Source: Nannocystis bainbridge (GTDB lineage: Bacteria > Myxococcota_A > Polyangia > Nannocystales > Nannocystaceae). Taken from it: a DNA stretch of 64,000 nucleotides. Below are positions 1-64,000 of this stretch, piece by piece (positions within the stretch are counted from its first letter, which is position 1; each line of letters starts with the position of its first letter). The translations under genes were made by a program, and so were the position numbers. Under the pieces are notes generated by a model. It saw only the letters and a program-made list of their open reading frames with translations, did not search any database and had not been told where the DNA came from. Where the stretch lies: the NCBI RefSeq assembly GCF_028368995.1, contig NZ_JAQNDL010000001.1:3584001-3648000 (forward strand), written 5' to 3'.

Positions 1-132
1 GCCGTCCTCCGCGCTGTCGGCGTCGAGCACGGTGGCGCCCTCGCCCTCGAGCACCATGCGGAGCGTGCGACGGATGTTGCGCTCGTCGTCGATGACGAGG
101 ATCGTCCCGTCCAGGGCCGTGGTCTCGCTCAT
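1..132 (-). CDS. Response regulator receiver domain (NtrC-like), N-terminal part; runs off the window edge
   Basis: Manual translation from ATG at 132: MSETTALDGTILVIDDERNIRRTLRMVLEGEG, a typical REC N-terminus. Confidence 0.8.
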   Translation of the reverse strand, partial: MSETTALDGTILVIDDERNIRRTLRMVLEGEGATVLDADSAEDG

Positions 133-365
133 GCGGGCCCGATCCTAGCACCGCCGGCGGCGGCCTCGCCCCGCCCGCGAGAGCGCCCGCGACGACCGCC
201 AGCGACGGTGTCGCTTTGAAGTGCGCGGCGCCCGCAGCGTGGCTCGCACCGCGAATCTCGAATCATCGCGCGGCGCGTCGTCGCTCCGCGCTCGCAGCAG
301 CCTCTCTGCGCACGCCGCGGTCTGCTCGAACTCACCGCGCAAGCAGCGAGCTGCGGGTCCTCGCC

Positions 366-498
366 TCGCTCGCGCGTGGGCGTCGCGCCTCTACGGGCGC
401 TCGCCCACGCTGCGAACGGAGTCACTGACGCATCGCTCGCGCGTGGGCGTCGCGCCTCTACGGGCGCTCGCCCACGCTGCGAACGGGAGTCACTGACG
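366..498. repeat. Two near-identical ~65-bp palindromic (REP-like) units in tandem
   Basis: tcgctcgcgcgtgggcgtcgcgcctctacgggcgctcgcccacgctgcgaacgg(g)agtcactgacg at 366-430 and 433-498; internal stem gcgtgggcg...cgcccacgc. Confidence 0.9.
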
Positions 499-1977
499 GA
501 TCAGCGCGCGCACTGCTTCGCCGGCGCCGTCGAGCGCGACGCGCTCCTGCGTGCCGCTGGCCAGGTGCTTGAGCGTGACCTGCCCGGCCTTGAGCTCCTC
601 GCCGCCGACGATCGCCGCGACGGGGGCCTTCACGCCGGGCGCGTCGGCGTACTGCAGCTGCTTGCCGAGCTTGGCGTCCTCCGGGAACACCTCGACCTTG
701 AGGCCCTGCCGGCGCAGCGCGTGCGCCACTCGCAGCGCCTCGACCCGCGGCGTGCCCTCCATCCAGCACAGCAGCACGTCTGGCCCGATGGACAGGTTGG
801 GGAACATCCCGCGCTCCTCCATGACCACGAGGATCCGCTCGAGCCCGAGCGAGAACCCGACCGCCGGCACCTGCTTCTTGCCGAACATGCCGACCAGTTC
901 GTCGTAGCGCCCGCCGCCGCCGAGGCTGCCCGCGAGGTCCGGCACCGCGATCTCGAAGATCGCGCCGGTGTAGTAGCCGAGCCCGCGCGCGAGATCGAGG
1001 CTGATCTGGACGTGCGGCCCCGCCGGCGTCGCCGCCAGCAGGTCGAACAGCTCGTCCAGCTCGTCGAGCGCCTTGAGCCCGCGCTCGTCGGTGATCTGCT
1101 TGCGCACCCGGTGGATCGGCGTCTTCACGCCCTGGGCGATCTGGTTGAGATCGAAGCCGAACAGCGCCTCCCCGTCGGCGGTGAGCACGAGCATCATCAA
1201 CTTGTTGGCCGCCTCGGTGCCGATGCCCCGCGTCGCCAGCTCGGCGAGCACGCCGCCGTGGCCGAGCTTGTCGAGCTTGTCGAGCGCCACCAGAGCCGCC
1301 GCCTCGTGGGCCAGGTCGATGCCGGCGTGGTGCATCATCGCCCGCAGCAGCTGGCGGTGGTTGACGCGGATCTTGAAGTCGGTGAACCCGAGCGCGTGCA
1401 GCACCTCGGCGACCGCGCCGCACACCTCGGCCTCGGCGACCAGAGAGCTCGTGCCGGTGACGTCGACGTCGCACTGGTAGAACTCGCGGAACCGGCCCTT
1501 GCCCGGGCGATCGGCCCGCCACACCGGCTGGATCTGGTAGCGCTTGAAATACTTGGGGAGGTCGTACTGCGCCGCCACGCGGGCCAGCGGCACGGTGAGG
1601 TCGTAGCGCAGCCCCTGGTCGGCGAGCTGCCCCTCGTAGGCCCGCACGTCAGCCCGCGACTCGCGGTTCGCGTCGTCGCCCGCCGCCGCGCGCGCCTCGT
1701 CCGAAAGCCCGGCCACCAGCTTGGCCCCCGCCTCGAGCCCGCGCTGGAGCGCGTCGCGCCGGTGCAGCAGGCGATACAGCAGCTGGTCGCCCTCCTCGCC
1801 GTACTTGCCGAGCAAGGTGCTGAGGTTCTCGATCGCGGGGGTCTCGAGCGGGACGAACCCGTAGCTGCCGTAGATCCGGCGGACCACGTCGATGACGTGC
1901 TGTCGCCGCGCGATGTCGGCGGGCAAGAAGTCACGCATGCCGCTCGGCGGCTTGGTGGAGAGCTTGGGGGCGTTCAT
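490..1977 (-). CDS. hisS: Histidine--tRNA ligase
   Basis: PSGMRDFLP, LRYDLTVPLAR, WRADRPGKGRFREFYQCDVD, LARGLGYYTG, GGGRYD, GFSLGLER; start set at MNAPK. Confidence 0.97.
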   Translation of the reverse strand: MNAPKLSTKPPSGMRDFLPADIARRQHVIDVVRRIYGSYGFVPLETPAIENLSTLLGKYGEEGDQLLYRLLHRRDALQRGLEAGAKLVAGLSDEARAAAGDDANRESRADVRAYEGQLADQGLRYDLTVPLARVAAQYDLPKYFKRYQIQPVWRADRPGKGRFREFYQCDVDVTGTSSLVAEAEVCGAVAEVLHALGFTDFKIRVNHRQLLRAMMHHAGIDLAHEAAALVALDKLDKLGHGGVLAELATRGIGTEAANKLMMLVLTADGEALFGFDLNQIAQGVKTPIHRVRKQITDERGLKALDELDELFDLLAATPAGPHVQISLDLARGLGYYTGAIFEIAVPDLAGSLGGGGRYDELVGMFGKKQVPAVGFSLGLERILVVMEERGMFPNLSIGPDVLLCWMEGTPRVEALRVAHALRRQGLKVEVFPEDAKLGKQLQYADAPGVKAPVAAIVGGEELKAGQVTLKHLASGTQERVALDGAGEAVRALIRQ

Positions 1978-2124
1978 GAGGTAGCGGAGGCGCAGCGGTC
2001 GGCTCGCCCGCTCATTGCCATGCCAGGACTGTGCCGCCGGCGCAAGACCGTCGCGCCCCGCGCGGTTGTGTGCCAAACAGGAAGCCGTGGGGCCCCGATC
2101 GAACCAGCCGCGCGAGCCGCCCCG

Positions 2125-2345
2125 CGTTTTTCACCCGGTCAGCGACGACGTGGGCCAGAGCGGCCTGCAGTGCTCCGTGATCCACCTCCTGCTCGACCTG
2201 CTCGGCGATTACTTCGCGGCCAGGCAGCGCGAGGTGTTCGTCGGGGCCAACCAGTTTTTTTACTACCGGCAGGGTGACCCACGCTCGGTGGTCGCGCCCG
2301 ACGTGAGCGCCGGCTGAGAGACCTGGGAGCGGCGGGCAACGGGCC
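2125..2345 (+). pseudogene. Probable truncated Uma2/DUF820 family endonuclease remnant
   Basis: QSGLQCSVIHLLLDLLGDYFAARQREVFVGANQFFYYRQGDPRSVVAPDV, then a stop; a TWER-like segment follows directly. Confidence 0.6.
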
Positions 2346-2482
2346 GAGCTGGCCGCGATCCGCGGCGGCTGAGCTGCCCTTTCAGCCAGGTCGATTGCCG
2401 TGAGGTCGCCGCGCGGCCTGTCCTTCAAGACATGCCGCAACGGCGACCCGACAGACCTGGCCTTTCAGCCAGGCCCGCAGGC

Positions 2483-5400
2483 TCACGCCTTTGTCAGCGT
2501 GATCGCCACCGGCTCGTCGTCGATCGTGTCCTCGAGGACATGTTCGCCCGCCAGCGCCGTCTCCGGACCTACCACTTGCAGCGCGTCCGCGCGGGTCTCG
2601 CTGCGGATCTCCGCCGCGTGGGTCGCGTCGGCCAGGGCTGCCGCCAGCTCGCCGCTGCAGCGGAAGGTCACCACGATGCGCTCGTTCATCTCGAGGTCGT
2701 GGTCGCGCCGGAGGTCCTGCACGCGCTTCGTCAGCTCGCGGGCCAGGCCCTTGCGGCGCAGCGCCGGGGTCTGGGTGGTGTCGAGCACCACCGTCACCCC
2801 GGCCTCGTGCGCGACCACCAGGCCCGGACGCGGCGTGCGGGTCAGCAGCACGTCCTCGAGGCCGAGCGCCTCGCCCTCGACCTCGACGCGGCCCTCGGCG
2901 AGGAACCGGCGCAGGGCCGCCTGGTCGAGCGTCTGCACCGCCGCCGCGACCGCCTTCATCTTGCCGCCGAGGCGCTTGCCCAGCGTCTTGAAGTTGGCCT
3001 TGGCGCCGAGCTCGACCAGCGCGCTGTCGTCGGCCGAGGCCGCGACCTCCTCGACGTTGAGCTCGCCCTTGAGCTCCTCCTGCACCGCCGGGTCAGCGAA
3101 GCGGGCCAGCTCCTCCGCGCGCTCGTGCACGATCGTCAGCCGCGCCAGCGGCCGGCGCACGTTGATGCGCTCGCGCTCGCGCAGGCCGAGGCCGAGGCCG
3201 ACGACCTGGCGCTGGGCCGCGACCTCGCGCTCGAGCGCCTCGTCGCGGGCGAACGCGGCGGCCTCGGGGAAGCGGGTGAAGTGCACGCTCTCCTCGCCGG
3301 CCGCCGCCAGGCCCGCGTCGACCACCAGCCGCTGATAAAGATGCTCGGTGAAGAACGGCATCACCGGCGCCATCGCCCGCGCGATCGTCACCAGCGCCCG
3401 GTAGAGCGTCGCGTAGGCGCGCTGCTTGTCGACATCGGCCGGGTTGTTGGCGCGCCAGTAGCGACGCCGGCCGCGGCGGATGTACCAGTTGTTGAGGTCG
3501 TCGCAGATCTCGAGGAAATGCGGGACCAGGTTGGACAGCTCGTAGGCCTCGTACTCGCGGGTGAGGTTGTCGAGGAAGCCGCCGACGCGCGAGGTGATCC
3601 AGCGGTCGAGCGGGTGCTCGAGCGGCTGCGCCTCGAGGTCGGCGGCCGTCGGCGCCCAGCCGTCGGCCAGCGCGTAGGTGGTGAGGAAGTAGTACGCGCT
3701 CCACAGCGGCAAGATCGCCAGGCGGACCGTGTCCTTGACGCACTCGCCGGTCAGGTCGTTGGCGTCCCGGCCGAACTTCATCGGCTCGCCGCGGACCACC
3801 GCGCTGTTGATCAGGTAGGCGCGCAGGGCGTCGGCGCCGAAGCTGTCGATCACGCCCGCCGGGTCCGGGTAGTTCTTGAGCCGCTTCGACATCTTCTTGC
3901 CGTCGGCGGCGAGGATCAGCCCGTTGACGATCACGTTCTTGAACGCCGGCCGGCCGAACAGCGCAGTCGAAAGCACGTGCAGGGTGTAGAACCACCCGCG
4001 GGTCTGATCGAGGCCCTCGGCGATGAAGTCGGCCGGCAGGTTGTCCTCGACGTAGGCCCGCTTGTCGGCGTCGAACGGGTAGTGGTTCTGCGAGTAGGGC
4101 ATGCTGCCCGACTCGAACCAGCAGTCGAAGACCTCGGAGATCCGTCGGTAGGTGCCGCCGCCCGGCGCGGGCCAGCGGATGCCGTCGACGTTCTCGCGGT
4201 GGAGGTCGACGAGGCTGCCGGGGTCGAGGCCGGCGAGGCGCTCGAGCTCGCCGACGCTGCCGATGCAGATCATGTCCGCGGGGTCGCGATCGTTGCGCCA
4301 CACCGGCAGCGGCGTGCCCCAGTAGCGGTTGCGGCTGAGGTTCCAGTCGCGCGCGTTCTCCAGCCAGTTGCCGAACCGGCCGCTGCCGACGTGCTCGGGG
4401 ACCCACCGGATCTTCTTGTTGTTGGCGACCAGCTCGTCGCGCATGCCCTCCACGCGCATGAACCACGTCGAGAGCGCCATGTAGATCAGCGGCTGCTCGG
4501 TGCGGTAGCAGTGCGGGTACGGGTGGACGATCGTGTCCTGGTCGACGACCTTGTGCTCGCGCTTGAGGCGGTCGACGATCGGCTTGTCGGCGTCCTTGAC
4601 GAACAGGCCGGAGAACTCGCCGACGCGGTCGTCGAAGATGCCCGAGAGGTTGACCGGGCAGACGATCGGCAGGCCGTTGGCCTGGCCGACCTGGTAGTCG
4701 TCCTCGCCGAACGCCGGGGCCTGGTGGACGATGCCGGTGCCGCTGTCGGTCGACACGTAGGTCGCGCCGAGCACCTTGAAGCACCAGCGCCCGCCGTCAG
4801 GCCGCTCGCGCAGCTCGGCGAAGAACGGCAGCAGCGGCGCGTAGGGGCGGCCGACCAGGTCCTTGCCCTTGAGGCGCGCGAGCTCCTCGGTGGCGCCGAC
4901 GCGGCCGCGCTGCTGGTAGTCGGCGAGGCGACCGGGCTCGAGGTACGCGACCTCGCCGGTGTCGACCACGCGGACTTTGACGTAGTCGATGTCGGGGTGG
5001 ACCGCGAGCGCCAGGTTGCTCGGCAAGGTCCACGGGGTCGTGGTCCACGCCCACAGGTTCGCGTCCTCGTCCTCGAGGCGGAAGCGGACCGTGAGGCTCG
5101 GGTCCTGGCGCCGCTTGTGGCCCTCCTTGCGGGTCACCGGGTCCTTCTCTTGCGGGCCCTGGGCGACCTCGAAGTTGGACAGCGGGGTGCCCAGCGCCGG
5201 CGACACCGGCTGGACGCGGTAGCCCTCGTAGATGAGGCCCTTCTGCCACAGCTGGCCGAAGCACCACCACACGGACTCCATGAACGTGAAGTCCATGGTC
5301 TTGTAGTCGTCGCGGAAATCGACCCATCGGCCCATGCGACCGACGACCTTCTCCCACTCGGAGGTGAAGCGGAGGACGCCGGCGCGGCAGGCCGCGTTGA

Positions 5401-5785
5401 ACTGCGGCACGCCGTAGCCCTCGATGTCCGCCTTGCCGTGGAGGCCGAGCTCGCCCTCGACGAGGCTCTCGATCGGCAGGCCGTGGCAGTCCCAGCCGAA
5501 CCGGCGCTCGACGCTCCGCCCGCGCATGAACCAGAACCGCGGCACGATGTCCTTGATCGTGCCGGCCAGGAGATGGCCGTAGTGAGGAAGCCCGGTGGCG
5601 AACGGCGGGCCGTCGTAGAACACGAACGCGGGCCGGTCCGAGCCGTCGGCGCGCGTGGTGGTGCGCAAACTCTTGCCCTCGATGTCCCCGTCGCGCCAAA
5701 ATTGGAGGATCTCCTGCTCGAGGCGCGGGAGGTCGAGCTGCGAATTGGGCCTCAAGAACGGGGAAGCGGGCTTCGGGGCGGACAT
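2483..5785 (-). CDS. ileS: Isoleucine--tRNA ligase, type 2 (IleRS2-like)
   Basis: FYDGPPFATGLPHYGH, GWDCHGLP, WTTTPWTLPSN, EGLDQTRGWF, KMSKR; long C-terminus without the type-1 Zn finger. Confidence 0.96.
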   Translation of the reverse strand: MSAPKPASPFLRPNSQLDLPRLEQEILQFWRDGDIEGKSLRTTTRADGSDRPAFVFYDGPPFATGLPHYGHLLAGTIKDIVPRFWFMRGRSVERRFGWDCHGLPIESLVEGELGLHGKADIEGYGVPQFNAACRAGVLRFTSEWEKVVGRMGRWVDFRDDYKTMDFTFMESVWWCFGQLWQKGLIYEGYRVQPVSPALGTPLSNFEVAQGPQEKDPVTRKEGHKRRQDPSLTVRFRLEDEDANLWAWTTTPWTLPSNLALAVHPDIDYVKVRVVDTGEVAYLEPGRLADYQQRGRVGATEELARLKGKDLVGRPYAPLLPFFAELRERPDGGRWCFKVLGATYVSTDSGTGIVHQAPAFGEDDYQVGQANGLPIVCPVNLSGIFDDRVGEFSGLFVKDADKPIVDRLKREHKVVDQDTIVHPYPHCYRTEQPLIYMALSTWFMRVEGMRDELVANNKKIRWVPEHVGSGRFGNWLENARDWNLSRNRYWGTPLPVWRNDRDPADMICIGSVGELERLAGLDPGSLVDLHRENVDGIRWPAPGGGTYRRISEVFDCWFESGSMPYSQNHYPFDADKRAYVEDNLPADFIAEGLDQTRGWFYTLHVLSTALFGRPAFKNVIVNGLILAADGKKMSKRLKNYPDPAGVIDSFGADALRAYLINSAVVRGEPMKFGRDANDLTGECVKDTVRLAILPLWSAYYFLTTYALADGWAPTAADLEAQPLEHPLDRWITSRVGGFLDNLTREYEAYELSNLVPHFLEICDDLNNWYIRRGRRRYWRANNPADVDKQRAYATLYRALVTIARAMAPVMPFFTEHLYQRLVVDAGLAAAGEESVHFTRFPEAAAFARDEALEREVAAQRQVVGLGLGLRERERINVRRPLARLTIVHERAEELARFADPAVQEELKGELNVEEVAASADDSALVELGAKANFKTLGKRLGGKMKAVAAAVQTLDQAALRRFLAEGRVEVEGEALGLEDVLLTRTPRPGLVVAHEAGVTVVLDTTQTPALRRKGLARELTKRVQDLRRDHDLEMNERIVVTFRCSGELAAALADATHAAEIRSETRADALQVVGPETALAGEHVLEDTIDDEPVAITLTKA

Positions 5786-5975
5786 ACGGCCTGACTGCCT
5801 GCATGGCTCGCCCGCGGCCACAGGTCAAGTCCCCGCCGCGGGCGCGGCGAGGACGCCCTGCGCGCCGTGAAACCCGACCGGCTTCGGACCCGTCTCAGGC
5901 AAGCCTGCCGCGACGTTGTCGACACGCTCACGGCTGGGTATCCTGTCCCTCACCCCTCGCGAGGCCCTCCGGACC

Positions 5976-7112
5976 ATGACCATGAAACACCTCACTTCCG
6001 CTCTCTTCCTCGTCGCCCTCACGGGCGCGGCCTGCGGCGACGACACCAACGCCACCACCGACTCGGGCGGCGATGCAGAGCGCAAGCCCCAGGTCGGCGA
6101 GTGGAAGAAGGAGGTCGACGCGCTGCCGTTCCCGCTGAGCGGCGACGCCCGGATCACGACGCTGACGATCGGCCGCAAGGAGTACGACGAGAACTTCGCC
6201 AACCGCGGCAACATCGAGGTCCTGTTCGATCACCCCGAAGAGACGATCACCATCGAGACCCGCAAGTACGTGTTCGGCGACAGCATCGACCGCGATAACA
6301 CGTTCGACAAGCTGTCGCTGTGGGCCTTCGTCAGCTCGGGCAACCCGACCAAGCCCGAGTCGCAGTCCGACGCCACGGACTGCTCCTCGAACACGTGGAA
6401 GGACAACTGCGCGATCTTCGCCTACTACGACGGCAAGTCGCAGCCCGAGCGCTCCGGCATGGACTTCCGCGTCCACCTGCCGACCGGCTACCGCGGCAAG
6501 CTGTTCGTCAGCACCGAAGACAACACCACCGAGCAGTCGTACCCGCGCCGCGGCAACATCACGATCGACAACCTCTGCACCCACGGCGACGTGGCGATGG
6601 AGGCCGGCTGGGCCAAGATCAAGATGTGCCGCGAGCTGACGCCGGCGCCGGCCTGTCCGCCCGCGGGCATCGCGGACTGCGAGAATTGGGCCGAGGGCGC
6701 GTGGTCCAAGGACTGCCAGTGCGGCGACGGCAGCCTGTTCGGCCAGCTGATCGTGCGGGCGCCCCAGCCGTGGGCGGCCAACATCACGATCGACATCCCG
6801 GAGACGGTGTGGATGAACACCACGCTGAAGAACACCGAGGTGATGAAGCCGCACGACTGCAAGCCGACGATCACGGCCTGCAACGGCGCCAACTGCGTCG
6901 ACAACACCGACGACGTGTACTCGCCGTCGGCCGAGTTCAACTACCCGAGCAAGGAAGCTCCGTCGGGCGCCGGCTTCAACGTCACCGTCGAGAGCGGCGG
7001 CTGCACCAAGATCCCGTTCGTCGACGACCCGAAGAAGTGGAAGCCGGAGAGCGAGGGCGAGCCGGGCGAGGAGCTGCGCGGCCTGCTCGACGTCTGCAGC
7101 GGCTGCCTGTGA
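5976..7112 (+). CDS. Cys-rich lipoprotein of unknown function
   Basis: Lipobox GAAC; strong coding bias; many Cys. Confidence 0.8.
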   Translation: MTMKHLTSALFLVALTGAACGDDTNATTDSGGDAERKPQVGEWKKEVDALPFPLSGDARITTLTIGRKEYDENFANRGNIEVLFDHPEETITIETRKYVFGDSIDRDNTFDKLSLWAFVSSGNPTKPESQSDATDCSSNTWKDNCAIFAYYDGKSQPERSGMDFRVHLPTGYRGKLFVSTEDNTTEQSYPRRGNITIDNLCTHGDVAMEAGWAKIKMCRELTPAPACPPAGIADCENWAEGAWSKDCQCGDGSLFGQLIVRAPQPWAANITIDIPETVWMNTTLKNTEVMKPHDCKPTITACNGANCVDNTDDVYSPSAEFNYPSKEAPSGAGFNVTVESGGCTKIPFVDDPKKWKPESEGEPGEELRGLLDVCSGCL

Positions 7113-7140
7113 TCGCCTGACCCTCGGGACAGGTCCCAGC

Positions 7141-7178
7141 GAGCGCGTCGCCCCCAGGCGGCGCGCTCTTCGCTTTCT
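7141..7178 (+). terminator. Probable Rho-independent terminator
   Basis: Stem gagcgcgtcgcc/ggcggcgcgctc followed by ttcgctttct, between convergent genes. Confidence 0.6.
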
Positions 7179-7252
7179 CGTCGGAGGTCATTTAGTAGCG
7201 AGACGGGACGTCGCCTCGCCGCGAATCTCTGTCCCGAAGGACAGGCGCGACC

Positions 7253-8302
7253 TCACCGCTCGGGCAGCGCCGCGATCGCCTCGGCGTGGCGGCCCTCGCC
7301 GACCACGTAGATCATCTCGGTGTTGCGCAGGTGGCTGACGCGGCCGACCTTCTCGCCGCGCGGGCTGTAGATCCCGATCTGGGCCCCGACGTAGCGCTTG
7401 TAGTCGAACGAAAGCACCCGCACCGGACCACGGCGGGCCAGCAGCGCCTCCAGCTCGGGGCGGCTCAGGTAGCCCTCGTCGCTGAACGAGACCACCATCA
7501 GCGGCGCTCGCACGGCGTCGATCAGCGCCTCCATGCTGGCGCGGATCTTGGTGCGGGCGTTGAACGGGCTGCGGCGCTCCTGGCAGTCGATGCGCTTGCG
7601 CGCGATCCCGTAGGCCTCGGGCGCGTCGCCGCGCACGATCGTCTCCCACACGTGGTAGTTGCCGAGGTACGAGTGTTGATTGTAGGGCGGGTCGAGGTAG
7701 GCGAGGTCGGCCTCGAGCACCGCCGCTGCCGCGACCGCGTCGAGCCCGTGCGCCTGGCCTTTCCCCCATGTCGCGCGGGACAGGACCTCCGGGACACGCA
7801 GCTCGAGGTCGCCGTGGGCGCGGGCGGCCCACGACTTGAGGTAGGCCATCTGCACGCCGGTGGTCGAGTCGACGCGGTCGGCGGCCTCGATGAGGGCGAC
7901 CAGCAGCACCGCCTCGAGCTCGGGCGCCAGGCCCTTGGCGGCGATCGCCCGGCGGATGGCGTCGATGCGGGCCCCGTTCTTCGGCTGGAAGAAGCGGGCC
8001 TCCTCGCAGAACGTGCGGGTCACGTAGCCGGGCTCGCCGGGCAGGGCGTTGAACTCGGTGACCAGGCGGCGGACATCCTCGACCACGTCCTCGCGGTCGG
8101 CCTCGACGTAGCAGCGGGCCAGCGTCTCCGCGTACTTGTTGTGGTCGTTGGCGAGCACGCGGTAGCCCGCGGCCTTGAGCGCGTGCCCGACCCGAGATGT
8201 CCCGGAGAACAGGTCGATCACCGTGCGGACCTCGGGCAGGCCGCGCACGATTCGCAAGATCTGCGGGATCAGCAGCCGCTTCGAGCCGAGGTACTTGATC
8301 AC
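7253..8302 (-). CDS. Orphan DNA adenine methyltransferase (D12 class, M.NlaIII/M.HpyI-like)
   Basis: YLGSK, DLFSGT (SAM binding), AND, YLDPPYN (m6A catalytic); GTG start overlaps the cpoB stop (GTGA). Confidence 0.9.
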   Translation of the reverse strand: MIKYLGSKRLLIPQILRIVRGLPEVRTVIDLFSGTSRVGHALKAAGYRVLANDHNKYAETLARCYVEADREDVVEDVRRLVTEFNALPGEPGYVTRTFCEEARFFQPKNGARIDAIRRAIAAKGLAPELEAVLLVALIEAADRVDSTTGVQMAYLKSWAARAHGDLELRVPEVLSRATWGKGQAHGLDAVAAAAVLEADLAYLDPPYNQHSYLGNYHVWETIVRGDAPEAYGIARKRIDCQERRSPFNARTKIRASMEALIDAVRAPLMVVSFSDEGYLSRPELEALLARRGPVRVLSFDYKRYVGAQIGIYSPRGEKVGRVSHLRNTEMIYVVGEGRHAEAIAALPER

Positions 8303-9258
8303 TTCTTCTTGGTGCTCTTGGCCGGCGCCGGAGCCGGCTCCTTGGCCGCCGGCTTCTGCGTCTCCTGCACCCCGAGCTTGGCGGCGGCGCCGGAGTTGGC
8401 GTCCTCGCGGTCGAAGCAGAGGTCGCCGTTGTCCCGCTTGAGCAGGTCGATCTGGTCCTTCGCCGCCTTCTGGTACTGCGCCGGCGCGGTCGACTTGGGC
8501 CGGTTCAGCGCCTCGAAGTAGGCGATCGCGTTCTTGCACTGGCCGAGCTTGGCGAACCCGAGGCCCGAGTAGTAGAGCGCGTCGCTGACGACCGGCGCCT
8601 CGGCGTGGTCCTGGATGATCTTGTAGAAGATGCCGAGGGCGCTCTTGTAATCGCGCTCGCTGTAGAACGTCAGGCCGACCTTGAAGTCGGCGTCGGGCAG
8701 CTTGGGGTCGCCCGGGTAGCGCGAGATGAAGGTGCGGAACAGGGTGCGCGCCTGCTTGAAGTCCTTGCGCTGCAGCCGGCGGTCGGCCTCGGCCCACAGC
8801 TCGTCCTTGCCCTCGGGGATGTTGGTCGCCTCGTTGAGCTTCTCTTCGAGCTTCTTGAGCCGCTCGTCGATGTCGGCGCGCAGCTCGAGCAGCGCCTGCT
8901 GGGTCGACGACGCCACCAGCTCGGCGTTCTCGGTCGACCCGCGCAGCTGCTGGGTGTCCTGCTCGACGACGTCCATGCGCACGCCGATGCCGGCCTGGCT
9001 GCCGCGCAGCAGCGCCTCGGCCTGGTCGAGCTTGGCTTGCAGCTCGGCGAGCTTCGTGTCGGCCTCGACGACCTTCTCGTCGAGCTCCTTGCTGCGATCG
9101 ATCGTCTGGGTCTCGATCTTGTCGACCTTCTTGGCGAGGTCGTCGTGTTCGGCTTTGAGGGTGAGGCAGCCTGGCGCGACGAGAGCGGCCGCGAGCAGGC
9201 TCGCGACCGCCCTTGGGCGTCCGAGGCCGCCGAGGAGTCGGCGGCGCGGGTTCATCAT
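8299..9258 (-). CDS. cpoB: Tol-Pal-associated coiled-coil/TPR protein (CpoB/YbgF-like), lipoprotein
   Basis: Lipoprotein signal (APGC), coiled coil, TPR FISRYPGDPKLPDADF; directly downstream of a Pal-like gene. Confidence 0.8.
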   Translation of the reverse strand: MMNPRRRLLGGLGRPRAVASLLAAALVAPGCLTLKAEHDDLAKKVDKIETQTIDRSKELDEKVVEADTKLAELQAKLDQAEALLRGSQAGIGVRMDVVEQDTQQLRGSTENAELVASSTQQALLELRADIDERLKKLEEKLNEATNIPEGKDELWAEADRRLQRKDFKQARTLFRTFISRYPGDPKLPDADFKVGLTFYSERDYKSALGIFYKIIQDHAEAPVVSDALYYSGLGFAKLGQCKNAIAYFEALNRPKSTAPAQYQKAAKDQIDLLKRDNGDLCFDREDANSGAAAKLGVQETQKPAAKEPAPAPAKSTKKK

Positions 9259-9292
9259 GGAGTCTTTCGGGTACCGTGCGGGACGGTGAGCG

Positions 9293-10144
9293 TCACTGGT
9301 AGATGAAGTCGACGCGGCGGTCTTCCTTCATGCTGCCGTCGTCGGTCCCGGTCGCCTCGAGGTCGCCCTTGGACACGACGGTCATGCGCGAGGGGTCGAC
9401 GCCGAGGTTCTGCAGGAACTCCTTGACCGTCACGCCGCGCTTGTCGGTGAGCATGATGTTGTACTCCTCGGTGCCGCGCGAGTCGGCGTGCGCCTCGAGG
9501 ATGAGCTGGGCCTGGTTGCTCTGCAGGCAGGCCGCGAGCGCCTTGAGCTTCTCCTGGTCGGCCGGCTCGGGGTTCGGGTTGTCGAACCCGAAGTAGATCT
9601 TCGGGACATCCGGGCACGGGTTGGTGCCGCCGCCCATGCTGCCCGAGAACTCGCAGGCGCCCGCGTTGCAGATCTCGTCCATCGCGCACTGGTCGTCGGT
9701 CTGGCAGCCGCCCGAGCCGCCCGAGCCCTGCGAGTTGCAGCGGCCGGAGCCGATGTCGCACGTGCCGGGCTGGCAGTCGAAGTCCTCCGAGCAGGCCGCG
9801 CACGCGCCGGCCTTGCACACGAGGCCGTTGGTGCACTCGATCGTCTGCTGGCACGGCGCGCCCACGCCCTCGCCGCCGCCGGTGCCGGCCAGCGCCGGGT
9901 CCTGGCAGCGGAAATCGGAGCACTTCCACGCCGTCCCGTTCGGCCCCTTGGTGGCGCAATCGGCGTCGGTCTTGCAGTTCTGGCACTGCTTGTCGACGCA
10001 CTTCTCGTCGAGGTCGACGTTGCAGTGCTTGTCCTTCTTGCAGGCCGGGTAGACCGGCGGCTTGCAGGCAGCGCTGCCGAGCGCGACAAAGCCCAAACCG
10101 AGAGCGAGCAGGTGGGGTTGGATGCGGGAGAACATGGCGCGCAT
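9293..10144 (-). CDS. OmpA/Pal-family lipoprotein with N-terminal Cys-rich repeats
   Basis: Lipobox SAAC; IYFGFD...EAHADSRGTEEYNIML...VSKG...DRRVDF OmpA_C domain; CxxDxxC repeats. Confidence 0.88.
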   Translation of the reverse strand: MRAMFSRIQPHLLALGLGFVALGSAACKPPVYPACKKDKHCNVDLDEKCVDKQCQNCKTDADCATKGPNGTAWKCSDFRCQDPALAGTGGGEGVGAPCQQTIECTNGLVCKAGACAACSEDFDCQPGTCDIGSGRCNSQGSGGSGGCQTDDQCAMDEICNAGACEFSGSMGGGTNPCPDVPKIYFGFDNPNPEPADQEKLKALAACLQSNQAQLILEAHADSRGTEEYNIMLTDKRGVTVKEFLQNLGVDPSRMTVVSKGDLEATGTDDGSMKEDRRVDFIYQ

Positions 10145-10208
10145 GAGGGGCGACTCCGGGGAGGCAGTGTTTCTCGAGGCCGAGGGGCCGGGGAGACAAG
10201 GTTCAGGG

Positions 10209-10258
10209 CGAAGGCCGTGAAGCGAGTGGCCGAAGGCCGTGAAGCGAGTGGCCGAAGG
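10209..10258. repeat. 22-bp tandem repeat (2.3 copies) upstream of the Pal-like gene
   Basis: cgaaggccgtgaagcgagtggc x2 plus cgaagg. Confidence 0.8.
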
Positions 10259-10610
10259 GCCGGGGGGAAAGCGTGTGGGCCAAAGGGCCGTGGAGAGCGA
10301 GAGGCCAGGGAGCTCTGGCGTGGACGGAGGCCGGAGGCAAACTGTCGTGCGGGGGTCCGGGAAGCAAATTTCCGGCGAAACTTCCGTCTGGCGGGCCAAG
10401 GGATACCGAGCGGTGCGAGGGGTGTCAACCGCACGGGCGGGCGACCCGGCGCCGGACCGAGCCGCGGGGGCCAGGGCCCCGGTGGGCCTCGCCGCCGGTT
10501 CGCAGAGGCCGCACCGGGCGGCCGCAGAGGTCGCCTGCATGCGGCCGGGCCGGCCAGGTCACGCCCCCCCGGCTTTTGCTTCGGGGCCGCGTCTGGCATG
10601 GTTCGCGGCG

Positions 10611-10922
10611 ATGGTCGCCAAGGTCAGCCCCGCCGCCTCGGACAACAAGACGATGTTCGAGATCTACCGCGAGTCCGACTATAATCGCGCGTTTCATTTC
10701 GTCTTCTTCACCGACCTCGACGAGCACAACCGGGGCAAAGAGATCGCCCGCGCAGCGGCCGGAGAGACGGTGTTCCACGGGTTCGTCGCCGACGAGCGCA
10801 AGGATGCCGCCCGCGCCGAGATCGAGGCGATCGTCGACGAGCTCAACGCGATGGACGAGGACACCGCCGGCATGCCGGAGGCCGATATCCGGCGCCGACT
10901 CGGCCAATTCCTGGTCCCCTGA
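10611..10922 (+). CDS. Small hypothetical protein
   Basis: MVAKVSPAASDNKTMFEIYRESDYNRAFHFVFFTDLDEHN; good coding bias; first gene of the run leading to murA. Confidence 0.75.
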   Translation: MVAKVSPAASDNKTMFEIYRESDYNRAFHFVFFTDLDEHNRGKEIARAAAGETVFHGFVADERKDAARAEIEAIVDELNAMDEDTAGMPEADIRRRLGQFLVP

Positions 10923-10926
10923 GCCC

Positions 10927-11943
10927 ATGCGCTCGCGCCTGCTCCACCGCGTCGGCCTCCGCGCGCTGCCCGCGAGCCTCGCCGCCCTCGCCTGCGCCCC
11001 TGTCGACGACGCAATCCCCGTCGACCTGTCCGCCGACTACGACGGCCTGGTGTTGACCGACGCCCCCAGCGCCGTGGCCCACCTGGCCTGGCACGCGCCC
11101 CGCGCGGACTGCCCCCTCGCCTACCGCGTCCGCATCGACGAGACCTTCCCGCCCGGCCTGGCCGAGTTCCTCCACGCCCAGCCGGAGCGCAGCGAGTCGC
11201 TGCTGGTGCTCGGCTGGGGCGTGCAGTCCACGGCTGACCGAGAGAACATGACCGAAGGGCAAGGTTCGCAAGGACCTGTCCCCAAGGGCAGGCCGTTCGT
11301 CGGCCAATTGACGTACCGCGGGCCCAAGTCGGCCGGCCGCGAGCTGCTGCGCGAGTGGGCCGCCTCGGCCGAGTTGGTCGGCCCGGGCTCGCCCGACGCG
11401 GCCTGCTACGAGCGCACGTGGGACCCGGTCGAGGACGCGCTGGCGCTGGGGTTCCCGCAGCTGCCGGGCCGCCACACCCGCGTCGGCGAGGTCTGGCGCG
11501 GCGCCCGGGTCGAGGGCCGCTGCAACCGCTCGGCCTGCGTCGACCCCGAGAGCGGCGCCGGCGGGGCCGCGGCCCACGAGCGCCCGTGCGCGACGATGTC
11601 GTGGCGCGAGCGCCTGGTCGGCCTCTACGCGCTGGCCGGCGCCGGCGGCGAGGTCACCACGGTGGCCCAGATCGCCGGGTTTTGGAGCGACGGCCAGCCG
11701 CTCGACAAGGGCGTGTGGAGCGAGCGGACCGTGCTGGTCGACGCCGACCACGGCCGCCCGCTGCGCGCCGAGGTGTTCGTCCACCACAACTTCACCGGGA
11801 TCGAGCGGCACGTCGTGATCGACGCGGTCGACACCTGTCCCGGAGGACTGGTCGCGGCCGGCTGGGCCGCACCACAGGCCGTCGTCGACGAGCGGGCCGC
11901 CCTCACGGCCGCGCTGGAACGCGCGACTCAACGCAAGCGTTAG
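10927..11943 (+). CDS. Hypothetical lipoprotein
   Basis: MRSRLL...ALAC lipobox; fills the gap before murA. Confidence 0.7.
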   Translation: MRSRLLHRVGLRALPASLAALACAPVDDAIPVDLSADYDGLVLTDAPSAVAHLAWHAPRADCPLAYRVRIDETFPPGLAEFLHAQPERSESLLVLGWGVQSTADRENMTEGQGSQGPVPKGRPFVGQLTYRGPKSAGRELLREWAASAELVGPGSPDAACYERTWDPVEDALALGFPQLPGRHTRVGEVWRGARVEGRCNRSACVDPESGAGGAAAHERPCATMSWRERLVGLYALAGAGGEVTTVAQIAGFWSDGQPLDKGVWSERTVLVDADHGRPLRAEVFVHHNFTGIERHVVIDAVDTCPGGLVAAGWAAPQAVVDERAALTAALERATQRKR

Positions 11944-11949
11944 GGGTCC

Positions 11950-13198
<1,249 letters not shown>

Positions 13199-13215
<17 letters not shown>

Positions 13216-13933
13216 CGGCCTCACCCTGGCCCTCCCCAAGGGCCGGATCCTCAAGCAGGCGCTACCGCTGCTGCGCCGGGTCGGGATCGACCTCACGGCC
13301 GCGTGGGAGGGCGAACACGACCGCCGGCTGCTGTTCGAGCTGCCGGCGGCCCGCGGCCTGGCCGGCGGCGTGCGCGTGCTCCTGGTCAAGCCGGTCGACG
13401 TGCCGACCTACGTCGAGCACGGGGTGGCCGACGTCGGCGTCGCCGGGGCCGACACCCTGGGCGAGGAGGCCCGCGACCTCTACGAGCCGCTGGACCTCGG
13501 CATCGGCGCCTGCCGGCTGGCGATCGCGGAGCCCGCCGCGCGCCCGACCCCGCTCCGCCGCGGCATGAGCCTCCGGGTGGCCACGAAGTACCCCCGCCTG
13601 ACCCTGAACCATTATCGCTCCAAGGGGGTCCAGCCGGAGATCATCCCCCTGTTCGGGTCGGTCGAGCTCGGGCCCATCACCGGCCTGTCGGACCAGATCG
13701 TCGATCTGGTGGAGAGCGGCGAGACGCTCCGGCAAAATAACTTGCGGGAGGTCGAGACCATCCTGTACGTGACAAGCCGGCTCATCGTGCACCCGGCCAG
13801 CCTCAAGCTCAAGCAGGCGCCCATCACCGCGCTCATCGCCGCCCTCCGTGACGCGCTCGCGACCGAAGGGTCCGCGTCCGCCGCTCGCAACGATTCGCCT
13901 GCTCGACCCACCGGGTCTGAAGGGACCGCATGA
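13199..13933 (+). CDS. hisG: ATP phosphoribosyltransferase, short form
   Basis: [49 protein letters not shown]; no C-terminal regulatory domain. Confidence 0.95.
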
Positions 13934-14637
13934 GCAAACCCGACGACCCAGCACTCGTCCGCGCCGCGGTGCTCCAGCGCCTCAAGGTCCACGTCCGCAT
14001 CGCCCAGCAGGGTCTGGCGCCGACGCCCGACCAGCGGCGCCGCCTGGCCGCCTCGCTGCCGGAGTTGGTCGCGTTCGGCGACCGCCGCTACGCCCAGTGC
14101 CACGCCGTGCTCGACTGGGACCACCGTTTGCCCAGCGACGCGGCGGTGCTGCGGCTTTATCTGTCGTACACCGACCGCGAGGCCGGCGCGATCGAGAGCG
14201 CCCTCAAGTCGCGCGACCGCGAGATCGACGCTGGCAACCTCTACCCCGAGTTCGACGTGCCGGACTACGCCGACGTCGACGCCAGCGAGTCGTACGTCGC
14301 GGTCCTGAAGCCAGGCACCCACGAGGTCGGCGACCTGCGGTTCTTCAGCGACTGGCGCAAGGGCGTCCACCAGTCGGTCGCCCGCGAGGCCGTCGCGGCC
14401 GTGCGCACCAGCCCCAGCTACGAGCGCTCGATGCGGGAGCGCAGCCACGACAACCTCGGCCCGCCGGTGGTGATCGGCTGGACCCCGCCGTGCCTGGCCC
14501 AGAGCAAGCACTGGGCGATCGAGGTGTGGCTGCTGGTCGACTTCGACGGCCACGTCGGCCGCGCCCACGTGTTCATGGTCGACAGCAAGTCGCACCTGGT
14601 CACCCGCGAGTACTTCACCGAGGTCCAGATCGGCTGA
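13930..14637 (+). CDS. Hypothetical protein
   Basis: ATGA overlap with the hisG stop; coding bias. Confidence 0.8.
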
Positions 14638-14643
14638 CCTCGG

Positions 14644-14706
14644 AGACATGTCCCCTCGGGCATGCCGCATCGAGCATGCCCTGGGGGACATGTCCGCCAG
14701 GACAGC
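14644..14706. repeat. 14-bp-period RRRCATGYYY array
   Basis: CATG at 14647, 14661, 14675, 14689; CAGC at 14703; fills the gap between convergent genes. Confidence 0.9.
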
Positions 14707-15186
14707 CTAGCTGTCCTGGATCTTGATCGTCCGGCAGCTCTCGCCGGCGATCTTCGGCATCTTGAGGGTCAGCACGCCCTTCTCGAGGTGGGCGTCGGCG
14801 GCGCTCGAGTCGACGTGGCACGGCAGCTCGACCCGGCGGATGAACGAGCCGAAGCTGCGCTCGTGGTAGAAGTAGTTCTCGTTGTCGTCGCGCAGCTCCT
14901 CGCGCTTCTCGCCGCGCAGGGTCAAGATGTTGCCCTCGACGCTGCACTCGACGTCCTTGCCGTCGAGGCCGGGGACCTCGGCGCGGACCATGATGCAGTC
15001 GCCGCAGTCGCTGACGCTGAGCATGGGGTAGTTGCCGACCTGTTCGAAGCCGAGCGGGAAGCGGCCGAACACGCGGTCGAACATGCGGTGCATGTCCTGC
15101 TGGAACGGCGACATCGGCGACGTCGGCGACGTCGGCGACATCAGGTTGCTGGCAGGTTGATTCTTCTTCCAGGGGAGCAGCGACAT
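14707..15186 (-). CDS. Small heat-shock protein (Hsp20/alpha-crystallin)
   Basis: VRAEVPG, LTLRGEK, ERSFGSFIRRVELP, GVLTLKMPK. Confidence 0.95.
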   Translation of the reverse strand: MSLLPWKKNQPASNLMSPTSPTSPMSPFQQDMHRMFDRVFGRFPLGFEQVGNYPMLSVSDCGDCIMVRAEVPGLDGKDVECSVEGNILTLRGEKREELRDDNENYFYHERSFGSFIRRVELPCHVDSSAADAHLEKGVLTLKMPKIAGESCRTIKIQDS

Positions 15187-15273
15187 GATCATCTCCTCAG
15201 CGCGGAGAACCATGGGCCGGACCCTCTCGCCCGCAAACGCAAAAATTTTGCGCGTGCGGGCCGAACTAAGCCG

Positions 15274-16539
15274 TCAGCGACCGACCACGCGGCCGCCGTG
15301 GACCACCGCGTCGATGAGCGGCGAGCCGGCGTGATAGACGAGGTCGCGGAAGTCGCCGGTCGCCAGCAGCACCAGATCGCCGGCCAGCCCGACCTCGACG
15401 CGGCCGCGCTCGCCGTGCAGGCCGAGCGAGGCCGCCGCGTTGTGGGTCGTCGCCGTCAGCGCCTCGGCGGGCGACAGCCGGTTGCCGTAGCAGGCCAGCG
15501 CCAGCACCGTCGACAGCGACTCGAGCGCGCACGAGCCCGGGTTGCAGTCGGTCGCCACCGCCACCGCCACGCCCGCCTTCACCAGCGCGCGCCCGTCGGC
15601 GAAGCCCTTGCCGAGCACCAGCGAGGTGCCGGGCAGCAGCGTCGCCACCACCCCGGCGTCACGCAGCGCCGCCCGCTCGACGTCGTCGAGGTGCAGCAGG
15701 TGGTCGGCCGAGCGGGCCCCGAACTCGGCCGCCAGCAGCGCCCCGCCGGTGTGGCCGAACTCGTTTGCGTGCAGGCGGATCGGCAGGCCCAGCGCGCGGG
15801 CGCGGAGCAAGATCTGCCGCGTCTCCTCGGGCGTGAACGCCCCGCGGTCGCAGAACACGTCGCAGAAGTCGGCCAGCCCCGCCGCCACGACCGCCGGCAG
15901 CACCTCGTCGCCGACCCGGCGCACGAACTCCTGCCGCCCCTCCGGCCGGTCGCGCAGCTCGGCCGGCAGCGCGTGCGCGGCCAGGCAGGTGGTGACCACG
16001 CGAACACCTGTCTCTTCAGCCAGGCGCCGCGCGACCCGCAGCTGGCGCAGCTCGGTCTCGAGGTCGAGCCCGTAGCCGCTCTTGATCTCGACCGCGGTGG
16101 TGCCGGCCCGGACCATGCGCCGCAGCCGGGTCGCGCTCTCGGCCAGCAGCGTGTCCTCGTCGCGCTCGCGAGTCTTGCGCACGCTGGAAAGAATCCCGCC
16201 GCCGGCGGCGAAGATCGCCTCGTAGTCGGCGCCGGCCAGCCGCATCTCGAGCTCGTCCTTGCGATCGCCGCCCCACACCAGGTGCGTGTGGCTGTCGACC
16301 AGCCCCGGCAGCAGCGCGCGCCCGCGGCAGTCGAGCTCGACGGCGCCGGCCGGAACCCGCTCGGGCTTCAGCTCGGCGTCGGGCCCGGCCCAGGCGATCG
16401 TCCCGGCGCGCACGACCACGCTCCAGCCCTCGCGCACGCCGAGCGCGGCCATCTCGGCGCCGGCGCGCGGCCTGTCCTTCGGGCCATCCGCGAGCGTGTA
16501 CACCCGCGCCGCCGCGCGCAGCAGCAGGTCGCCGCTCAT
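15274..16539 (-). CDS. hutI: Imidazolonepropionase
   Basis: [39 protein letters not shown]; ATGA-coupled to hutU. Confidence 0.95.
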
Positions 16540-18206
16540 CGCCCGTCCTCGAAGGTCGTGCGGCCGGGCACGCGCACGTCGTGCTCGCGGGCGAACTGGA
16601 GCGCCTCGTCGTAGCCGGCGTCGACGTGGCGGACCACGCCCATGCCCGGGTCGGTGGTCAGCACCCGCTGCAGCCGCCGCTCGGCGCTCGCGGTGCCGTC
16701 GGCGACCACGACCATGCCCGCGTGCAGGCTGTAGCCCATGCCGACGCCGCCGCCGTGGTGCACGCTGACCCACGTCGCGCCGGCGGCGACGTTGATCATC
16801 GCGTTGAGGATCGGCCAGTCGCCGATCGCGTCGGAGCCGTCCTTCATGCCCTCGGTCTCGCGGTTGGGCGAGGCCACGCTGCCGCAGTCGAGGTGGTCGC
16901 GGCCGATCACGATCGGCGCCTTGACCTTGCCGGTGCGCACCAGCTCGTTGAAAAGCAGCCCCGCCCGCTCGCGCTCGCCGTAGCCGAGCCAGCAGATCCG
17001 CGCCGGCAGGCCCTGGAACTTGACCTGCGCGCGCGCCAGCTCGATCCACCGCCGCAGCCCGGCGTTGTCGGGGAACAGCTCCAGCACCGCACGGTCGGTC
17101 ACCGCGATGTCCTCCGGGTCGCCCGACAGCGCCGCCCAGCGGAACGGGCCCTTGCCCTCGCAGAACAGCGGGCGGATGTACAGCGGCACGAAGCCCTTGA
17201 TCTCGAACGCGTCGTCGACCCCGGCGCGGACCGCCTGGGCGCGGATGTTGTTGCCGTAGTCGAACGCGATCGCGCCCCTGTCCTGCATCGCCCGCATCGC
17301 CGCCACGTGGCGGCCCATCGCGTCGACGCTGCGGCGCACGTACTCCTCGGGGTCGCTGCGGCGCAGCTCGTCGGCTGCCTCGAGGGACATGTCGTCGGGG
17401 ACATATCCGTGAAGCTCGTCGTGGGCCGAGGTCTGGTCGGTGACGACGTCGGGGATCACCCCGCGGCGGACCAGCTCCGGCAGCACGGTGGCGCAGTTGC
17501 CGAGCAGACCGACCGACAGCGGCTCTTTGGCCTTGCGGGCGGCGTCGAGCCAGCGCAGCGCCTCGTCGAGGTCGGTCGTGCTGCGCATCAGATACTTGTG
17601 CTGCAGCCGGCGCTCGATGCGTTGCGGGTCGACGTCGACGCACAGGATCGCCGCGCCGTTCATGGTCGCCGCCAGTGGCTGGGCCCCGCCCATCCCGCCG
17701 AGCCCGCCGGTGACCACCAGTCGCCCGCGCAGATCGCCGCCGAAGTGGGTCTGCCCGCACGCCGCGAACGTCTCGAACGTGCCTTGAAGGATCCCCTGCG
17801 TGCCGATGTAGATCCAGCTACCGGCCGTCATCTGCCCGTACATCGTCAGCCCGAGCGCGCTCAGCCGCTCGTGCTCCGCCAGCGTCGCCCACTTCGGCAC
17901 CAGCAGGCTGTTGGCCAGCAACACCCGCGGCGCGTCCTCATGGGTTTTAAAGATCGCCTGGGCCCGACCGCTCTGGACCAGCAGGGTCTCGTCGGCCTCG
18001 AGGCTCCTCAGGCTGGCGACGATCCGGTGGTAGTCGGGCCACGAGCGGGCCGCCTTGCCGGTGCCGCCGTAGACCACCAGGTCTTGCGGGCGCTCTGCCA
18101 CCTCGGGGTCGAGGTTGTTCATCAACATGCGCAGGGCGGCCTCCTGCGGCCAACCCTTGCACGACAGCGCGGTGCCGCGCGGCGCGCGGATCTCGGGGGC
18201 GTTCAT
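16536..18206 (-). CDS. hutU: Urocanate hydratase
   Basis: [39 protein letters not shown]. Confidence 0.98.
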
Positions 18207-18301
18207 GGTGCCCGAGGGTAGCAAGCCCACGCCGCCCCGGCGGCCCGCGCGGGCGTGACTTTGTCGGCGGCACGGCCTGCGCAGGCCGTGCCCGCCCGGC
18301 C

Positions 18302-19567
18302 TCAGCCCGGGTTGCAGAAATACAGGGCCTGGACCTTGCCTGTCTCTTTGAGCATGTCGCAGGCCGCGCCGCACAGCGTGACCTCGGTGTGCGGCACGCT
18401 CCACACGTAGCCGTCCTCGGCGCAGCTGGCGACCTCGGGCACCGGCTGGCCGTCGATCCACACCTCGAACAGCTCCGGCTCACTCGGGGCCGGGTCGACC
18501 GCGATCACGCACGACAGCGTGTCCTTCACGATCTGCTGGATCGCCGCCTGCAGCTCGTTCTGATTGGCGGTCTGGTAGAAGGGCTCGGGGCCGGGCTTGG
18601 GCTTGCCGCCGGCGAGCGCGAGGGTCGACAGTTGCTCGCTGGTGGAGGGGTCGACGTCGATGCCGACCACGTAGGTCGGGATGCCGAAGTCATTGAAGGT
18701 CTCCTCGACGGCGGCCTGGGCCTCGAGGAAGTTCTCGCCCTGGCAGGTGTCGGAGATCTCGCCGTCGGCGACGAGGATGGCGAACCGCTGCAAGCCCGGA
18801 TCGAGGGTCTTGAGGTACTCGTAGCCGCGCTTCAGGCCGGTCTCCATCGGCGTGCCGCCGAGCACCGCGAAGCCGGCCGCCGGGATGCCGGCCAGCACCG
18901 CGGCCGCGTTCATCGCCGCGATCGGGACCTCGACGCCCGGGGTGACCTCGCAGGCGCCGACGTTCACGAACGAGCCGGCGTCGATCTTCGGGTACAGCTT
19001 CACGCCGAAGTGAACCTCCTCGTCGAAGGTCGTCACCACGCCTTCGACGACCTGGTGGAGGCTGGTCCAGCGGGTCACCTCGGCGGTCTGCGGCTTGGCG
19101 TCGTGGTCCCACTTCTCCATCGACATCGAGCCCGACTTGTCGAGGATCAGCAGCACGCTCGGCGGCACTGGCACGACCTCGGTCTCCTCGCTGTCGCAAG
19201 GGATCTTGTCGGGCATGGTGGTGCCGACGCTGGTGCCGCTCGGGTCGCCGGTGGTGGTGGTCGTCGTCGAGGTGCCGGGCTCGGTCGTCGAGGTCGTCGG
19301 CTCCGGGCCGGTGGTCGGCACGACCGGGCCGGTGGTCGTGCCGGAACCGCTGGCGGTCCCGTCCGTCTCTGTCTCTTCGGACATGGTCGAAGAGACAGTC
19401 TCGCCGCCGGTCGGATCGGTGGCCGCGCCGGTGGTGGCGGTGGTCGGCTGGTTGCCGACGGACAGGCCGGAGCTGCTCCCGTTGGAGTCGCCACAGGCGA
19501 GGGGTACGCTCACGAGCGGGAGCAGGAGCGCGAACGCGCGGGCGTTCGAGAGGGCGATCGGCGTCAT
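18302..19567 (-). CDS. vWA-domain lipoprotein with Thr-rich linker
   Basis: Lipobox PLAC; Thr/Ser/Gly-rich stalk; MIDAS LDKSGSM; GGTP; LVADG. Confidence 0.88.
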
Positions 19568-19706
19568 GGGCAACCTCCGGGCGGACTCATCATGCGCGAT
19601 AGCGTGACGCTCGGCCACGCCGTTCGCGGGCCTCCAGCACACGCGGCGAGGCCGCGGCGCGGACCCGCGCGTGCGCCGGGGTCCGGGGTCCGATAAGGTG
19701 GTCGGC

Positions 19707-22256
19707 ATGTTGCGGTCGCCGCTCCGCCGCGCCTTCGCGGCGCTCTCGCTCGCCATCCCGCTCGGGTGCACCGACGACACCACCACGACCCTGGCGAGCG
19801 CCAGCGAGGTCACCAGCACGGGGATCGGCACCGACGGCACCGCGACCGACACGGACGGCCCGGTCCCCACCACCGGCGTCGGCACCACGACCACCGGCCC
19901 CGACCCGACCACCGGCCCGGTCCCCACCACCGGCGAGCCGCCGACGACCAGCACCACCGACGCGTCGACCACCACCGGCCCGTTCCCCACCATCAACCAG
20001 CCGCCGGTCGCCCTGGTCGATCACTACGTCACAAAGGCCAAGCAGGCGCTCTCGGTCAGCGCCGCCGAGGGCCTGCTCGCCAACGACTACGACGTCGACG
20101 GCGACCCGCTCACCCTCGTGTCCGCCGACCCGATCACCCCCGGCGGCGCCATGAACACCGCCTTCGTCGACGGCGGCTTCAACTACATGCCGCCCGCCAA
20201 GCTGTGGGGCAGCGACACCTTCCTCTACAAGATCTGGGACGGCAAGGACGGGTTCGCCCAGGCCCCCGCGCGCATCGAAGTGCGCCCGACCTCGATCGAC
20301 CTCGAGTACGTCGCCGACGGCATCGGCGGGTTCGCCATCGACGGCCAGGCGCCGGGCCACTACTCCGGGCGCAGCGTGCACGCCGTCGGCGACCTCGACG
20401 GCGACGGCCTCGCCGAGGTCGCGGTGGCCGCCCGCAACGCCGACGGCAACACCGGCCGCGTCTACGTCGTGCGCGGCAAGGTCGCCGGCGAGTCGGTCGC
20501 GCTCGGCAAGCTCGAGGCGCAGCAGCGCGGCTTCATCATCTATGGCGAGCTGCCCGGTGATTTCGCCGGCACCACGATCGCCGCCGCCGGCGACGTCGAC
20601 GGCGACGGCTTCGCCGACCTGGTGATCGGCGCACCGAAGGCCTCGACCAACGGCACCTCGTCGGGCTCGGCCTACGTGGTGTTCGGCAAGGACAACCTCG
20701 ACGCGGTCTATCTCGATGCGATCGCCTCGGGCGTCGGCGGGTTTGCGATCCTCGGCGAAAAGGCCGGCGACGGGGCCGGGCGCAGCGTCGCCGGCGCGGG
20801 CGACGTCGACGGCGACGGGCTCGCCGACCTCGTCATCGGCGCGTACGGAGCCGACCCCGGCGGCTCGTTCTCCGGCGCGGCCTACGTGGTGTTCGGCCAC
20901 GGCGAGGACAAGCCGACCCTGCTGGCCGACATCAGCGCCGGCGTCGGCGGCGGCTTCGCCATCAACGGCGAGGTCAGCCTCGATTTCGCCGGCTTCGCGG
21001 TCAGCGGCGCCGGCGACGTCGACGGCGATGGCCTCTCGGACATCCTCGTCGGCGCCTACGGCCACGACACCGCGGGCGACAGCGCCGGCCGCACGTACGT
21101 CGTCTACGGCAAGCCCGACCCGCAGGCGGTGCTTCTGACCGACGTCGCCGCCGGTCAGGGCGGGCGCGTGTTCGACGGCGCGAACGCCTACGACAAGTCG
21201 GGCTTCGCGGTCGCGGGCCTCGGCGACGTCGACGGCGACGGCTTCGCCGACCTGGCGATCGGCGCCCCGCTGGCCGACGCCGGCGGCGAGGACAGCGGCC
21301 GCGCCTACGTCGTGTTCGGCGGGCCCGACCTGGTCTCCGGCGCGCTGCCGGACCTCGCCAAGAGCCCGACCGGCTTCACGCTCGCGGGCGTGCAGGGCCG
21401 CGACTACGCCGGCACCTCGGTCGAGCGCGCCGGCGACGTCGACGGCGATGGCCACGACGACGTGCTGGTCGGCGCCCCCGGCTCCAACCCGCACGGCGGC
21501 GACTCCGGCCGCGGCTACGTGGTGTTCGGCGGGCCCGAGGTGCAGAGCACCTCGCTGGCGTGGCTCGAGAACGGCGACGGCGGGTTCTCGCTGGCCGGCG
21601 AGGCGACCGAGGACTACTGCGGGTTTTCGGTCGCGCCCGCCGGCGACGTCAACGGCGACGGCCACGCCGACGTGATCGTCGGCGCCCGCGGCAACGACGG
21701 CAAGGGCGAGGACGCCGGCCGCAGCTACGTGGTGTTCGGCGGCAACTTCAGCGGCGCCTCTCACATGTCCTACGGGCCAGGTCCGGAGAACATCGCCGGC
21801 ACGCCCGCGGGCGAGTCGCTGATCGCCGGCCGCGGCAACGACGTCATCGCGGTCGAGGGCCCCGACGTGGTCTATGCCGGCGCCGGCGACGACGACCTCG
21901 ACTGCGCCGGGACCGATTTTGTCCGCCTCGACGGCGGCGCCGGCCGCGACACGCTGCGCCTCGCCGGCCAGGGCCTCTCCCTCGACCTCACGGTCCGCTC
22001 GGAGCTCGACGTGGTCGACATCGAGGTGGTCGACCTCGGCGACGGCAACACCCTGAAGCTCGAGTGGCGCGACCTCCGGGCCCTGTCCTCCCGCACCCAC
22101 GCGCTGACGGTCGACGGCCAGTCCGGCACCCTCACGGCCGACCTCGGCGGCGCCGGCTTCGTCGACGCCGGGGTCCAGAACGGCTACCAGGTCTACCAGA
22201 GCCCGACGTTCACCCTCCGGGTCGCGCCCGCGATCGCGTCGCAGGTCATCCTCTGA
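19707..22256 (+). CDS. Lipoprotein: Thr-rich linker, Ig/cadherin-like domain, 7 FG-GAP (integrin-alpha propeller) repeats, RTX-like tail
   Basis: Lipobox PLGC; LLANDYDVDGDPL; seven GD(V/L)(D/N)GDG..D repeats with G.AYVVFG; AGAGDD/GGAGRD. Confidence 0.92.
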   Translation: MLRSPLRRAFAALSLAIPLGCTDDTTTTLASASEVTSTGIGTDGTATDTDGPVPTTGVGTTTTGPDPTTGPVPTTGEPPTTSTTDASTTTGPFPTINQPPVALVDHYVTKAKQALSVSAAEGLLANDYDVDGDPLTLVSADPITPGGAMNTAFVDGGFNYMPPAKLWGSDTFLYKIWDGKDGFAQAPARIEVRPTSIDLEYVADGIGGFAIDGQAPGHYSGRSVHAVGDLDGDGLAEVAVAARNADGNTGRVYVVRGKVAGESVALGKLEAQQRGFIIYGELPGDFAGTTIAAAGDVDGDGFADLVIGAPKASTNGTSSGSAYVVFGKDNLDAVYLDAIASGVGGFAILGEKAGDGAGRSVAGAGDVDGDGLADLVIGAYGADPGGSFSGAAYVVFGHGEDKPTLLADISAGVGGGFAINGEVSLDFAGFAVSGAGDVDGDGLSDILVGAYGHDTAGDSAGRTYVVYGKPDPQAVLLTDVAAGQGGRVFDGANAYDKSGFAVAGLGDVDGDGFADLAIGAPLADAGGEDSGRAYVVFGGPDLVSGALPDLAKSPTGFTLAGVQGRDYAGTSVERAGDVDGDGHDDVLVGAPGSNPHGGDSGRGYVVFGGPEVQSTSLAWLENGDGGFSLAGEATEDYCGFSVAPAGDVNGDGHADVIVGARGNDGKGEDAGRSYVVFGGNFSGASHMSYGPGPENIAGTPAGESLIAGRGNDVIAVEGPDVVYAGAGDDDLDCAGTDFVRLDGGAGRDTLRLAGQGLSLDLTVRSELDVVDIEVVDLGDGNTLKLEWRDLRALSSRTHALTVDGQSGTLTADLGGAGFVDAGVQNGYQVYQSPTFTLRVAPAIASQVIL

Positions 22257-22267
22257 GGTGCACTCGA

Positions 22268-22332
22268 GAGCATGTCCCGAGGGGCATGCTCTGAGAGACA
22301 TGCCCTTCGGAGCATGCCCGAACAGACATATC
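22268..22332. repeat. 14-bp-period RRRCATGYYY array
   Basis: CATG at 22271, 22285, 22299, 22313; CATA at 22327. Confidence 0.9.
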
Positions 22333-22666
22333 ATCGAGGCGGCCGCTGCTCGCGTCACGCGACCCGACCGCCCCGACGCGAACGGTCACGCCGCCTCGCG
22401 GCACGAACCATCGGCGCGACGCGGCCCGCTGGCGCTCGCGCCATCGCCTGCCGACGCTCGCCGCCGCCGCTCGTCCGCCGCGATGCGACGCGTCACCGCT
22501 CGCTCCCCGGTCCGCTCCGCAGCGATCGCAACCTCGCGTCACGCTCGACCGCGACGCCGCGCTGAAACGACGCGACCGCACCGCTCGCGCCTATCGCGAC
22601 ACTCGCGGCCGCGTCATCGCTCGCCCGCCGCGCCCGCCCGCGCGGCGAGCCTGCTATCGTCGGCGC

Positions 22667-23713
22667 ATGGGCGAACGCCTCGAGGTCCTGAGCTCGCGTC
22701 ACTTCCCCGGCCTGCTCGCCGAGCTCGGCGTCAGCCTGGCGTTCACCACCTACCAGGCTGGCAAGCTGTTCCTGCTCGGCAGCGGCGAGCACGGTCGGCT
22801 GTCGCTGTTCGAGCGCACCTTCGCCCGCTGCATGGGCCTGTGCGTCGACGGCGACTCGCTGTGGCTGGCGACGCTCTATCAACTGTGGCGCCTCGACAAC
22901 GCCTTGCCCGCGGGCCAGACCCACGACGGCTACGACCGCCTGTACGTGCCGCGCGTCGCCCACACCACCGGCGACCTCGACGTGCACGATCTGGCGATCG
23001 ATCGCGCCGGCCGCCCGGTGTTCGTCAACACCCTGTTCAGCTGCCTGGCCACCCTGGCCCCGCGCGCCAGCTTCGCCCCGCTGTGGCGCCCGCCGTTCAT
23101 CTCGCGCCTGGCCGCCGAAGACCGCTGCCACCTCAATGGCCTGGCGCTGCAGGACGGCAGCCCTGCGTTCGTCACCGCGGTCGGCCGCAGCGACGTCGCC
23201 GACGGCTGGCGCGACCATCGGCGCGGCGGCGGCGTGGTCCTCGACGTGCGCACCGACGCGGTCGTCGCCGAGGGCCTTTCGATGCCCCACTCGCCGCGGC
23301 TGCACGCCGGCGCGCTGTGGCTGCTCGAGGCCGGCACGGGCTTCCTCGGCAAGCTCGACGCCGCCGGCAAGTTCGAGCCGGTCTGCTTCTGCCCCGGCTA
23401 CGCCCGCGGCCTGTGCTTCGCCGGCCCGTACGCGATCGTCGGCCTTTCGAAGCCTCGCGGCAGCCGCACGTTCGCCGGCCTCGAGCTCGAGACGAACCTG
23501 GCCGCCCGCAACGCAGAGCCCCGCTGCGGCCTTCTGGTCGTCGACACCCGCACCGGCGAGGTGGCCCACTGGCTCCGCCTCGACGGGGTGGTCGAGGAGC
23601 TCTACGACGTGGCGGTCCTGCCCGCGGTCCGCCGCCCGATGGCGCTGGGCCTGATGACGGAGGAGATCCACCGCACGATCACGATCGCCGACCCGGCCCC
23701 GCTGCGCCCGTGA
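22667..23713 (+). CDS. TIGR03032 family protein (predicted beta-propeller)
   Basis: SLAFTTYQAGKL, TGDLDVHDL, FVNTLFSCL, EDRCHLNGLA, LSMPHSPR, CPGYARG. Confidence 0.85.
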   Translation: MGERLEVLSSRHFPGLLAELGVSLAFTTYQAGKLFLLGSGEHGRLSLFERTFARCMGLCVDGDSLWLATLYQLWRLDNALPAGQTHDGYDRLYVPRVAHTTGDLDVHDLAIDRAGRPVFVNTLFSCLATLAPRASFAPLWRPPFISRLAAEDRCHLNGLALQDGSPAFVTAVGRSDVADGWRDHRRGGGVVLDVRTDAVVAEGLSMPHSPRLHAGALWLLEAGTGFLGKLDAAGKFEPVCFCPGYARGLCFAGPYAIVGLSKPRGSRTFAGLELETNLAARNAEPRCGLLVVDTRTGEVAHWLRLDGVVEELYDVAVLPAVRRPMALGLMTEEIHRTITIADPAPLRP

Positions 23714-23732
23714 TGCGTGTCCGACGAGGAAT

Positions 23733-24004
23733 CACATGTCCCTTCGGACATGTCTGTCGCACCGCGTTCCGCAGCTCGCGGTCGCCGGCTCGCTCGCATC
23801 GTCTTGCGTGTTCGGCAGCGACGGGCCGGTCGCGTCCCGCCACCGAACGGCGAGCGTCGCATCGCCACACGGCCCCGACGGTCCACGCCCTTCGTCACCG
23901 AGGCTGCGAGGAGCGGGCCATTCGCCGCCGTTGACATGACCTCCGAGACGCAACCCGGAGCAACCGTCGGACGACGCACGCCCCCATGTCCCTTCGGACA
24001 TGTT
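23733..24004. repeat. Two identical catgtcccttcggacatgt palindromes at the two ends of a convergent intergenic region
   Basis: CATG pairs at 23735/23749 and 23985/23999. Confidence 0.85.
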
Positions 24005-24010
24005 CCATCA

Positions 24011-25762
24011 TCACGGCTGCGCGCGTTCGCAGGCCAGCAGCGCCTCGAAAGTCGCCCACGCCTTGCCGCCGCGCGCCTTGAGCCGCCCCGCGAGGACCCG
24101 GTTGGCCAGCGCGCGCACCAGCCGCTCGAGCCGCGCGCTGCGGACCAGCAGCTCCGCGACCTCCGCCTGGACCGCCCCGACTGCGGCCCCCGCCGCCTCG
24201 AACTCCGAGTACGCCGCGCTGCCGGTCAGCGCTGCCTCGATCTCGGCGCGGTGATGCTTCAACGTCGACGCGAAGTCGGGGTGCCACGGATCGTCGAGCA
24301 CAGGGAAGCGCGCCAGCAGCTCGGCCGCCACCGCGCGGTAGGCCGCGTCCTCGCGCTCGCTCGCCGCCCCGAGGCGCCCGTACGCCTCGTCCATCGCTTT
24401 TAATAAAGTTTGTTCGAGGTCGGCGGCGGCCTCGGCCTCGCGGCCCGCGTAGCCGAGCTCCGCCGTCAGCGCGGCGATCACCGCGTCCTCCTCGACCAGC
24501 GCCGCCGGGCGCGACTTCCCGCGGTTCGGCGCCGCCGCCCGCAGCCACCGCTCCGAGGTCGTCGTCGGCACGTCGATCCCCTGCCCGGCGATCCGCGCTC
24601 GCGCGTGCGCCTCGAGCGGCGACACCTTGCCGTCGCCGTCGAGGTCGAGCTGTGCCACTGGCAGCGGTTGACCCGCGCGATCGCGGCCGCGCAGCGCATT
24701 CAAAAAGTGCAGCGCGTAGCCCTCCTGGGCTGCGCGATCGGGGTTCGGATCGCAGCCCGACGCCTCGCGCTCGGCCGTCGCCGCGAACAGCCCGCAGCGC
24801 AGCGTCGCCGCCGGCCCCACCGCCGGCTCGCCCTTTTTAAAAAGGGCATCGGCGAACGCGCCTGAAAAGCAGCTCGTCGCCACGATCTGCACCGGGCGTT
24901 CGCCCGCGTCCAGCGCCTCGGCAAGATCGGCCACCTGCAGCGACGTCTGGCCCCACAGCCCGAGACCGCCGTGGCGCGGCGTCTCGCCGCGCTCGCCGTG
25001 GCCCGCGAGGTACAGCCGCAGCAGCGGCCCCGGCTCGGCGACCGCCTGCTTCACCGCTGCCAGCGCGTTGGCCCGCGTGGCCGCGGCCAGCGGCGACAGC
25101 TGCGTCGGCCGATAGCTCGCCTCCCGCCCGCCTCGCGGCGCGAACAGCTGCGCCAGCCTGGCCAGCAGCGGATCGCCGCGCGCCTCCGCGTCCTCGACCT
25201 GCACCCCGTGGCTGCCCGGCCCGCCCGCGAACAGCAGCGCACCACCTGTCCCGAAGACCTCTTTTGCGAGCAGCAGGTCCTGCTCGATCGACACCTGATT
25301 GAACTCCGGCGTCGCACCGCCGCCGATCGCCAACCAGCGCAGCGAGGGCAGCGGCGCCGGCAGCTCCCCATGCACCGGCCCGACCCCCAACGGCGATGAA
25401 TCACTCCCTCGCGGCACTGCGCCCGCGCCGTCACCCGCCGCATTCGTGCTCGTGATGTCCGGGCTCACCGCGCCCGCGCCGTCACGCGCCGCATTCGTGC
25501 TCGTTATCCCCGCACTCACCGATTCCACGCCCGCCACGCCCAGCCCCGCATCGGCGTGATTCGCCACGCCCACGGTGAGGCTCGAGTGCATCGCGCTGCC
25601 CGCCGCACGCGACCTCGCATCACTCGCCTGCGTCGCAGCCTCGTTCGCGCTCGCCGGGCCTGCATCCGCGGCCGCGCTCGCTGGCGGCGGCGTGCACGAG
25701 CCCATCAGCCCCGCGACCGCCATCGCGGCCACCGCCACCCTGCCTCGCCTCGTCCGGCTCAC
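24011..25762 (-). CDS. Lipoprotein with caspase/clan CD-like peptidase domain and EF-hand-like motif
   Basis: Lipobox MGSC; LYLAGHG and ATSCFSG (His/Cys dyad); DLDGDGKVSPLE; 51-bp internal duplication near 25419-25521. Confidence 0.7.
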   Translation of the reverse strand: MSRTRRGRVAVAAMAVAGLMGSCTPPPASAAADAGPASANEAATQASDARSRAAGSAMHSSLTVGVANHADAGLGVAGVESVSAGITSTNAARDGAGAVSPDITSTNAAGDGAGAVPRGSDSSPLGVGPVHGELPAPLPSLRWLAIGGGATPEFNQVSIEQDLLLAKEVFGTGGALLFAGGPGSHGVQVEDAEARGDPLLARLAQLFAPRGGREASYRPTQLSPLAAATRANALAAVKQAVAEPGPLLRLYLAGHGERGETPRHGGLGLWGQTSLQVADLAEALDAGERPVQIVATSCFSGAFADALFKKGEPAVGPAATLRCGLFAATAEREASGCDPNPDRAAQEGYALHFLNALRGRDRAGQPLPVAQLDLDGDGKVSPLEAHARARIAGQGIDVPTTTSERWLRAAAPNRGKSRPAALVEEDAVIAALTAELGYAGREAEAAADLEQTLLKAMDEAYGRLGAASEREDAAYRAVAAELLARFPVLDDPWHPDFASTLKHHRAEIEAALTGSAAYSEFEAAGAAVGAVQAEVAELLVRSARLERLVRALANRVLAGRLKARGGKAWATFEALLACERAQP

Positions 25763-25852
25763 GACCCGCCGACGATACGACCTCCCGCGGTCCGGCGAAA
25801 GCCGGCGCCCGGGCGTCTGCGGCGCGAATTCACCGGTTCCCGCGATCCATGC

Positions 25853-25883
25853 TTGACTCTCCAGCTACGGGAGGCTCCACGGT
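25853..25883 (+). promoter_or_regulatory. MerR-type promoter/operator
   Basis: TTGACT, 19-bp spacer containing the dyad CTCC-agctacg-GGAG, then CACGGT; directly before the MerR gene. Confidence 0.75.
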
Positions 25884-25889
25884 GTCGCC

Positions 25890-26819
25890 ATGGTGAACGA
25901 GCGAATCACGATCGGCGCGCTCGCGCGTCGGTCGGGCGTGCCGGTCAAGACCCTGCGCTTCTACTCCGACGAGGGGCTCCTGCCGCCCGTCGGGCGGACG
26001 CACAGCGGCTACCGCGTCTACGCCGAGGACGCGATCGTGCGGCTCGACCTGATCCGCACCCTGCGCGAGGCCGGGCTGGCGATCGCCGCCATCAAGGCGA
26101 TCCTCGCCCGCGACATGACCCTGGCCGAGGCCCTGCGCCTGCGGCTCGGCGCCGTCGAGGCCCACATCGCCTCGCTGCAGCACATCGCCGCGGCCCTGCG
26201 CGCCACGCTTCGCTCCGAGCCTGAACCTGCAGACATCCGGAGGTTGAGTACCGTGACCCGAATTACCAGTGACCAACGCAAAGCCATCATCGAGCGCTTC
26301 CACCAGCAGATCTCCGAGGGCGTGCCGATTGACGACACCTGGAAGCGCCAGGTCATGCAGGCGAGCACGCCGACCCTGCCGGAGGTGCCGACGCCCGAGC
26401 AGCTCGACGCGTGGATCGAGCTGACGGAGCTGGTCCAGGACGAGGCGTTCGTCGCGACGATGCGCGCCGCCGCGGCCGAGACCTGGAACTCCGGCTTCGA
26501 CGCCGTCGTGCACCAGCGCGTCAGCCACGAGGCCCACGCGGCCGCCCGCGAGCTCATCGCCCGCGGCGTCGCCCCGACCGACGCCGCCGCCCGCGCCGTC
26601 GTCGACCGCATGGCCGCCGGCCTCGCCGCCGCCCGGGGCGAGCCCGACACGCCCGCCTGGCGCGCCACCCTGCACGAGAAGAGCCGCGGCCACGACCCGC
26701 GCACGACTCGCTACTGGCAGCTCGCCGCCATCCTCAAGGGCGAGCCGCTCCAGGGCGGTCCGGGCGAGGAGTGGCACTGGCTCAACGCCGCCGTCGCCCA
26801 CCAGCTCGCGCCGGACTGA
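25890..26819 (+). CDS. MerR family transcriptional regulator
   Basis: TIGALARRSGVPVKTLRFYSDEGLL...RTHSGYRVY. Confidence 0.93.
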   Translation: MVNERITIGALARRSGVPVKTLRFYSDEGLLPPVGRTHSGYRVYAEDAIVRLDLIRTLREAGLAIAAIKAILARDMTLAEALRLRLGAVEAHIASLQHIAAALRATLRSEPEPADIRRLSTVTRITSDQRKAIIERFHQQISEGVPIDDTWKRQVMQASTPTLPEVPTPEQLDAWIELTELVQDEAFVATMRAAAAETWNSGFDAVVHQRVSHEAHAAARELIARGVAPTDAAARAVVDRMAAGLAAARGEPDTPAWRATLHEKSRGHDPRTTRYWQLAAILKGEPLQGGPGEEWHWLNAAVAHQLAPD

Positions 26820-26825
26820 CTCGCG

Positions 26826-26908
26826 GGACATGTCCGATCGGACATCGACGCCTTCACGCGGCCCTTTCGGCCGCGTGACCGAGCGGACATGTCCTTGAAG
26901 ACATGCTC
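26826..26908. repeat. 14-bp-period CATG palindrome pairs
   Basis: CATG 26829/CATC 26843; CGTG 26874/CATG 26888/CATG 26902. Confidence 0.85.
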
Positions 26909-27554
26909 ACTCCTCGCGCGCCACCGACGAAGCGATCAGCACCTGCGCAACCCAGTAGAGCACCATCAACAGCACCTCGACCCCGAGCGACCAGGCGATG
27001 AAGCGGTTGACGGCGATCAGCGTGTCGCTCAGCGCGAACGCGATCGCCCCGGCCAGCCCGGCCCACGCGCGGCCCTCCTGGCCCGGGCGTTCGCCGACCT
27101 GGGCGGCCGCGCGCCACATCATCGCGCAGATCACGATCACGTAGGCCAGCACCGGCCCGCGCAGCTCGCCGAGGTTCGGCGCCAGCCAGCCGTACACCGA
27201 CCAGCCGAACGCGACGATCGGCGCCAGCCGCAGCAGGTGCAGCGCGCGCGTGCGGCCGACGAACGCGGCCACGTAGGCCACGTGGGCCAGCAGGAACGCC
27301 GCCAGCCCGGCGATGAACAGGTCGATCGCCTCGGCGAGCAGGATGTCGCCGAGCAGCGAGAGCACGAGGCCCGCGCGGAGCCGCCTGGCATCGGCGCCGC
27401 GCACCGGCCACAGCCACGCCAGCACGCACAGCACCGGGATCGGCTTGAGCAGCAGGCAGGCGAGCTTCCACTCGGCGATCAGCGCGACGAAGAACAGCGC
27501 CGCGGCGACGAGCCCGACGCGCACCAACTGGACCGACCGGCGAGACACGCGCAC
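26907..27554 (-). CDS. YhhN-like lysoplasmalogenase family membrane protein
   Basis: LKPIP, SLLGDILL, GLAAFLLAHVAY, FALSDTLIA; start approximate. Confidence 0.88.
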   Translation of the reverse strand: MRVSRRSVQLVRVGLVAAALFFVALIAEWKLACLLLKPIPVLCVLAWLWPVRGADARRLRAGLVLSLLGDILLAEAIDLFIAGLAAFLLAHVAYVAAFVGRTRALHLLRLAPIVAFGWSVYGWLAPNLGELRGPVLAYVIVICAMMWRAAAQVGERPGQEGRAWAGLAGAIAFALSDTLIAVNRFIAWSLGVEVLLMVLYWVAQVLIASSVAREE

Positions 27555-27645
27555 GAGGATCGCCGAGCCCGCGCCCGCACGCGAGCCCGAAGTTGACCCG
27601 GCGCGAATTCGCCCGACTCGAACCGCGAAGACCGGGCCTGACCCA

Positions 27646-27909
27646 TGGCCTGTCCTGAGGGACAGGCGTCCCGACGCGAGCCCGACTTCCCGTGTTGGCC
27701 TCTCCGCCGCCCATCCCATGTCCGAACGGACAGGCAGCCAGGGCGAGCCCGTTCACCCCGGCCTATGGCCTGTCCAAACGAACCGGTGCGGTGAGCCGAC
27801 GTGCCGGGCGATCAGCCCCTCGCGCCGCTGCCCCCGACCTGTCCGAACGGACAGGCGACGAGAGGCGCCGCCCCTCCGCCGCCTCCCATCACATGTCCGA
27901 AAGGTCAGC
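27646..27909. repeat. Cluster of five TGTCC-N4-GGACA-type palindromes
   Basis: cctgtcctgagggacagg (27649), catgtccgaacggacagg (27717), cctgtccaaacgaaccgg (27769), cctgtccgaacggacagg (~27838), catgtccgaaaggtcagc (27892). Confidence 0.8.
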
Positions 27910-30900
27910 TCAGTTCGGCGCCGGTCCGAGGTGCAGCGAGAACTTCGTGTGCAGCGAGCGCGCGTCGGGGCCGGCTGCGTCCGGCTCCTTGTCGAACGAC
28001 ACCTCGCCGCGGACCGCCGTCAGGCGCTGCATCAGCCGTTCGATCGGCGAGCCTGCGATCGGCAGCGGCGGGAACGACGGCGCGATCGTCGAGCCCTGCA
28101 GTGGGTCGGCCGCGCCTTCGGGGCGGAGCGTGAACTCGGGCGTCCCGTGGGCGTTGAGCGGCGCGAACCCGAAGTATTGCAGCCCGAGCTGCGCCAGCCC
28201 GCTCGTCGACTGCGTCGCCTGCGGGTCCCCGCGCAGCAAGATCTCCGCCGAGCGCAGCGCCGAGCTCCCGGCCACGTTCGCCTGGCCCTGCAGCGTCCAC
28301 AGCAGCGCCGTCCACAGCGGCGCCCCCACGGCCGTGCGCGTCTGCACCACGAATTGCGGGTCCGTCGCCGCCCCGGCCTTCGGCAGCTTGCCGTCGAGCA
28401 GGTCGTCGATCATCCGCGTCACCGTCGGTCGGTCGAGGCCGACCACGATCGCCGCCCCGGTCTGCACGTAGTGGATCGCCGCCGCGTCCGCGATCGCCTT
28501 GTCGGGCAGCAGCGGCGCGCCCGGACTGATGCCGACGCGCACGATCGGCAGCTCGCGGTGGCGGGCCACCTCGCCCCACTCGACCATGCCCGGCGCCACC
28601 GACTCGATCGTGGTCCTGAACGCCGCCAGCGTCGCCACCAGCATCGTCGGGTTCTTGACCTCGGCGATCGCGTAGACCGGGAACTTGCCGACTTGCCGCC
28701 ACAGCTCCTGGTCCTCGAACGCGCTGCGCGAGCGCTTCGGCGGCAGCTGCGTCGTGTCGTCCCACTGCGACAGCATCCCGACCAGGCCCGCGCGGTCGTC
28801 GACCCCGAGCATCACCCAGTCGCCGAGCCAGCCGAGGCCGACATCGCCCTTGCCGGTCAGCGTGCGCATCAGCTGGTCCATGTCGCGGCGCAGCCCGCTG
28901 TCCTGGCCGACCGCCCACACCGCCGACAGCCCGCGCTCGCCCGCCGTCACCGACACCCGCGACTTGCCGACCACCCCCTCGATCTCGCTGTAGTCGGTCG
29001 CCGAGATCAGCGGCAGCACGCGCACGTCGACGTCGGCCAGCGAACCATCGGCCGCGTCGCGCACGTCGAGGCGGATCGCCACCGGGTCGATGAACTGCCG
29101 CCAGTAGTTCTGATAGCCGAGCGCGAAGTTGTCGTAAGCGGTGCGCTCCTCCTCGCTGACCTTCTCGACCGCCGGCAGGTCGATCAGCGGCGTGAGGGCC
29201 GCGGGCGAGCCCCAGGTCGAGCGCGCCCCCTGGCCCGGCGCGAACGCGATCGCCTCGCCGCCCGCGTGCTTGAGCTCGTCGGCCGCCAGCAGCCCGGCGG
29301 CGATCAAACCTTGCGTGTCCTTCGGGGCATGTCCGAACAGCCAGCCGTGGAGCAGCGCCGCGTAGCCGGGCACCAGCAGCTCGGCCAGCGCCTCCTGGCG
29401 GCGGGCGGCGAGCAGCTTCTGCTGCGGGCCGACGACCGCGGCGATGAACTTGTCGCTGAGGAACGCCAGCGCCTGGTGCGTGCCCGGGTCGCGCGCCAAC
29501 ATGTACTTCAGGTCAGGTTCATCCGCGAGCCGGGGCGCCTGACCCTGCGCCGCCGCGAGCACCCGGGCCAGCGCGCCGGGGCTGTTGGACACGAACGCCA
29601 GCTCGCCGACGCGGGCGCGGTGCTGGTTCACCAGCCCGGTCGGGTCGGCCGCGCGCTGGACATCGACCCCTGCCAGCTTGACCGTCGTCGCCTCGATCCC
29701 CGCGATCTCGGCGCGGAAGCCGTCGAGCTGGCGCGTCAGCTCGGCGTCGAACACCTCCGCCTGCTTGAGCGTGAAGATCAGCGTCACGTCGGTGCCCTCG
29801 CGCAGGTACGGATCGCTGCCGACGATCGCCACCTCGCCCACCACCGTGTGGCCGAACAGCTTGGCCAGGTCGCTGCGGCGCAGCCCGAGCTGTCGCTGGT
29901 AGCGCGCCGTCAGCCCGCGGTCCTCCGGGTTCTGTTGCAAGATCTGCACGACTGGCGTGATCCACGTGTCCGCCTCGTCGAGCAGGCGCAGCAGCAGGCG
30001 CACGTCGTCGATCCGCGCGTACCAGAACTCCGCCGGCGTCGCCGCGGCCAGCGGCTCGGCCGCGCCGCCGTTCGGGTTCGGCAGCGCCGCCTGCATCGCC
30101 GCGAACGGGTGAGCGGCCAGCGGCGGCGGCTTGAGGTCGGCCAGCGCGACCTTGCGCGGACCTTCCTCTCGGGACAGGCGCAGCCCGCGGTCGTGCTGCA
30201 GCGCCTCCTGCATCGACATCACCCCGGTGGTCGTGTCCATCAGCCGCGACAGGTCGGTGCGCGGTGGTTGACGGCTCAGCAGATCCGACCCGCCCAGCGC
30301 CTTGGACCCCGGCTGTCTCTTGAGCCACGTGGCGATCCGCCCGGCCGCGAATTGCTTCCACGGGTGCGGCTCGTTCCACGTGTCGCCGAGCGTCTGCACC
30401 ATCGCCTCGGCCCAGCGCACTTGCAGCCCGGCGTCGTCGGCCTGCTTCGGCGCACCCGCCCCGGCGAACGGCACCCGCACCCAGTCGTTGCGCCCGTCCT
30501 GCCAGCGGCGGGCGTAAAACGCCCCGCGCAGCGACGTCGGCGCGGCCGGCGATTTCGGCCGGCGGACCTGGATCACCGCCTCGCTGGCCCCGGTCCCGCT
30601 CGCCATCACCGCGACGTGGCCGGGGGTGTTGCCCTCGAGCTCGACGTGCAGGCGGTCCCAGTCGAGCGACAGGTCGTCGCCGACGATCGGCACCCGGACC
30701 TCGACGTACTCGACCTCGCCCTCGACCCGGTAGGCCGCGATCGCGCCCTGCAGCTCGGCGTGCTCGAGCGGCGCGCGGGTGCCGGTGCGCAGCGCGGGCA
30801 GCGGGTCCGGCGGATCTTCGGCGCGCACCGTCGGCGCCGGCGTCCCGACCTGCTCGTTCGAACCTGTCTCTTCGGACTTGTCCTTGCCGCAGCCGGCGAG

Positions 30901-30954
30901 CATCAGCGGCGCGGCGAGGAGCGGAGCGAACCAACGGAGGGCGGGGCGACGCAT
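27910..30954 (-). CDS. Large lipoprotein of unknown function
   Basis: Lipobox LAGC; ~1014-aa ORF with coding bias. Confidence 0.8.
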   Translation of the reverse strand: MRRPALRWFAPLLAAPLMLAGCGKDKSEETGSNEQVGTPAPTVRAEDPPDPLPALRTGTRAPLEHAELQGAIAAYRVEGEVEYVEVRVPIVGDDLSLDWDRLHVELEGNTPGHVAVMASGTGASEAVIQVRRPKSPAAPTSLRGAFYARRWQDGRNDWVRVPFAGAGAPKQADDAGLQVRWAEAMVQTLGDTWNEPHPWKQFAAGRIATWLKRQPGSKALGGSDLLSRQPPRTDLSRLMDTTTGVMSMQEALQHDRGLRLSREEGPRKVALADLKPPPLAAHPFAAMQAALPNPNGGAAEPLAAATPAEFWYARIDDVRLLLRLLDEADTWITPVVQILQQNPEDRGLTARYQRQLGLRRSDLAKLFGHTVVGEVAIVGSDPYLREGTDVTLIFTLKQAEVFDAELTRQLDGFRAEIAGIEATTVKLAGVDVQRAADPTGLVNQHRARVGELAFVSNSPGALARVLAAAQGQAPRLADEPDLKYMLARDPGTHQALAFLSDKFIAAVVGPQQKLLAARRQEALAELLVPGYAALLHGWLFGHAPKDTQGLIAAGLLAADELKHAGGEAIAFAPGQGARSTWGSPAALTPLIDLPAVEKVSEEERTAYDNFALGYQNYWRQFIDPVAIRLDVRDAADGSLADVDVRVLPLISATDYSEIEGVVGKSRVSVTAGERGLSAVWAVGQDSGLRRDMDQLMRTLTGKGDVGLGWLGDWVMLGVDDRAGLVGMLSQWDDTTQLPPKRSRSAFEDQELWRQVGKFPVYAIAEVKNPTMLVATLAAFRTTIESVAPGMVEWGEVARHRELPIVRVGISPGAPLLPDKAIADAAAIHYVQTGAAIVVGLDRPTVTRMIDDLLDGKLPKAGAATDPQFVVQTRTAVGAPLWTALLWTLQGQANVAGSSALRSAEILLRGDPQATQSTSGLAQLGLQYFGFAPLNAHGTPEFTLRPEGAADPLQGSTIAPSFPPLPIAGSPIERLMQRLTAVRGEVSFDKEPDAAGPDARSLHTKFSLHLGPAPN

Positions 30955-30989
30955 TCGCCGCACTGTATCAGGGCGCCCGCCGCCTCACC

Positions 30990-31559
30990 TCACCAGCGGA
31001 CCCGATAGACGCAATTCGCTCCGCCCCGAGCCCGACACTCGCCGGGCTCGTGCTCGACCTCCACATCGGTCACGAACCGCGCGGCGAACCCTGCCACCAG
31101 CCCCATGTCGAAGCGGCACGGGTAGGGCGTGTCGCAGCACATCCGGGCCTCGCGCTCGTCGACGCGCTCGTAGTGGTAATGGCCGATGCCCTCGGTCATC
31201 TCGCCGGTCGCGAGATCGAGCATGACGACGCCGTCCCGGCTGTGATTGAGGTGATAGGTCGCGTCGAGCCCGGAGAGCACGGTGTGGGGGTCGTCGATGC
31301 CCGGCGGGAACGCGACCAGCGGCGGGACCTGGCGGCCGAACCGCTCGAGGCCGCGGCTGCCGAGCACGAGGTCGACCTTTTGATAGGCGCGGAGGATCCG
31401 CTCCTGGGGGTACCACGCCTGCGGGTCGACCGCGTCGACGCCGAGCGCCTCGAGCATCGCCTTTTGCAGCACCGAGAACGACTTGAGGACCTCGATGAAC
31501 ACGCTGGTCGTCTGCCCGAACACCGTGATGTCGGGGACCATCGGCTGGTAGGAAGTCAC
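30990..31559 (-). CDS. V4R/HNOB-like small ligand-binding protein
   Basis: WYP, FPPGI, YHLNH, GHY, CDTPYPCRFDMG, CR..G...C.Y.V.W; GTG overlaps the STAS gene stop. Confidence 0.75.
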   Translation of the reverse strand: MTSYQPMVPDITVFGQTTSVFIEVLKSFSVLQKAMLEALGVDAVDPQAWYPQERILRAYQKVDLVLGSRGLERFGRQVPPLVAFPPGIDDPHTVLSGLDATYHLNHSRDGVVMLDLATGEMTEGIGHYHYERVDEREARMCCDTPYPCRFDMGLVAGFAARFVTDVEVEHEPGECRARGGANCVYRVRW

Positions 31560-32254
31560 GGCGACCTCCGGGCCGTCGCGCGGCCGAGGTGGGTGAAGCA
31601 GGCCTTGAGCCCGTCCTTGAGGGTCGCGAGCGTCGGCGTGCGGCCCATGTCGATGCCGAGCTCGGTCATCGCGTCGGCGATCTGCGGGCTCAGCCCGGTG
31701 ATGACGCAGAAGGTCCCGACCAGCCGCGTGGTGGCGACGAGGCGCAGGAAGTGGCCCGAGGTCGCGTCGTCGATCCGCTCGACGCCGGTGAGGTCGATGA
31801 TGACGCAGCGGGCCCGCGCCTGCGTGACCCGCTCGAGCAGCGCGGCGATCATCTCGTCGGCCCGCCGCGCGTCGACCAGGCCGACGACCGGCAGCGCCAG
31901 CACGTCGTCCCACAGCTCGACCACCGGCGTCGACATCGTCCGGAGCGCCGCCCGCTGCTCGTCGATGGTCGTCAGCTGCGACTCGAGCTCGCGGCGCGAC
32001 AGCTCGAGCTCGCGGATCGTCTCGCGGTGCTCGCGGACGGTGAGGTCGAGCTGCCGCGCGAACAGGTTGATCGTCTCCTCGAGCGCGCCGAAGCGGTCCG
32101 GATGGACGAGCGGCAGCAGGTCGGTCGCGGGGTCGAATTCGTCGAGAGAGATCGAGGCGAGCAGGTCGTGGATCCGCTCGATCCGCGGGACCACGACCGC
32201 GACCGCCTCGGGCGCAGGGTCAAGAGCGTCGTCGGTGATACGTCCTCCTGGCAT
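31556..32254 (-). CDS. RsbR-like STAS domain protein
   Basis: MSTPVVELWDDVLALPVVGLVDARRA, IIDLTGV, ITGLSPQIA; start uncertain. Confidence 0.88.
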   Translation of the reverse strand: MPGGRITDDALDPAPEAVAVVVPRIERIHDLLASISLDEFDPATDLLPLVHPDRFGALEETINLFARQLDLTVREHRETIRELELSRRELESQLTTIDEQRAALRTMSTPVVELWDDVLALPVVGLVDARRADEMIAALLERVTQARARCVIIDLTGVERIDDATSGHFLRLVATTRLVGTFCVITGLSPQIADAMTELGIDMGRTPTLATLKDGLKACFTHLGRATARRSP

Positions 32255-32364
32255 CGCTGCCGGGCCCGGGAGGATAACCGAGTCGCCGATCCACGAAACA
32301 GGCATGCGAATGCAGCGATGGTGGCGGCCGGGCCGCGCGCCGGACGAGACCGCGCGAGACCTGG

Positions 32365-33435
32365 TCACATGGTGTCGGAGACGGTCTTCACTTCCGCGAG
32401 CACCGCCGCCTGCTCGGCCAGCAGCCGCGCCTTGGCCTCGGCCGGCATGAAGCTGTGCTCGACGCTGTTGCGGGCCAGCGCGGCGATCTGCGCCGCGTCC
32501 CACCCGAACGCGGCGGCGCAGCGGCGGTACTCCTCGGCGAGCGTGGTCGCGAACAGCGGCGGGTCGTCGCTGGCGAGCGAGACCTCGAGGCCCGCCGCCA
32601 GCAGCTGCGGCAGCGGATGGTCGGCGAGCGCGGGGTACAGCCCGATCCCCAGGTTGCTCGTCGGACACACCTCGAGCGGGATCCGTCGCTCGCGCAGGTG
32701 CTCCACCAGCGCCGGGTCGGCGAGGCAGCGGACCCCGTGGCCGATGCGTTCGGCGCCCAGCTCGCGCAGGGCGCTCCACACGCTCGAAGGCCCGTCGAGC
32801 TCGCCCGCGTGGGGCAGCGAGCGCAGGCCCTCGGCGCGGGCTCTGGCGAACAGCGGCGCATACGGGGCCGTCGGCCATTGCGGCGACTCCGGGCCGGCGA
32901 ACCCGAGGCCGATCACCCCGACCTCGCGGCCCTCGAGCGCCAGCGCCAGCGTCGGCGCGCCCTCGGCGAAGCGGTGGCGGACGATGTCGAACACCCACGC
33001 CAGCTCGACCCCGTGCTCGGCCCGGGCGCGCGCGCGGCCCTCGGCGAGCCCGGCCAGCAGCGTATCGCCGGCCACGCCGCGGTTCACGTGGGTCAGCGGC
33101 GTGAACGTGACCTCCGCGTAGCGCACGTTCTCGGCCGCCAGCTTGCGCGCCAGGTCGACGGCGATCGCCGCGAAGTCATCCACATCGGTGAGGCACGCCG
33201 AGATCGCGAGGTACATGCGCACGAACTCGCCGAAGTCCTTGAACACGTAGCTGCGGCGCAGGCCCTCCACCCCCGCATCGTCGCCGGGCAGCGCCTTGCC
33301 GTGCTTGCGCGCGAGCGCGAGCGCCAGCTCCGGCTCGACCGAGCCCTCGAGGTGCAGGTGCAATTCGGCCTTCGGCAAGCGCTCGATGAGTCGGGCGCGC
33401 AGCGGGTCGAGGCCTGGCGGGGACGCGGCGGACAT
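32365..33435 (-). CDS. add: Adenosine/adenine deaminase
   Basis: LPKAELHLHLEG, HAGE, RIGHG, EVCPTSN, SDDP. Confidence 0.93.
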   Translation of the reverse strand: MSAASPPGLDPLRARLIERLPKAELHLHLEGSVEPELALALARKHGKALPGDDAGVEGLRRSYVFKDFGEFVRMYLAISACLTDVDDFAAIAVDLARKLAAENVRYAEVTFTPLTHVNRGVAGDTLLAGLAEGRARARAEHGVELAWVFDIVRHRFAEGAPTLALALEGREVGVIGLGFAGPESPQWPTAPYAPLFARARAEGLRSLPHAGELDGPSSVWSALRELGAERIGHGVRCLADPALVEHLRERRIPLEVCPTSNLGIGLYPALADHPLPQLLAAGLEVSLASDDPPLFATTLAEEYRRCAAAFGWDAAQIAALARNSVEHSFMPAEAKARLLAEQAAVLAEVKTVSDTM

Positions 33436-33495
33436 CGGCCGACGCTAGCACGCGCTCGACAGCGCTTGCGACATCGCCTATTGCTCAGGCAGACG

Positions 33496-35154
33496 ATGCT
33501 GCGCCTGCGTCCATGGTTGTCGACCTCGCTGACGGCCGCGCTGATTGGCTGCGGCGACGGCGGCGCCGCCGTGACCGACGGCGCGGCGACCACGGGCACC
33601 AGCGGCGGGATCGACCTCACGGCCGCCACCACCGGCGACGGCCCCGCGCCGACCACCGGCGCCCCGACCGGCGACACCGACACCGACACCGACACCGGCG
33701 GCCCGGCGGCCCCGACCTTCTGCGCCCAGATCGACGTCTCGCTGGTGCTCCACCCGAGCGCCAAGATCTACGGCCTCGCCGATCAGGACGCGCTCGTCGA
33801 GCACTTCACAAACCTGGTCGAAGAGACAGGCGCGACCGTCCGCGTCCTGCCCAACGTCGGCACCGAGTTCATGGCCACCACCGACTGCTTGCTCGCCCAG
33901 GGCAACGCCGCGAGCGACCCGATCCTCGTGTTCGGCGCCGGCGGCGAGGTCACCCCCGGGGCCGCCGACGCGCTGCGCTGCACCCTCGATCGCTTCGACG
34001 TCTACGCGAGCGACTTCGACGTCGGCAACTTCATGTTCTCCGGCCTGATGTTCCCGGTGCTGCAGCGGCCCGACTGGCCGGCGCCCGGGGCCACCGGCCT
34101 GGCGATGCTGGTGGCCGCGACCGACGACAAGCAGGCCAACATGTACGCCCTGCCGGGCCAGGCCTCCGAGGCCTACCTGCGGCTGGTCGGCGACGGCGAT
34201 CGCCGGCGGGTCTCGGCCTTCACCTACGGCGACGGCGGGCTCGAGCTGCACATGTTCGCGCTGGCCGTCAGCGACAAGAGCCGCCACTACGAGAAGTCTT
34301 CCATCGCCTACGCCGCGGCGCTGGCCGAGTTCACCCCGCTGGCGGTGCGCACCTGCGAGGACTTCGACTACGAGGAGCCGCTGCCGGAGACCCCGCCGAG
34401 CGGCTGCAAGCGCATCGACGTGCTGTTCGCCATCGACGGCTCGGGCAGCATGGACGAGGAGCAGGACGCCCTGCGCGGCGCCGACGGCATGCCGCCGGTG
34501 CTGGCCGAGTTCACGGACGCGCTGCTGGGCGAGCTCACCGATGTCGAGGACTTCCACGTCGGCGTCGTCTCGAGCGAGCAGGGCTTCACCGCCCTGCACA
34601 CCCACCGCGACTACCCGATGACGCCCGAGGGCCCGGACACCGACTGCGGCCTGCCGCCCGGGCAGCGCTGGCTGGTCGGCCCCTCGCCGAGCTTCGCCGA
34701 CGAGTTCGCCTGCGTCGCCGCCACCCGCAGCGGCACCGAGGAGATGACCTACTACAACCTCGCCGCCGCCCTGCACGACCCGGCCAACGCCGGGTTCCTG
34801 CGCGACGACTCGCTGCTGTTCATCGTCATCCTCACCGACGAGGACACCTACGACTTCGTGCTCGACACCTCGGTCGCCATCCGCCAGCGCATCGTCGACG
34901 CCGTCGGCGGCGACCTCGATCGCCTGGTGGTGCTCGCCATCGCCGGCGGCCAGGGCGTGTTCGAGATGCCCGAGACCGTGTGCGAGGGCGTCTACGGCGG
35001 CGCCGCGCCCGGGCGCCGGATCCTCACGATCACCCGCGCCTTCCGCGAGCGCGGCCTGTTCCAAAACATCTGCCAGGGCGACCTCGCCGCCACCTTCGCC
35101 GGCGTGCTCGACGACGTCGTCTCGGCCTGCGCCCAGTTCAACCCCGTGCCCTGA
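33496..35154 (+). CDS. Lipoprotein with Thr-rich linker and tandem vWA-like domains
   Basis: Lipobox LIGC; DVLFAIDGSGSM, GFLRDDSLL, LTDED; first domain degenerate. Confidence 0.85.
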   Translation: MLRLRPWLSTSLTAALIGCGDGGAAVTDGAATTGTSGGIDLTAATTGDGPAPTTGAPTGDTDTDTDTGGPAAPTFCAQIDVSLVLHPSAKIYGLADQDALVEHFTNLVEETGATVRVLPNVGTEFMATTDCLLAQGNAASDPILVFGAGGEVTPGAADALRCTLDRFDVYASDFDVGNFMFSGLMFPVLQRPDWPAPGATGLAMLVAATDDKQANMYALPGQASEAYLRLVGDGDRRRVSAFTYGDGGLELHMFALAVSDKSRHYEKSSIAYAAALAEFTPLAVRTCEDFDYEEPLPETPPSGCKRIDVLFAIDGSGSMDEEQDALRGADGMPPVLAEFTDALLGELTDVEDFHVGVVSSEQGFTALHTHRDYPMTPEGPDTDCGLPPGQRWLVGPSPSFADEFACVAATRSGTEEMTYYNLAAALHDPANAGFLRDDSLLFIVILTDEDTYDFVLDTSVAIRQRIVDAVGGDLDRLVVLAIAGGQGVFEMPETVCEGVYGGAAPGRRILTITRAFRERGLFQNICQGDLAATFAGVLDDVVSACAQFNPVP

Positions 35155-35259
35155 AAGCTGAAAACCGCAGAGCCGCCGTTCCGGCGACCCCGCGGTCGTG
35201 AATTGAGACCCCGAAGGCGGCGCCGGTGCTTCATGCGAAGCGCCGGCGGGCCGCGGCGG

Positions 35260-36552
35260 CTAGCCCGAGTTCGGGCAGCGGTACTGGGCGTCGAGCACGC
35301 CGCTCATCTGGAAGCCGGAGCAGGCGGCGCCGCACAGGATGATCTCGTTCATGTCCGGCGTCGTGAACATCCAGCCGTCCTCGCTGCCGTCGCAGGTCGT
35401 GACCTGGGTGTTGCCGTAGGCCGTGCCGTTGACGCTGACCTCGACGTAGTCGGGGTACTTCGGCACCGGGTCGAGGGTGATCGTGCAGCTCAGGATCTGC
35501 ATCGAGATCTCCTCGAGCGCCATCTGCAGCTCGACCTGGTTCTGCGTGTCGTAGAACTTGACGTCGCCATCGCGCGGACGGCCGCCGATGTCGGCCAGCT
35601 CGTTGAGCTTCTGGTAGGCGTTGGTGGCGTCCGGGTTGCCGTCGTTGGCCGTCGGGCTGGTCGTGTCGGCGATGGCGATGCCGACCACGTAGGTCGGGAT
35701 GCTGAGGTTGGTGAACGCGTCACCGACCACCATCGCCAGGTTCTCGTCGTACTGCTCGAACAGCTCCGAGTTGTTGGCCGCGTCCTCGCGACAGTTGGCC
35801 GCGCCGTCGGTGACGAGGATGATGAACTGCGGCTGACCGTCCTGGATGGTGCCGAGCTCGGAGAGCGCCGCCTTGACGCCCTTGGTCGCCGGCGTGCCGC
35901 CCTTGATGGTCGCGTCGGTCTCGTCGGCGCCGGGGATGGCGTTGAGGATCGCCTGGCCGTTCATCGGCGCGATCTCCACCTCGGGCGTCATGTTCACCGG
36001 GCAGGCCGTCGCGTTGTAGGCCGAGGCGGCCATCTTCGACGGGAACAGCACCGCGCCGAGGTTCATCGAGTTCTGGAAGGTCCCGGTGATGAAGTCGACC
36101 ACGCTGTAGAGCGACTTCCAGCGGGTGATCTTCGGGGTCGCCGCCGCCATCATGTTGGGGTCGGCGTCCTGGATGCCGTCGTCGTTGGCGTCGTCGCCGT
36201 CGTGGTCCCAGTAGCCCTTGTCGGGGGTGACCATCGAGCCCGACTTGTCGAGCACGAGCATGACGTTCGGCGTCACGACCGGGATCTCGACCACGGCCTC
36301 GCCGCAGTCGTTGGGGTCGAACGTGGTGTTGGCCGTGTCCGTGTCCGTGGTCGGGCCCAGGGTGCCGGTCGGCACCGTCTCGGTGGTCGACTCGGACGCC
36401 GAGGTCGTCGTGGTCGGCTCGCTGGTGGTGCCCGGCAGCGTCAGGATGCCCGTCATCGAGTTGGTGCTGGCCGTGGTGTCCACTTGCTTGCCATCGTCGC
36501 CGCAGCCGACCAGGCCGACAGCCACGAGGCTGGAAATCAACGCGCGCTTCAT
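35260..36552 (-). CDS. vWA-domain lipoprotein (paralog of 18302-19567)
   Basis: Lipobox LVGC; [35 protein letters not shown]. Confidence 0.9.
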   Translation of the reverse strand: MKRALISSLVAVGLVGCGDDGKQVDTTASTNSMTGILTLPGTTSEPTTTTSASESTTETVPTGTLGPTTDTDTANTTFDPNDCGEAVVEIPVVTPNVMLVLDKSGSMVTPDKGYWDHDGDDANDDGIQDADPNMMAAATPKITRWKSLYSVVDFITGTFQNSMNLGAVLFPSKMAASAYNATACPVNMTPEVEIAPMNGQAILNAIPGADETDATIKGGTPATKGVKAALSELGTIQDGQPQFIILVTDGAANCREDAANNSELFEQYDENLAMVVGDAFTNLSIPTYVVGIAIADTTSPTANDGNPDATNAYQKLNELADIGGRPRDGDVKFYDTQNQVELQMALEEISMQILSCTITLDPVPKYPDYVEVSVNGTAYGNTQVTTCDGSEDGWMFTTPDMNEIILCGAACSGFQMSGVLDAQYRCPNSG

Positions 36553-36852
36553 AAGCGGAAGGTTCCTTCGAGAGTTGGGTGAAGTTGAGAGTCGAGGACG
36601 GGGGCCCGTCGAGTTGGACACCGAAGCACGGGCCGTGTCCGGGCGTCCGCGGCGGTCACTATACCGATCACGCCGGCCCGTCGCAGCTTTCCGGCGAAGA
36701 GCAGATCTGCGCGGCGCGGCCTGCGAACGTCGGCTCCGCCCCGATAGCGACCGCATCCGGTCGCGCGGTCGCTGCCTTACACGCCCGGGCGCGCCTGCGT
36801 CACGGCGCTGCAACGCTCCGGCCGCGCAATCCTTCGCGCAGCGCGAGCGGCC

Positions 36853-37323
36853 TCAAAAGCGGAAGCCGAACGAAAGTCCGCGCACCTCTCGGGACATCAT
36901 CGGCGCGAGCGCCATGCCGTGGTCCCGCAGCCAGCGATGGTGCCGAGCCCGCTGGCTCATGCCCCACGCGAGGAACACCGCGCCGGTGACGGCCATGAGG
37001 CCGCCCATGCCGACGCCGACGAGCCCGTAGATCTGCAGGCCGCGGCAGGTCTGGTCGGTCGCGTTGGCGCCGTAGATGCGGTTGCAGTACTGCGGCGAGG
37101 CCATCGCGAACATCGCCACGCCGAGGCCGGTCCGGAGCAGACCGAGCGGCAGGATGACCGTGCCCGTCACGACCTTCTCGTGGCCGTCGACTGGTTCGCG
37201 CTCGCGATTCTCGCCGAAGGCGTAATAACCGCCGATCGCTTCGGGATCGCTCGGGGGTGGCGGGGGCGCCGCCAGCGCGAGCGCGGTCGCGAGCGCGACG
37301 ATGCCGGACGTCATCGCCATCAT
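36853..37323 (-). CDS. Small exported/membrane protein
   Basis: Signal peptide, two hydrophobic segments, ends GLSFGFRF; ATGA overlap with the upstream gene. Confidence 0.7.
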   Translation of the reverse strand: MMAMTSGIVALATALALAAPPPPPSDPEAIGGYYAFGENREREPVDGHEKVVTGTVILPLGLLRTGLGVAMFAMASPQYCNRIYGANATDQTCRGLQIYGLVGVGMGGLMAVTGAVFLAWGMSQRARHHRWLRDHGMALAPMMSREVRGLSFGFRF

Positions 37324-38516
37324 GTCCCTCCAGACAGCTCGGTGAAGCGCCGCACCTGGCGCTTGTAAAACGCCGACTCGGGCTCGAGCCGGGCGGCCTC
37401 GCGGATCGCCGCGAGCGCCTCGGCGCCGCGCCCGAGCTGGTGCTGCAGCTCGGCCCGCAAGTAGTGGAGCTCCGCAGCGTCGGGCTGCTTGGCGACCGCG
37501 GCATCGACCGCTTCGAGCGCCGGCGCCTGACCGCAGCGCTCGCGGAAGGCGAACCACCCGAACGCGCTCTTGAGGTCGACGTCGTTCTGGTCGCTCGCCA
37601 CCATCGCTTGCAGGCTGGCGATCGCCTCGTCGTCGCGCCCGAGCTTGTGCAGCTCGCGGCCGATCGCGCGGAAGGCCGGGATGGTCTCCTTGGCCGCGGG
37701 GAACTTCTGCTGCAGCTCCTTGTAGAGCGCGATCGCCCGCTCGGAGTCGCGGTCGAGCTTCGCCACCAAAAAGGCCGCGCGGTCGCGCATCGCCTTGGCC
37801 GCGAGGCCCTTGGCGTTGTCGGGGTCGCCCGCGATCACGCGCTCGAACGCCGCCTCGGCCTCGGCGCGGCGGGCCGCCAGCGCGTACGCGACCCCGAGCT
37901 CGTAGCGCGCCTGCAGGTCGTCCGGCGCGGCCGCGACCTTTTGCTCGAGCTCGGCGAGCACGTTGCCGCCTGCGGCGATCTTGGTGAGCGCGGCGAGCAG
38001 CGCCGGCGGCTCCATCGCGTCGACCAGGCGGCCCTTCTCGACCCCGTCGGCGTCGAGCACCAGCAGCGTCGGGTAGGCCTGCACCTTGTAGCGCGCCACC
38101 AGCTCGGGCCCCTCGCCCTTCTCGGCGTCGACGTGCAGCGCGACGTAGTCGGCCAGCGCCGCGCCGACGTCGGGCCGCGTGAACACCTTCTCGTCGAGCT
38201 CGCGGCAGGGCGGGCACCAGTACGCGCCGACGTCGACGAACACCAGCTTGCCCGCCGCCTTCGCCGCGGCGAGCGCCGCCTCGAGATCGCCCTCGATCCA
38301 CTTCACCGCCGACACGATCTCACCGTCGCTCTGCACCCCCGGCCCCGCGCCCGCTGGCGGGTTCACCGCTTCGGGCGCCGGCGCGGCCTTCGGCGCGACC
38401 TCGGGCGCATCGGCCTTCGGCCCCGGCGCGGTGCAGGAGCTCATGAGCATCGCGCCCACCAACGGAGCCGACAGCGCGGCGAGGAACGGGCGGACGACGG
38501 CACGAGCGCGAACCAT
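37320..38516 (-). CDS. Thioredoxin-fold + TPR lipoprotein
   Basis: YWCPPC, YPTLLVLD, TPR repeats; Cys at the end of the signal. Confidence 0.88.
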   Translation of the reverse strand: MVRARAVVRPFLAALSAPLVGAMLMSSCTAPGPKADAPEVAPKAAPAPEAVNPPAGAGPGVQSDGEIVSAVKWIEGDLEAALAAAKAAGKLVFVDVGAYWCPPCRELDEKVFTRPDVGAALADYVALHVDAEKGEGPELVARYKVQAYPTLLVLDADGVEKGRLVDAMEPPALLAALTKIAAGGNVLAELEQKVAAAPDDLQARYELGVAYALAARRAEAEAAFERVIAGDPDNAKGLAAKAMRDRAAFLVAKLDRDSERAIALYKELQQKFPAAKETIPAFRAIGRELHKLGRDDEAIASLQAMVASDQNDVDLKSAFGWFAFRERCGQAPALEAVDAAVAKQPDAAELHYLRAELQHQLGRGAEALAAIREAARLEPESAFYKRQVRRFTELSGGT

Positions 38517-38736
38517 GGCTCGCTTGAAGCTGCCCGGGAACCTCGCCGGCCGCAACTGCCACCCCGCGCGCAAAGCCCAAAAGCTTGCGGCCAGCCATGG
38601 CCTCGCGCAAGTGCGGCCGGCGCGTGAGGTCTCGAGACGCCCGCGCAGTTCGACCACCGCGTTGCCATTTTGACACGCGAGCCCAGGCTAGCGCTGTCCT
38701 TCAAGTCTTTTTGTCGACGCCCGCCCGAGGAACCCC

Positions 38737-41352
<2,616 letters not shown>

Positions 41353-41355
<3 letters not shown>

Positions 41356-41390
41356 CTTGTCCTTGAGGACATGTCCTGAGAGACATGCTT
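41353..41390. repeat. 14-bp-period array at the clpB stop
   Basis: CTTG 41356, CATG 41370, CATG 41384. Confidence 0.85.
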
Positions 41391-41557
41391 CGCCCCGGCC
41401 GCGCGCGGCCGGGGCGACGCTCGTCCACCCGGGCCCGCGGGTCACCCTTCGTGCGGCCCGATCTCTTTCGCCCGCGACACGAAGATCGCGCCTTCGATCT
41501 TGACTCACGGCGGCTCGCGCGTCGGTCGCGTGCACCGCGGCCGGCGTCCGCCGTAGA

Positions 41558-42622
41558 GTGCCCGTCGTGGCCCTGCCCACACCGCCGCGGCGTCGCGCCC
41601 TCCTGTGGGCCGTCTCGTGCGTCGGCGCCGTCGTCCTCCTGTGGCTCGCCTCGCGCACGGTCCCGCTGTGGCCGGACGTCCTGCACCTCCCGCGGCCGGG
41701 GCTGCTGGCCCTCGCGGCCGCGCTGCACCTCCCCTACAGCCTGCTCCGCGCCGTGCGCCTGCGCTGGGCCTTGCCGCCTGGCGTCCCTGTCTCCCGGGAC
41801 CTGCTCGTCGGCAGCGGCCTCGTGTCCTTCCTCGTCATCTTGTTGCTGCCGCTGCGGCTCGGCGAGCTGTCGCGCCCGCTGCTGCTCGCCCGCGCCGGCG
41901 TCCCTGGCCTCGGCCTGCCCGAGGCGATCGCCGCCATCGCCAGCGAGCGCCTGCTCGACGGCCTCCTCGTCGTCGGCATGCTGTTCCTCGGCCTCGGCCT
42001 CTCGACCGCCTTCAGCCCCGAGTTCGCCGCCCTCGTCGGCTCGGTCGAGCGGTTCGGCCTCGCCTCCGGCGTCGTCTTCGCCGGCTTGATGCTCGCGCTC
42101 GGCCTCCTCGCCTTCACCCCCCCGCGCCACCACGAGCGCCTCGGCGGCCTCGTGCGGCCCGTCCTCGGCGCCCGCCTCGGCGAGTTCGTGTTCCACCTCG
42201 CCGCCGCCTTGCGGCCGATCTTCACCAGCGCTCGCGGCCTGTTCCTGCTCGCCGCCTCGCTCGTCTACTGGGCGGTCACCCTCCTGCAGTTGTGGCTGGT
42301 GCTCCGGGCCTGCGGCATCGATCTCGGGGCCGGCGAGGCCGCCGTGATCGTCGCCATCGTCGGCCTCAGCATCCAGCTGCCCGGCGGACCGGCCCAGGTC
42401 GGCAGCTTTCAGTTCGGCGCCGCCCTGGCCTTGCAGCTCTTCATCGGCCCGGCCGATTTCGCCGGGCCCGGCGCCAGCTTCGGCGCCCTCATGTACCTGC
42501 TCGGCCTCCTCGGCGCCCTCCTGCTCGCCCTCCCCGGCCTCGCGCTCCTCGGCCGCGACCGGCGCCGGAGGCCGACCGATCCCTCGCCGGGCGGCCCTTC
42601 CGAACCCGGTCCGATCGCCTGA
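41558..42622 (+). CDS. Lysylphosphatidylglycerol-synthase TM / flippase-like membrane protein
   Basis: LPLRLGELSR, ERLLDG, PGGPAQVGSF; very hydrophobic. Confidence 0.82.
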   Translation: MPVVALPTPPRRRALLWAVSCVGAVVLLWLASRTVPLWPDVLHLPRPGLLALAAALHLPYSLLRAVRLRWALPPGVPVSRDLLVGSGLVSFLVILLLPLRLGELSRPLLLARAGVPGLGLPEAIAAIASERLLDGLLVVGMLFLGLGLSTAFSPEFAALVGSVERFGLASGVVFAGLMLALGLLAFTPPRHHERLGGLVRPVLGARLGEFVFHLAAALRPIFTSARGLFLLAASLVYWAVTLLQLWLVLRACGIDLGAGEAAVIVAIVGLSIQLPGGPAQVGSFQFGAALALQLFIGPADFAGPGASFGALMYLLGLLGALLLALPGLALLGRDRRRRPTDPSPGGPSEPGPIA

Positions 42623-42774
42623 CCCTCCGGTAATTCTCCCGCGGCCGGCCCCTCCGGGGGCTTTCGTGCCGCGGCGTCGGCTTTGGCCCCCGCGCCTGGC
42701 CGTTGCTGGACGGCCGCTCCCGCGGGTATGCTCCGCCGGCGCGGCGCCGCCCTGTGCGCCGCGCTGGAGAGTTC

Positions 42775-44289
42775 ATGTCGCGCGACCTTCGTACGCTTCG
42801 CCAGTTGTTCCGCCCCGGTCTCTTGGGCCTGTTCGCCCTGACCCTCACCACCGCGGCGTGCGGCAAGAAGGGCGACACCACCGCTCCTGGCGAGAAGGGC
42901 ATGTCGGTCGAAGAGGCCGACCGCAAGCGGGCCGACGCGCAGAAGGCCGCCAAGGCCGACACGCTGGTCGCGCTGGCCAACAAGGACCTCGCCAGCGGTC
43001 GTTGGTCCTCGGCGCGCGAGCGGGCCAAGCGGGCGCTCGAGTCCGAGTCGAAGAACGCCGACGCCTACGCGGTGCTCGGGGCGGCCAGCTGGCGCGCGGG
43101 TGACTACGCCGGCTCGACCAAGGCCTTCAAGGAGGCGCTCGAGCTCGACCGCAAGAACTTCGGCGCCGCCGTCGGCCTCGGCCGCAACTACCAGGCCGTC
43201 GGCGACCACAAGGCCGCGATCGAGCTGCAGGACACGATCCTCGCCGCCGACCAGAACCAGATCGACCCGCTGCTGATCAAGCTGTGGAGCTACTACGCCC
43301 AGCTCGACGCCGTCAACGCGGTCAAGACCCTCGACGCGGTCTTCAAGCTGATCGAGCCCGACAACCCGCTGCTGCCGCTGCTGCAGAGCCACGCCGCCTT
43401 CATGCGCCCGCTCGAGGGCAAGGGAGAGCTGGCCAAGGTCGACGGCGCCAAGGGCAGCTCCGACCTGCAGCTCGACCCGACCCAGGGCCTCAAGCACGCC
43501 GGCGCCACCGTCGGCAGCGAGTACACCCGCGTGCTCCTGCTCGAGCTGCGCGAGGAGGCCCGGATCCACAAGGCCTTCGCCGACCAGCTCAAGCTGAAGG
43601 AGGTCGCCAAGATCAAGACCTTCGGCAGCGACACCGAGACGAGCATCGTCATCATCCCCGAGGTCAAGTTCGGCGACCTCAAGATCACCAACATCCCGGC
43701 GATCGTCGACGACCTCTCGACCTTCGGCCTCGGCGAGACGCCCGGCGTCCTGCTCGGCCGCCAGGTCATGAGCAAGATCGGCGCGATCACCTTCGACTTC
43801 CCCAACGCCTCGCTCGAGCTGCAGAGCGCCGCGCCGACCGCCGCGCCCGCGGGCGCCACCGCGTCGCAGCTGCTCCTGCTCGACCTCCACCTGTTCCTCG
43901 TGCCCACCGTGCCCGTCACGCTCGAGGGCTCCGACGCCCAGTTCTACGCCTGGCTCGGCGGCTCCTACGGCACGGCCCTCACCGTCGCCAAGAAGAACTT
44001 CCTCAAGAGCGGCCACCTGCCGCGCGAGCTCGACCCGCTCGACGACCCCAACTCCGGCCTCAAGATGGTCTACATCGACCAGGCCAAGGTCGGTGAGCTC
44101 GGCGTCAAGGGCGTCGGCGGCCTCGTCCTCGCCAACACCCCGCCCGACGGCGGCCTCGCCCAGGTCGTCGAGCTCGGCGGCTTCGAGCTCGGCGGCTACG
44201 TCAACGTGCCGCTGCTCAAGAGCATGAAGGTCACCTACGCCCTGTCGCAGGGCCAGGTGTTCTTCGCCCCGAAGACCGCCGGCAAGTGA
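42775..44289 (+). CDS. TPR lipoprotein with retropepsin-like domains (catalytic motifs degenerate)
   Basis: Lipobox TAAC; TPRs; IPEVKFGDLKITNIP...GVLLGRQVM...ITFDF. Confidence 0.72.
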   Translation: MSRDLRTLRQLFRPGLLGLFALTLTTAACGKKGDTTAPGEKGMSVEEADRKRADAQKAAKADTLVALANKDLASGRWSSARERAKRALESESKNADAYAVLGAASWRAGDYAGSTKAFKEALELDRKNFGAAVGLGRNYQAVGDHKAAIELQDTILAADQNQIDPLLIKLWSYYAQLDAVNAVKTLDAVFKLIEPDNPLLPLLQSHAAFMRPLEGKGELAKVDGAKGSSDLQLDPTQGLKHAGATVGSEYTRVLLLELREEARIHKAFADQLKLKEVAKIKTFGSDTETSIVIIPEVKFGDLKITNIPAIVDDLSTFGLGETPGVLLGRQVMSKIGAITFDFPNASLELQSAAPTAAPAGATASQLLLLDLHLFLVPTVPVTLEGSDAQFYAWLGGSYGTALTVAKKNFLKSGHLPRELDPLDDPNSGLKMVYIDQAKVGELGVKGVGGLVLANTPPDGGLAQVVELGGFELGGYVNVPLLKSMKVTYALSQGQVFFAPKTAGK

Positions 44290-44318
44290 CCCGCGGCGAC
44301 GACCGTCGCCCGCACCCA

Positions 44319-44360
44319 GGAACGACTCCGCGGCCCGCCGCGGGGTCGTTCCTGCTTTCT
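44319..44360 (+). terminator. Probable Rho-independent terminator
   Basis: ggaacgactccgcgg-cccg-ccgcggggtcgttcc followed by tgctttct. Confidence 0.65.
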
Positions 44361-44465
44361 CCGTCGCTCGCCGAGCCGTCGCTCGCCGAGCCGTCACTCG
44401 CCGAGGTGTCGCCCGCCGAGCCGTCACTCGCCGAGCCGTCGCTCGCCGAGCCGTCGCTCGCCGGC
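44361..44465. repeat. 15-bp tandem repeat x7 (VNTR)
   Basis: ccgtc(g/a)ctcgccgag units; the 4th is degenerate. Confidence 0.92.
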
Positions 44466-44719
44466 TCGCACCTCGCCGCTTCACTGCCTCGGCTCGCGCG
44501 ACCGGCGAAGCAGCCTCGCTCGCGCGACCGGCGAAGCAGCCTCGCCTGCAGCGCCCTCCGCAAAGTCACGGCCGCGCCGCCTGGCGCACCCACGACCCGT
44601 GTGCACGGCGAGCCTCGCCCGCCCGCGCCGGCCGCAGCCAGGGGTCCGTGGCCGGCCGCTGGCGGCAGGACGGGCCGCCTCGCGCGCCCCCGCCCGCGCT
44701 TTTGGTCTATCGTGGCTCC

Positions 44720-46354
44720 GTGGCCGGATGGTTGGAGATCCGCCGGGGCCAGGCTCCCGTCACCAACGTCAACCTCGTCGGGCGTCGCGTCATCGTCGGC
44801 CGCTCCCCCGACTGTGACGTCGTCCTCAACACCACCTCGGTCTCGCGCCAGCACGCCGAGCTGATCTGCGACGACGCCGGCTGGCGCGTGCGCGACCTCG
44901 GCAGCCGCAACGGCACCGGCGTCAACGGCACCCGCGTCGCCGGCGAGCGCGGCCTGCAGAACTGCGACGTCCTCCGCATCGACGAGTTCGACCTCGTCTT
45001 CCACACCGGCCCGGCCCCGCTGCGGCCCGCCGCGCGCCCGCGCACCAGCGTCACCGACGGCGCCTTCGGCCCCGCGCGCACCTTGCAGGAGCTGGGCCCG
45101 CCCAAGGTCGACGCCTCGCACCTCTCGCGGCTGCTCGGCTTCAGCGCCGCCTTGCTGGCCGAAGGGGCAGCCGACCAGCGCATGTTCCAGCTGTGCGAGC
45201 TGCTGACCAGCGCGCATTTCCACGGCAACGCCGCAGTGGTCCTGCGGATCCTCCGCTCCGACGCCAGCGCCCCCGAGATTCTGTCCGGCCCGACCGGCCC
45301 CGGCGGCGAGCCGCCGATCAGCCGCTCGGTGATCAAGGCCGTGCTCGCCAGCGACGCCCCCGTGCTCGCCAGCTCCGGCCCCGCCGGCCCGAAGAACAAC
45401 ATGGTCCAGATGTCGGTCGTGTTCGGCGGCCAGGCCACCGCCGCCGTCGCTTGCCCGGTCGGCGGCGACGGCGAGCACCTCGACGTCCTCTACGTCATGC
45501 TGCCCGGCCAGTACGGCACCGCCGAGTGGCTCGCGCTCGCCTCGCTCGCCTCGGCCATGTTCCGCCAGGCCGAGGACGCCTGGACCGCGCGCGAGGCGGC
45601 CCAGCGCCAGGCCCTGCTCGAGGAGGAGCTGCGGCGCGCCGCCGCGATCCAGGCCCGACTTGTCCCTCGGGACATGTCCTCCGGGTCACTTCAGATCGGC
45701 TTCGGCTTCACCCCGTGCAAGGGCGTCGGCGGCGACTACGTCGACGCCCTGCCGACCCGCGACGGCCGCGTCCTCGTCACCGTCATGGACGTCGCCGGCA
45801 AGGGCATCGACGCCGCGCTGATCGCCTCCGGCCTGCACACCACCGTGCACCTGGCGGTCCGCCAGGGCATGTCCCTGCCCGACCTCGTCCACACCTTGAA
45901 CCGCCAGCTGCTCGACACCTGGAGCGGCGAGACCTTCGTGACCCTCGCGGCCGCGCTGATCGACCCGCGCACCGGCGCGCTCGAGGCGGTCGGCTGCGGC
46001 CACCCGGCGCCGATGGTCGTCAGCCCGAACGGCATGATCCGCGAGCTCCGCCTGGCCGAGGGCATGCCGATCGGCCTCATCGACATCGAGCTCGAGCTCA
46101 GCACCGACCGCCTCCGCCCCGGCGAGCTGCTCCTCCTCTACTCCGACGGCCTGTCCGAGTGTTTTAATGAGGACGACAAGATCCTCGGCGTCGACGGCCT
46201 CACCGAGATGGTCGCCGACATCCGCCACGCCGCCGGCCGCAAGCCCGACCTCGAGTGGTTCGAGTCCCAGCTCAAGGACCGGCTGGCCCACCACCGCGGC
46301 CGCGCCCCCGCCTCCGACGACATCAGCTTCGCCCTCGCCCTGTTCGGCGCCTGA
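44720..46354 (+). CDS. FHA + GAF-like + PP2C (SpoIIE/RsbU-type) phosphatase
   Basis: GRS...SVSRQHA...DLGSRNGT (FHA); VGGDY, DVAGKG, GHP, YSDGL, DDIS (PP2C); start approximate. Confidence 0.92.
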   Translation: MAGWLEIRRGQAPVTNVNLVGRRVIVGRSPDCDVVLNTTSVSRQHAELICDDAGWRVRDLGSRNGTGVNGTRVAGERGLQNCDVLRIDEFDLVFHTGPAPLRPAARPRTSVTDGAFGPARTLQELGPPKVDASHLSRLLGFSAALLAEGAADQRMFQLCELLTSAHFHGNAAVVLRILRSDASAPEILSGPTGPGGEPPISRSVIKAVLASDAPVLASSGPAGPKNNMVQMSVVFGGQATAAVACPVGGDGEHLDVLYVMLPGQYGTAEWLALASLASAMFRQAEDAWTAREAAQRQALLEEELRRAAAIQARLVPRDMSSGSLQIGFGFTPCKGVGGDYVDALPTRDGRVLVTVMDVAGKGIDAALIASGLHTTVHLAVRQGMSLPDLVHTLNRQLLDTWSGETFVTLAAALIDPRTGALEAVGCGHPAPMVVSPNGMIRELRLAEGMPIGLIDIELELSTDRLRPGELLLLYSDGLSECFNEDDKILGVDGLTEMVADIRHAAGRKPDLEWFESQLKDRLAHHRGRAPASDDISFALALFGA

Positions 46355-46360
46355 ACCATC

Positions 46361-46412
46361 GAACATGTCGTTCGCGCCATGCGCGATCGGACATGCTTTC
46401 AAAGACATTCCC
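46361..46412. repeat. 14-bp-period CATG array
   Basis: CATG at 46364, 46378, 46392; CATT at 46406. Confidence 0.85.
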
Positions 46413-46526
46413 TTCGTGGAATATCCGAGCGCGTCCGGGCGCTCTCGCCCATGCCTGCGCGAGATCGCGCGCCCGTCCGCGATGGCGGGGTGACGATCGC
46501 CGCCCCGCCCTCTATCCTCGCGGCCG

Positions 46527-49500
46527 ATGCCGCAAGCGAAGCAGAAGTCGAAGCAGAAGGCCAAGAAGTCCGCCGCCGCCAGGGCGACCGCGAAGGCCGA
46601 CAAGCAGACGAAGAAGCCGAAGAAGAAGGCGAGCGACACCGGGCCCGCGAAGGCCAAGAAGGCCGCCAAGAAGCCCGCCGCCAAGGCCAAGAAGGCCGCC
46701 AAGACCGCTGCTCGCAAGCTCGCCAAGCGAGCCGAGAAGACCGACAAGAAGGCCAAGAAGACGGCCGACAAGGCCACCAAGAAGGCCAAGAAGACCGACG
46801 CCAAGGCCGCCAAGAAGGCGAACGCCAAGGCCGTCAAGAAGGCCGTCAAGAAGGCCACCAAGAAATCCGACGCCAAGGCCACCAAGAAGGCCGCCAAGAA
46901 ATCCGACGTCAAGGCCACCAGGAAGGCCGCCAAGAAGTCCGACGCCAAGGCCACCAAGAAGGCCGCCAAGAAGTCCGCCGACAAGGCCAAGAAGCTCGAC
47001 ACCAAGGCCGCCAGGAAGTCCGACGCCAAGGCCAAGAAGACCGCCGGCAAGCCCGCCAAGCCCGCCAAGCGGCGCGCCGCGCCCGGCCCGGCCACGGACG
47101 CCGTGCTCGCCGCGCAGCGGTTCTACGCCCTCCCGGTCGACGCCGAGGCCTTTGCCGCCAGCGAAGAGGGCCTGACCCTTCAGACAGGTGACGACCTGGT
47201 CGCCGCTCACTTCGAGCGCAACTTCGGCTACTTCGGCGCCATCGACAAGACCCTGTCCGGCTTCTACGTGCTCGACGACGAGGGCGACAACTACTACCTC
47301 GCCGACCTGCGCGACAGCGGTCAGGTGTGGTGGCAGGATCACGAGACCCGCGAAGTCTCGCTCGCCTTCGCCAGCGTCGAGGACTACGCCGGCTACCGCG
47401 AGGCCAGGGCCGCCGCCAGTGACGACGAGGACGCCGACGACGACGAGATCGCCGACCGCTTCCGTCCGCGCAAGCTCAAGTCGACCGGCGAGCGCCGGCC
47501 CAGCACCGCCAAGCTGCTCGAGCGCTACCAGTGGCTCGTGTGGCTGTTCGCGCGCAGCCACGAGCTGCGCGGGCAGATCCTCGAGCAAGACGCGGACCTG
47601 GTGAACCGCGCCTACGGCCACCTGCGCGGCACCTTCGCCACCCGCGCCGCCGAGGCCAAGGCCTTCGCCGCCGAGCGCGGCCGCCTCGCCGACGACCCGC
47701 ACCTCGGCATCTACTGGCTGCTCCACACCAGCGTGCTCGCCGACCACGCCCGCCGCGACGAGGTCGTCGCTGCTCTCGATGGCAGCGAGCACCCGCTCGT
47801 CCACGCCTTTGTCGCCGCCTTCGGCGCTCTCGCCCACGACGGCGACGTGCCCGCCGCTCCCGGTTTCCGCGTCCGTCGCTCGCGGCTGCTCTTCCTCACC
47901 GGCGGCGCCCTCACCAGCGAAGAGGTCGACCGCGAGCGCCTGACCGCCGCTCTGTTCGCCGACCCCGTCAATCACGGCTTCATCAAGGCCGAGCGTCTGG
48001 TCGACGCCGCCGCCGCCGCCGATGAGCTGCAGCAGCTCCACGACCTCGTCGCCGCCGGCCTGCCCGGGCCCGAGCTCGGCTGGCACAGCCTCGCCGCCTT
48101 GCTCGACGTGCGCGCCGGCGTCCAGGCCAGCCGCGCCGCCGATACTGTCCTCAAGGACATGAACGAAAGTACAGACGTCGACCTGCTGGCCGACGTGCTC
48201 GAGCTGCTGGCGCCGGTGGCGACCGACCGCGAGCAGGTGCGCGCGCTGATCGACAGCGTGCTCGCGCGCGACCCGTTCCACTGGGGCGTGCTGGAGGTCG
48301 GCAAGGTCGCCGCCGAGCGCGACCTCGAGGTCGCGCGCGCCGAGCAGTTCATCGCCCGCATCGCCCCGCTCGCCGAGGTGCGGCCGCTCCTGCTCGAGAT
48401 CTTCAGCGAAGACGACGACGAGCGCGGGGCCGCCCTCAAGCGGCTGCGCGAGCTCCCGCCGGCGCAGCAGCACCTGCTCGCCCGCCGCCTGCTCGTCATG
48501 GCCAGCCAGATCGCCGGCGACGCCCTCGCGGTCGCCGTCGATGTCCTGCTCGGCGCCGGCGACCCCGACGCCCTCGCCGAGCTCGCGCGCACCGTCGAGG
48601 GGTTGCAGGACCCGTCGCAGTTCGCCGAGCAGCTCGTCGAATTGCGCGAGGCCGGCATCGTCGACCTCGCCGACCCGCTGCTGCCGATCGTCCAGGGCCT
48701 GCTCCTGCGGCCCGAGAGCGACGGGTTCATGGCCGACCACTGGAAAGAGGCGCTGGTCGAGAAGCTGGCGCCGGTCGCCCACGAGCCGGTCGTGTTCGAC
48801 TGGTTGCTGGCCGCGCTCGAAGAGGACAGCCGGCACAGCCTGCGCGACGACATCCTCTCCAAGCTGTTCATCGCCTACAACGACAACCAGGTCGTCGCTC
48901 GCCTGTCCGAGGCGCAGGCCTCCCGCCTGATCCGCCTGGCCGCGCGCCTCGGCGTCAAGCCGGCCGACGCCGACGCGCACGAAGACGGCGTGTTCCCGGC
49001 GATCCACGTCTACCACGCCGCCGGTCGGGTCCTGTTCTACTTCGACAACCCGGGCGGCTTGCCGGCGATCGCCGAGGTCCTCGCGCAGGCGACCGACGTC
49101 GAGCTGCTGAGCAACCTCTACAGCGCGCTCGCCCACATCAAGACCGAGGACTCGCTGGGGCTCCTGCGCTCGCGCCTGTTCGTCGAGCAGCGGCAGGTCT
49201 GGAACCTCTGCAACGCCGTCGCCGAGACCTTCGACGACGAGGGCCACGCCGAGGTCATGGCCGAGCTCGAGCGGACCCGCAGCGACCACGGGGCCAACAG
49301 CTACGCGGTGGTGTTCATCGACTTCGCCAACGACACCAAGAAGAAGCCGCACACCTACGTCGCCCAGCTCGCGCGGGCCGTGCTCGGCTGGCCGGAGCCG
49401 ACCGATCCGCGGGCCCGCGGCCAGCGCAAGTTCGTGCTGATGCACGCCGTCCGGCTCGGGCTCGAGAGCGCCGACCACGAGCTCGTGCGCCTGGCCCACC

Positions 49501-51131
49501 CCGCCGCGCTGGCGATCGCCGAGCCGCCGTTCTCCAACCTCGCCGAGCTCCACTACGAGAACGCCACCGAGGACCCGTGGGGGTCGCTCAAGGCCAGGGA
49601 TCGCAAGCTGCTGGATCGCGTGCTGGCCGGCGAAGTCGCCGGGCCGCGCAAGCTCGACGAGCCCGTGAAGAAGATCGACGACGACACCCTCGCCGAGCTG
49701 GCCGGCGTGCCCGTCGACCGCCGCTTCCTCACCACCCCGGACGGCGAGGTGTGGTTCTTCGACAAGCAGGACCGCCTGCACGTGTTCGACGGCCAGGAGG
49801 TCCGCGCCCCGAGCTTCACCGTCGTCCGCCCCGAAGATCTCGGGGCCTTCCTCGCCGGCGTCGAGCGCTGCGACGGCCACGTCGTCCAGTGGAACAGCGC
49901 GGCCGGGGAGTTCCGCGACATCGCCCGCTACGGCGATCGCGTGCTGATCTTCGAGGGCGTCAACAACGGCCCCTTCACCGCCACCGGCCTGATCGCCGCG
50001 GGGGCCGGGGCCGCCGACGTGCTGTACCACAAGCTCGTCGATCACCTGGCCAAGGACTGGTTCGTCGCCGACGCCTGGTACGTCCCGGGCCTCGGCGGCG
50101 TCCAGCGCACCTTCTACGCCCCGCTCCCCGGCGGCAAGTACAACGACGAGCGCGACCGCCTGCACGAGCTCGAGGGCACGCCCGCGGCGCTGGCCGACGC
50201 CGAGGCCAGGGCGCTGGCGCTGATGCAGCGCCCCGGCGCCCGCGTGGCCTGCATCGAGTGGATGGACGACCTGCGCCGGCGCTCCGACATGGGCCTGCTC
50301 GAGTACTTCTCGGACCGCGCCCGCGACGACGAGAAGTCGCCGCGCTGGCACCTCGAGGCGTTCGCCGAGTTCGAGCAATTGCTGAACGAGTGGGACTGGG
50401 CGTCAACCGTACCTGGCCTTTCGGTCAGCCACGGCGCGCCGCCCGACGACGACGCGATCGCCCGCTTCGCCGCCGCCGCCGGCGCCGAGGTGCCGGAGAA
50501 GCTGCGCGACGCCTGGGCCCACGGCCCGCTGGCGTGGCAGATCGGCGAGCAGGGCCTGGCCTTGCTCGGGCCCGACGAGGCGCTCGCGCGCGGCCCGGCG
50601 CTCGCCGCCGCCGCCGAGGGCATCGCCGCCCAGCTGCCGCCGGCCGACGCCGAGGCCCTGCGCAAATTCATGGCCGGCGCGCAGGTGGTGATCGAGGACG
50701 CGCAGCAGCGGCCGGTGGTGCTGTTCGTGCCGAAATCGCCGCAGCGCGGCGACGGGCGGGTGTTCGTCGAGTACGACGTCGCCGGCCCGCCCGAGGACCT
50801 GTGGTTCGAGGGCTCGTTCGAGTGGTTCATCGCCGAGTCGCTGGGCCGCCCGTTCGTCAAGGCGCTCGGCGAGGCCTGCCCCGAGCTGCTCGGGCTGCCG
50901 TACGGGGCGCGCCGCCACGAGGGCGTGGTCCGCCGCCGCTACGTGCAGGGCGGCAAGTTCTGGGAGGTGGTGTTCGACCCCGAGGCCGGATTCGTGCTGA
51001 CCCGCTCCGGCAAGGCCGGCGCGGCCGGCAGCCACACGCTGCGCCGCTTCACCAGCCCCGAGCAGGCGCAGGCGAACTTCGAGAAGCAGGTCAAGGGCAG
51101 GACCCGCGACGGCTGGCGCCTCGCGACCTGA
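46527..51131 (+). CDS. Large protein: histone-H1-like Lys/Ala tail, SUKH(SMI1/KNR4)-like regions, helical repeats, C-terminal WGR domain
   Basis: ~185-aa KKAA-rich N-terminus; GDNYYLADLRDSGQVWWQDHE; C-terminal GGKFWEV...TRSGKAG...GW. Confidence 0.8.
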   Translation: MPQAKQKSKQKAKKSAAARATAKADKQTKKPKKKASDTGPAKAKKAAKKPAAKAKKAAKTAARKLAKRAEKTDKKAKKTADKATKKAKKTDAKAAKKANAKAVKKAVKKATKKSDAKATKKAAKKSDVKATRKAAKKSDAKATKKAAKKSADKAKKLDTKAARKSDAKAKKTAGKPAKPAKRRAAPGPATDAVLAAQRFYALPVDAEAFAASEEGLTLQTGDDLVAAHFERNFGYFGAIDKTLSGFYVLDDEGDNYYLADLRDSGQVWWQDHETREVSLAFASVEDYAGYREARAAASDDEDADDDEIADRFRPRKLKSTGERRPSTAKLLERYQWLVWLFARSHELRGQILEQDADLVNRAYGHLRGTFATRAAEAKAFAAERGRLADDPHLGIYWLLHTSVLADHARRDEVVAALDGSEHPLVHAFVAAFGALAHDGDVPAAPGFRVRRSRLLFLTGGALTSEEVDRERLTAALFADPVNHGFIKAERLVDAAAAADELQQLHDLVAAGLPGPELGWHSLAALLDVRAGVQASRAADTVLKDMNESTDVDLLADVLELLAPVATDREQVRALIDSVLARDPFHWGVLEVGKVAAERDLEVARAEQFIARIAPLAEVRPLLLEIFSEDDDERGAALKRLRELPPAQQHLLARRLLVMASQIAGDALAVAVDVLLGAGDPDALAELARTVEGLQDPSQFAEQLVELREAGIVDLADPLLPIVQGLLLRPESDGFMADHWKEALVEKLAPVAHEPVVFDWLLAALEEDSRHSLRDDILSKLFIAYNDNQVVARLSEAQASRLIRLAARLGVKPADADAHEDGVFPAIHVYHAAGRVLFYFDNPGGLPAIAEVLAQATDVELLSNLYSALAHIKTEDSLGLLRSRLFVEQRQVWNLCNAVAETFDDEGHAEVMAELERTRSDHGANSYAVVFIDFANDTKKKPHTYVAQLARAVLGWPEPTDPRARGQRKFVLMHAVRLGLESADHELVRLAHPAALAIAEPPFSNLAELHYENATEDPWGSLKARDRKLLDRVLAGEVAGPRKLDEPVKKIDDDTLAELAGVPVDRRFLTTPDGEVWFFDKQDRLHVFDGQEVRAPSFTVVRPEDLGAFLAGVERCDGHVVQWNSAAGEFRDIARYGDRVLIFEGVNNGPFTATGLIAAGAGAADVLYHKLVDHLAKDWFVADAWYVPGLGGVQRTFYAPLPGGKYNDERDRLHELEGTPAALADAEARALALMQRPGARVACIEWMDDLRRRSDMGLLEYFSDRARDDEKSPRWHLEAFAEFEQLLNEWDWASTVPGLSVSHGAPPDDDAIARFAAAAGAEVPEKLRDAWAHGPLAWQIGEQGLALLGPDEALARGPALAAAAEGIAAQLPPADAEALRKFMAGAQVVIEDAQQRPVVLFVPKSPQRGDGRVFVEYDVAGPPEDLWFEGSFEWFIAESLGRPFVKALGEACPELLGLPYGARRHEGVVRRRYVQGGKFWEVVFDPEAGFVLTRSGKAGAAGSHTLRRFTSPEQAQANFEKQVKGRTRDGWRLAT

Positions 51132-51168
51132 AGGCCCGCGCGGGCGCGCCAGCCGGCGCGCCCGCGAT

Positions 51169-51274
51169 CGCCATGCTTTGCAGACATGTCCTTCAGAGCA
51201 TGCTCCAATGAGCATGTCTTATGTGACATGTTATTCAGGACATGATTCCATGAACATGCCCGCCTGGGCACGTC
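51169..51274. repeat. Longest 14-bp-period CATG array
   Basis: CATG at 51185, 51199, 51213, 51227, 51241, 51255; CACG at 51269; CATG at 51172 is 13 bp off. Confidence 0.92.
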
Positions 51275-51299
51275 ACTCTCTATAAAAGATAGAGAGCGT

Positions 51300-54140
51300 T
51301 CAGTGCGCGGCTTCCCACGCGTCGAGCTGCCCCAGCCCGCGCAGGCCGGCCGCCCCCGCGCGCTGCAGCGACTCGCGGGCCGCCCTCGCCGCCTCGGCCG
51401 CCTCGGTCGCGGCTCCGGTCGCGCGCAGCGCCTGGGCCCGCGCCAGGTGCATCATCCCCAGGTCGCCGGGATCGGGGGTCGAGGCGGCCACGTTCTTGAG
51501 CGCGCGGTCGACCCGCCGCAGCGCCGCCGCCGGGTCCTTCTCGAGCAGGTCGACCTGCGCCTGGCCCAAAAGACAGAGCCCGAGGTCGGGGTGGTCGGGG
51601 CCGAGAGCGCTCTCGCGGATCTCGCAACCCCGCACGTACGCGACGCGGGCGCCCGGGTAGTCGGCGAGGTCGCGCCTGGTGTCGCCGATGAACGTAAACA
51701 CCCCCGCGAGCGCCACGTGCCCGGGGGGCAATGTCTCCTCGAGGTGCTGCTGCGCGGCCATCAGCTCGACCAGCCCCTCGGCTGGCTTTCCGGACAGCTG
51801 CAGCATCCCGCCGATGTTCTGCCGGATCAGCCCGACGTTCGGGTCCTTCGGGTTGATCGCCTCGAGGATGGCCCGCGACCGCTGCAGCGCCGCGATCGCC
51901 TCCGCGTGGCGGTTCTGCCGCTCGAGCGCCAGCGCCAGGTTGTTCAGCGGGTTGGCCAGGTCGGGGTGCCCCGCGCCGTGGGCCTGCTCGTCGAGCGCGA
52001 CCGCCCGCTCGAACAGCTGCTGCGCCTCGCGGTAATGGCCGCCGCGCAGCTTCGACGCGCCGAGCACGTTGACCAGGTTGACCAGGCGCGGGTGCTCGGG
52101 GCCGTAGACCTTCTCGTACAGCGCAATCGCCTCGCTCACCGGCGCCTCGGCGCCGGCGTTGTCGCCGGCGGCGATCGCGATCATGCCGACTTGATGCAGC
52201 CACTGCGCGCGCTCGCGGTCGGGCTGGCCGCGGCGACGCAGCAGCGCCTCGGCGTGGTCGACCCACGGCTGGGCCTCGGCCTTGCGCCCGAGCTTGTAGC
52301 CGACCACGAACATCTGGCTCAGCAGCCCATCCCACAGCGTCTCGTCGTCGCGGTCGGCCACCGCCTGCCAGATCGCCGCCGCCTCGGTCGTGCGCGCCAG
52401 CTCGTCGTTGCCCGCCTCGCGCTGCGCCCGCGCCAGCGCGTGGCGGGCCGCCGCCGTCAGGCTCGGATCGTCGAGCGCGAGCGCCTCGGTCGCCGTCGCC
52501 TCGAGCTCGGCCAGCGCGTCCTTGCTCTTGCCCGCGTTCACCTTGGCCCGCGCCGCCCGCAGCCGCTCGCGCAGCGCCTCGCTGCGGGCCGGGTCGGCGA
52601 CCGGGCGCGAGGCCAGGGCCCCGCTGCGCAGCGCCTCGGCGTCGGCGCAGCCCTGCAGCCCCGGCAGCCCCGCCACCGCCTCCGCGGCCCGCTTCACCAC
52701 CTGCTTGTCGGCCTGGCCCAGCAACTCGAGCAGCGCGTCGAGGTCGCGCAGCCGGTGCTGCAGGCAGGCCATGCGCAGGTCCATCAGCTCGGCCGACTGC
52801 TCGCCGCGCACCTGCGTCGAAGCACATGTCTCTTCGTACATGTCCTTCCATTCCTGCGCGTAGCGATCGATCTGCGGCGCCGCCCCGGCCCACGCCCCGG
52901 CCGCGTAGGGCAGCCCGGTGGCCGCGAACGCCGCCTCGACCGTCGCCCGCCGCTCCGCGGGCCACACCGCGCCGACGCGCTCGGCCCCGCCGCCGCACAC
53001 GCCCGGCCCGGTCATCGCCAGCGCCGTGCCGCCGGCCACCGCCGCCGCCAGCAGGGTCCCGCCGAGGGCCAGCCAGCGCCGCTGCCGGCGGACCCGCCCG
53101 GCCTGCAACTCGGCCAGCAGCGCGTCCATGCGCGGGTACCTGGCCTCTCGGTCAGGTTGCAGCCCGCGCAGGCAGATCCGGTGGAGCCACCCGGGCACCT
53201 CGCTGCCGCGCGGCGGCGGCTCGCGCTGGCCGCTGCGGGCCCTCGCGGCCAGCTCCTCGATCGTCGAGCCGGCGAACGGGCGCTTGCCGTACAGCGCCTC
53301 GAACAGGGCCACGCAGAAGCTGAACTGGTCGGTGCGCGCGTCGACGGCCACGCCGGCGTGCTGCTCGGGCGACATGTACGCCGGCGTGCCGACGATCGCC
53401 CCGTAGCGGGTGATCTGGGTGTCGAGCGCGCTCGCGCCGGCGGCCTCGATCGCGTCCGCCGGCGCCTCGGGATCCTCGTCGCGGCGGGCCAGCCCGAAGT
53501 CGGCCACCTGCGCCCGCAGCCGACCGGTCGCGGCGTCGGTGCTGAGCAGCACGTTGTCGGGCTTGAAGTCGCGGTGGATCAGCCCGACCGCGTGCGCCGC
53601 CGCCAGCCCGGCGCCGGCCTGCGCGAACAGATCGACGACCTCCGGCCACGGCCGGCGCGTGGCGATCCACGCCCGCAGGTCGGTGCCCTCGACCAGGTCC
53701 ATGGCGATGAAGACCTGGTCGTCGCGGTGCGCCCCGACGTCGAACACCGGCACCACGTTGGGGTGCGACAGCTTGGCCATCGCCTGCGCCTCGCGGATCA
53801 TCCGCGTGCGCGCCTCGCCGACGGCCGTGCCGTGCAGCAGCTTGATCGCCACGGTGCGGTCGAGGTCGGGGTCGTGGGCCTTGAAGACCGTGCCCATCCC
53901 GCCGGACCCGAGCTGCCCGAGGATGACGTAGCGGCCCAGCGTGGACGCGGGCGCCTGCGCCTCGCCGCCCGCGGGCAGGCTCGCGGTGGTGCGCTCGACG
54001 TCGACCGCGGTGCGCCCCCGCTCGAGGCTGTCGGGGCGCACCACCGTCTCCTCGACAGAGAACCGTCGGCCCGACGCGGGCGCGGTGGTCTGCTCGAGCG
54101 CGTCCGTCGCCTGACTCTCGGGCCATGTCTTCTTGGACAT
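51300..54140 (-). CDS. Membrane Ser/Thr protein kinase with C-terminal TPR repeats
   Basis: LGSGGMGTV, VAIK, HRDFKPDN, DFGLA, GTPAYMSPE; TM helix; GPEHP/GAGHP TPRs. Confidence 0.96.
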   Translation of the reverse strand: MSKKTWPESQATDALEQTTAPASGRRFSVEETVVRPDSLERGRTAVDVERTTASLPAGGEAQAPASTLGRYVILGQLGSGGMGTVFKAHDPDLDRTVAIKLLHGTAVGEARTRMIREAQAMAKLSHPNVVPVFDVGAHRDDQVFIAMDLVEGTDLRAWIATRRPWPEVVDLFAQAGAGLAAAHAVGLIHRDFKPDNVLLSTDAATGRLRAQVADFGLARRDEDPEAPADAIEAAGASALDTQITRYGAIVGTPAYMSPEQHAGVAVDARTDQFSFCVALFEALYGKRPFAGSTIEELAARARSGQREPPPRGSEVPGWLHRICLRGLQPDREARYPRMDALLAELQAGRVRRQRRWLALGGTLLAAAVAGGTALAMTGPGVCGGGAERVGAVWPAERRATVEAAFAATGLPYAAGAWAGAAPQIDRYAQEWKDMYEETCASTQVRGEQSAELMDLRMACLQHRLRDLDALLELLGQADKQVVKRAAEAVAGLPGLQGCADAEALRSGALASRPVADPARSEALRERLRAARAKVNAGKSKDALAELEATATEALALDDPSLTAAARHALARAQREAGNDELARTTEAAAIWQAVADRDDETLWDGLLSQMFVVGYKLGRKAEAQPWVDHAEALLRRRGQPDRERAQWLHQVGMIAIAAGDNAGAEAPVSEAIALYEKVYGPEHPRLVNLVNVLGASKLRGGHYREAQQLFERAVALDEQAHGAGHPDLANPLNNLALALERQNRHAEAIAALQRSRAILEAINPKDPNVGLIRQNIGGMLQLSGKPAEGLVELMAAQQHLEETLPPGHVALAGVFTFIGDTRRDLADYPGARVAYVRGCEIRESALGPDHPDLGLCLLGQAQVDLLEKDPAAALRRVDRALKNVAASTPDPGDLGMMHLARAQALRATGAATEAAEAARAARESLQRAGAAGLRGLGQLDAWEAAH

Positions 54141-54458
54141 CTTCTTTTAAAAGGGGGGGCGCCCGCCCACCGCCTCTCTCGGCCCATCATCGGTCATGCC
54201 GGCCGCCCGGCCAACCTCGGCCGCGCCCCGGCGCCACCGGCGCGCGCGGCTCGCTTCCGCGCCCGCACGCGATCGCCTCCGCGCACGCACGCACCGCGAG
54301 CGCCGCTCTCTCGGGGAGTCGCGCCCGCAAGGCCCATCACCGCCAGCTCGCGGATCGTCGACAACTCGCGCGCCGGCGCCTCGCGGGCCCGTCGCTCCCG
54401 AAACGCGGGTGCTCCGGCGGCCTCCCATGCCCCGGCGAGACAGGCCGATAGGCTCGAC

Positions 54459-54818
54459 TCACGGTTCAGCTTGCTGGGCGATCGTCAGCTCGGTCTGTGC
54501 CTCGAGCTCGCCGAAGGTCCGGTGGTGGACGATGCGGCAGCGCTGGACCACGCCGACGAGCTGGTACTTTGGCTTCGCCCGGGCATCGATCCCTGGACCG
54601 ACCGCGAGCGGCTTGCCCGCCTGCTTCTCGCCGGAGGTGCCGGTGAGCTTGTCGGAGACGTACTCGACCCCGGTGACGAGGTCGATGATCTGGGGCTCGT
54701 GCTCGAGGACCGCCATCTTCCCGCCGAAGATTCCGCCCTGCATGCACTCGTACCAGACGACCTGGACGCGATGGCCCACGGGCACCGGCGCGTGAAACAG
54801 GACAGCGATCTTCTGCAT
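54459..54818 (-). CDS. Small hypothetical protein
   Basis: MQKIAVLFHAPVPVGHRV...; coding bias. Confidence 0.65.
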   Translation of the reverse strand: MQKIAVLFHAPVPVGHRVQVVWYECMQGGIFGGKMAVLEHEPQIIDLVTGVEYVSDKLTGTSGEKQAGKPLAVGPGIDARAKPKYQLVGVVQRCRIVHHRTFGELEAQTELTIAQQAEP

Positions 54819-55210
54819 TCGCCGAGGATAGCCGCGACGTGACCGGCCGCCCAGCGGGCTCCGCTGCAGTCGCCGCGCGGGGAGTTCACCGCGACGTGCG
54901 AGGATGCGCGGCGACGAGGGCTTGCAATCGCATGCCTCCCGCCAGCTGGACATCGCTCGCGTATGCCGCCTGGACGCACGGAATCGGCCCGATGCTCGGC
55001 GCGTCCGGTCATCCGTGCGCTCCGCTTGCGCGGTCGTCGAAATACCTGTCCTTTCGGACATCTGACTCCGCGCGCCGGGGTCATGTTTGCGATCGTCGGT
55101 GTTCGCCTCGGGGCCGGGAGCAGCGAGCCTCCGAGCTCATGCCGCACGAAGCCTGCCGCTCGGGGACTTCACGCTGGCCGGGCCTGCGCCCTGGCGTACA
55201 ATGCCCGCGC

Positions 55211-56098
55211 ATGCAGCCGGTCGTCGGAGGGTTCACCAGCGAGGCCGGGCGCGCCGCCTTCATGCGCGCCCACGACGAGGCCATGCGGTGCCTGCCCGCG
55301 CCCGAGGCCAGCTTCGAGGTCGCCACCAGCTTCGGCACCGTGCGCGCCTGGCGGTTCGCCGGGCCGGGCGACACCCCGCTCGTGCTGCTGCCGGGCAAGG
55401 CCTCGAGCACCCCGCTGTGGGCCGGCAACCTGCCGGGCCTGCAGGCGCTCGCCCCGGTCGTCGCCCTCGACCTGCTCGGCGAGCCGGGCCGTTCGGTGCA
55501 GACGCGACCGATCACCACCGCCTCCGAGCAGGCCCAGTGGCTCGACGAGGCGCTGGCCGGCCTCGGCATCGCCCGCGCGCACGTGCTCGGGGTCTCGTTC
55601 GGCGGCTGGTCGGCGGTCAACCTGGCGATCCACCGCCCGCAGCGGGTCGCCTCGGTGATCGCCCTCGACCCCGCGCTCACGTTCGGGCCGATCGGCGCCA
55701 AGGTGGTGCTGTTCTCGGTGCTGGCCCTGCCGTTCATGCCCCGGCGCGTGCGGAGCTTCGCGCTGTCGTGGATCGCCGGCGGCGCGCGGACGGCCGAAGA
55801 CAGCGCCGAGGGCCGCCTCATCGAGGTCGGCATGCGCGTTTACAAGTCGCGCCTGCCGATGCCCACCTATCCGACCGACGCCTCGCTGCGATCGGTGACC
55901 GTGCCCGCGCTGGTCGTGATCGCCGGACGCAGCATCATTCACGATCCGCCGCGCGCCGCCGCCCGCGCCCGTCTGCTCCCGCGGGCGCAGGTCGAGCTGT
56001 GGCCCGACGCCTCGCACGCGCTCACCGGCGAGTATCCTGAACGCATCGCCCTGGCCGTCGCTGGCTTTCTCGCCCGACAGTCGGCCGGCGCGCCGTGA
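55211..56098 (+). CDS. Alpha/beta hydrolase (carboxylesterase-like)
   Basis: PLVLLPG, DLLGEPGRS, GVSFGG nucleophile elbow, ASH. Confidence 0.92.
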   Translation: MQPVVGGFTSEAGRAAFMRAHDEAMRCLPAPEASFEVATSFGTVRAWRFAGPGDTPLVLLPGKASSTPLWAGNLPGLQALAPVVALDLLGEPGRSVQTRPITTASEQAQWLDEALAGLGIARAHVLGVSFGGWSAVNLAIHRPQRVASVIALDPALTFGPIGAKVVLFSVLALPFMPRRVRSFALSWIAGGARTAEDSAEGRLIEVGMRVYKSRLPMPTYPTDASLRSVTVPALVVIAGRSIIHDPPRAAARARLLPRAQVELWPDASHALTGEYPERIALAVAGFLARQSAGAP

Positions 56099-56267
56099 CG
56101 AACACGGCCAATTCGCCGGCGTACGGCGGCGGCGAGGCCGGCGAATGTCACGAGGCGCGAATACGACGAGCGCCGCGACGCCGACGTCCTCGGCCGCGAG
56201 CATCCACGATAGTGAATCACGGCACCGCGTTGTCGTGGCTGGCGGCGCTTGATACGGTGATGGTGCT

Positions 56268-56813
56268 TTGGACTGGACCGCCTCTGTTCTCGTGTTCGCG
56301 CTCGCGGGCGCCGCCCCGACGGTGAAGGACAGCGGCCAGACGGCGCCGGGGACGGAGGTCGTGCGGGTCAAGCGGGACTTCGGCAAGCCGCACTTCGACC
56401 TGGCGATCGACGCGTGGGTGTCGGCCGACGCGACGCGGCTCGACGAGGCCCGGCTGTGGTGGGTCAACACGGCCGAGCAGGACCGGCGCAAGCCGCTCGG
56501 GCCGATGGTCGAGCGCATGGTCAAGCTGCGCTACCACCGGGCCTCGAGCCGCTCGCTGACGGTCACGGTCACCGGCGACGACAAGGAGTTCGCGTTCGTG
56601 CTCGAGCTGGCCGAGTCGGGCCAGCTGCACGCGTTCGTCGCCATCGACACCGAGCAGGGCCGCCACGTCCCGCGCTGCCGCCTCAGCACGGCCCACCTGA
56701 TCGCCCACCGCGTGCTCGGCATGCCGGTCGGCCTCGCCCGCGTCAACGTCACCTGCAGCGACGCCGGCGGCGCGGTCCACAAGGGCACCGTCCGCCACCG
56801 CGAAGTCAGCTGA
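56268..56813 (+). CDS. Hypothetical exported protein
   Basis: Signal-like N-terminus; coding bias; start uncertain. Confidence 0.65.
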   Translation: MDWTASVLVFALAGAAPTVKDSGQTAPGTEVVRVKRDFGKPHFDLAIDAWVSADATRLDEARLWWVNTAEQDRRKPLGPMVERMVKLRYHRASSRSLTVTVTGDDKEFAFVLELAESGQLHAFVAIDTEQGRHVPRCRLSTAHLIAHRVLGMPVGLARVNVTCSDAGGAVHKGTVRHREVS

Positions 56814-56839
56814 CGGCGAAGTTTCTTTGGCAGGATGAA

Positions 56840-56903
56840 CGACATGCCCGTTCGGGCATGTCGTTTGGAGCATGCTCTTCGGAGCATGCTCATAAGGACG
56901 TGC
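56840..56903. repeat. 14-bp-period CATG array
   Basis: CATG at 56843, 56857, 56871, 56885; CGTG at 56899. Confidence 0.9.
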
Positions 56904-57015
56904 GAATCATAGGCCGCGCTCGGCCATGTCGCTACGGGTTCACCGGCTCGCGTCGCGTGACGCAGAACCACGACTGCCGCGCTCTAACCTGTCCTTTCGA
57001 ACATGCCGGCGAATC

Positions 57016-57105
57016 GGCCCGGCTGCGCTCGGACCTGTGCTTTCGAGCATGCCCGCGACCTGGCCCGGCCGCGCTCGGACCTGTGCTTTCGGGCATTCGC
57101 GCGAC
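57016..57105. repeat. 46-bp tandem duplication containing a motif variant
   Basis: ggcccggc(t/c)gcgctcggacctgtgctttcg(a/g)gcat at 57016 and 57062. Confidence 0.8.
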
Positions 57106-57194
57106 GACGAGCGACCGGCCTCGTGCGCGGTCGTGCTCGCCGCGAGCCCTTTGACACCCTTCTGCGCCCGCTGCGGCGCCGGCCCCGGGGAATC

Positions 57195-57235
57195 TAAGTC
57201 ATGCGTTTGACTTAATCAGTCGCACGACTTAGACC
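57195..57235 (+). promoter_or_regulatory. Putative sigma70 promoter overlapped by TetR-type operator palindromes
   Basis: TAAGTCA-N6-TGACTTA (57195-57214), AGTCG-CA-CGACT (57218-57229); TTGACT-17bp-TAGACC. Confidence 0.7.
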
Positions 57236-57254
57236 TGCCGATGCAGAGGTTTTC

Positions 57255-58472
57255 ATGAGCATCGACAGCAGCAGCAGCAGCAACGAGCCGGTCTTGGACT
57301 ATCCCCTCCCTTTGCCCAGCGCCCTCGAGCCGCCCGCGGAGTGGGCCAAGTTGCGGGCGGGCTGCCCGATCGCCCACGTGCGGCTGCCCAGCGGTGACAG
57401 CGCGGTGCTGCTGACCCGCTACCAGGACGTGCGCCAGGTGCTGGCCGACCCGCGGTTCACGCGCCAGCTCGGCAAGGAGGGCGCTGCGCGGATCTCCGAG
57501 GAGCCGGGCGGCGTGTTCGAGAGCCAGGAGGCGGCCTCGCTGACCGAGGGGCACGAGCGCTGGCGGCGGCTGCTGGCCAAGTCGTTCACCGCCAAGCGGG
57601 TGTCGGCGATGCAGCCGCGGATCGAGGCGATGGCCGATCAGCTGATCGACGAGATGGTGCAGCAGGGCGCGCCCGCCGACCTGATGGCGGCGCTGGCGTT
57701 CCCGTTGCCGGTGTGGGTGATCTGCGAGCTGCTGGGGATCCCCAGCATCGACCGCGACAAGCTGGCCCACTGGTCCAACGCGATGCTCAACCTGTCGCAG
57801 TTCACGCGCCAGGAGATGGAGGCGGCCCAGGCCGAGTTCTCGGCGTACATGTCGATGCACATCGCCGCCAAGCGGGCCGCGCCGGGCGAGGACCTGCTGA
57901 GCGAGCTGGTCGCGGCGGTCGACGAGGGCCACCCGCTGACCGAGCTCGAGCTGATGATGATCGGCCAGGGCATCCTGGTCGCCGGCCACGAGACGACCTC
58001 GAACACGATCGCCAAGATGATGGGGATGCTGCTCGGCGACCGCGAGCGCTGGGAGCTGCTGGTCGCCGACCCGTCGCTGGTCCGCACGACGGTCGAGGAG
58101 GCGCTGCGCTTCGACGCCAACGCCGGCTTCGGGCTGCCCCGCTTCATCACCGAGGAGCTCGAGGTGGCGGGCCAGACGCTGCCGCCCGGGACGACGGTGA
58201 TCTGCAGCATGGCGGCGGCCAACCGCGACGAGCAGGCGTTCGAGCGCGCCGACACGATGGACCTGCGCCGCTCGCCCAACGCCCACCTCACGTTCGGCGC
58301 CGGGCCGTACTCGTGCGTCGGCCAGGCGCTGGCGCGGACCGAGCTGCAGACGGTGCTGAACGCGCTGCTGCGCCGTCTGCCGACGCTGGCGCTGGCGGTC
58401 CCGGCCAGCGACCTGGCCCGCCGCGAGGGCCTGCTGATCGGCGGACTCGAGCGGGTTCCAGTACGCTGGTGA
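57255..58472 (+). CDS. Cytochrome P450
   Basis: AGHETT, EEALR, FGAGPYSCVG heme motif. Confidence 0.96.
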   Translation: MSIDSSSSSNEPVLDYPLPLPSALEPPAEWAKLRAGCPIAHVRLPSGDSAVLLTRYQDVRQVLADPRFTRQLGKEGAARISEEPGGVFESQEAASLTEGHERWRRLLAKSFTAKRVSAMQPRIEAMADQLIDEMVQQGAPADLMAALAFPLPVWVICELLGIPSIDRDKLAHWSNAMLNLSQFTRQEMEAAQAEFSAYMSMHIAAKRAAPGEDLLSELVAAVDEGHPLTELELMMIGQGILVAGHETTSNTIAKMMGMLLGDRERWELLVADPSLVRTTVEEALRFDANAGFGLPRFITEELEVAGQTLPPGTTVICSMAAANRDEQAFERADTMDLRRSPNAHLTFGAGPYSCVGQALARTELQTVLNALLRRLPTLALAVPASDLARREGLLIGGLERVPVRW

Positions 58473-58475
58473 CCC

Positions 58476-59126
58476 ATGGCCGGACCACGCACGAGGCAAG
58501 CCCACGCCACCGAGACCCGCGAGCTCATCCTTTCGACGGCGGAGCGCCTGTTCGCCGAACAAGGCGTGGCCGCGGTCTCGAACCGACAGATCAGCGAAGC
58601 GGCCGGCCAGGCCAACAACTTCGCCGTGGGCTACCACTTCGGCACCAAGACCGACCTCGTGCTGGCGATCGTCCGCCGCGATTCACCGTCGATCGAGCGG
58701 CGACGCATGGAGATGCTGGCCGGCCTCCGCGGCTCGCAGACGCTGCGCGACTGGCTGGCCTGCCTGGTCCTGCCGCTCACCGAACACATCGCGTCGCTCG
58801 GCTCGCCGAGCTGGTACGCGCGCTTCATCGCCCAGGCGACGACGGACCCGGCGCTGCGCCAGCTGGTGATCGCGGAGACGGCGGTGTCGCCGTCGATGCG
58901 CGCGGTCACGGAGGGGCTGGAGCGGCTGCTGCCAGTGCTGCCGGCGGACGTGGCAGCAGAGCGCGGCGACATGAGCCGCCACCTGATCGTGCACGTGTGC
59001 GCGGAGCGCGAGCGAGCGCTCCAAGAAGGGGCGACGACGCCGCGCGCGACGTGGGAAGGCGCAGCCGCGGGCCTCATCGATGCGCTGGCAGGGCTGTGGC
59101 AAGCGCCGTTCACACCGACCGATTGA
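58476..59126 (+). CDS. TetR family regulator
   Basis: ILSTAERLFAEQG...SNRQISEAAGQANNFAVGYHFGTK. Confidence 0.93.
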   Translation: MAGPRTRQAHATETRELILSTAERLFAEQGVAAVSNRQISEAAGQANNFAVGYHFGTKTDLVLAIVRRDSPSIERRRMEMLAGLRGSQTLRDWLACLVLPLTEHIASLGSPSWYARFIAQATTDPALRQLVIAETAVSPSMRAVTEGLERLLPVLPADVAAERGDMSRHLIVHVCAERERALQEGATTPRATWEGAAAGLIDALAGLWQAPFTPTD

Positions 59127-59169
59127 AACTGCTTCACCCGAATTTCAAAGAATCGAAGGAGAGCCGACC

Positions 59170-59361
59170 ATGCGCGTGATTGTCGATCTTGAAAAATGCT
59201 GCGGGGCGGGCCAGTGCTGCTTGCTGGCGCCGCGAGTGTTCGATCAACAGGACGACGGGATGGTGATCTTGCTGGACCCGTCGCCGCCGGCAGAGCTGCA
59301 CGCGGCGGTGCGCGAGGCGGCTTGCGTGTGCCCGGGAGCGGCGATCGCCGTCGAGGGGTGA
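59170..59361 (+). CDS. [3Fe-4S]-type ferredoxin
   Basis: CCGAGQC...APRVF...CP; RBS gaaggag. Confidence 0.92.
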   Translation: MRVIVDLEKCCGAGQCCLLAPRVFDQQDDGMVILLDPSPPAELHAAVREAACVCPGAAIAVEG

Positions 59362-59652
59362 GCCATTAATTAAAATCGGTGCACCGCGAGAGCCGGGGCT
59401 CTGCTTCGCGGTGGCTGGGGGCTCTGCTCGCACGTCGGGGCGATTCGCTCACGGAAGCATGGGGAGCGTCTGGCGGGCGGCTCGGGTTCACGGGGTGTTT
59501 GTGACATCCCAGCGATCGCGGCCCCACTTCGCGGCGGCTTGCGTCTGCCCGGGGGCGGCGATCCGCGGCCCATCGGGTAGCTGTCGCTATTTCGGTGTGA
59601 CTTCCATGAAGCGACCGCGTCGAGCAGGAGTGAGCCTGCGCGGCGCGCCGGA

Positions 59653-60645
59653 TCAGGTCTCGAGCAGCCGCTCGCTCAGCTCCCAGAGTCGCCGCGCCGA
59701 CTCTGGATCGATCGCGTGCGACGCGGCCTCGGCGGGGATGCTCTCCGGGGTGAGCGGCCTCGATTCGTCATCGAGGCGCGAGATGTCGTTGTCCTTGAGG
59801 TAGACGCCGCCGATGTCCGCGAGGAGAGGGCTCGTCGCGGCGAACACGATGGTGCTCGCGCCCTGCTGGGCCGTCTTTTTGCCGCGCTCCGGATCGATGA
59901 TGGGGTGGCCCGAGTCGTCGATGAGCCCCATCGCGCGCAGCCCGTCCGCGCCGGCCGCGCTGTTCAGCGTCGTGCCGACGACGACGCCGGGATGCACCGC
60001 GTAGCCGCGGATCCCTTCACCGGCGAAGCGCCGGTCCAGCTCGACGGCGAACAGCACGTTGGCCAATTTCGCCTGCGCGTACGCGGCGAGCGGGTCGTAC
60101 CCCGTCGAGAAGTTCGGGTCGTCCCACCGGATCCGGCCCATCCGTTGCGCTCCTGACGAGACCACCACGACCCTCGCGCCCTTCGCCGCCCGCAGGGCCC
60201 GCAAGAGCCCCAGGGTGAGCTGGAAATGGCCGAGGTGGCTCGTCGAGAGCTGCACTTCGAAGCCACGTGAATCGCGGGTGATCGTCCCGGGAGCCGGCAG
60301 GGCGGCGCTGTTCACGAGGACGTGGAGCGGACGGCGCGATTCGAGCCAGCGGCTGGTGAAGGCGTCGATGGACCGCGGATCGACGAGGTCGAGCTGGCCG
60401 ACCTCGACCCGCTCGATGCCCGCCAGCGCCAGCGCAGCGCGGGCCGGATCGCGCGCGCCCACGGTGACGGACGCGCCGGCCCTGGCCAGCGCCCGCGTCG
60501 TCTCGAGGCCGATCCCGGCGTGGCCCCCCGTGACGATGATGTGCTTGCCGCCGAGCTCGACGCCGGCGAGGACGTCGTCCGCCGTCGCCGCAGCGCCGAA
60601 CCCGCTGCCGATGGGATGCTGCTTGTGATGCATGCGGACCTTCAT
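59653..60645 (-). CDS. Short-chain dehydrogenase/reductase (RDH/WWOX-like)
   Basis: VTGGHAGIG, HLGHFQL, YAQAK, VHPG. Confidence 0.93.
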   Translation of the reverse strand: MKVRMHHKQHPIGSGFGAAATADDVLAGVELGGKHIIVTGGHAGIGLETTRALARAGASVTVGARDPARAALALAGIERVEVGQLDLVDPRSIDAFTSRWLESRRPLHVLVNSAALPAPGTITRDSRGFEVQLSTSHLGHFQLTLGLLRALRAAKGARVVVVSSGAQRMGRIRWDDPNFSTGYDPLAAYAQAKLANVLFAVELDRRFAGEGIRGYAVHPGVVVGTTLNSAAGADGLRAMGLIDDSGHPIIDPERGKKTAQQGASTIVFAATSPLLADIGGVYLKDNDISRLDDESRPLTPESIPAEAASHAIDPESARRLWELSERLLET

Positions 60646-61058
60646 GCCCCTCCTGGCGGCGCCAGGATTGGAAGGACCGGACAAATCCGCGGCTCGCTGG
60701 CACAGCGTCGACCTGATGCGAACCCCGTCACGGCGCGAGATGTCCTTGAGGACAGCCTGGGCGCGCGCTTGCCCAGAGAGGGGCTTCGGGTCAGCCTGCA
60801 ATCGGCGCCGGAGACAGCCCGACGGCCCGGCCTCACGCAGGACGGCGAGTCCCGCGAGCGGCGCGCCCCGCCGGTGAGCCCGCGCCAGAATGGCGAGGCA
60901 CCCCGATCGACGCCATGGCTGGCCGCCGAACAGCCGCCTTCTCGCTTCAATCATGCAGGCCTCTCCGGCCTCATCTCGCATGATTCGGTGCGGCGCGCTG
61001 AGTCGTGTGATTCGAATCGTCAAGACGAGTGACGAGACGTCATTCGTCGTACGAGCGC

Positions 61059-61646
61059 TCACGGGAGCATGGGCAGCCTCTGGCGGGAGGCCCAGGTCCA
61101 CGGGGTATTCGTGGCATCCCATCGATAGCGGCCCCATTTTTTAAAATACGGGTTCTCCTCGCGCCAGGCCGCGTACTCCGGGGCGCGGCCGAAGGTGACG
61201 CCTTCGAACGACCAGGCGTGCGCGAACAATTCGGCGCCGTCGGTGCAGCGCAGGAACACGGCGGCGATCCTGACCTCGCGCAGGGCCTCGTCGTGCTCGG
61301 CGACCAGCTCGAGCGTGGAGATCGCGGCGGGTTCACGCGCGGGATCGAGGAGGAAGCCGTCGGCGTCGAGGATGCACAGGTCTTCGAGGCTGTCGCTATC
61401 GATCGATGCGGGCGGCTCGGGGCGCACGGCTGGGGTCGCGGTCAGGATGCCCTGATGATTGTCGAACCAGACGACGCCTTCGCTGAGCTCGAGCCAGAAC
61501 CCTGCGAGCAGAAACGGCCGGTAGAAGGGCAGCGGGTGGTCGTTGTCGGAGTGACGGAGGCCGAGCACGAGCACGCTGCCGAGCCCCGCGGGCGCGAGCA
61601 CGGCGAGGGTGCGGTCGAGCGGCGCTTCGGCGGACACTTCGTGCAT
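61059..61646 (-). CDS. Hypothetical protein
   Basis: ORF with protein-like composition; no family recognised. Confidence 0.55.
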   Translation of the reverse strand: MHEVSAEAPLDRTLAVLAPAGLGSVLVLGLRHSDNDHPLPFYRPFLLAGFWLELSEGVVWFDNHQGILTATPAVRPEPPASIDSDSLEDLCILDADGFLLDPAREPAAISTLELVAEHDEALREVRIAAVFLRCTDGAELFAHAWSFEGVTFGRAPEYAAWREENPYFKKWGRYRWDATNTPWTWASRQRLPMLP

Positions 61647-61790
61647 CGTAACAGTTCGCCGCGACACGGCGCTCCCGCGGCCTGTTGCGGCCTGCACGAC
61701 GCCGCGCGATCCGTCGCTCGCACCCCGCCATGCCGGTTCGATGTGCGCACCTCGCCGCCTCGATCGCCGCCGGCTCGCGCTTCTCCGTCA

Positions 61791-61876
61791 CCTCGCCGAA
61801 CTCGGCGTGCACCACCCAATCATGCGAGCGCCTCGCCGAGCTCGGCGTGCACCGCCCAGTCACGCGAGCGCCTCGC
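61791..61876. repeat. 40-bp tandem repeat (2.15 copies)
   Basis: cctcgccga(a/g)ctcggcgtgcacc(a/g)ccca(a/g)tca(t/c)gcgagcg x2. Confidence 0.85.
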
Positions 61877-61912
61877 TACGATTGTAAAATTCACCGGTGA
61901 CGACGACGCTCG

Positions 61913-62758
61913 TCACGCGACGCGTTCGACGTCGACGGGCGCGAAGGCGGCGGCCTGGGCGGCGCAGCGGGCCGCGTATTCGCTGGGGGCGCTGCCGATG
62001 AAGGCCTTGAAGTCGCGGATGAAGTGGGCCTGGTCGAAGTAACCGAGCTCGGCGGCCAGGGTCGCGCCGTCGAGGACGCGGCCGGCGGCGAGGCGCTCGG
62101 CGGCTTCGTGGAGGCGGAAGCAGCGGATGACCCACTTGGGGCCGACGCCGACGTAGCGGCGGAACAGCCGCTGCAATGTTCGGGCGGGGATCTGCGCCAG
62201 CTCGGCGAGCTGTTCGACGCGGGCGATCGCCGGGCGGTCGAGGGCGAGCTGGACCACTTCGACCACGCGTTCGACGCTGGGGTCGGGGGCGGGAGCCCGC
62301 GCGCGCAGGAAGGCCTCGACGAGGTCGACCTGGGCGGCGTCGTCGTCGCAGGCGAGCACGGCGGCAGCGAGCTCGTCGGCGACCGGGCCGAACACGTCGC
62401 GCATGGGGACGCTGCGACCTGTGAGCTGGGCCAGCGGGCGCTGCAGGAACGGGAAGAAGGCGCCAGGGCGGAACTTGGTGCCGAACACGCGGCCCTCGCC
62501 GCGCAGCTCGACGCCGGCCCGCCGCGGGGCGCAGCCGTGCAGGGCGGCGCCGTGGGCGGTGATCGCCAGGTTGACGCACGGGTGCGGCAGCGTCTCCTGC
62601 ACGTGCGGCGGGCGGCCGCGCAGGTCCCAGCGCACGGTCCAGTGGCGCTCGACCCACGGCGACAGGTCGTCGGCCGGCAGGTGCCGCGTCAGCGCGAACT
62701 GCCCGCGCGCGGCCTGCGGATGGAGGACCCCTCCCGAGCGCGTGCTGGCGCGGTGCAT
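61913..62758 (-). CDS. AraC family regulator
   Basis: TLPHPCVNL; RTLQRLFRRYVGVGPKW; LGYFDQAHFIRDFK. Confidence 0.93.
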   Translation of the reverse strand: MHRASTRSGGVLHPQAARGQFALTRHLPADDLSPWVERHWTVRWDLRGRPPHVQETLPHPCVNLAITAHGAALHGCAPRRAGVELRGEGRVFGTKFRPGAFFPFLQRPLAQLTGRSVPMRDVFGPVADELAAAVLACDDDAAQVDLVEAFLRARAPAPDPSVERVVEVVQLALDRPAIARVEQLAELAQIPARTLQRLFRRYVGVGPKWVIRCFRLHEAAERLAAGRVLDGATLAAELGYFDQAHFIRDFKAFIGSAPSEYAARCAAQAAAFAPVDVERVA

Positions 62759-62812
62759 CGGCGTGTCGCATTTCTACAATACGCGGCCCGGCCGTGTCAT
62801 GAGGATCGGCGC

Positions 62813-63175
62813 ATGACTCAAGCCACCAAGCACTCCGGCGGATGCCACTGCGGTAAGGTCCGCTACGAAGTCGGCGTCGACCTCGGCCAGCCCATCCTGT
62901 CCTGCAACTGCAGCATCTGCGGCAAGACCGGCAGCCTGCTGGCGTTCGTGCCGAAGAGCGAGTTCCGCCTGACCGCCGGCGACGACCGCCTCACCGACTA
63001 CCAGTTCGCCAGCAAGACCATCCACCACAAGTTCTGCGACACCTGCGGGATCCGCTCGTTCGCCAACGGCGTCGGCCCCGACGGCACCGAGATGATCGCC
63101 GTCAACATCCGCTGCCTCGACGACGTCGACCTCGACGCGCTCACCATCAACAAGTACGACGGCAAGAGCAGCTGA
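62813..63175 (+). CDS. GFA / CENP-V-like aldehyde-activating protein
   Basis: GGCHCG, CNCSIC, FCDTCG, VNIRCL. Confidence 0.93.
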   Translation: MTQATKHSGGCHCGKVRYEVGVDLGQPILSCNCSICGKTGSLLAFVPKSEFRLTAGDDRLTDYQFASKTIHHKFCDTCGIRSFANGVGPDGTEMIAVNIRCLDDVDLDALTINKYDGKSS

Positions 63176-63183
63176 GCCCGATC

Positions 63184-63263
63184 CTACATGTCCTTGTGGG
63201 CATGTTTCTTAAAACATGTCCGAATGGACATTACTCGAAGGGCATGTCTTGAAAGACATGCTC
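63184..63263. repeat. 14-bp-period CATG array
   Basis: CATG at 63187, 63201, 63215, 63243, 63257; CATT at 63229. Confidence 0.92.
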
Positions 63264-63467
63264 ATTGGCCCTGGGACGCTCCGTCCCCCTCGCCATCGCC
63301 GCCGAGTCCCTGAGCGCCGATCCGCTCGCCCGGGCGCGCAGGACGCTGTCTTCCGGAGCTGACGCGTTCGGACGCTCTTGCTCGTCCGTCGCGAGGGTCC
63401 GCACCGAATCCGGACCCTCGCGGCGCGGATGCCGACGGCGAAGGTGCTCTCGCTGCGCGCGCGCCGG

Positions 63468-64000
63468 TCACCGCGGGCGCTCCGCCGCCTCGAGCGTCAC
63501 CGTCTCGCGCCCGCCGGCGCGGGCCAGCTCGAGCGTCACGCTCTGGCCGCGTCGGACGCTCGCGGGCGCCAGCATGCGGGCCGCGTTCTCCGAGTTGGTG
63601 GCGGACACCGACAGCCCGTCGACGCCGACGATCTCGTCGCCGGGCAGCACCCCGGCCTTGTCGGCCGGGCCGTCGATCGTGACCGCCTCGATCCACAGGC
63701 GCTTCGGCGCCTTGGGGTCCTCCTTCTCGGTCAGCGGCGGCGGCTGCTCGCCGAGCGGGCGCGGCCTCGCGGCCTCGGTCGCCCGGCGCGTGCGCAGGCC
63801 GAGCTCACCGCGATCGGCGGCGGCGACCTTGCCGGAGGCGACGCCGTAGATCGTGCCGAGGTCGGCCTCGACGCCGGCGGCCACCGAGAAGTCGGCGCGG
63901 GCGACCGTGCCGCCGTCGGAGAGGTCGCCGTCGAGGAAGTGCAGCTCGCCGGCGCCGGGGCTGACGCTGGCCAGCGCGAAGCGGCCGGTGGCGTCGGTGC
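63468..64000 (-). CDS. C-terminal part of a carboxypeptidase-regulatory-like / PDZ domain protein
   Basis: GPADKAGVLPGDEIVGVDG PDZ signature; ORF runs off the window edge. Confidence 0.8.
   Translation of the reverse strand, partial: TDATGRFALASVSPGAGELHFLDGDLSDGGTVARADFSVAAGVEADLGTIYGVASGKVAAADRGELGLRTRRATEAARPRPLGEQPPPLTEKEDPKAPKRLWIEAVTIDGPADKAGVLPGDEIVGVDGLSVSATNSENAARMLAPASVRRGQSVTLELARAGGRETVTLEAAERPR

Follow-up and report, generated by a model that had tools for sequence, protein, structure and literature searches.

A strictly spaced 14-bp inverted repeat, present in thousands of copies in Nannocystis genomes and arrayed at gene ends

In a 64,000-nucleotide stretch of the Nannocystis bainbridge genome (the window), CATG recurs at exact 14-bp intervals in short arrays, which raises the question of what unit is repeated, and whether it is kept as a site in DNA, as a hairpin in transcripts, or without function at each site. 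A sequence-only reading had proposed either a protein-binding site built from RRRCATGYYY-N4 or REP-like hairpins with tetraloops, an interpretation that is partly supported by the analysis below. A literature search found no description of a 14-bp dyad repeat family in Nannocystis.

The repeating unit and its spacing

The phased arrays are present where they had been reported. The window holds 230 CATG sites, for which distances of 14, 28, 42 and 56 bp occur 25, 13, 8 and 5 times, compared with 0–3 times for each neighbouring distance (once for 13 bp, twice for 15 bp). The genome-wide peaks expected at 14 and 28 bp are also found: in 11.05 Mb there are 3736 pairs at 14 bp versus 72 at 13 bp, 262 at 15 bp and about 100 at off-phase distances, followed by 2073 pairs at 28 bp, 1586 at 42 bp and 751 at 56 bp. 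Allowing at most one mismatch, RRRCATGYYY-N4-RRRCATGYYY matches the window 16 times for 0.00 expected, and none of 100 shuffles contains any match. However, RRRCATGYYY-N4 is not the unit. The true unit is TGYCC-N4-GGRCA (consensus TGTCC-N4-GGACA), and CATG appears every 14 bp only because each junction of abutting units, GGRCA followed by TGYCC, creates it.

The exact dyad occurs 23 times in the window for 0.38 expected, a number reached by none of 100 shuffles, and 2828 times in the genome, compared with 93 copies for an N3 and 54 for an N5 spacer. Adjacent strong units lie 14 bp apart 3868 times, but 13 bp apart only 26 times and 15 bp apart 33 times. Since the single half-site is not enriched genome-wide (38449 vs 39425), it is the pair that forms the unit. 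The spacer is free, as had been noticed: its commonest 4-mer makes up only 3.1% of 2770, and no tetraloop bias is seen (GNRA 36 vs 33 for its reverse complement, TTCG 24 vs 28 for CGAA). The likeness to the p53 half-site RRRCWWGYYY is judged coincidental, as originally thought.

Nannocystis genomes hold thousands of copies of this motif. In the survey of related genomes it is enriched in 10 of 10 genomes of the genus (170–2846 copies vs 8–34 for a reversed control) and moderately or weakly in two sister genera (246 vs 47 and 233 vs 18), with phased arrays abundant only in six genomes of 11–13 Mb.

The window arrays were located by a position-weight scan (Table 1). Their earlier positions stand, while the four units counted at 46364–46406 reduce to two strong ones, the other two being weaker CATG units upstream, from about 46365. 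Most of the reported two-unit copies are present, exactly or with one mismatch, at 2412, 7230, 23737, 23987, 26831, 26883, 27651/27719/27840, 55047, 56983 and 60741.

Table 1. Arrays and selected copies of the motif in the window.
Positions	Strand	Feature	Context and conservation
2527..2540	.	exact unit in class-I tRNA-synthetase gene	Pfam tRNA-synt_1, gene 2483-5821, minus strand; peptide HVLEDT, rare codon CAT; conserved in 5/6 species
14642..14704	.	array, 4 CATG-centred units (weight scan, 14642-14697) + terminal half-unit (TGTCC-GCCA-GGACA)	convergent: 235-aa gene, product unknown, ends 14637; Hsp20 gene 14707-15213, minus strand; kept as 3-4 units in six species, cores nearly invariant, spacers free
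17383..17410	.	two-unit copy in urocanase gene	gene 16536-18230, minus strand; peptide YVPDDMS, rare codon TAT; motif bases kept in six species
22266..22335	.	array, 5 units	begins 10 nt past stop of FG-GAP/cadherin-like gene (19671-22256, plus strand); in other species, arrays elsewhere within the orthologous intergenic region
23730..23757	.	single long hairpin copy CATGTCC-CTTC-GGACATG	directly past DUF4915 gene stop
23980..24007	.	near-twin of 23730..23757, same CTTC spacer	opposite end of convergent intergenic region, adjoining convergent neighbour of DUF4915 gene; the 223 nt between the copies not repeated elsewhere in genome
26826..26910	.	two short copies (26831-26844, 26883-26910)	both ends of 87-bp convergent intergenic region; orthologous region 1.2-1.4 kb in 4/5 other species, 157 bp in fifth, units at ends too
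27651..27853	.	three isolated exact units (27651, 27719, 27840)	one intergenic region
29316..29329	.	exact unit	inside gene 27910-30963, minus strand; peptide GHAPKDT; identical in six species
41351..41392	.	array, 3 units	overlaps ClpB gene stop (38737-41355, plus strand); GC-rich hairpin after array
45661..45688	.	exact unit + one-mismatch second unit	inside SpoIIE/FHA phosphatase gene; peptide LVPRDMS, rare codons CTT and CCT; stems identical in six species
46387..46414	.	2 units	after SpoIIE/FHA phosphatase gene (44648-46354, plus strand)
48146..48159	.	exact unit	in 1534-aa WGR-domain gene; degenerate in other species
51180..51270	.	array, 6 units (51180-51263) + terminal TGCCC-GCCT-GGGCA (51257-51270)	convergent: WGR-domain gene 46527-51131, plus strand; Ser/Thr kinase 51300-54140, minus strand
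56838..56893	.	array, 4 units	units 1 and 2 exact reverse complements; RNA folding predicts two hairpins (-41.7 kcal/mol, z -6.67)
56983..57056	.	degenerate two-unit copies	inside 46-bp tandem repeat
63182..63265	.	array, 6 units	begins 7 nt past stop of GFA-domain gene (62024-63175, plus strand)

Placement at gene ends and inside genes

The preference for positions just past stop codons, often between convergent genes, holds across the genome. The median distance of arrays past stop codons is 17–23 bp. Of the classifiable arrays, 458 lie between convergent genes and 306 between tandem genes, but only 38 between divergent ones, and 56% of the 1253 convergent intergenic regions carry at least two strong units. 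Motif density falls from 2.75 per kb in convergent regions to 0.97 in tandem, 0.32 in divergent and 0.118 in coding sequence; chance alone would give about 0.006. At their ends the arrays carry half-units, which complete the dyad. There are also islands of low density and lower G+C, for example contig C1 at 1.10–1.30 Mb with 0–2 copies per 50 kb compared with a mean of 12.7.

Placement is conserved between species, with an odds ratio of about 15: for 120 orthologous regions in two species, 22 have an array in both, 10 and 11 in one only and 77 in neither. Unit number is equal in only 5 of the 22 shared arrays, and neighbouring spacers are identical in 4.5% of cases versus 1.2% at random, which indicates slippage. 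Sequence identity within arrays is 0.60 for spacers and 0.70 for stems compared with 0.80 for the rest of the intergenic DNA, though the repeats make these alignments ambiguous.

In addition to the gene-end arrays, roughly one exact copy in three is intragenic, with genes called by a GC3-based ORF caller built for this analysis. The excess survives the proposed codon-preserving shuffle: there are 1070 intragenic copies, compared with 78 (range 66–93) after synonymous-codon shuffling and 27.5 after shuffling codon order, and the spacing controls in the same shuffling test give 62 vs 40 for N3 and 40 vs 50 for N5. Note that the first decile of genes holds 179 copies versus about 100 in other deciles, so that over-extended start codons account artefactually for some of them. 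When two species are compared, 16 of 19 intragenic copies are still exact; at third codon positions 76 of 76 stem bases are identical, compared with 85.6% for all third positions, as are 17 of 19 loop bases. In urocanase, the class-I tRNA synthetase and other genes the motif is built with rare T-ending codons and kept in six species. Judged from these comparisons, the intragenic copies are under purifying selection. Selection at synonymous sites would also be expected if the motif were read in RNA or single-stranded DNA, or if uptake or repair were biased towards it and drove its spread.

Sequence readout, folding and rival explanations

If the half-sites were arms of a hairpin, the arrays could be REP/BIME-like transcribed stem-loops with a 5-bp stem and 4-nt loop, the long hairpins terminating transcription in both directions or protecting mRNA 3' ends, and the consensus persisting by descent or through an RNA- or single-strand hairpin-binding factor. 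We regard this as possible but rather unlikely. It is favoured by the placement of arrays described above and by their terminal half-units. Predicted RNA folds are strong, from −41 to −54 kcal/mol for 7 array folds (z −4.3 to −6.7) and from −4.9 to −7 kcal/mol for single units. A weak but significant excess of complementarity centred on the spacers, and absent around CATG, extends over about 15 positions and reaches the adjacent spacers, with z up to 9.6. The real arrays also fold better, by 2.1 kcal/mol, than versions assembled from real units drawn at random (385/652, p = 2e-9). Such extra complementarity across whole units means that the arrays can also fold. Arrays are moreover distributed complementarily to other strong hairpins (≤ −25 kcal/mol), which are found in 44% of array-free convergent regions versus 20% of array-bearing ones (arrays masked) and 27% of array-free divergent ones. 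In 20 kb of the window, gene ends showed no canonical hairpin-plus-T-run terminators. E. coli REP325 is reported as a dual terminator and stabiliser.

The pairing of the 5-bp stem itself, however, is not conserved. Compared with the N3/N5/N6 background, units that deviate on one side only are strongly enriched (for example T-C 451/13, C-A 381/12, G-A 335/10), whereas compensatory Watson-Crick variants are not (G-C 78/63 and A-T 25/12; at the next pair T-A 172/127 and G-C 57/77). The one enriched double, TGTCT...AGACA, occurs 157 times, near the product of the single frequencies (about 124). At the middle pair C-A (381) is more frequent than C-G (146), and in arrays it accounts for 631 of 2849 Y/R combinations. 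Because one-sided mismatches are enriched while compensatory variants stay at background, the half-sites are read as sequence and not kept as a hairpin. Stem-loops would also have to reconcile a strict loop length with the lack of tetraloop preference, and about 1000 selected copies in genes, in which a terminator would do harm. The arrays are not followed by a T-run, and no Y1/RAYT transposase was found in 6 genomes. An apparent sense-strand G/U enrichment is explained by replication GC skew, which the spacers show equally. The 3'-end arrays, the spacer-centred complementarity and the half-units thus speak for the earlier hairpin proposal, while the lack of a tetraloop preference, of a RAYT transposase and of conserved stem pairing speaks against it.

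A less probable explanation is molecular drive, in which a DNA-uptake or recombination signal, or biased repair regenerating the motif, would let arrays accumulate where they do least harm. Uptake words in Neisseria (DUS) and Pasteurellaceae (USS) are likewise specific to a genus or family and present in thousands of coding and non-coding copies. DUS often form inverted pairs that make terminator-like hairpins after genes. The lineage-specific abundance of our motif, its density graded by constraint, the islands expected for recently acquired DNA, and the labile, slipping arrays all fit such a drive; DUS abundance and intragenic bias are described in PMC2346458, and for HIP1 the same kind of conservation is reported together with an uptake hypothesis (PMC5861425, PMC13756078). 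Known uptake signals, in contrast, are asymmetric words enriched alone, whereas here only the inverted pair at N4 is. Direct selection accounts no less well for the identity of 76/76 synonymous stem sites, and the Dam-class methyltransferase of this genome does not track the motif, since it is also present in 21 of 24 other genomes of the family. A functionless palindromic minisatellite, spread by slippage and template switching, would explain recent unit duplications, rapid turnover and the apparently faster divergence of arrays, but is very improbable and already disfavoured by the synonymous-shuffle and two-species results, as it can neither give rise to some 1000 isolated copies lying in frame within conserved genes nor hold their synonymous sites fixed, and leaves strict N4 spacing at independent loci and conserved placement unexplained.

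A proposed factor-read site in two layers

Tandem operator arrays of cooperative repressors (MetJ met-boxes, omega-repressor heptads, ParR/TubR centromere iterons) consist of short, often palindromic sites abutting at fixed phase, with protein dimers aligned along the helix. They occupy few promoters or centromeres per replicon, whereas the Nannocystis arrays stand at about a thousand gene 3' ends, in addition to single intragenic sites. The REP/BIME elements of Enterobacteria, Pseudomonas and Stenotrophomonas, with their RAYT transposases, are likewise short extragenic palindromes in hundreds to thousands of copies, which cluster with regular spacing at the 3' ends of genes and between convergent neighbours and can form hairpins in transcripts. 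REPs have been proposed as terminators, stabilisers and protein-binding sites, and PMC3733652 describes their GTAG or CGTC tags. Nannocystis differs in its 14-bp unit (5-4-5) abutting without linker, where REPs are 20–40 bp with variable linkers, in a unit profile without either tag, in having neither a Y1/RAYT gene (6 genomes) nor conserved stem pairing, and in the third of copies under selection inside genes. HIP1 of cyanobacteria (GCGATCGC) is likewise a hyper-abundant palindromic word over-represented against codon-aware nulls, and PMC5861425 and PMC13756078 describe it as conserved both inside ORFs and between them, shared across the lineage and of unsettled function, with an uptake role now proposed. 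HIP1 is a contiguous 8-mer, whereas our motif is bipartite, its two half-sites flanking a free 4-bp centre. Its density in non-coding 3' regions is 7–23 times that in genes, and it is stacked in strictly phased head-to-tail arrays, of which the abstracts of those two papers make no mention.

We tentatively favour, as the leading possibility, a recognition site for a dimeric factor that forms a HIP1-like layer across the genome and is stacked into REP/BIME-like arrays at gene ends. In the first layer a sequence-specific factor would read TGYCC-N4-GGRCA genome-wide, most likely a DNA-binding protein that acts as a dimer, each subunit contacting one 5-bp half-site and neither the 4-bp centre, and selection keeps the motif throughout, genes included, much as for cyanobacterial HIP1. 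We infer that a protein binds the motif as double-stranded DNA, with a possible effect on transcription or the nucleoid. The earlier binding-site proposal gains from the strict N4, the free spacer, the independent half-sites and the selection in genes. The graded density, the conserved placement, the terminal half-units, the hairpins of array-free convergent regions and the taxonomic range fit the favoured reading too. Against it, no binding protein was found: a DNA-binding domain was absent from 20 genes that carry motifs in the divergent region upstream. The complementarity excess and the better folding of real arrays are not predicted by a DNA-only model, and a DNA site also sits less easily with positive covariation of Y/R choices across the spacer (OR 1.7–1.95) and with placement hard against stops, typical of RNA 3'-end elements.

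In the second layer of the favoured reading, units are stacked head-to-tail where sequence is least constrained, right after stops and above all between convergent genes. With its 2–7 sites, an array would carry several dimers, each turned by about 120 degrees around the helix relative to the next. Transcribed arrays can fold into long hairpins as well, and thus probably also act as REP/BIME-like transcript-end elements, whether as roadblock, terminator or 3'-end stabiliser.

A phased 5-4-5 dyad

The arrays that the sequence-only reading had placed in the window are there on direct reading, and they keep the phasing ascribed to them. The window (71.7% G+C) has 230 CATG sites, with 25, 13, 8 and 5 pairs at 14, 28, 42 and 56 bp compared with 0–3 at neighbouring distances. 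Two-unit matches number 16, and none in dinucleotide-preserving shuffles; exact copies of TGYCC-N4-GGRCA number 23, compared with 0.38 in such shuffles. The same period holds throughout the 11.05-Mb assembly, which consists of five contigs with the window in the first, C1. Genome-wide, 3736 pairs of CATG lie 14 bp apart, compared with 72 at 13 bp and 262 at 15 bp, and the longer periods of 28, 42 and 56 bp are represented by 2073, 1586 and 751 pairs. Phased chains of at least two CATG number 2338, the longest having 20 units.

What repeats, however, is not the CATG palindrome itself, as that reading had it. The unit profile is nnGGACATGTCCnn, in which the positions flanking CATG vary between the purines or the pyrimidines (R/Y). 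At right ends of arrays (1976 ends in all, left ends being the mirror image) the last CATG is followed by YCC-N4-GGnCA and then by background. In the genome the everted pair TGYCC-N4-GGRCA has 2828 copies, compared with 93 and 54 for the same half-sites three (N3) and five (N5) nucleotides apart, and GGRCA directly abuts TGYCC 1771 times. Since the array ends complete the dyad and the pair counts favour N4, the unit is a 5-4-5 dyad, with CATG arising at the seam where two units abut. Adjacent strong units are held to the same register (3868 at 14 bp, 26 at 13 bp and 33 at 15 bp), and full units form 1806 runs of two, 430 of three, 281 of four, 237 of five, 148 of six, 29 of seven and 7 of eight.

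Spacer bases do vary, as had been noted from the window: the commonest spacer 4-mer accounts for only 3.1% of 2770. Neighbouring spacers are identical in 4.5% of cases compared with 1.2% of random pairs, so some units are recent tandem duplicates and most are not. Among genome-wide units, GCATGC cores are under-represented (odds ratio 0.55, p = 7e-12) when set against the ACATGT, GCATGT and ACATGC cores.

Probable selection on sequence more than on fold

Exact units at least 30 nt inside called genes make up 969 of the 2828. Against a codon-preserving null, counting whole ORFs, there are 1070 copies compared with 78 after synonymous-codon shuffling (six replicates, range 66–93) and 27.5 after codon-order shuffling. 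The excess is specific to the complete dyad: the spacing controls are flat against synonymous shuffling (N3, 62 vs 40; N5, 40 vs 50) and the half-site alone is not enriched (38449 vs 39425 after shuffling). Two codon phases dominate (559, 418 and 93 copies), and copies are evenly distributed along genes except in the first decile (179 vs about 100). Genes were called by an in-house GC3-based ORF caller, a weak point especially for start codons, and the first-decile excess probably reflects over-extended starts.

In the window, intragenic copies lie in bona fide genes (for a class-I tRNA synthetase, urocanase and a SpoIIE/FHA phosphatase), use T-ending codons that are rare in the genome (CAT, TAT, CTT and CCT), and have motif bases identical across up to six species. 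Across 241 kb aligned to a second species of the genus (G005), 16 of the 19 intragenic copies are still exact. Their stem bases at third codon positions are identical in 76 of 76 cases, compared with 63654 of 74324 third positions overall (85.6%), and loop bases at third positions in 17 of 19. As nucleotide sequence, therefore, the motif is subject to purifying selection or to some equivalent drive.

The evidence for folding is weak and that for sequence reading strong, and we interpret them as two layers. On the side of folding, complementarity exceeds that expected from column frequencies when centred on the spacer, reaching some 15 positions outward into neighbouring spacers (z up to 9.6), and the same array scan shows no excess with the centre of symmetry on CATG. 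The Y/R choices covary across the spacer (odds ratios 1.7–1.95 in restricted 2 × 2 tables); an initial mutual-information pass on CATG-conditioned units had detected no covariation. Real arrays are 2.1 kcal/mol more stable than rebuilds from random real units (385/652; p = 2e-9). Predicted folds of seven arrays reach −41 to −54 kcal/mol (z −4.3 to −6.7), and those of single units −4.9 to −7 kcal/mol. The consensus itself supplies −33.6 of −35.7 kcal/mol of array folding energy, and the loops lack the bias expected of tetraloop hairpins, which had been offered as an alternative.

The stem variants are more decisive. With the other positions fixed, one-sided deviations occur 20–46 fold above the background at N3, N5 and N6 spacings (T-C 451/13, C-A 381/12, G-A 335/10, A-A 230/5), whereas compensatory Watson-Crick variants stay at background level (G-C 78/63, A-T 25/12; for the adjoining pair, T-A 172/127, G-C 57/77). 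C-A is commoner in the stem than C-G (146), and the sole enriched stem double, TGTCT...AGACA (157), is near the product of single frequencies (about 124). Because the half-sites deviate independently and the energy comes mostly from the consensus, the half-sites appear to be read as sequence, independently and a fixed distance apart. That the 14-bp dyad is read sequence-specifically is well supported. Independent half-sites at a fixed distance are what a dimer reading double-stranded DNA would be expected to leave, and the predicted hairpin potential of arrays is an additional, weaker feature.

A strand test for RNA-level selection (G/U over A/C) was initially positive, but the convergent 'control' arrays were asymmetric too. 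The G-rich strand folds better irrespective of the direction of transcription, and after stratifying the G/C skew of spacers is the same as that of stems. The test is uninformative because of a replication-type GC skew of 7–10% that is constant over megabases. This skew is unusually strong, about −7% on the plus strand of contigs C1, C2 and C5, with +8% for C4 and for C3 over its first 1.5 Mb. Gene-strand bias is absent, the G-rich strand having 5037 of the 10289 raw ORFs.

Lineage range and position at gene ends

The survey of related myxobacteria bounds the arrays sharply. A four-CATG pattern has 869 matches in this genome, 409–527 in five other 12–13-Mb genomes of the genus, 1–13 in five smaller, less complete ones, and none in 30 genomes of other genera; the reversed control gave none. 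Another 400 genomes of the phylum included 15 with 1–5 matches, and among the matches listed all were plain tandem repeats with identical spacers. The single dyad reaches further: it is enriched in 10 of 10 genomes of the genus (170–2846 vs 8–34 for the reversed control) and moderately in two sister genera (246 vs 47; 233 vs 18), the remaining 28 genomes having 4–73 compared with 6–47. Within the family, the 12 other genera sampled are not enriched. Each of the two sister genera has just one double unit, even when a mismatch is permitted, and exact double units number 0–14 in the smaller genomes of the genus compared with 114 here. Single sites likely arose first and arrays later.

Within the genus, a window protein is 97–98% identical to its orthologues in four Nannocystis species. 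The array at 14642 has four units in five of six species and three in the other, with cores nearly invariant and spacers free; elsewhere the post-stop position is kept and unit number ranges from 1 to 6. Of 120 orthologous intergenic regions compared with G005, 22 have arrays in both species, 10 and 11 in one only and 77 in neither, and unit counts agree in 5 of the 22. Identity by class in aligned orthologous arrays was given little weight, since repeats align ambiguously. Motif density averages about 11–16 per 50 kb and correlates with G+C (r 0.45–0.66). Lower-G+C islands (0.68–0.70), including C1 1.10–1.30 Mb and other 50-kb windows, are nearly motif-free, with 0–2 copies in 50 kb; they could be either acquired DNA or biosynthetic genes of great length.

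Arrays with at least three CATG (n = 988) are mostly intergenic (753, with 92 partly so and 143 inside called ORFs). Their position after stop codons and between convergent genes, proposed from the window, holds genome-wide, with 458 classified arrays convergent, 306 tandem and 38 divergent. The gap from stop codon to array has a median of 17–23 bp, and in tandem pairs the array adjoins the upstream gene. In a cleaned set of 7546 genes, at least two strong units are present in 696 of 1253 convergent regions (56%), in 19–24% of tandem and in 14% of divergent ones. Non-array hairpins of −25 kcal/mol or lower occur in 44% of array-less convergent regions, 20% of array-bearing convergent ones (arrays masked) and 27% of array-free divergent ones, a complementarity that is modest support because the compared regions differ in length.

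Intrinsic terminators are GC-rich hairpins followed by a U-tract, whereas these arrays have none: T frequency is at most 0.25 at each of the 30 nt downstream of tandem-context arrays. A consensus terminator scan of window 44001–64000 found no gene-end hairpin plus T-run except the first hairpin of the 63182 array. It is plausible that arrays act at transcript ends. Other features of the window are collected below. The looser CCTG...CAGG hairpins, which could be related to the motif or derived from it by decay, recur 3′ of stop codons in several species. The regions of extra DNA at the three array-bearing loci have motif units at their edges, and it may be that genes are gained or lost where arrays lie.

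Features of the window other than the arrays themselves
Position	Strand	Feature	Observation
362–511		67-bp tandem repeat	2.2 copies
2318–2482		Looser hairpin type GACCTGGCC-TTTC-AGCCAGGTC and variants	CCTG...CAGG replaces CATG; also in orthologous regions
7253–8302	minus	D12-class (Dam-like) adenine methyltransferase gene	
26820–26906		Array-bearing locus	1.2–5 kb extra DNA between same flanking genes in most other species
46355–46526		Array-bearing locus	As for 26820–26906
46527–51131	plus	Gene for 1534-aa protein	First part encoded by long AKKA-type lysine/alanine repeats; only domain a C-terminal WGR
46653–47060		AKKA-type lysine/alanine repeats	12–72-bp tandem repeats
51132–51299		Array-bearing locus	As for 26820–26906
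51275–51298		AT-rich perfect hairpin CTCTCTAT-AAAAG-ATAGAGAG	Directly 3′ of 51180 array; unusual at 72% G+C
56976–57105		46-bp tandem repeat	2.8 copies, containing degenerate motif units

Candidate readers and known elements

The fixed centre distance, independent half-sites and putatively uncontacted centre resemble the dyad operator of a dimeric repressor, and the reader may quite possibly be a dimeric DNA-binding protein, although we hold this tentatively. Motifs lie in the upstream divergent region of 223 genes, 145 of them encoding at most 400 aa; an autoregulated binding protein was sought among these and set aside, as the top 20 of the 145 contain no DNA-binding domain. Three small uncharacterised proteins from these candidates are low-complexity or secreted-looking. 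Methylation was considered as well, orphan methyltransferases being the expected readers of HIP1-like palindromes: the one D12-class enzyme has homologues in 21 of the family's 24 other genomes, and being family-wide it does not track the motif.

A purely structural, REP-like element, also suggested in the sequence-only reading, is an unlikely explanation, and only part of that suggestion stands. As in REP/BIME systems, the copies are numerous, extragenic at gene 3′ ends and clustered in arrays, yet the intragenic units do not conform. REP palindromes are described as 20–40 bp long and imperfect, one end bearing a conserved tag, GTAG or CGTC (PMC3733652); here the unit is 14 bp, the profile lacks either tag, and the flanks are neighbouring units. 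The stem-loop is not conserved as a structure, its compensatory variants being at background. The Y1/RAYT (IS200/IS605-type) transposase family PF01797 had no match in this genome or in five other array-rich genomes of the genus (one a single contig), in a search whose control matched 6 of 14 reference genomes. The idea of a mobile element was dropped: the 223-nt stretch that separates the twin hairpins (23730 and 23980) is unique in the genome, and the five longest arrays have ordinary neighbours, with genes for a GTPase, a PLP enzyme, PAS/STAS, radical SAM and kinase proteins. Molecular drive or an uptake signal is improbable: drive could account for the third-position identity, but DNA uptake sequences are asymmetric words enriched alone, in both orientations, whereas here only the N4 inverted pair is enriched. 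Viral contigs gave no match to the double unit.

The genome-wide layer has a parallel in HIP1, described as over-represented and conserved within and between ORFs, with its function unsettled (PMC5861425, PMC13756078). The Nannocystis motif is likewise over-represented against a codon-aware null and conserved within and between ORFs, but HIP1 is a contiguous word, whereas this motif is bipartite and forms phased arrays. No Rfam family reached its gathering score in the window, and no description of the element was found in freely accessible papers on palindromic or intergenic repeats in Nannocystis or on repetitive extragenic palindromes in myxobacteria, nor anything clearly relevant among those listed on TGTCC/GGACA operators. 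It is real, abundant and lineage-specific, with no description found and a mechanism partly resolved.

One possible, if rather doubtful, extension of the dimeric reader is a lineage-specific marking of the genome, in which the putative protein reads TGTCC-N4-GGACA at thousands of selected sites and polymerises on arrays at gene ends. Protein–DNA filaments on the 14-bp-phased arrays would then serve as transcription roadblocks, insulators or nucleoid domain boundaries. If so, this would be a new way to end or separate transcription units in a large, high-G+C genome with few canonical terminators.

The motif is a sharp marker of the genus and, independently of HIP1, poses the same puzzle a second time: a palindrome that selection maintains throughout a genome. 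It offers handles beyond HIP1: a dyad whose two-part form points to a dimer, arrays usable for pull-down, and lineages that grade from no enrichment through single sites only to arrays, as phylogenetic profiling needs. Gene engineering in Nannocystis is affected, because synonymous recoding would destroy selected sites. If a factor reads the motif, it would touch more than half of the convergent gene ends and about 1000 intragenic sites in these 11–13-Mb myxobacterial genomes, and would have a major, not yet described part in organising the nucleoid or the ends of transcription units.

Follow-up and report, generated by a model that had tools for sequence, protein, structure and literature searches.

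In the survey of Blow et al. 2016 (PMC4752239), orphan DNA methylases are reported to be far more often conserved at the genus, family and class levels than the methylases of restriction-modification (R-M) systems, and conservation in >50% of related species serves as the orphan criterion. Conserved type II orphans derived from R-M systems comprise Dam, CcrM and the 17 further families of that survey. The methylase described here is encoded in a 64,000-nucleotide stretch of Nannocystis bainbridge DNA (the window), and is likewise solitary and conserved in its genus and family. Like the R-M-derived orphans of the survey, it lies among housekeeping genes and has R-M-linked relatives elsewhere. 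Unlike the surveyed orphans, it belongs to a family that is patchy across phyla and is not the hallmark of one clade. The gene very likely encodes a solitary, active-looking type II N6-adenine methyltransferase that was derived from an R-M system and has been retained in the Nannocystaceae for a host function. Both the enzymatic activity and the host function are predictions.

Described enzymes of the same fold are E. coli Dam and T4 Dam (2G1P, 4RTN and 1YF3), which act on GATC. They share with the methylase the Pfam profile PF02086 and the same motif order, consisting of an N-terminal xGSK, an FxGxG-like motif, a target-recognition insert and DPPY, but identity in the structural alignment is only 13–15%. 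PF02086 (MethyltransfD12) was matched over profile positions 1–229 of 253 with 122.6 bits (E 3.1e-35), where the cut-off is 22. With the AF2 model of the methylase (pLDDT 84.6), E. coli Dam occupied Foldseek ranks 1–11 (E 2.2e-6 to 2.5e-5; the best match had a TM to target of 0.51), and T4 Dam was also among the best matches. By profile, motif order and fold, the methylase belongs to the D12-class (alpha-group, Dam-fold) N6-adenine methyltransferases. Membership of the Dam (GATC) subfamily was ruled out, because the TIGR00571 "dam" profile aligned only residues 1–84 and reached just 23.8 bits where 114.85 are required, and because PDB sequence and profile searches matched no methyltransferase chain. 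This sub-threshold match was the only one in the NCBIfam scan. The best PADLOC profile was MTase_II PDLC03298 (E 2.6e-147, 488.6 bits, full length), which we take to be REBASE-derived, as we do PDLC03579, a nuclease profile considered below; on this view a named prototype whose site is already known probably exists. Relatives found by protein search are named merely "DNA adenine methylase", those on viral contigs are unnamed, and a search of the ESM Atlas returned generic names only. The accessible portions of the literature on CATG-type methylases, Nannocystis methylomes and methylation motifs of Myxococcota and Planctomycetota contained no usable specificity assignment.

The methylase gene occupies positions 7253–8302 on the minus strand and encodes an intact protein of 349 amino acids with a GTG start. 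The GTG at 8302–8300 overlaps the TGA of the upstream ORF at 8301–8299. The resulting GTGA (8299–8302, minus strand) can be read directly from the sequence, as AAG AAG AAG TGA in the upstream frame and GTG ATC AAG TAC CTC GGC TCG AAG in the +1 register. The ORF listed for this frame is longer (7253–8797, 514 amino acids), with its start placed further upstream, because the frame stays open beyond the true start. Each of the 31 homologues in the alignment opens with M/V/L-IKY(L/I)GSK, which fixes 8302 as the start and 349 amino acids as the length. The motifs YLGSK, DLFSGT, DPPYN, RIDAIR, ALIEAADRV, NYHVWETI and SFSDEG were all found, and most of them, including FSGT and DPPYNQH, fall in invariant columns of the homologue alignment. 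DLFSGT (residues 30–35) and DPPYN (residues 204–208) are each invariant in 32 sequences. The sequence-only reading of this DNA, which had proposed an intact N6-adenine methylase whose start overlaps the cpoB stop, was accurate on both counts.

The overlapping upstream gene (8299–9258, minus strand) encodes a CpoB/YbgF-like protein of 319 amino acids, the N-terminal half of which is a coiled coil, followed by TPR repeats at the C-terminal end (TPR_6, YfiO, TPR_16). Its score with TIGR02795 (tol_pal_ybgF), 66.9 bits, is under the equivalog cut-off of 90.1, and that with NF008068 is 22.9 bits against a cut-off of 383, although the TPR and coiled-coil architecture fits. Next to it lies a gene for a Pal-like OmpA-domain lipoprotein (9293–10144, minus strand), which matched PF00691 (OmpA) at 3.1e-13 and TIGR02802 at 67.5 bits against a cut-off of 125.35. 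Its start was placed at the ATG of MRAMFSRIQ... because the orthologues in two related loci are 284 amino acids long and because of the lipobox-like LGSAAC. The naming of these genes as pal and cpoB therefore stands at the level of likeness, as both proteins score below the curated equivalog cut-offs.

On the other side, the methylase gene converges with a plus-strand gene (5916–7112) for a Cys-rich protein of 398 amino acids and no known family. This protein had no match in Pfam, NCBIfam or PADLOC, to a nuclease or otherwise, and its gene adjoins the methylase gene in 5 of 80 loci. Between the two convergent stops lies a G+C-rich, terminator-like hairpin with a 12-bp stem (7141–7168), a pattern match from a consensus scan. 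The flanks otherwise consist of housekeeping genes, including hisS/hisZ-like, ileS, murA, hisG, Hsp20 and urocanase genes, and a PADLOC scan of two neighbouring genes found no nuclease, in agreement with the earlier statement that no restriction enzyme is nearby. The order pal, cpoB, methylase, 398-amino-acid protein and ileS is kept in three related loci (L002, L003 and L035), whereas in two others (L010 and L034) cpoB and the methylase gene are 4.9 kb apart with five genes between them. A contig of 1991 nt from an RNA library (X19), which derives from a 93%-identical relative and has 138 differing letters, covers positions 8022–10009 and thus runs from pal through cpoB and 280 nt into the methylase gene. 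It could stem from carried-over DNA and is no proof of a single transcript, and the methylase body has approximately 10-fold lower contig depth than pal-cpoB. The start/stop overlap, the hairpin after the methylase gene and the contig bridging the junction are consistent with the proposed placement for co-expression with pal-cpoB. In the genus Nannocystis, the methylase gene is probably the last of a co-transcribed pal-like/cpoB-like/methylase unit, in which the GTGA overlap would couple its translation to that of the cpoB-like gene.

The origin of the methylase is indicated by its relatives. R-M linkage was counted over 80 related genome loci. In four of these (L006, L014, L036 and L047) a gene for a PD-(D/E)XK type II nuclease lies upstream of and overlaps the methylase gene, and two more (L022 and L075) retain fragments of the nuclease gene. 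The nuclease has approximately 275 amino acids and an invariant FDD...E-Y-K in the family alignment, and three tested copies matched PADLOC REase_II PDLC03579 at 1.6e-35, 2.6e-29 and 2.5e-32. Its fold is BsoBI-like (Z 8.6, rmsd 4.2, 172 residues aligned). BsoBI, BstEII, Kpn2I and BsaWI led the structure searches; EcoRI and MunI were not among the matches listed. A GNAHER motif in the nuclease presumably resembles the "GNAxER" of EcoRI and MunI, which have an AATT core; AATT-core 6-mers are too rare on the nuclease-bearing contigs to judge. The nuclease family comprises 310 proteins and the methylase family at least 8000. A quick tree, which leaves 41 of its 91 inner branches open, places the nuclease-linked methylases within groups of solitary ones and mixes phyla. 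Because of the four loci with an overlapping nuclease gene and the two with remnants, the methylase is classified as an orphaned R-M methylase whose nuclease was lost in the Nannocystaceae lineage.

The ancestor was a mobile two-gene R-M module in which the nuclease gene overlapped the methylase gene. The intact module survives in a minority of relatives; the Nannocystaceae lineage has lost the nuclease and kept the methylase. The present enzyme most likely modifies one short, specific, adenine-containing motif across the chromosome. As proposed for other conserved orphan methylases, this methylation may serve the host, for instance in regulation, in the timing of replication or repair, or in protection against incoming copies of the old nuclease partner.

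The methylase has the distribution expected of an orphan. PF02086 matches no other locus in the 11.05-Mb genome, and no homologue of the family's partner nuclease was found in that genome at E <= 0.01; the assembly is 90.5% complete. The methylase is present in 10 of 11 genomes of the genus, the exception being a genome that is 64% complete, and in all 13 sampled Nannocystaceae of other genera. Overall it was found in 29 of 120 other genomes of the class; the orthologues in these and in the 13 family genomes have 55–69% identity. The >50% level of conservation is thus exceeded in the genus and in the family; at the class level the count is just 29 of 120. Among the large Nannocystis genomes, identity is 93–96%. 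The wider family is very large and highly conserved, with 60–70% identity in Phycisphaerae, Polyangia and others, is patchily distributed across Planctomycetota, Myxococcota, Gemmatimonadota and Actinomycetota, and consists mostly of solitary members among housekeeping genes. The orphan status and housekeeping-like conservation put forward from the sequence alone are both borne out.

The sequence-only reading had gone further and proposed the methylase as the writer for arrays of phased CATG. The arrays themselves are real. In the window, CATG occurs 230 times compared to 167.7 +/- 11.9 in shuffled sequence, and none of 100 shuffles reached 230. A 4-mer phasing test gave 1670 CATG triplets at a 14-bp period versus 3.7 at control periods, with much weaker phasing of the 4-mers on either side of CATG. 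CATG fills 3725 of 4082 in-register array slots, and the unit consensus is GGRCATGYCC, which contains RCATGY. The arrays are extragenic in 747 of 915 cases and lie mostly behind genes; a convergent-gene setting was found for 372 of the 747 intergenic arrays compared to 37 of 190 control positions. They fold as strong hairpins (z -2.9 to -8.1). The array nearest to the methylase unit, and outside it, has four units at 14647–14692, between a plus-strand gene (13930–14637) and the convergent Hsp20 gene (14707–15213, minus strand); its two strands fold with z -7.9 and -8.1. Genomes of the genus contain between 2 and 1670 phased triplets, and the arrays are confined to the genus. Detection independent of CATG, through the three outer complementary pairs, gave no excess at period 14 (261 versus 223–360). 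At a 24-bp period, CATG produced at most 9 matches per genome in 401 genomes of the phylum of genome G137, five of them unpublished (G311, G155, G285, G405 and G225) and used for no other result. Similar to REP/BIME palindromes, the arrays occur in hundreds of copies, are extragenic and mostly at gene ends, and form hairpins. They differ in their 14-bp period and in their short units, which are not individually perfect 10-mers and base-pair among themselves instead of making up one long perfect palindrome apiece. Also in contrast to REP/BIME, no RAYT transposase (PF01797, Y1) was matched in the N. bainbridge genome. The arrays constitute a repeat family of their own, extragenic, hairpin-forming and specific to the genus.

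It is unlikely that the enzyme is specific for CATG, and equally unlikely that it modifies CATG or RCATGY in the arrays as dense targets and forms, with a reader protein, a Dam/SeqA- or HIP1-like system. The idea has several attractions. The arrays have CATG as their invariant, and with the GGRCATGYCC consensus this makes a CATG-specific factor of some kind plausible. The signature xGSK, DLFSGT and DPPYN is common to M.NlaIII, M.HpyI and M.FokI-type domains and to the methylase, and the second- and third-best PADLOC profiles of the methylase have 343 and 646 positions, lengths compatible with enzymes of the NlaIII and FokI kinds and suggestive only. The methylase is also present in every array-bearing genome of adequate completeness. 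However, the best profile, PDLC03298, represents a different family from the 343-position profile, which scored 196.7 bits against 488.6. NlaIII is an HNH-type nuclease, whereas the nuclease kept by the R-M-linked relatives is of the PD-(D/E)XK type with a BsoBI-like fold. On two contigs with both nuclease and methylase genes, from genomes G131 (360 kb) and G132 (232 kb), neither CATG nor any of its four 6-mer palindromic extensions is avoided: observed/expected ratios were 0.99 and 1.11 for CATG, 1.08 and 0.69 for ACATGT, and 0.97 and 0.99 for GCATGC. R-M systems need not cause site avoidance. On the same contigs CAGCTG gave 0.07 and 0.47, compared to 0.72 in pooled solitary-methylase loci and 0.70 in the N. 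bainbridge genome. It was rejected as a target because many Polyangia genomes show strong depletion of CAGCTG whether they carry the methylase or not; genome-wide, it is not distinct in five nuclease-bearing genomes. Other amino-methyltransferases of the N. bainbridge genome (12 matches to PF01555, 10 to PF02384 and 11 to PF07669) could equally act on CATG. The co-occurrence check suggested in the sequence-only reading goes against the link, since all 13 Nannocystaceae of other genera carry the methylase with only 0–4 triplets, as do 16 further Polyangia genomes with 0–2. The enzyme does not entail arrays; it long predates them and has a much broader distribution. The position of the arrays at gene ends and their hairpins are REP-like and do not match what an epigenetic switch of the promoter or origin type would show. 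It is slightly less probable still that the methylase family as a whole recognizes CATG or RCATGY and that the approximately 900 gene-end arrays evolved as its targets, their full or hemi-methylation being read by a protein. None of the results ties the methylase specifically to the arrays, and its proposed role as their writer is unsupported. The arrays need an explanation of their own, which would be a factor specific for CATG with its origin in the genus Nannocystis, not the older methylase.

Two further alternatives concern the solitary state of the enzyme. It is improbable that the methylase is one half of a working R-M system whose nuclease is encoded elsewhere in the genome. Type II nuclease and methylase genes at least 36 kb apart are reported by Blow et al. 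2016 (PMC4752239), and the 90.5% completeness of the assembly leaves room for a distant nuclease. The genome also strongly avoids certain palindromes (observed/expected 0.30 for TCGCGA, 0.26 for AAGCTT and 0.50 for AGGCCT), which indicates that restriction pressure exists or existed in the lineage. Yet this avoidance may stem from the many other methyltransferase-bearing systems of the genome, the search for the partner nuclease was negative, the gene sits in a housekeeping operon, and its conservation is orphan-like rather than R-M-like. It is most improbable that the methylase is an inert relic, transcribed by read-through and awaiting decay. Orphaned R-M methylases are common, and the copy in L035 is frameshifted, in an assembly that is 80% complete by marker genes and in which a sequencing error is possible. 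On the other hand, the frame in N. bainbridge is intact, its catalytic motifs are invariant and identity is high among the large genomes; retention across the whole family argues for purifying selection. A retained, R-M-derived methylase with a host function is the best account of the locus.

Finally, marking of the CATG arrays, if true, would be a genome-wide, array-based epigenetic system without precedent in bacteria, and the main outcome is that this tempting link between methylase and arrays has been cleared away as unsupported. The enzyme itself is an ordinary orphan of the conserved kind. Epigenetic regulation in bacteria draws on conserved orphan methyltransferases as its raw material, and, to our knowledge, few of them have been studied outside the Proteobacteria. 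A whole family of soil myxobacteria with large genomes and complex development retains this one; related copies occur across the Phycisphaerae, and in Nannocystis the gene is part of a probable operon for envelope and cell-division functions.

The methylase of Nannocystis bainbridge lies in a window of 69-76% G+C (C1:3584001-3648000) within an 11.05 Mb assembly of five contigs, and the closest named relatives of its gene are those of Nannocystis pusilla Na p29 (96%), Nannocystis sp. RBIL2 (95%) and N. punicea (93%). The preceding ORF (8299-9258, minus strand) ends AAG AAG AAG TGA, and an overlapping GTG at 8302 opens the methylase frame, which runs to 7253 on the minus strand and encodes 349 aa. 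This GTG is taken as the start because all 31 homologues share the N-terminus M/V/L-IKY(L/I)GSK. A match to Pfam PF02086 (E 3.1e-35) places the protein in the D12 class of N6-adenine methyltransferases. All of the motifs named in the sequence-only reading are present, most of them in invariant alignment columns. The AlphaFold model (pLDDT 84.6) has its nearest structural matches in E. coli Dam (E 2.2e-6 by Foldseek) and T4 Dam. Membership of the Dam (GATC) subfamily was rejected, as TIGR00571 gives 23.8 bits where its cut-off is 114.85. No solved methyltransferase was matched by sequence, using either the methylase itself or a 32-sequence profile.

The gene upstream of the methylase is CpoB/YbgF-like, with TPR repeats and a coiled coil, and is preceded by a Pal-like gene with an OmpA domain; both score under their NCBIfam equivalog cut-offs. 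A perfect 22-bp tandem repeat of 2.3 copies, CGAAGGCCGTGAAGCGAGTGGC, lies at 10209-10258, shortly upstream of the inferred pal start. On the other side, a G+C-rich hairpin with a 12-bp stem (7141-7168) separates the methylase stop from that of a convergent gene (5916-7112, plus strand) for a protein of 398 aa that is rich in Cys and has a signal/lipoprotein-like N-terminus. This protein has no family in Pfam, NCBIfam or PADLOC; in Nannocystis it is kept at 81-86% identity, with the methylase on one side and ileS on the other, and two more distant myxobacterial genomes conserve it there at 35% identity. The wider surroundings are housekeeping genes (ileS, a hisS/hisZ-like gene, murA, hisG, Hsp20 and urocanase), in agreement with the earlier statement that no restriction enzyme is near. 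The observation of an intact methylase overlapping a cpoB-like stop at GTGA is likewise upheld, because the start, motifs, PF02086 match and neighbourhood all check out.

Three named Nannocystis loci share the order pal-cpoB-methylase-398-aa gene-ileS. At loci L010 and L034, in two myxobacterial genomes that are more distant, five genes including URO-D separate cpoB from the methylase; among the loci examined, only those of Nannocystis thus show the methylase coupled directly to cpoB. Co-expression with pal-cpoB had been proposed. In a sequencing run recorded as RNA (X19), from a 93%-identical relative, a 1991-nt contig with 138 differing letters covers 8022-10009, running from pal through cpoB into the methylase and taking in the first 280 nt of that gene; two contigs of lower depth cover the remainder of the gene. 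These contigs are compatible with co-transcription in a relative and are no proof of it. That the methylase closes a pal-cpoB-like operon is mildly curious.

The orphan status of the methylase is confirmed: it is the sole PF02086 gene of the genome, in which no homologue of the partner nuclease was found. The methylase family is very large, with at least 8000 candidates, all scored ones under E 0.001, and identities of 60-72% in Phycisphaerae, Polyangia, Gemmatimonas and others. Neighbours are not conserved among 80 related genome loci, the commonest neighbour cluster occurring in just 10. Ten neighbour representatives comprised eight housekeeping proteins (citrate synthase, an MFS transporter, FKBP, a radical-SAM enzyme, PEPCK, a sulfatase, URO-D and a mechanosensitive channel) and two without a Pfam match. 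One of the latter families lies directly upstream and overlaps the methylase start at four loci (L006, L014, L036 and L047); the three copies tested match the PADLOC type II restriction-enzyme profile PDLC03579 at 1.6e-35, 2.6e-29 and 2.5e-32. This family has 310 members, and those that bear a name are all annotated as hypothetical proteins; its invariant signature, FDD...E-Y-K, is typical of PD-(D/E)XK enzymes. The nuclease model (pLDDT 77.2) gave no match at E ≤ 0.001 with Foldseek alone; its best structural alignment is to BsoBI (Z 8.6, rmsd 4.2, 172 residues), with BstEII, Kpn2I and BsaWI ranking next.

The nuclease gene or a fragment of it stands beside the methylase in 6 of the 80 genome loci and in none of 80 viral loci. 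Two of these loci, L022 (5768-5983) and L075 (141-377), carry nuclease fragments directly upstream of an otherwise solitary methylase and are snapshots of a restriction-modification system decaying to an orphan methylase. In a quick maximum-likelihood tree, in which 41 of 91 inner branches are unresolved, nuclease-bearing methylases are nested among solitary ones and phyla are intermixed; the Nannocystis methylases form one clade with 99% support. The picture from these sequences is of a mobile restriction-modification module that has lost its nuclease repeatedly, leaving an orphan methylase that some lineages have kept.

The phased CATG clusters of the sequence-only reading are real and are a remarkable feature of the N. 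bainbridge genome. A spacing of exactly 14 bp between consecutive CATG sites occurs 3548 times, and spacings of 13 and 15 bp occur 66 and 248 times. None of the other 256 tetranucleotides tested comes near CATG in phasing: it has 1670 triplets at period 14 versus 3.7 at control periods, and the next words are ACAT (443) and ATGT (298). The 915 arrays have 3-19 units each at an exact 14-bp period, with the unit consensus GGRCATGYCC plus four variable bases. CATG fills 3725 of 4082 in-register slots, and the commonest variants are CCTG/CAGG and CATT/AATG. Six arrays lie in the window (14647-14692, 22271-22316, 46364-46395, 51172-51258, 56843-56888 and 63187-63260), four of which fold on both strands through unit-to-unit pairing (z -2.9 to -8.1). 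Arrays are intergenic in 747 of 915 cases, versus 190 of 600 random control positions; of the 747, 372 have convergent and only 50 divergent flanking genes, the corresponding counts among the 190 control positions being 37 and 40. In position and hairpins the arrays are like REP-type gene-end elements, and their CATG core is unusually strict. No Y1/RAYT transposase was found in the genome. In a sample of 401 genomes from the phylum of genome G137, five of them unpublished, none exceeded 9 matches to CATG phased at 24 bp.

It had been proposed that the methylase writes on these arrays in a Dam/SeqA- or HIP1-like system. Five other large Nannocystis genomes have 1005-1162 phased triplets each, and five that are smaller or incomplete have 2-62, with 0-1 matches to the reversed control pattern in the genus. 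Across all 120 other genomes of the class the range is 0-7, and the arrays are thus confined to the genus Nannocystis. Thirteen genomes of other genera in the same family keep the methylase yet have 0-4 triplets; the methylase accordingly predates the arrays by far and has a much wider distribution. The sole genus genome without a methylase match, which is 64% complete, has 2 triplets. Co-occurrence goes against a specific coupling of methylase and arrays, and the proposed system, unsupported by distribution, position and context, survives as a low-probability reading. Rather, the arrays would need a CATG-specific factor originating within the genus Nannocystis.

Specificity of the methylase for CATG is itself improbable. 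Its best REBASE-derived PADLOC profile is PDLC03298 (488.6 bits, full length); the next, different profiles, of 343 positions (196.7 bits) and 646 positions (144.6 bits), are nameless and could represent NlaIII-like and FokI-like enzymes. NlaIII is an HNH-type nuclease, whereas the partner nuclease in relatives is of the PD-(D/E)XK type. On two long contigs with both nuclease and methylase, CATG is observed at 0.99 and 1.11 of expectation, with no clear avoidance of its four palindromic 6-mer extensions. The excess of CATG (1.24-fold) and ACATGT (1.61-fold) in N. bainbridge is largely due to the arrays. Other candidate writers in this genome include 12 PF01555, 10 PF02384 and 11 PF07669 matches; no C5-cytosine methylase was found there.

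Avoided words were also seen. TCGCGA occurs 2482 times in N. bainbridge versus 8386 expected (0.30), and AAGCTT and AGGCCT are at 0.26 and 0.50 of expectation, which suggests past or present restriction systems at these palindromes; the genome is rich in beta- and gamma-class amino-methyltransferase genes. CAGCTG is nearly absent from a Planctomycetota contig (G131:C9, loci L162-L179; 11 versus 158 expected) and strongly depleted in many Polyangia genomes with or without the methylase (22 versus 8062 for the reversed word in genome G085), probably a trace of widespread PvuII-type systems.

Finally, orthologues of the methylase (55-69% identity, E ≤ 1e-115) were sought in the 120 class genomes. 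They are present in 13 of 13 same-family genomes of other genera and in 16 genomes from seven other families; in 8 more the best that is present is a weaker D12 relative (28-41% identity), and 83 of the 120 have no orthologue or D12 relative. Within the genus, 10 of 11 genomes carry the gene, the exception being the assembly of 64% completeness. In N. pusilla Na p29 (genome G123), a one-base frameshift breaks the orthologue at L035 6001-7046 into two matches, covering residues 1-128 and 126-349; the frameshift may be a sequencing error in an assembly scoring just 80% complete, and a second copy of 61% identity is also present. By the definition of Blow et al. (2016; PMC4752239), the methylase counts as a conserved orphan type II methyltransferase. 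Its retention throughout the family suggests that it serves a host function.
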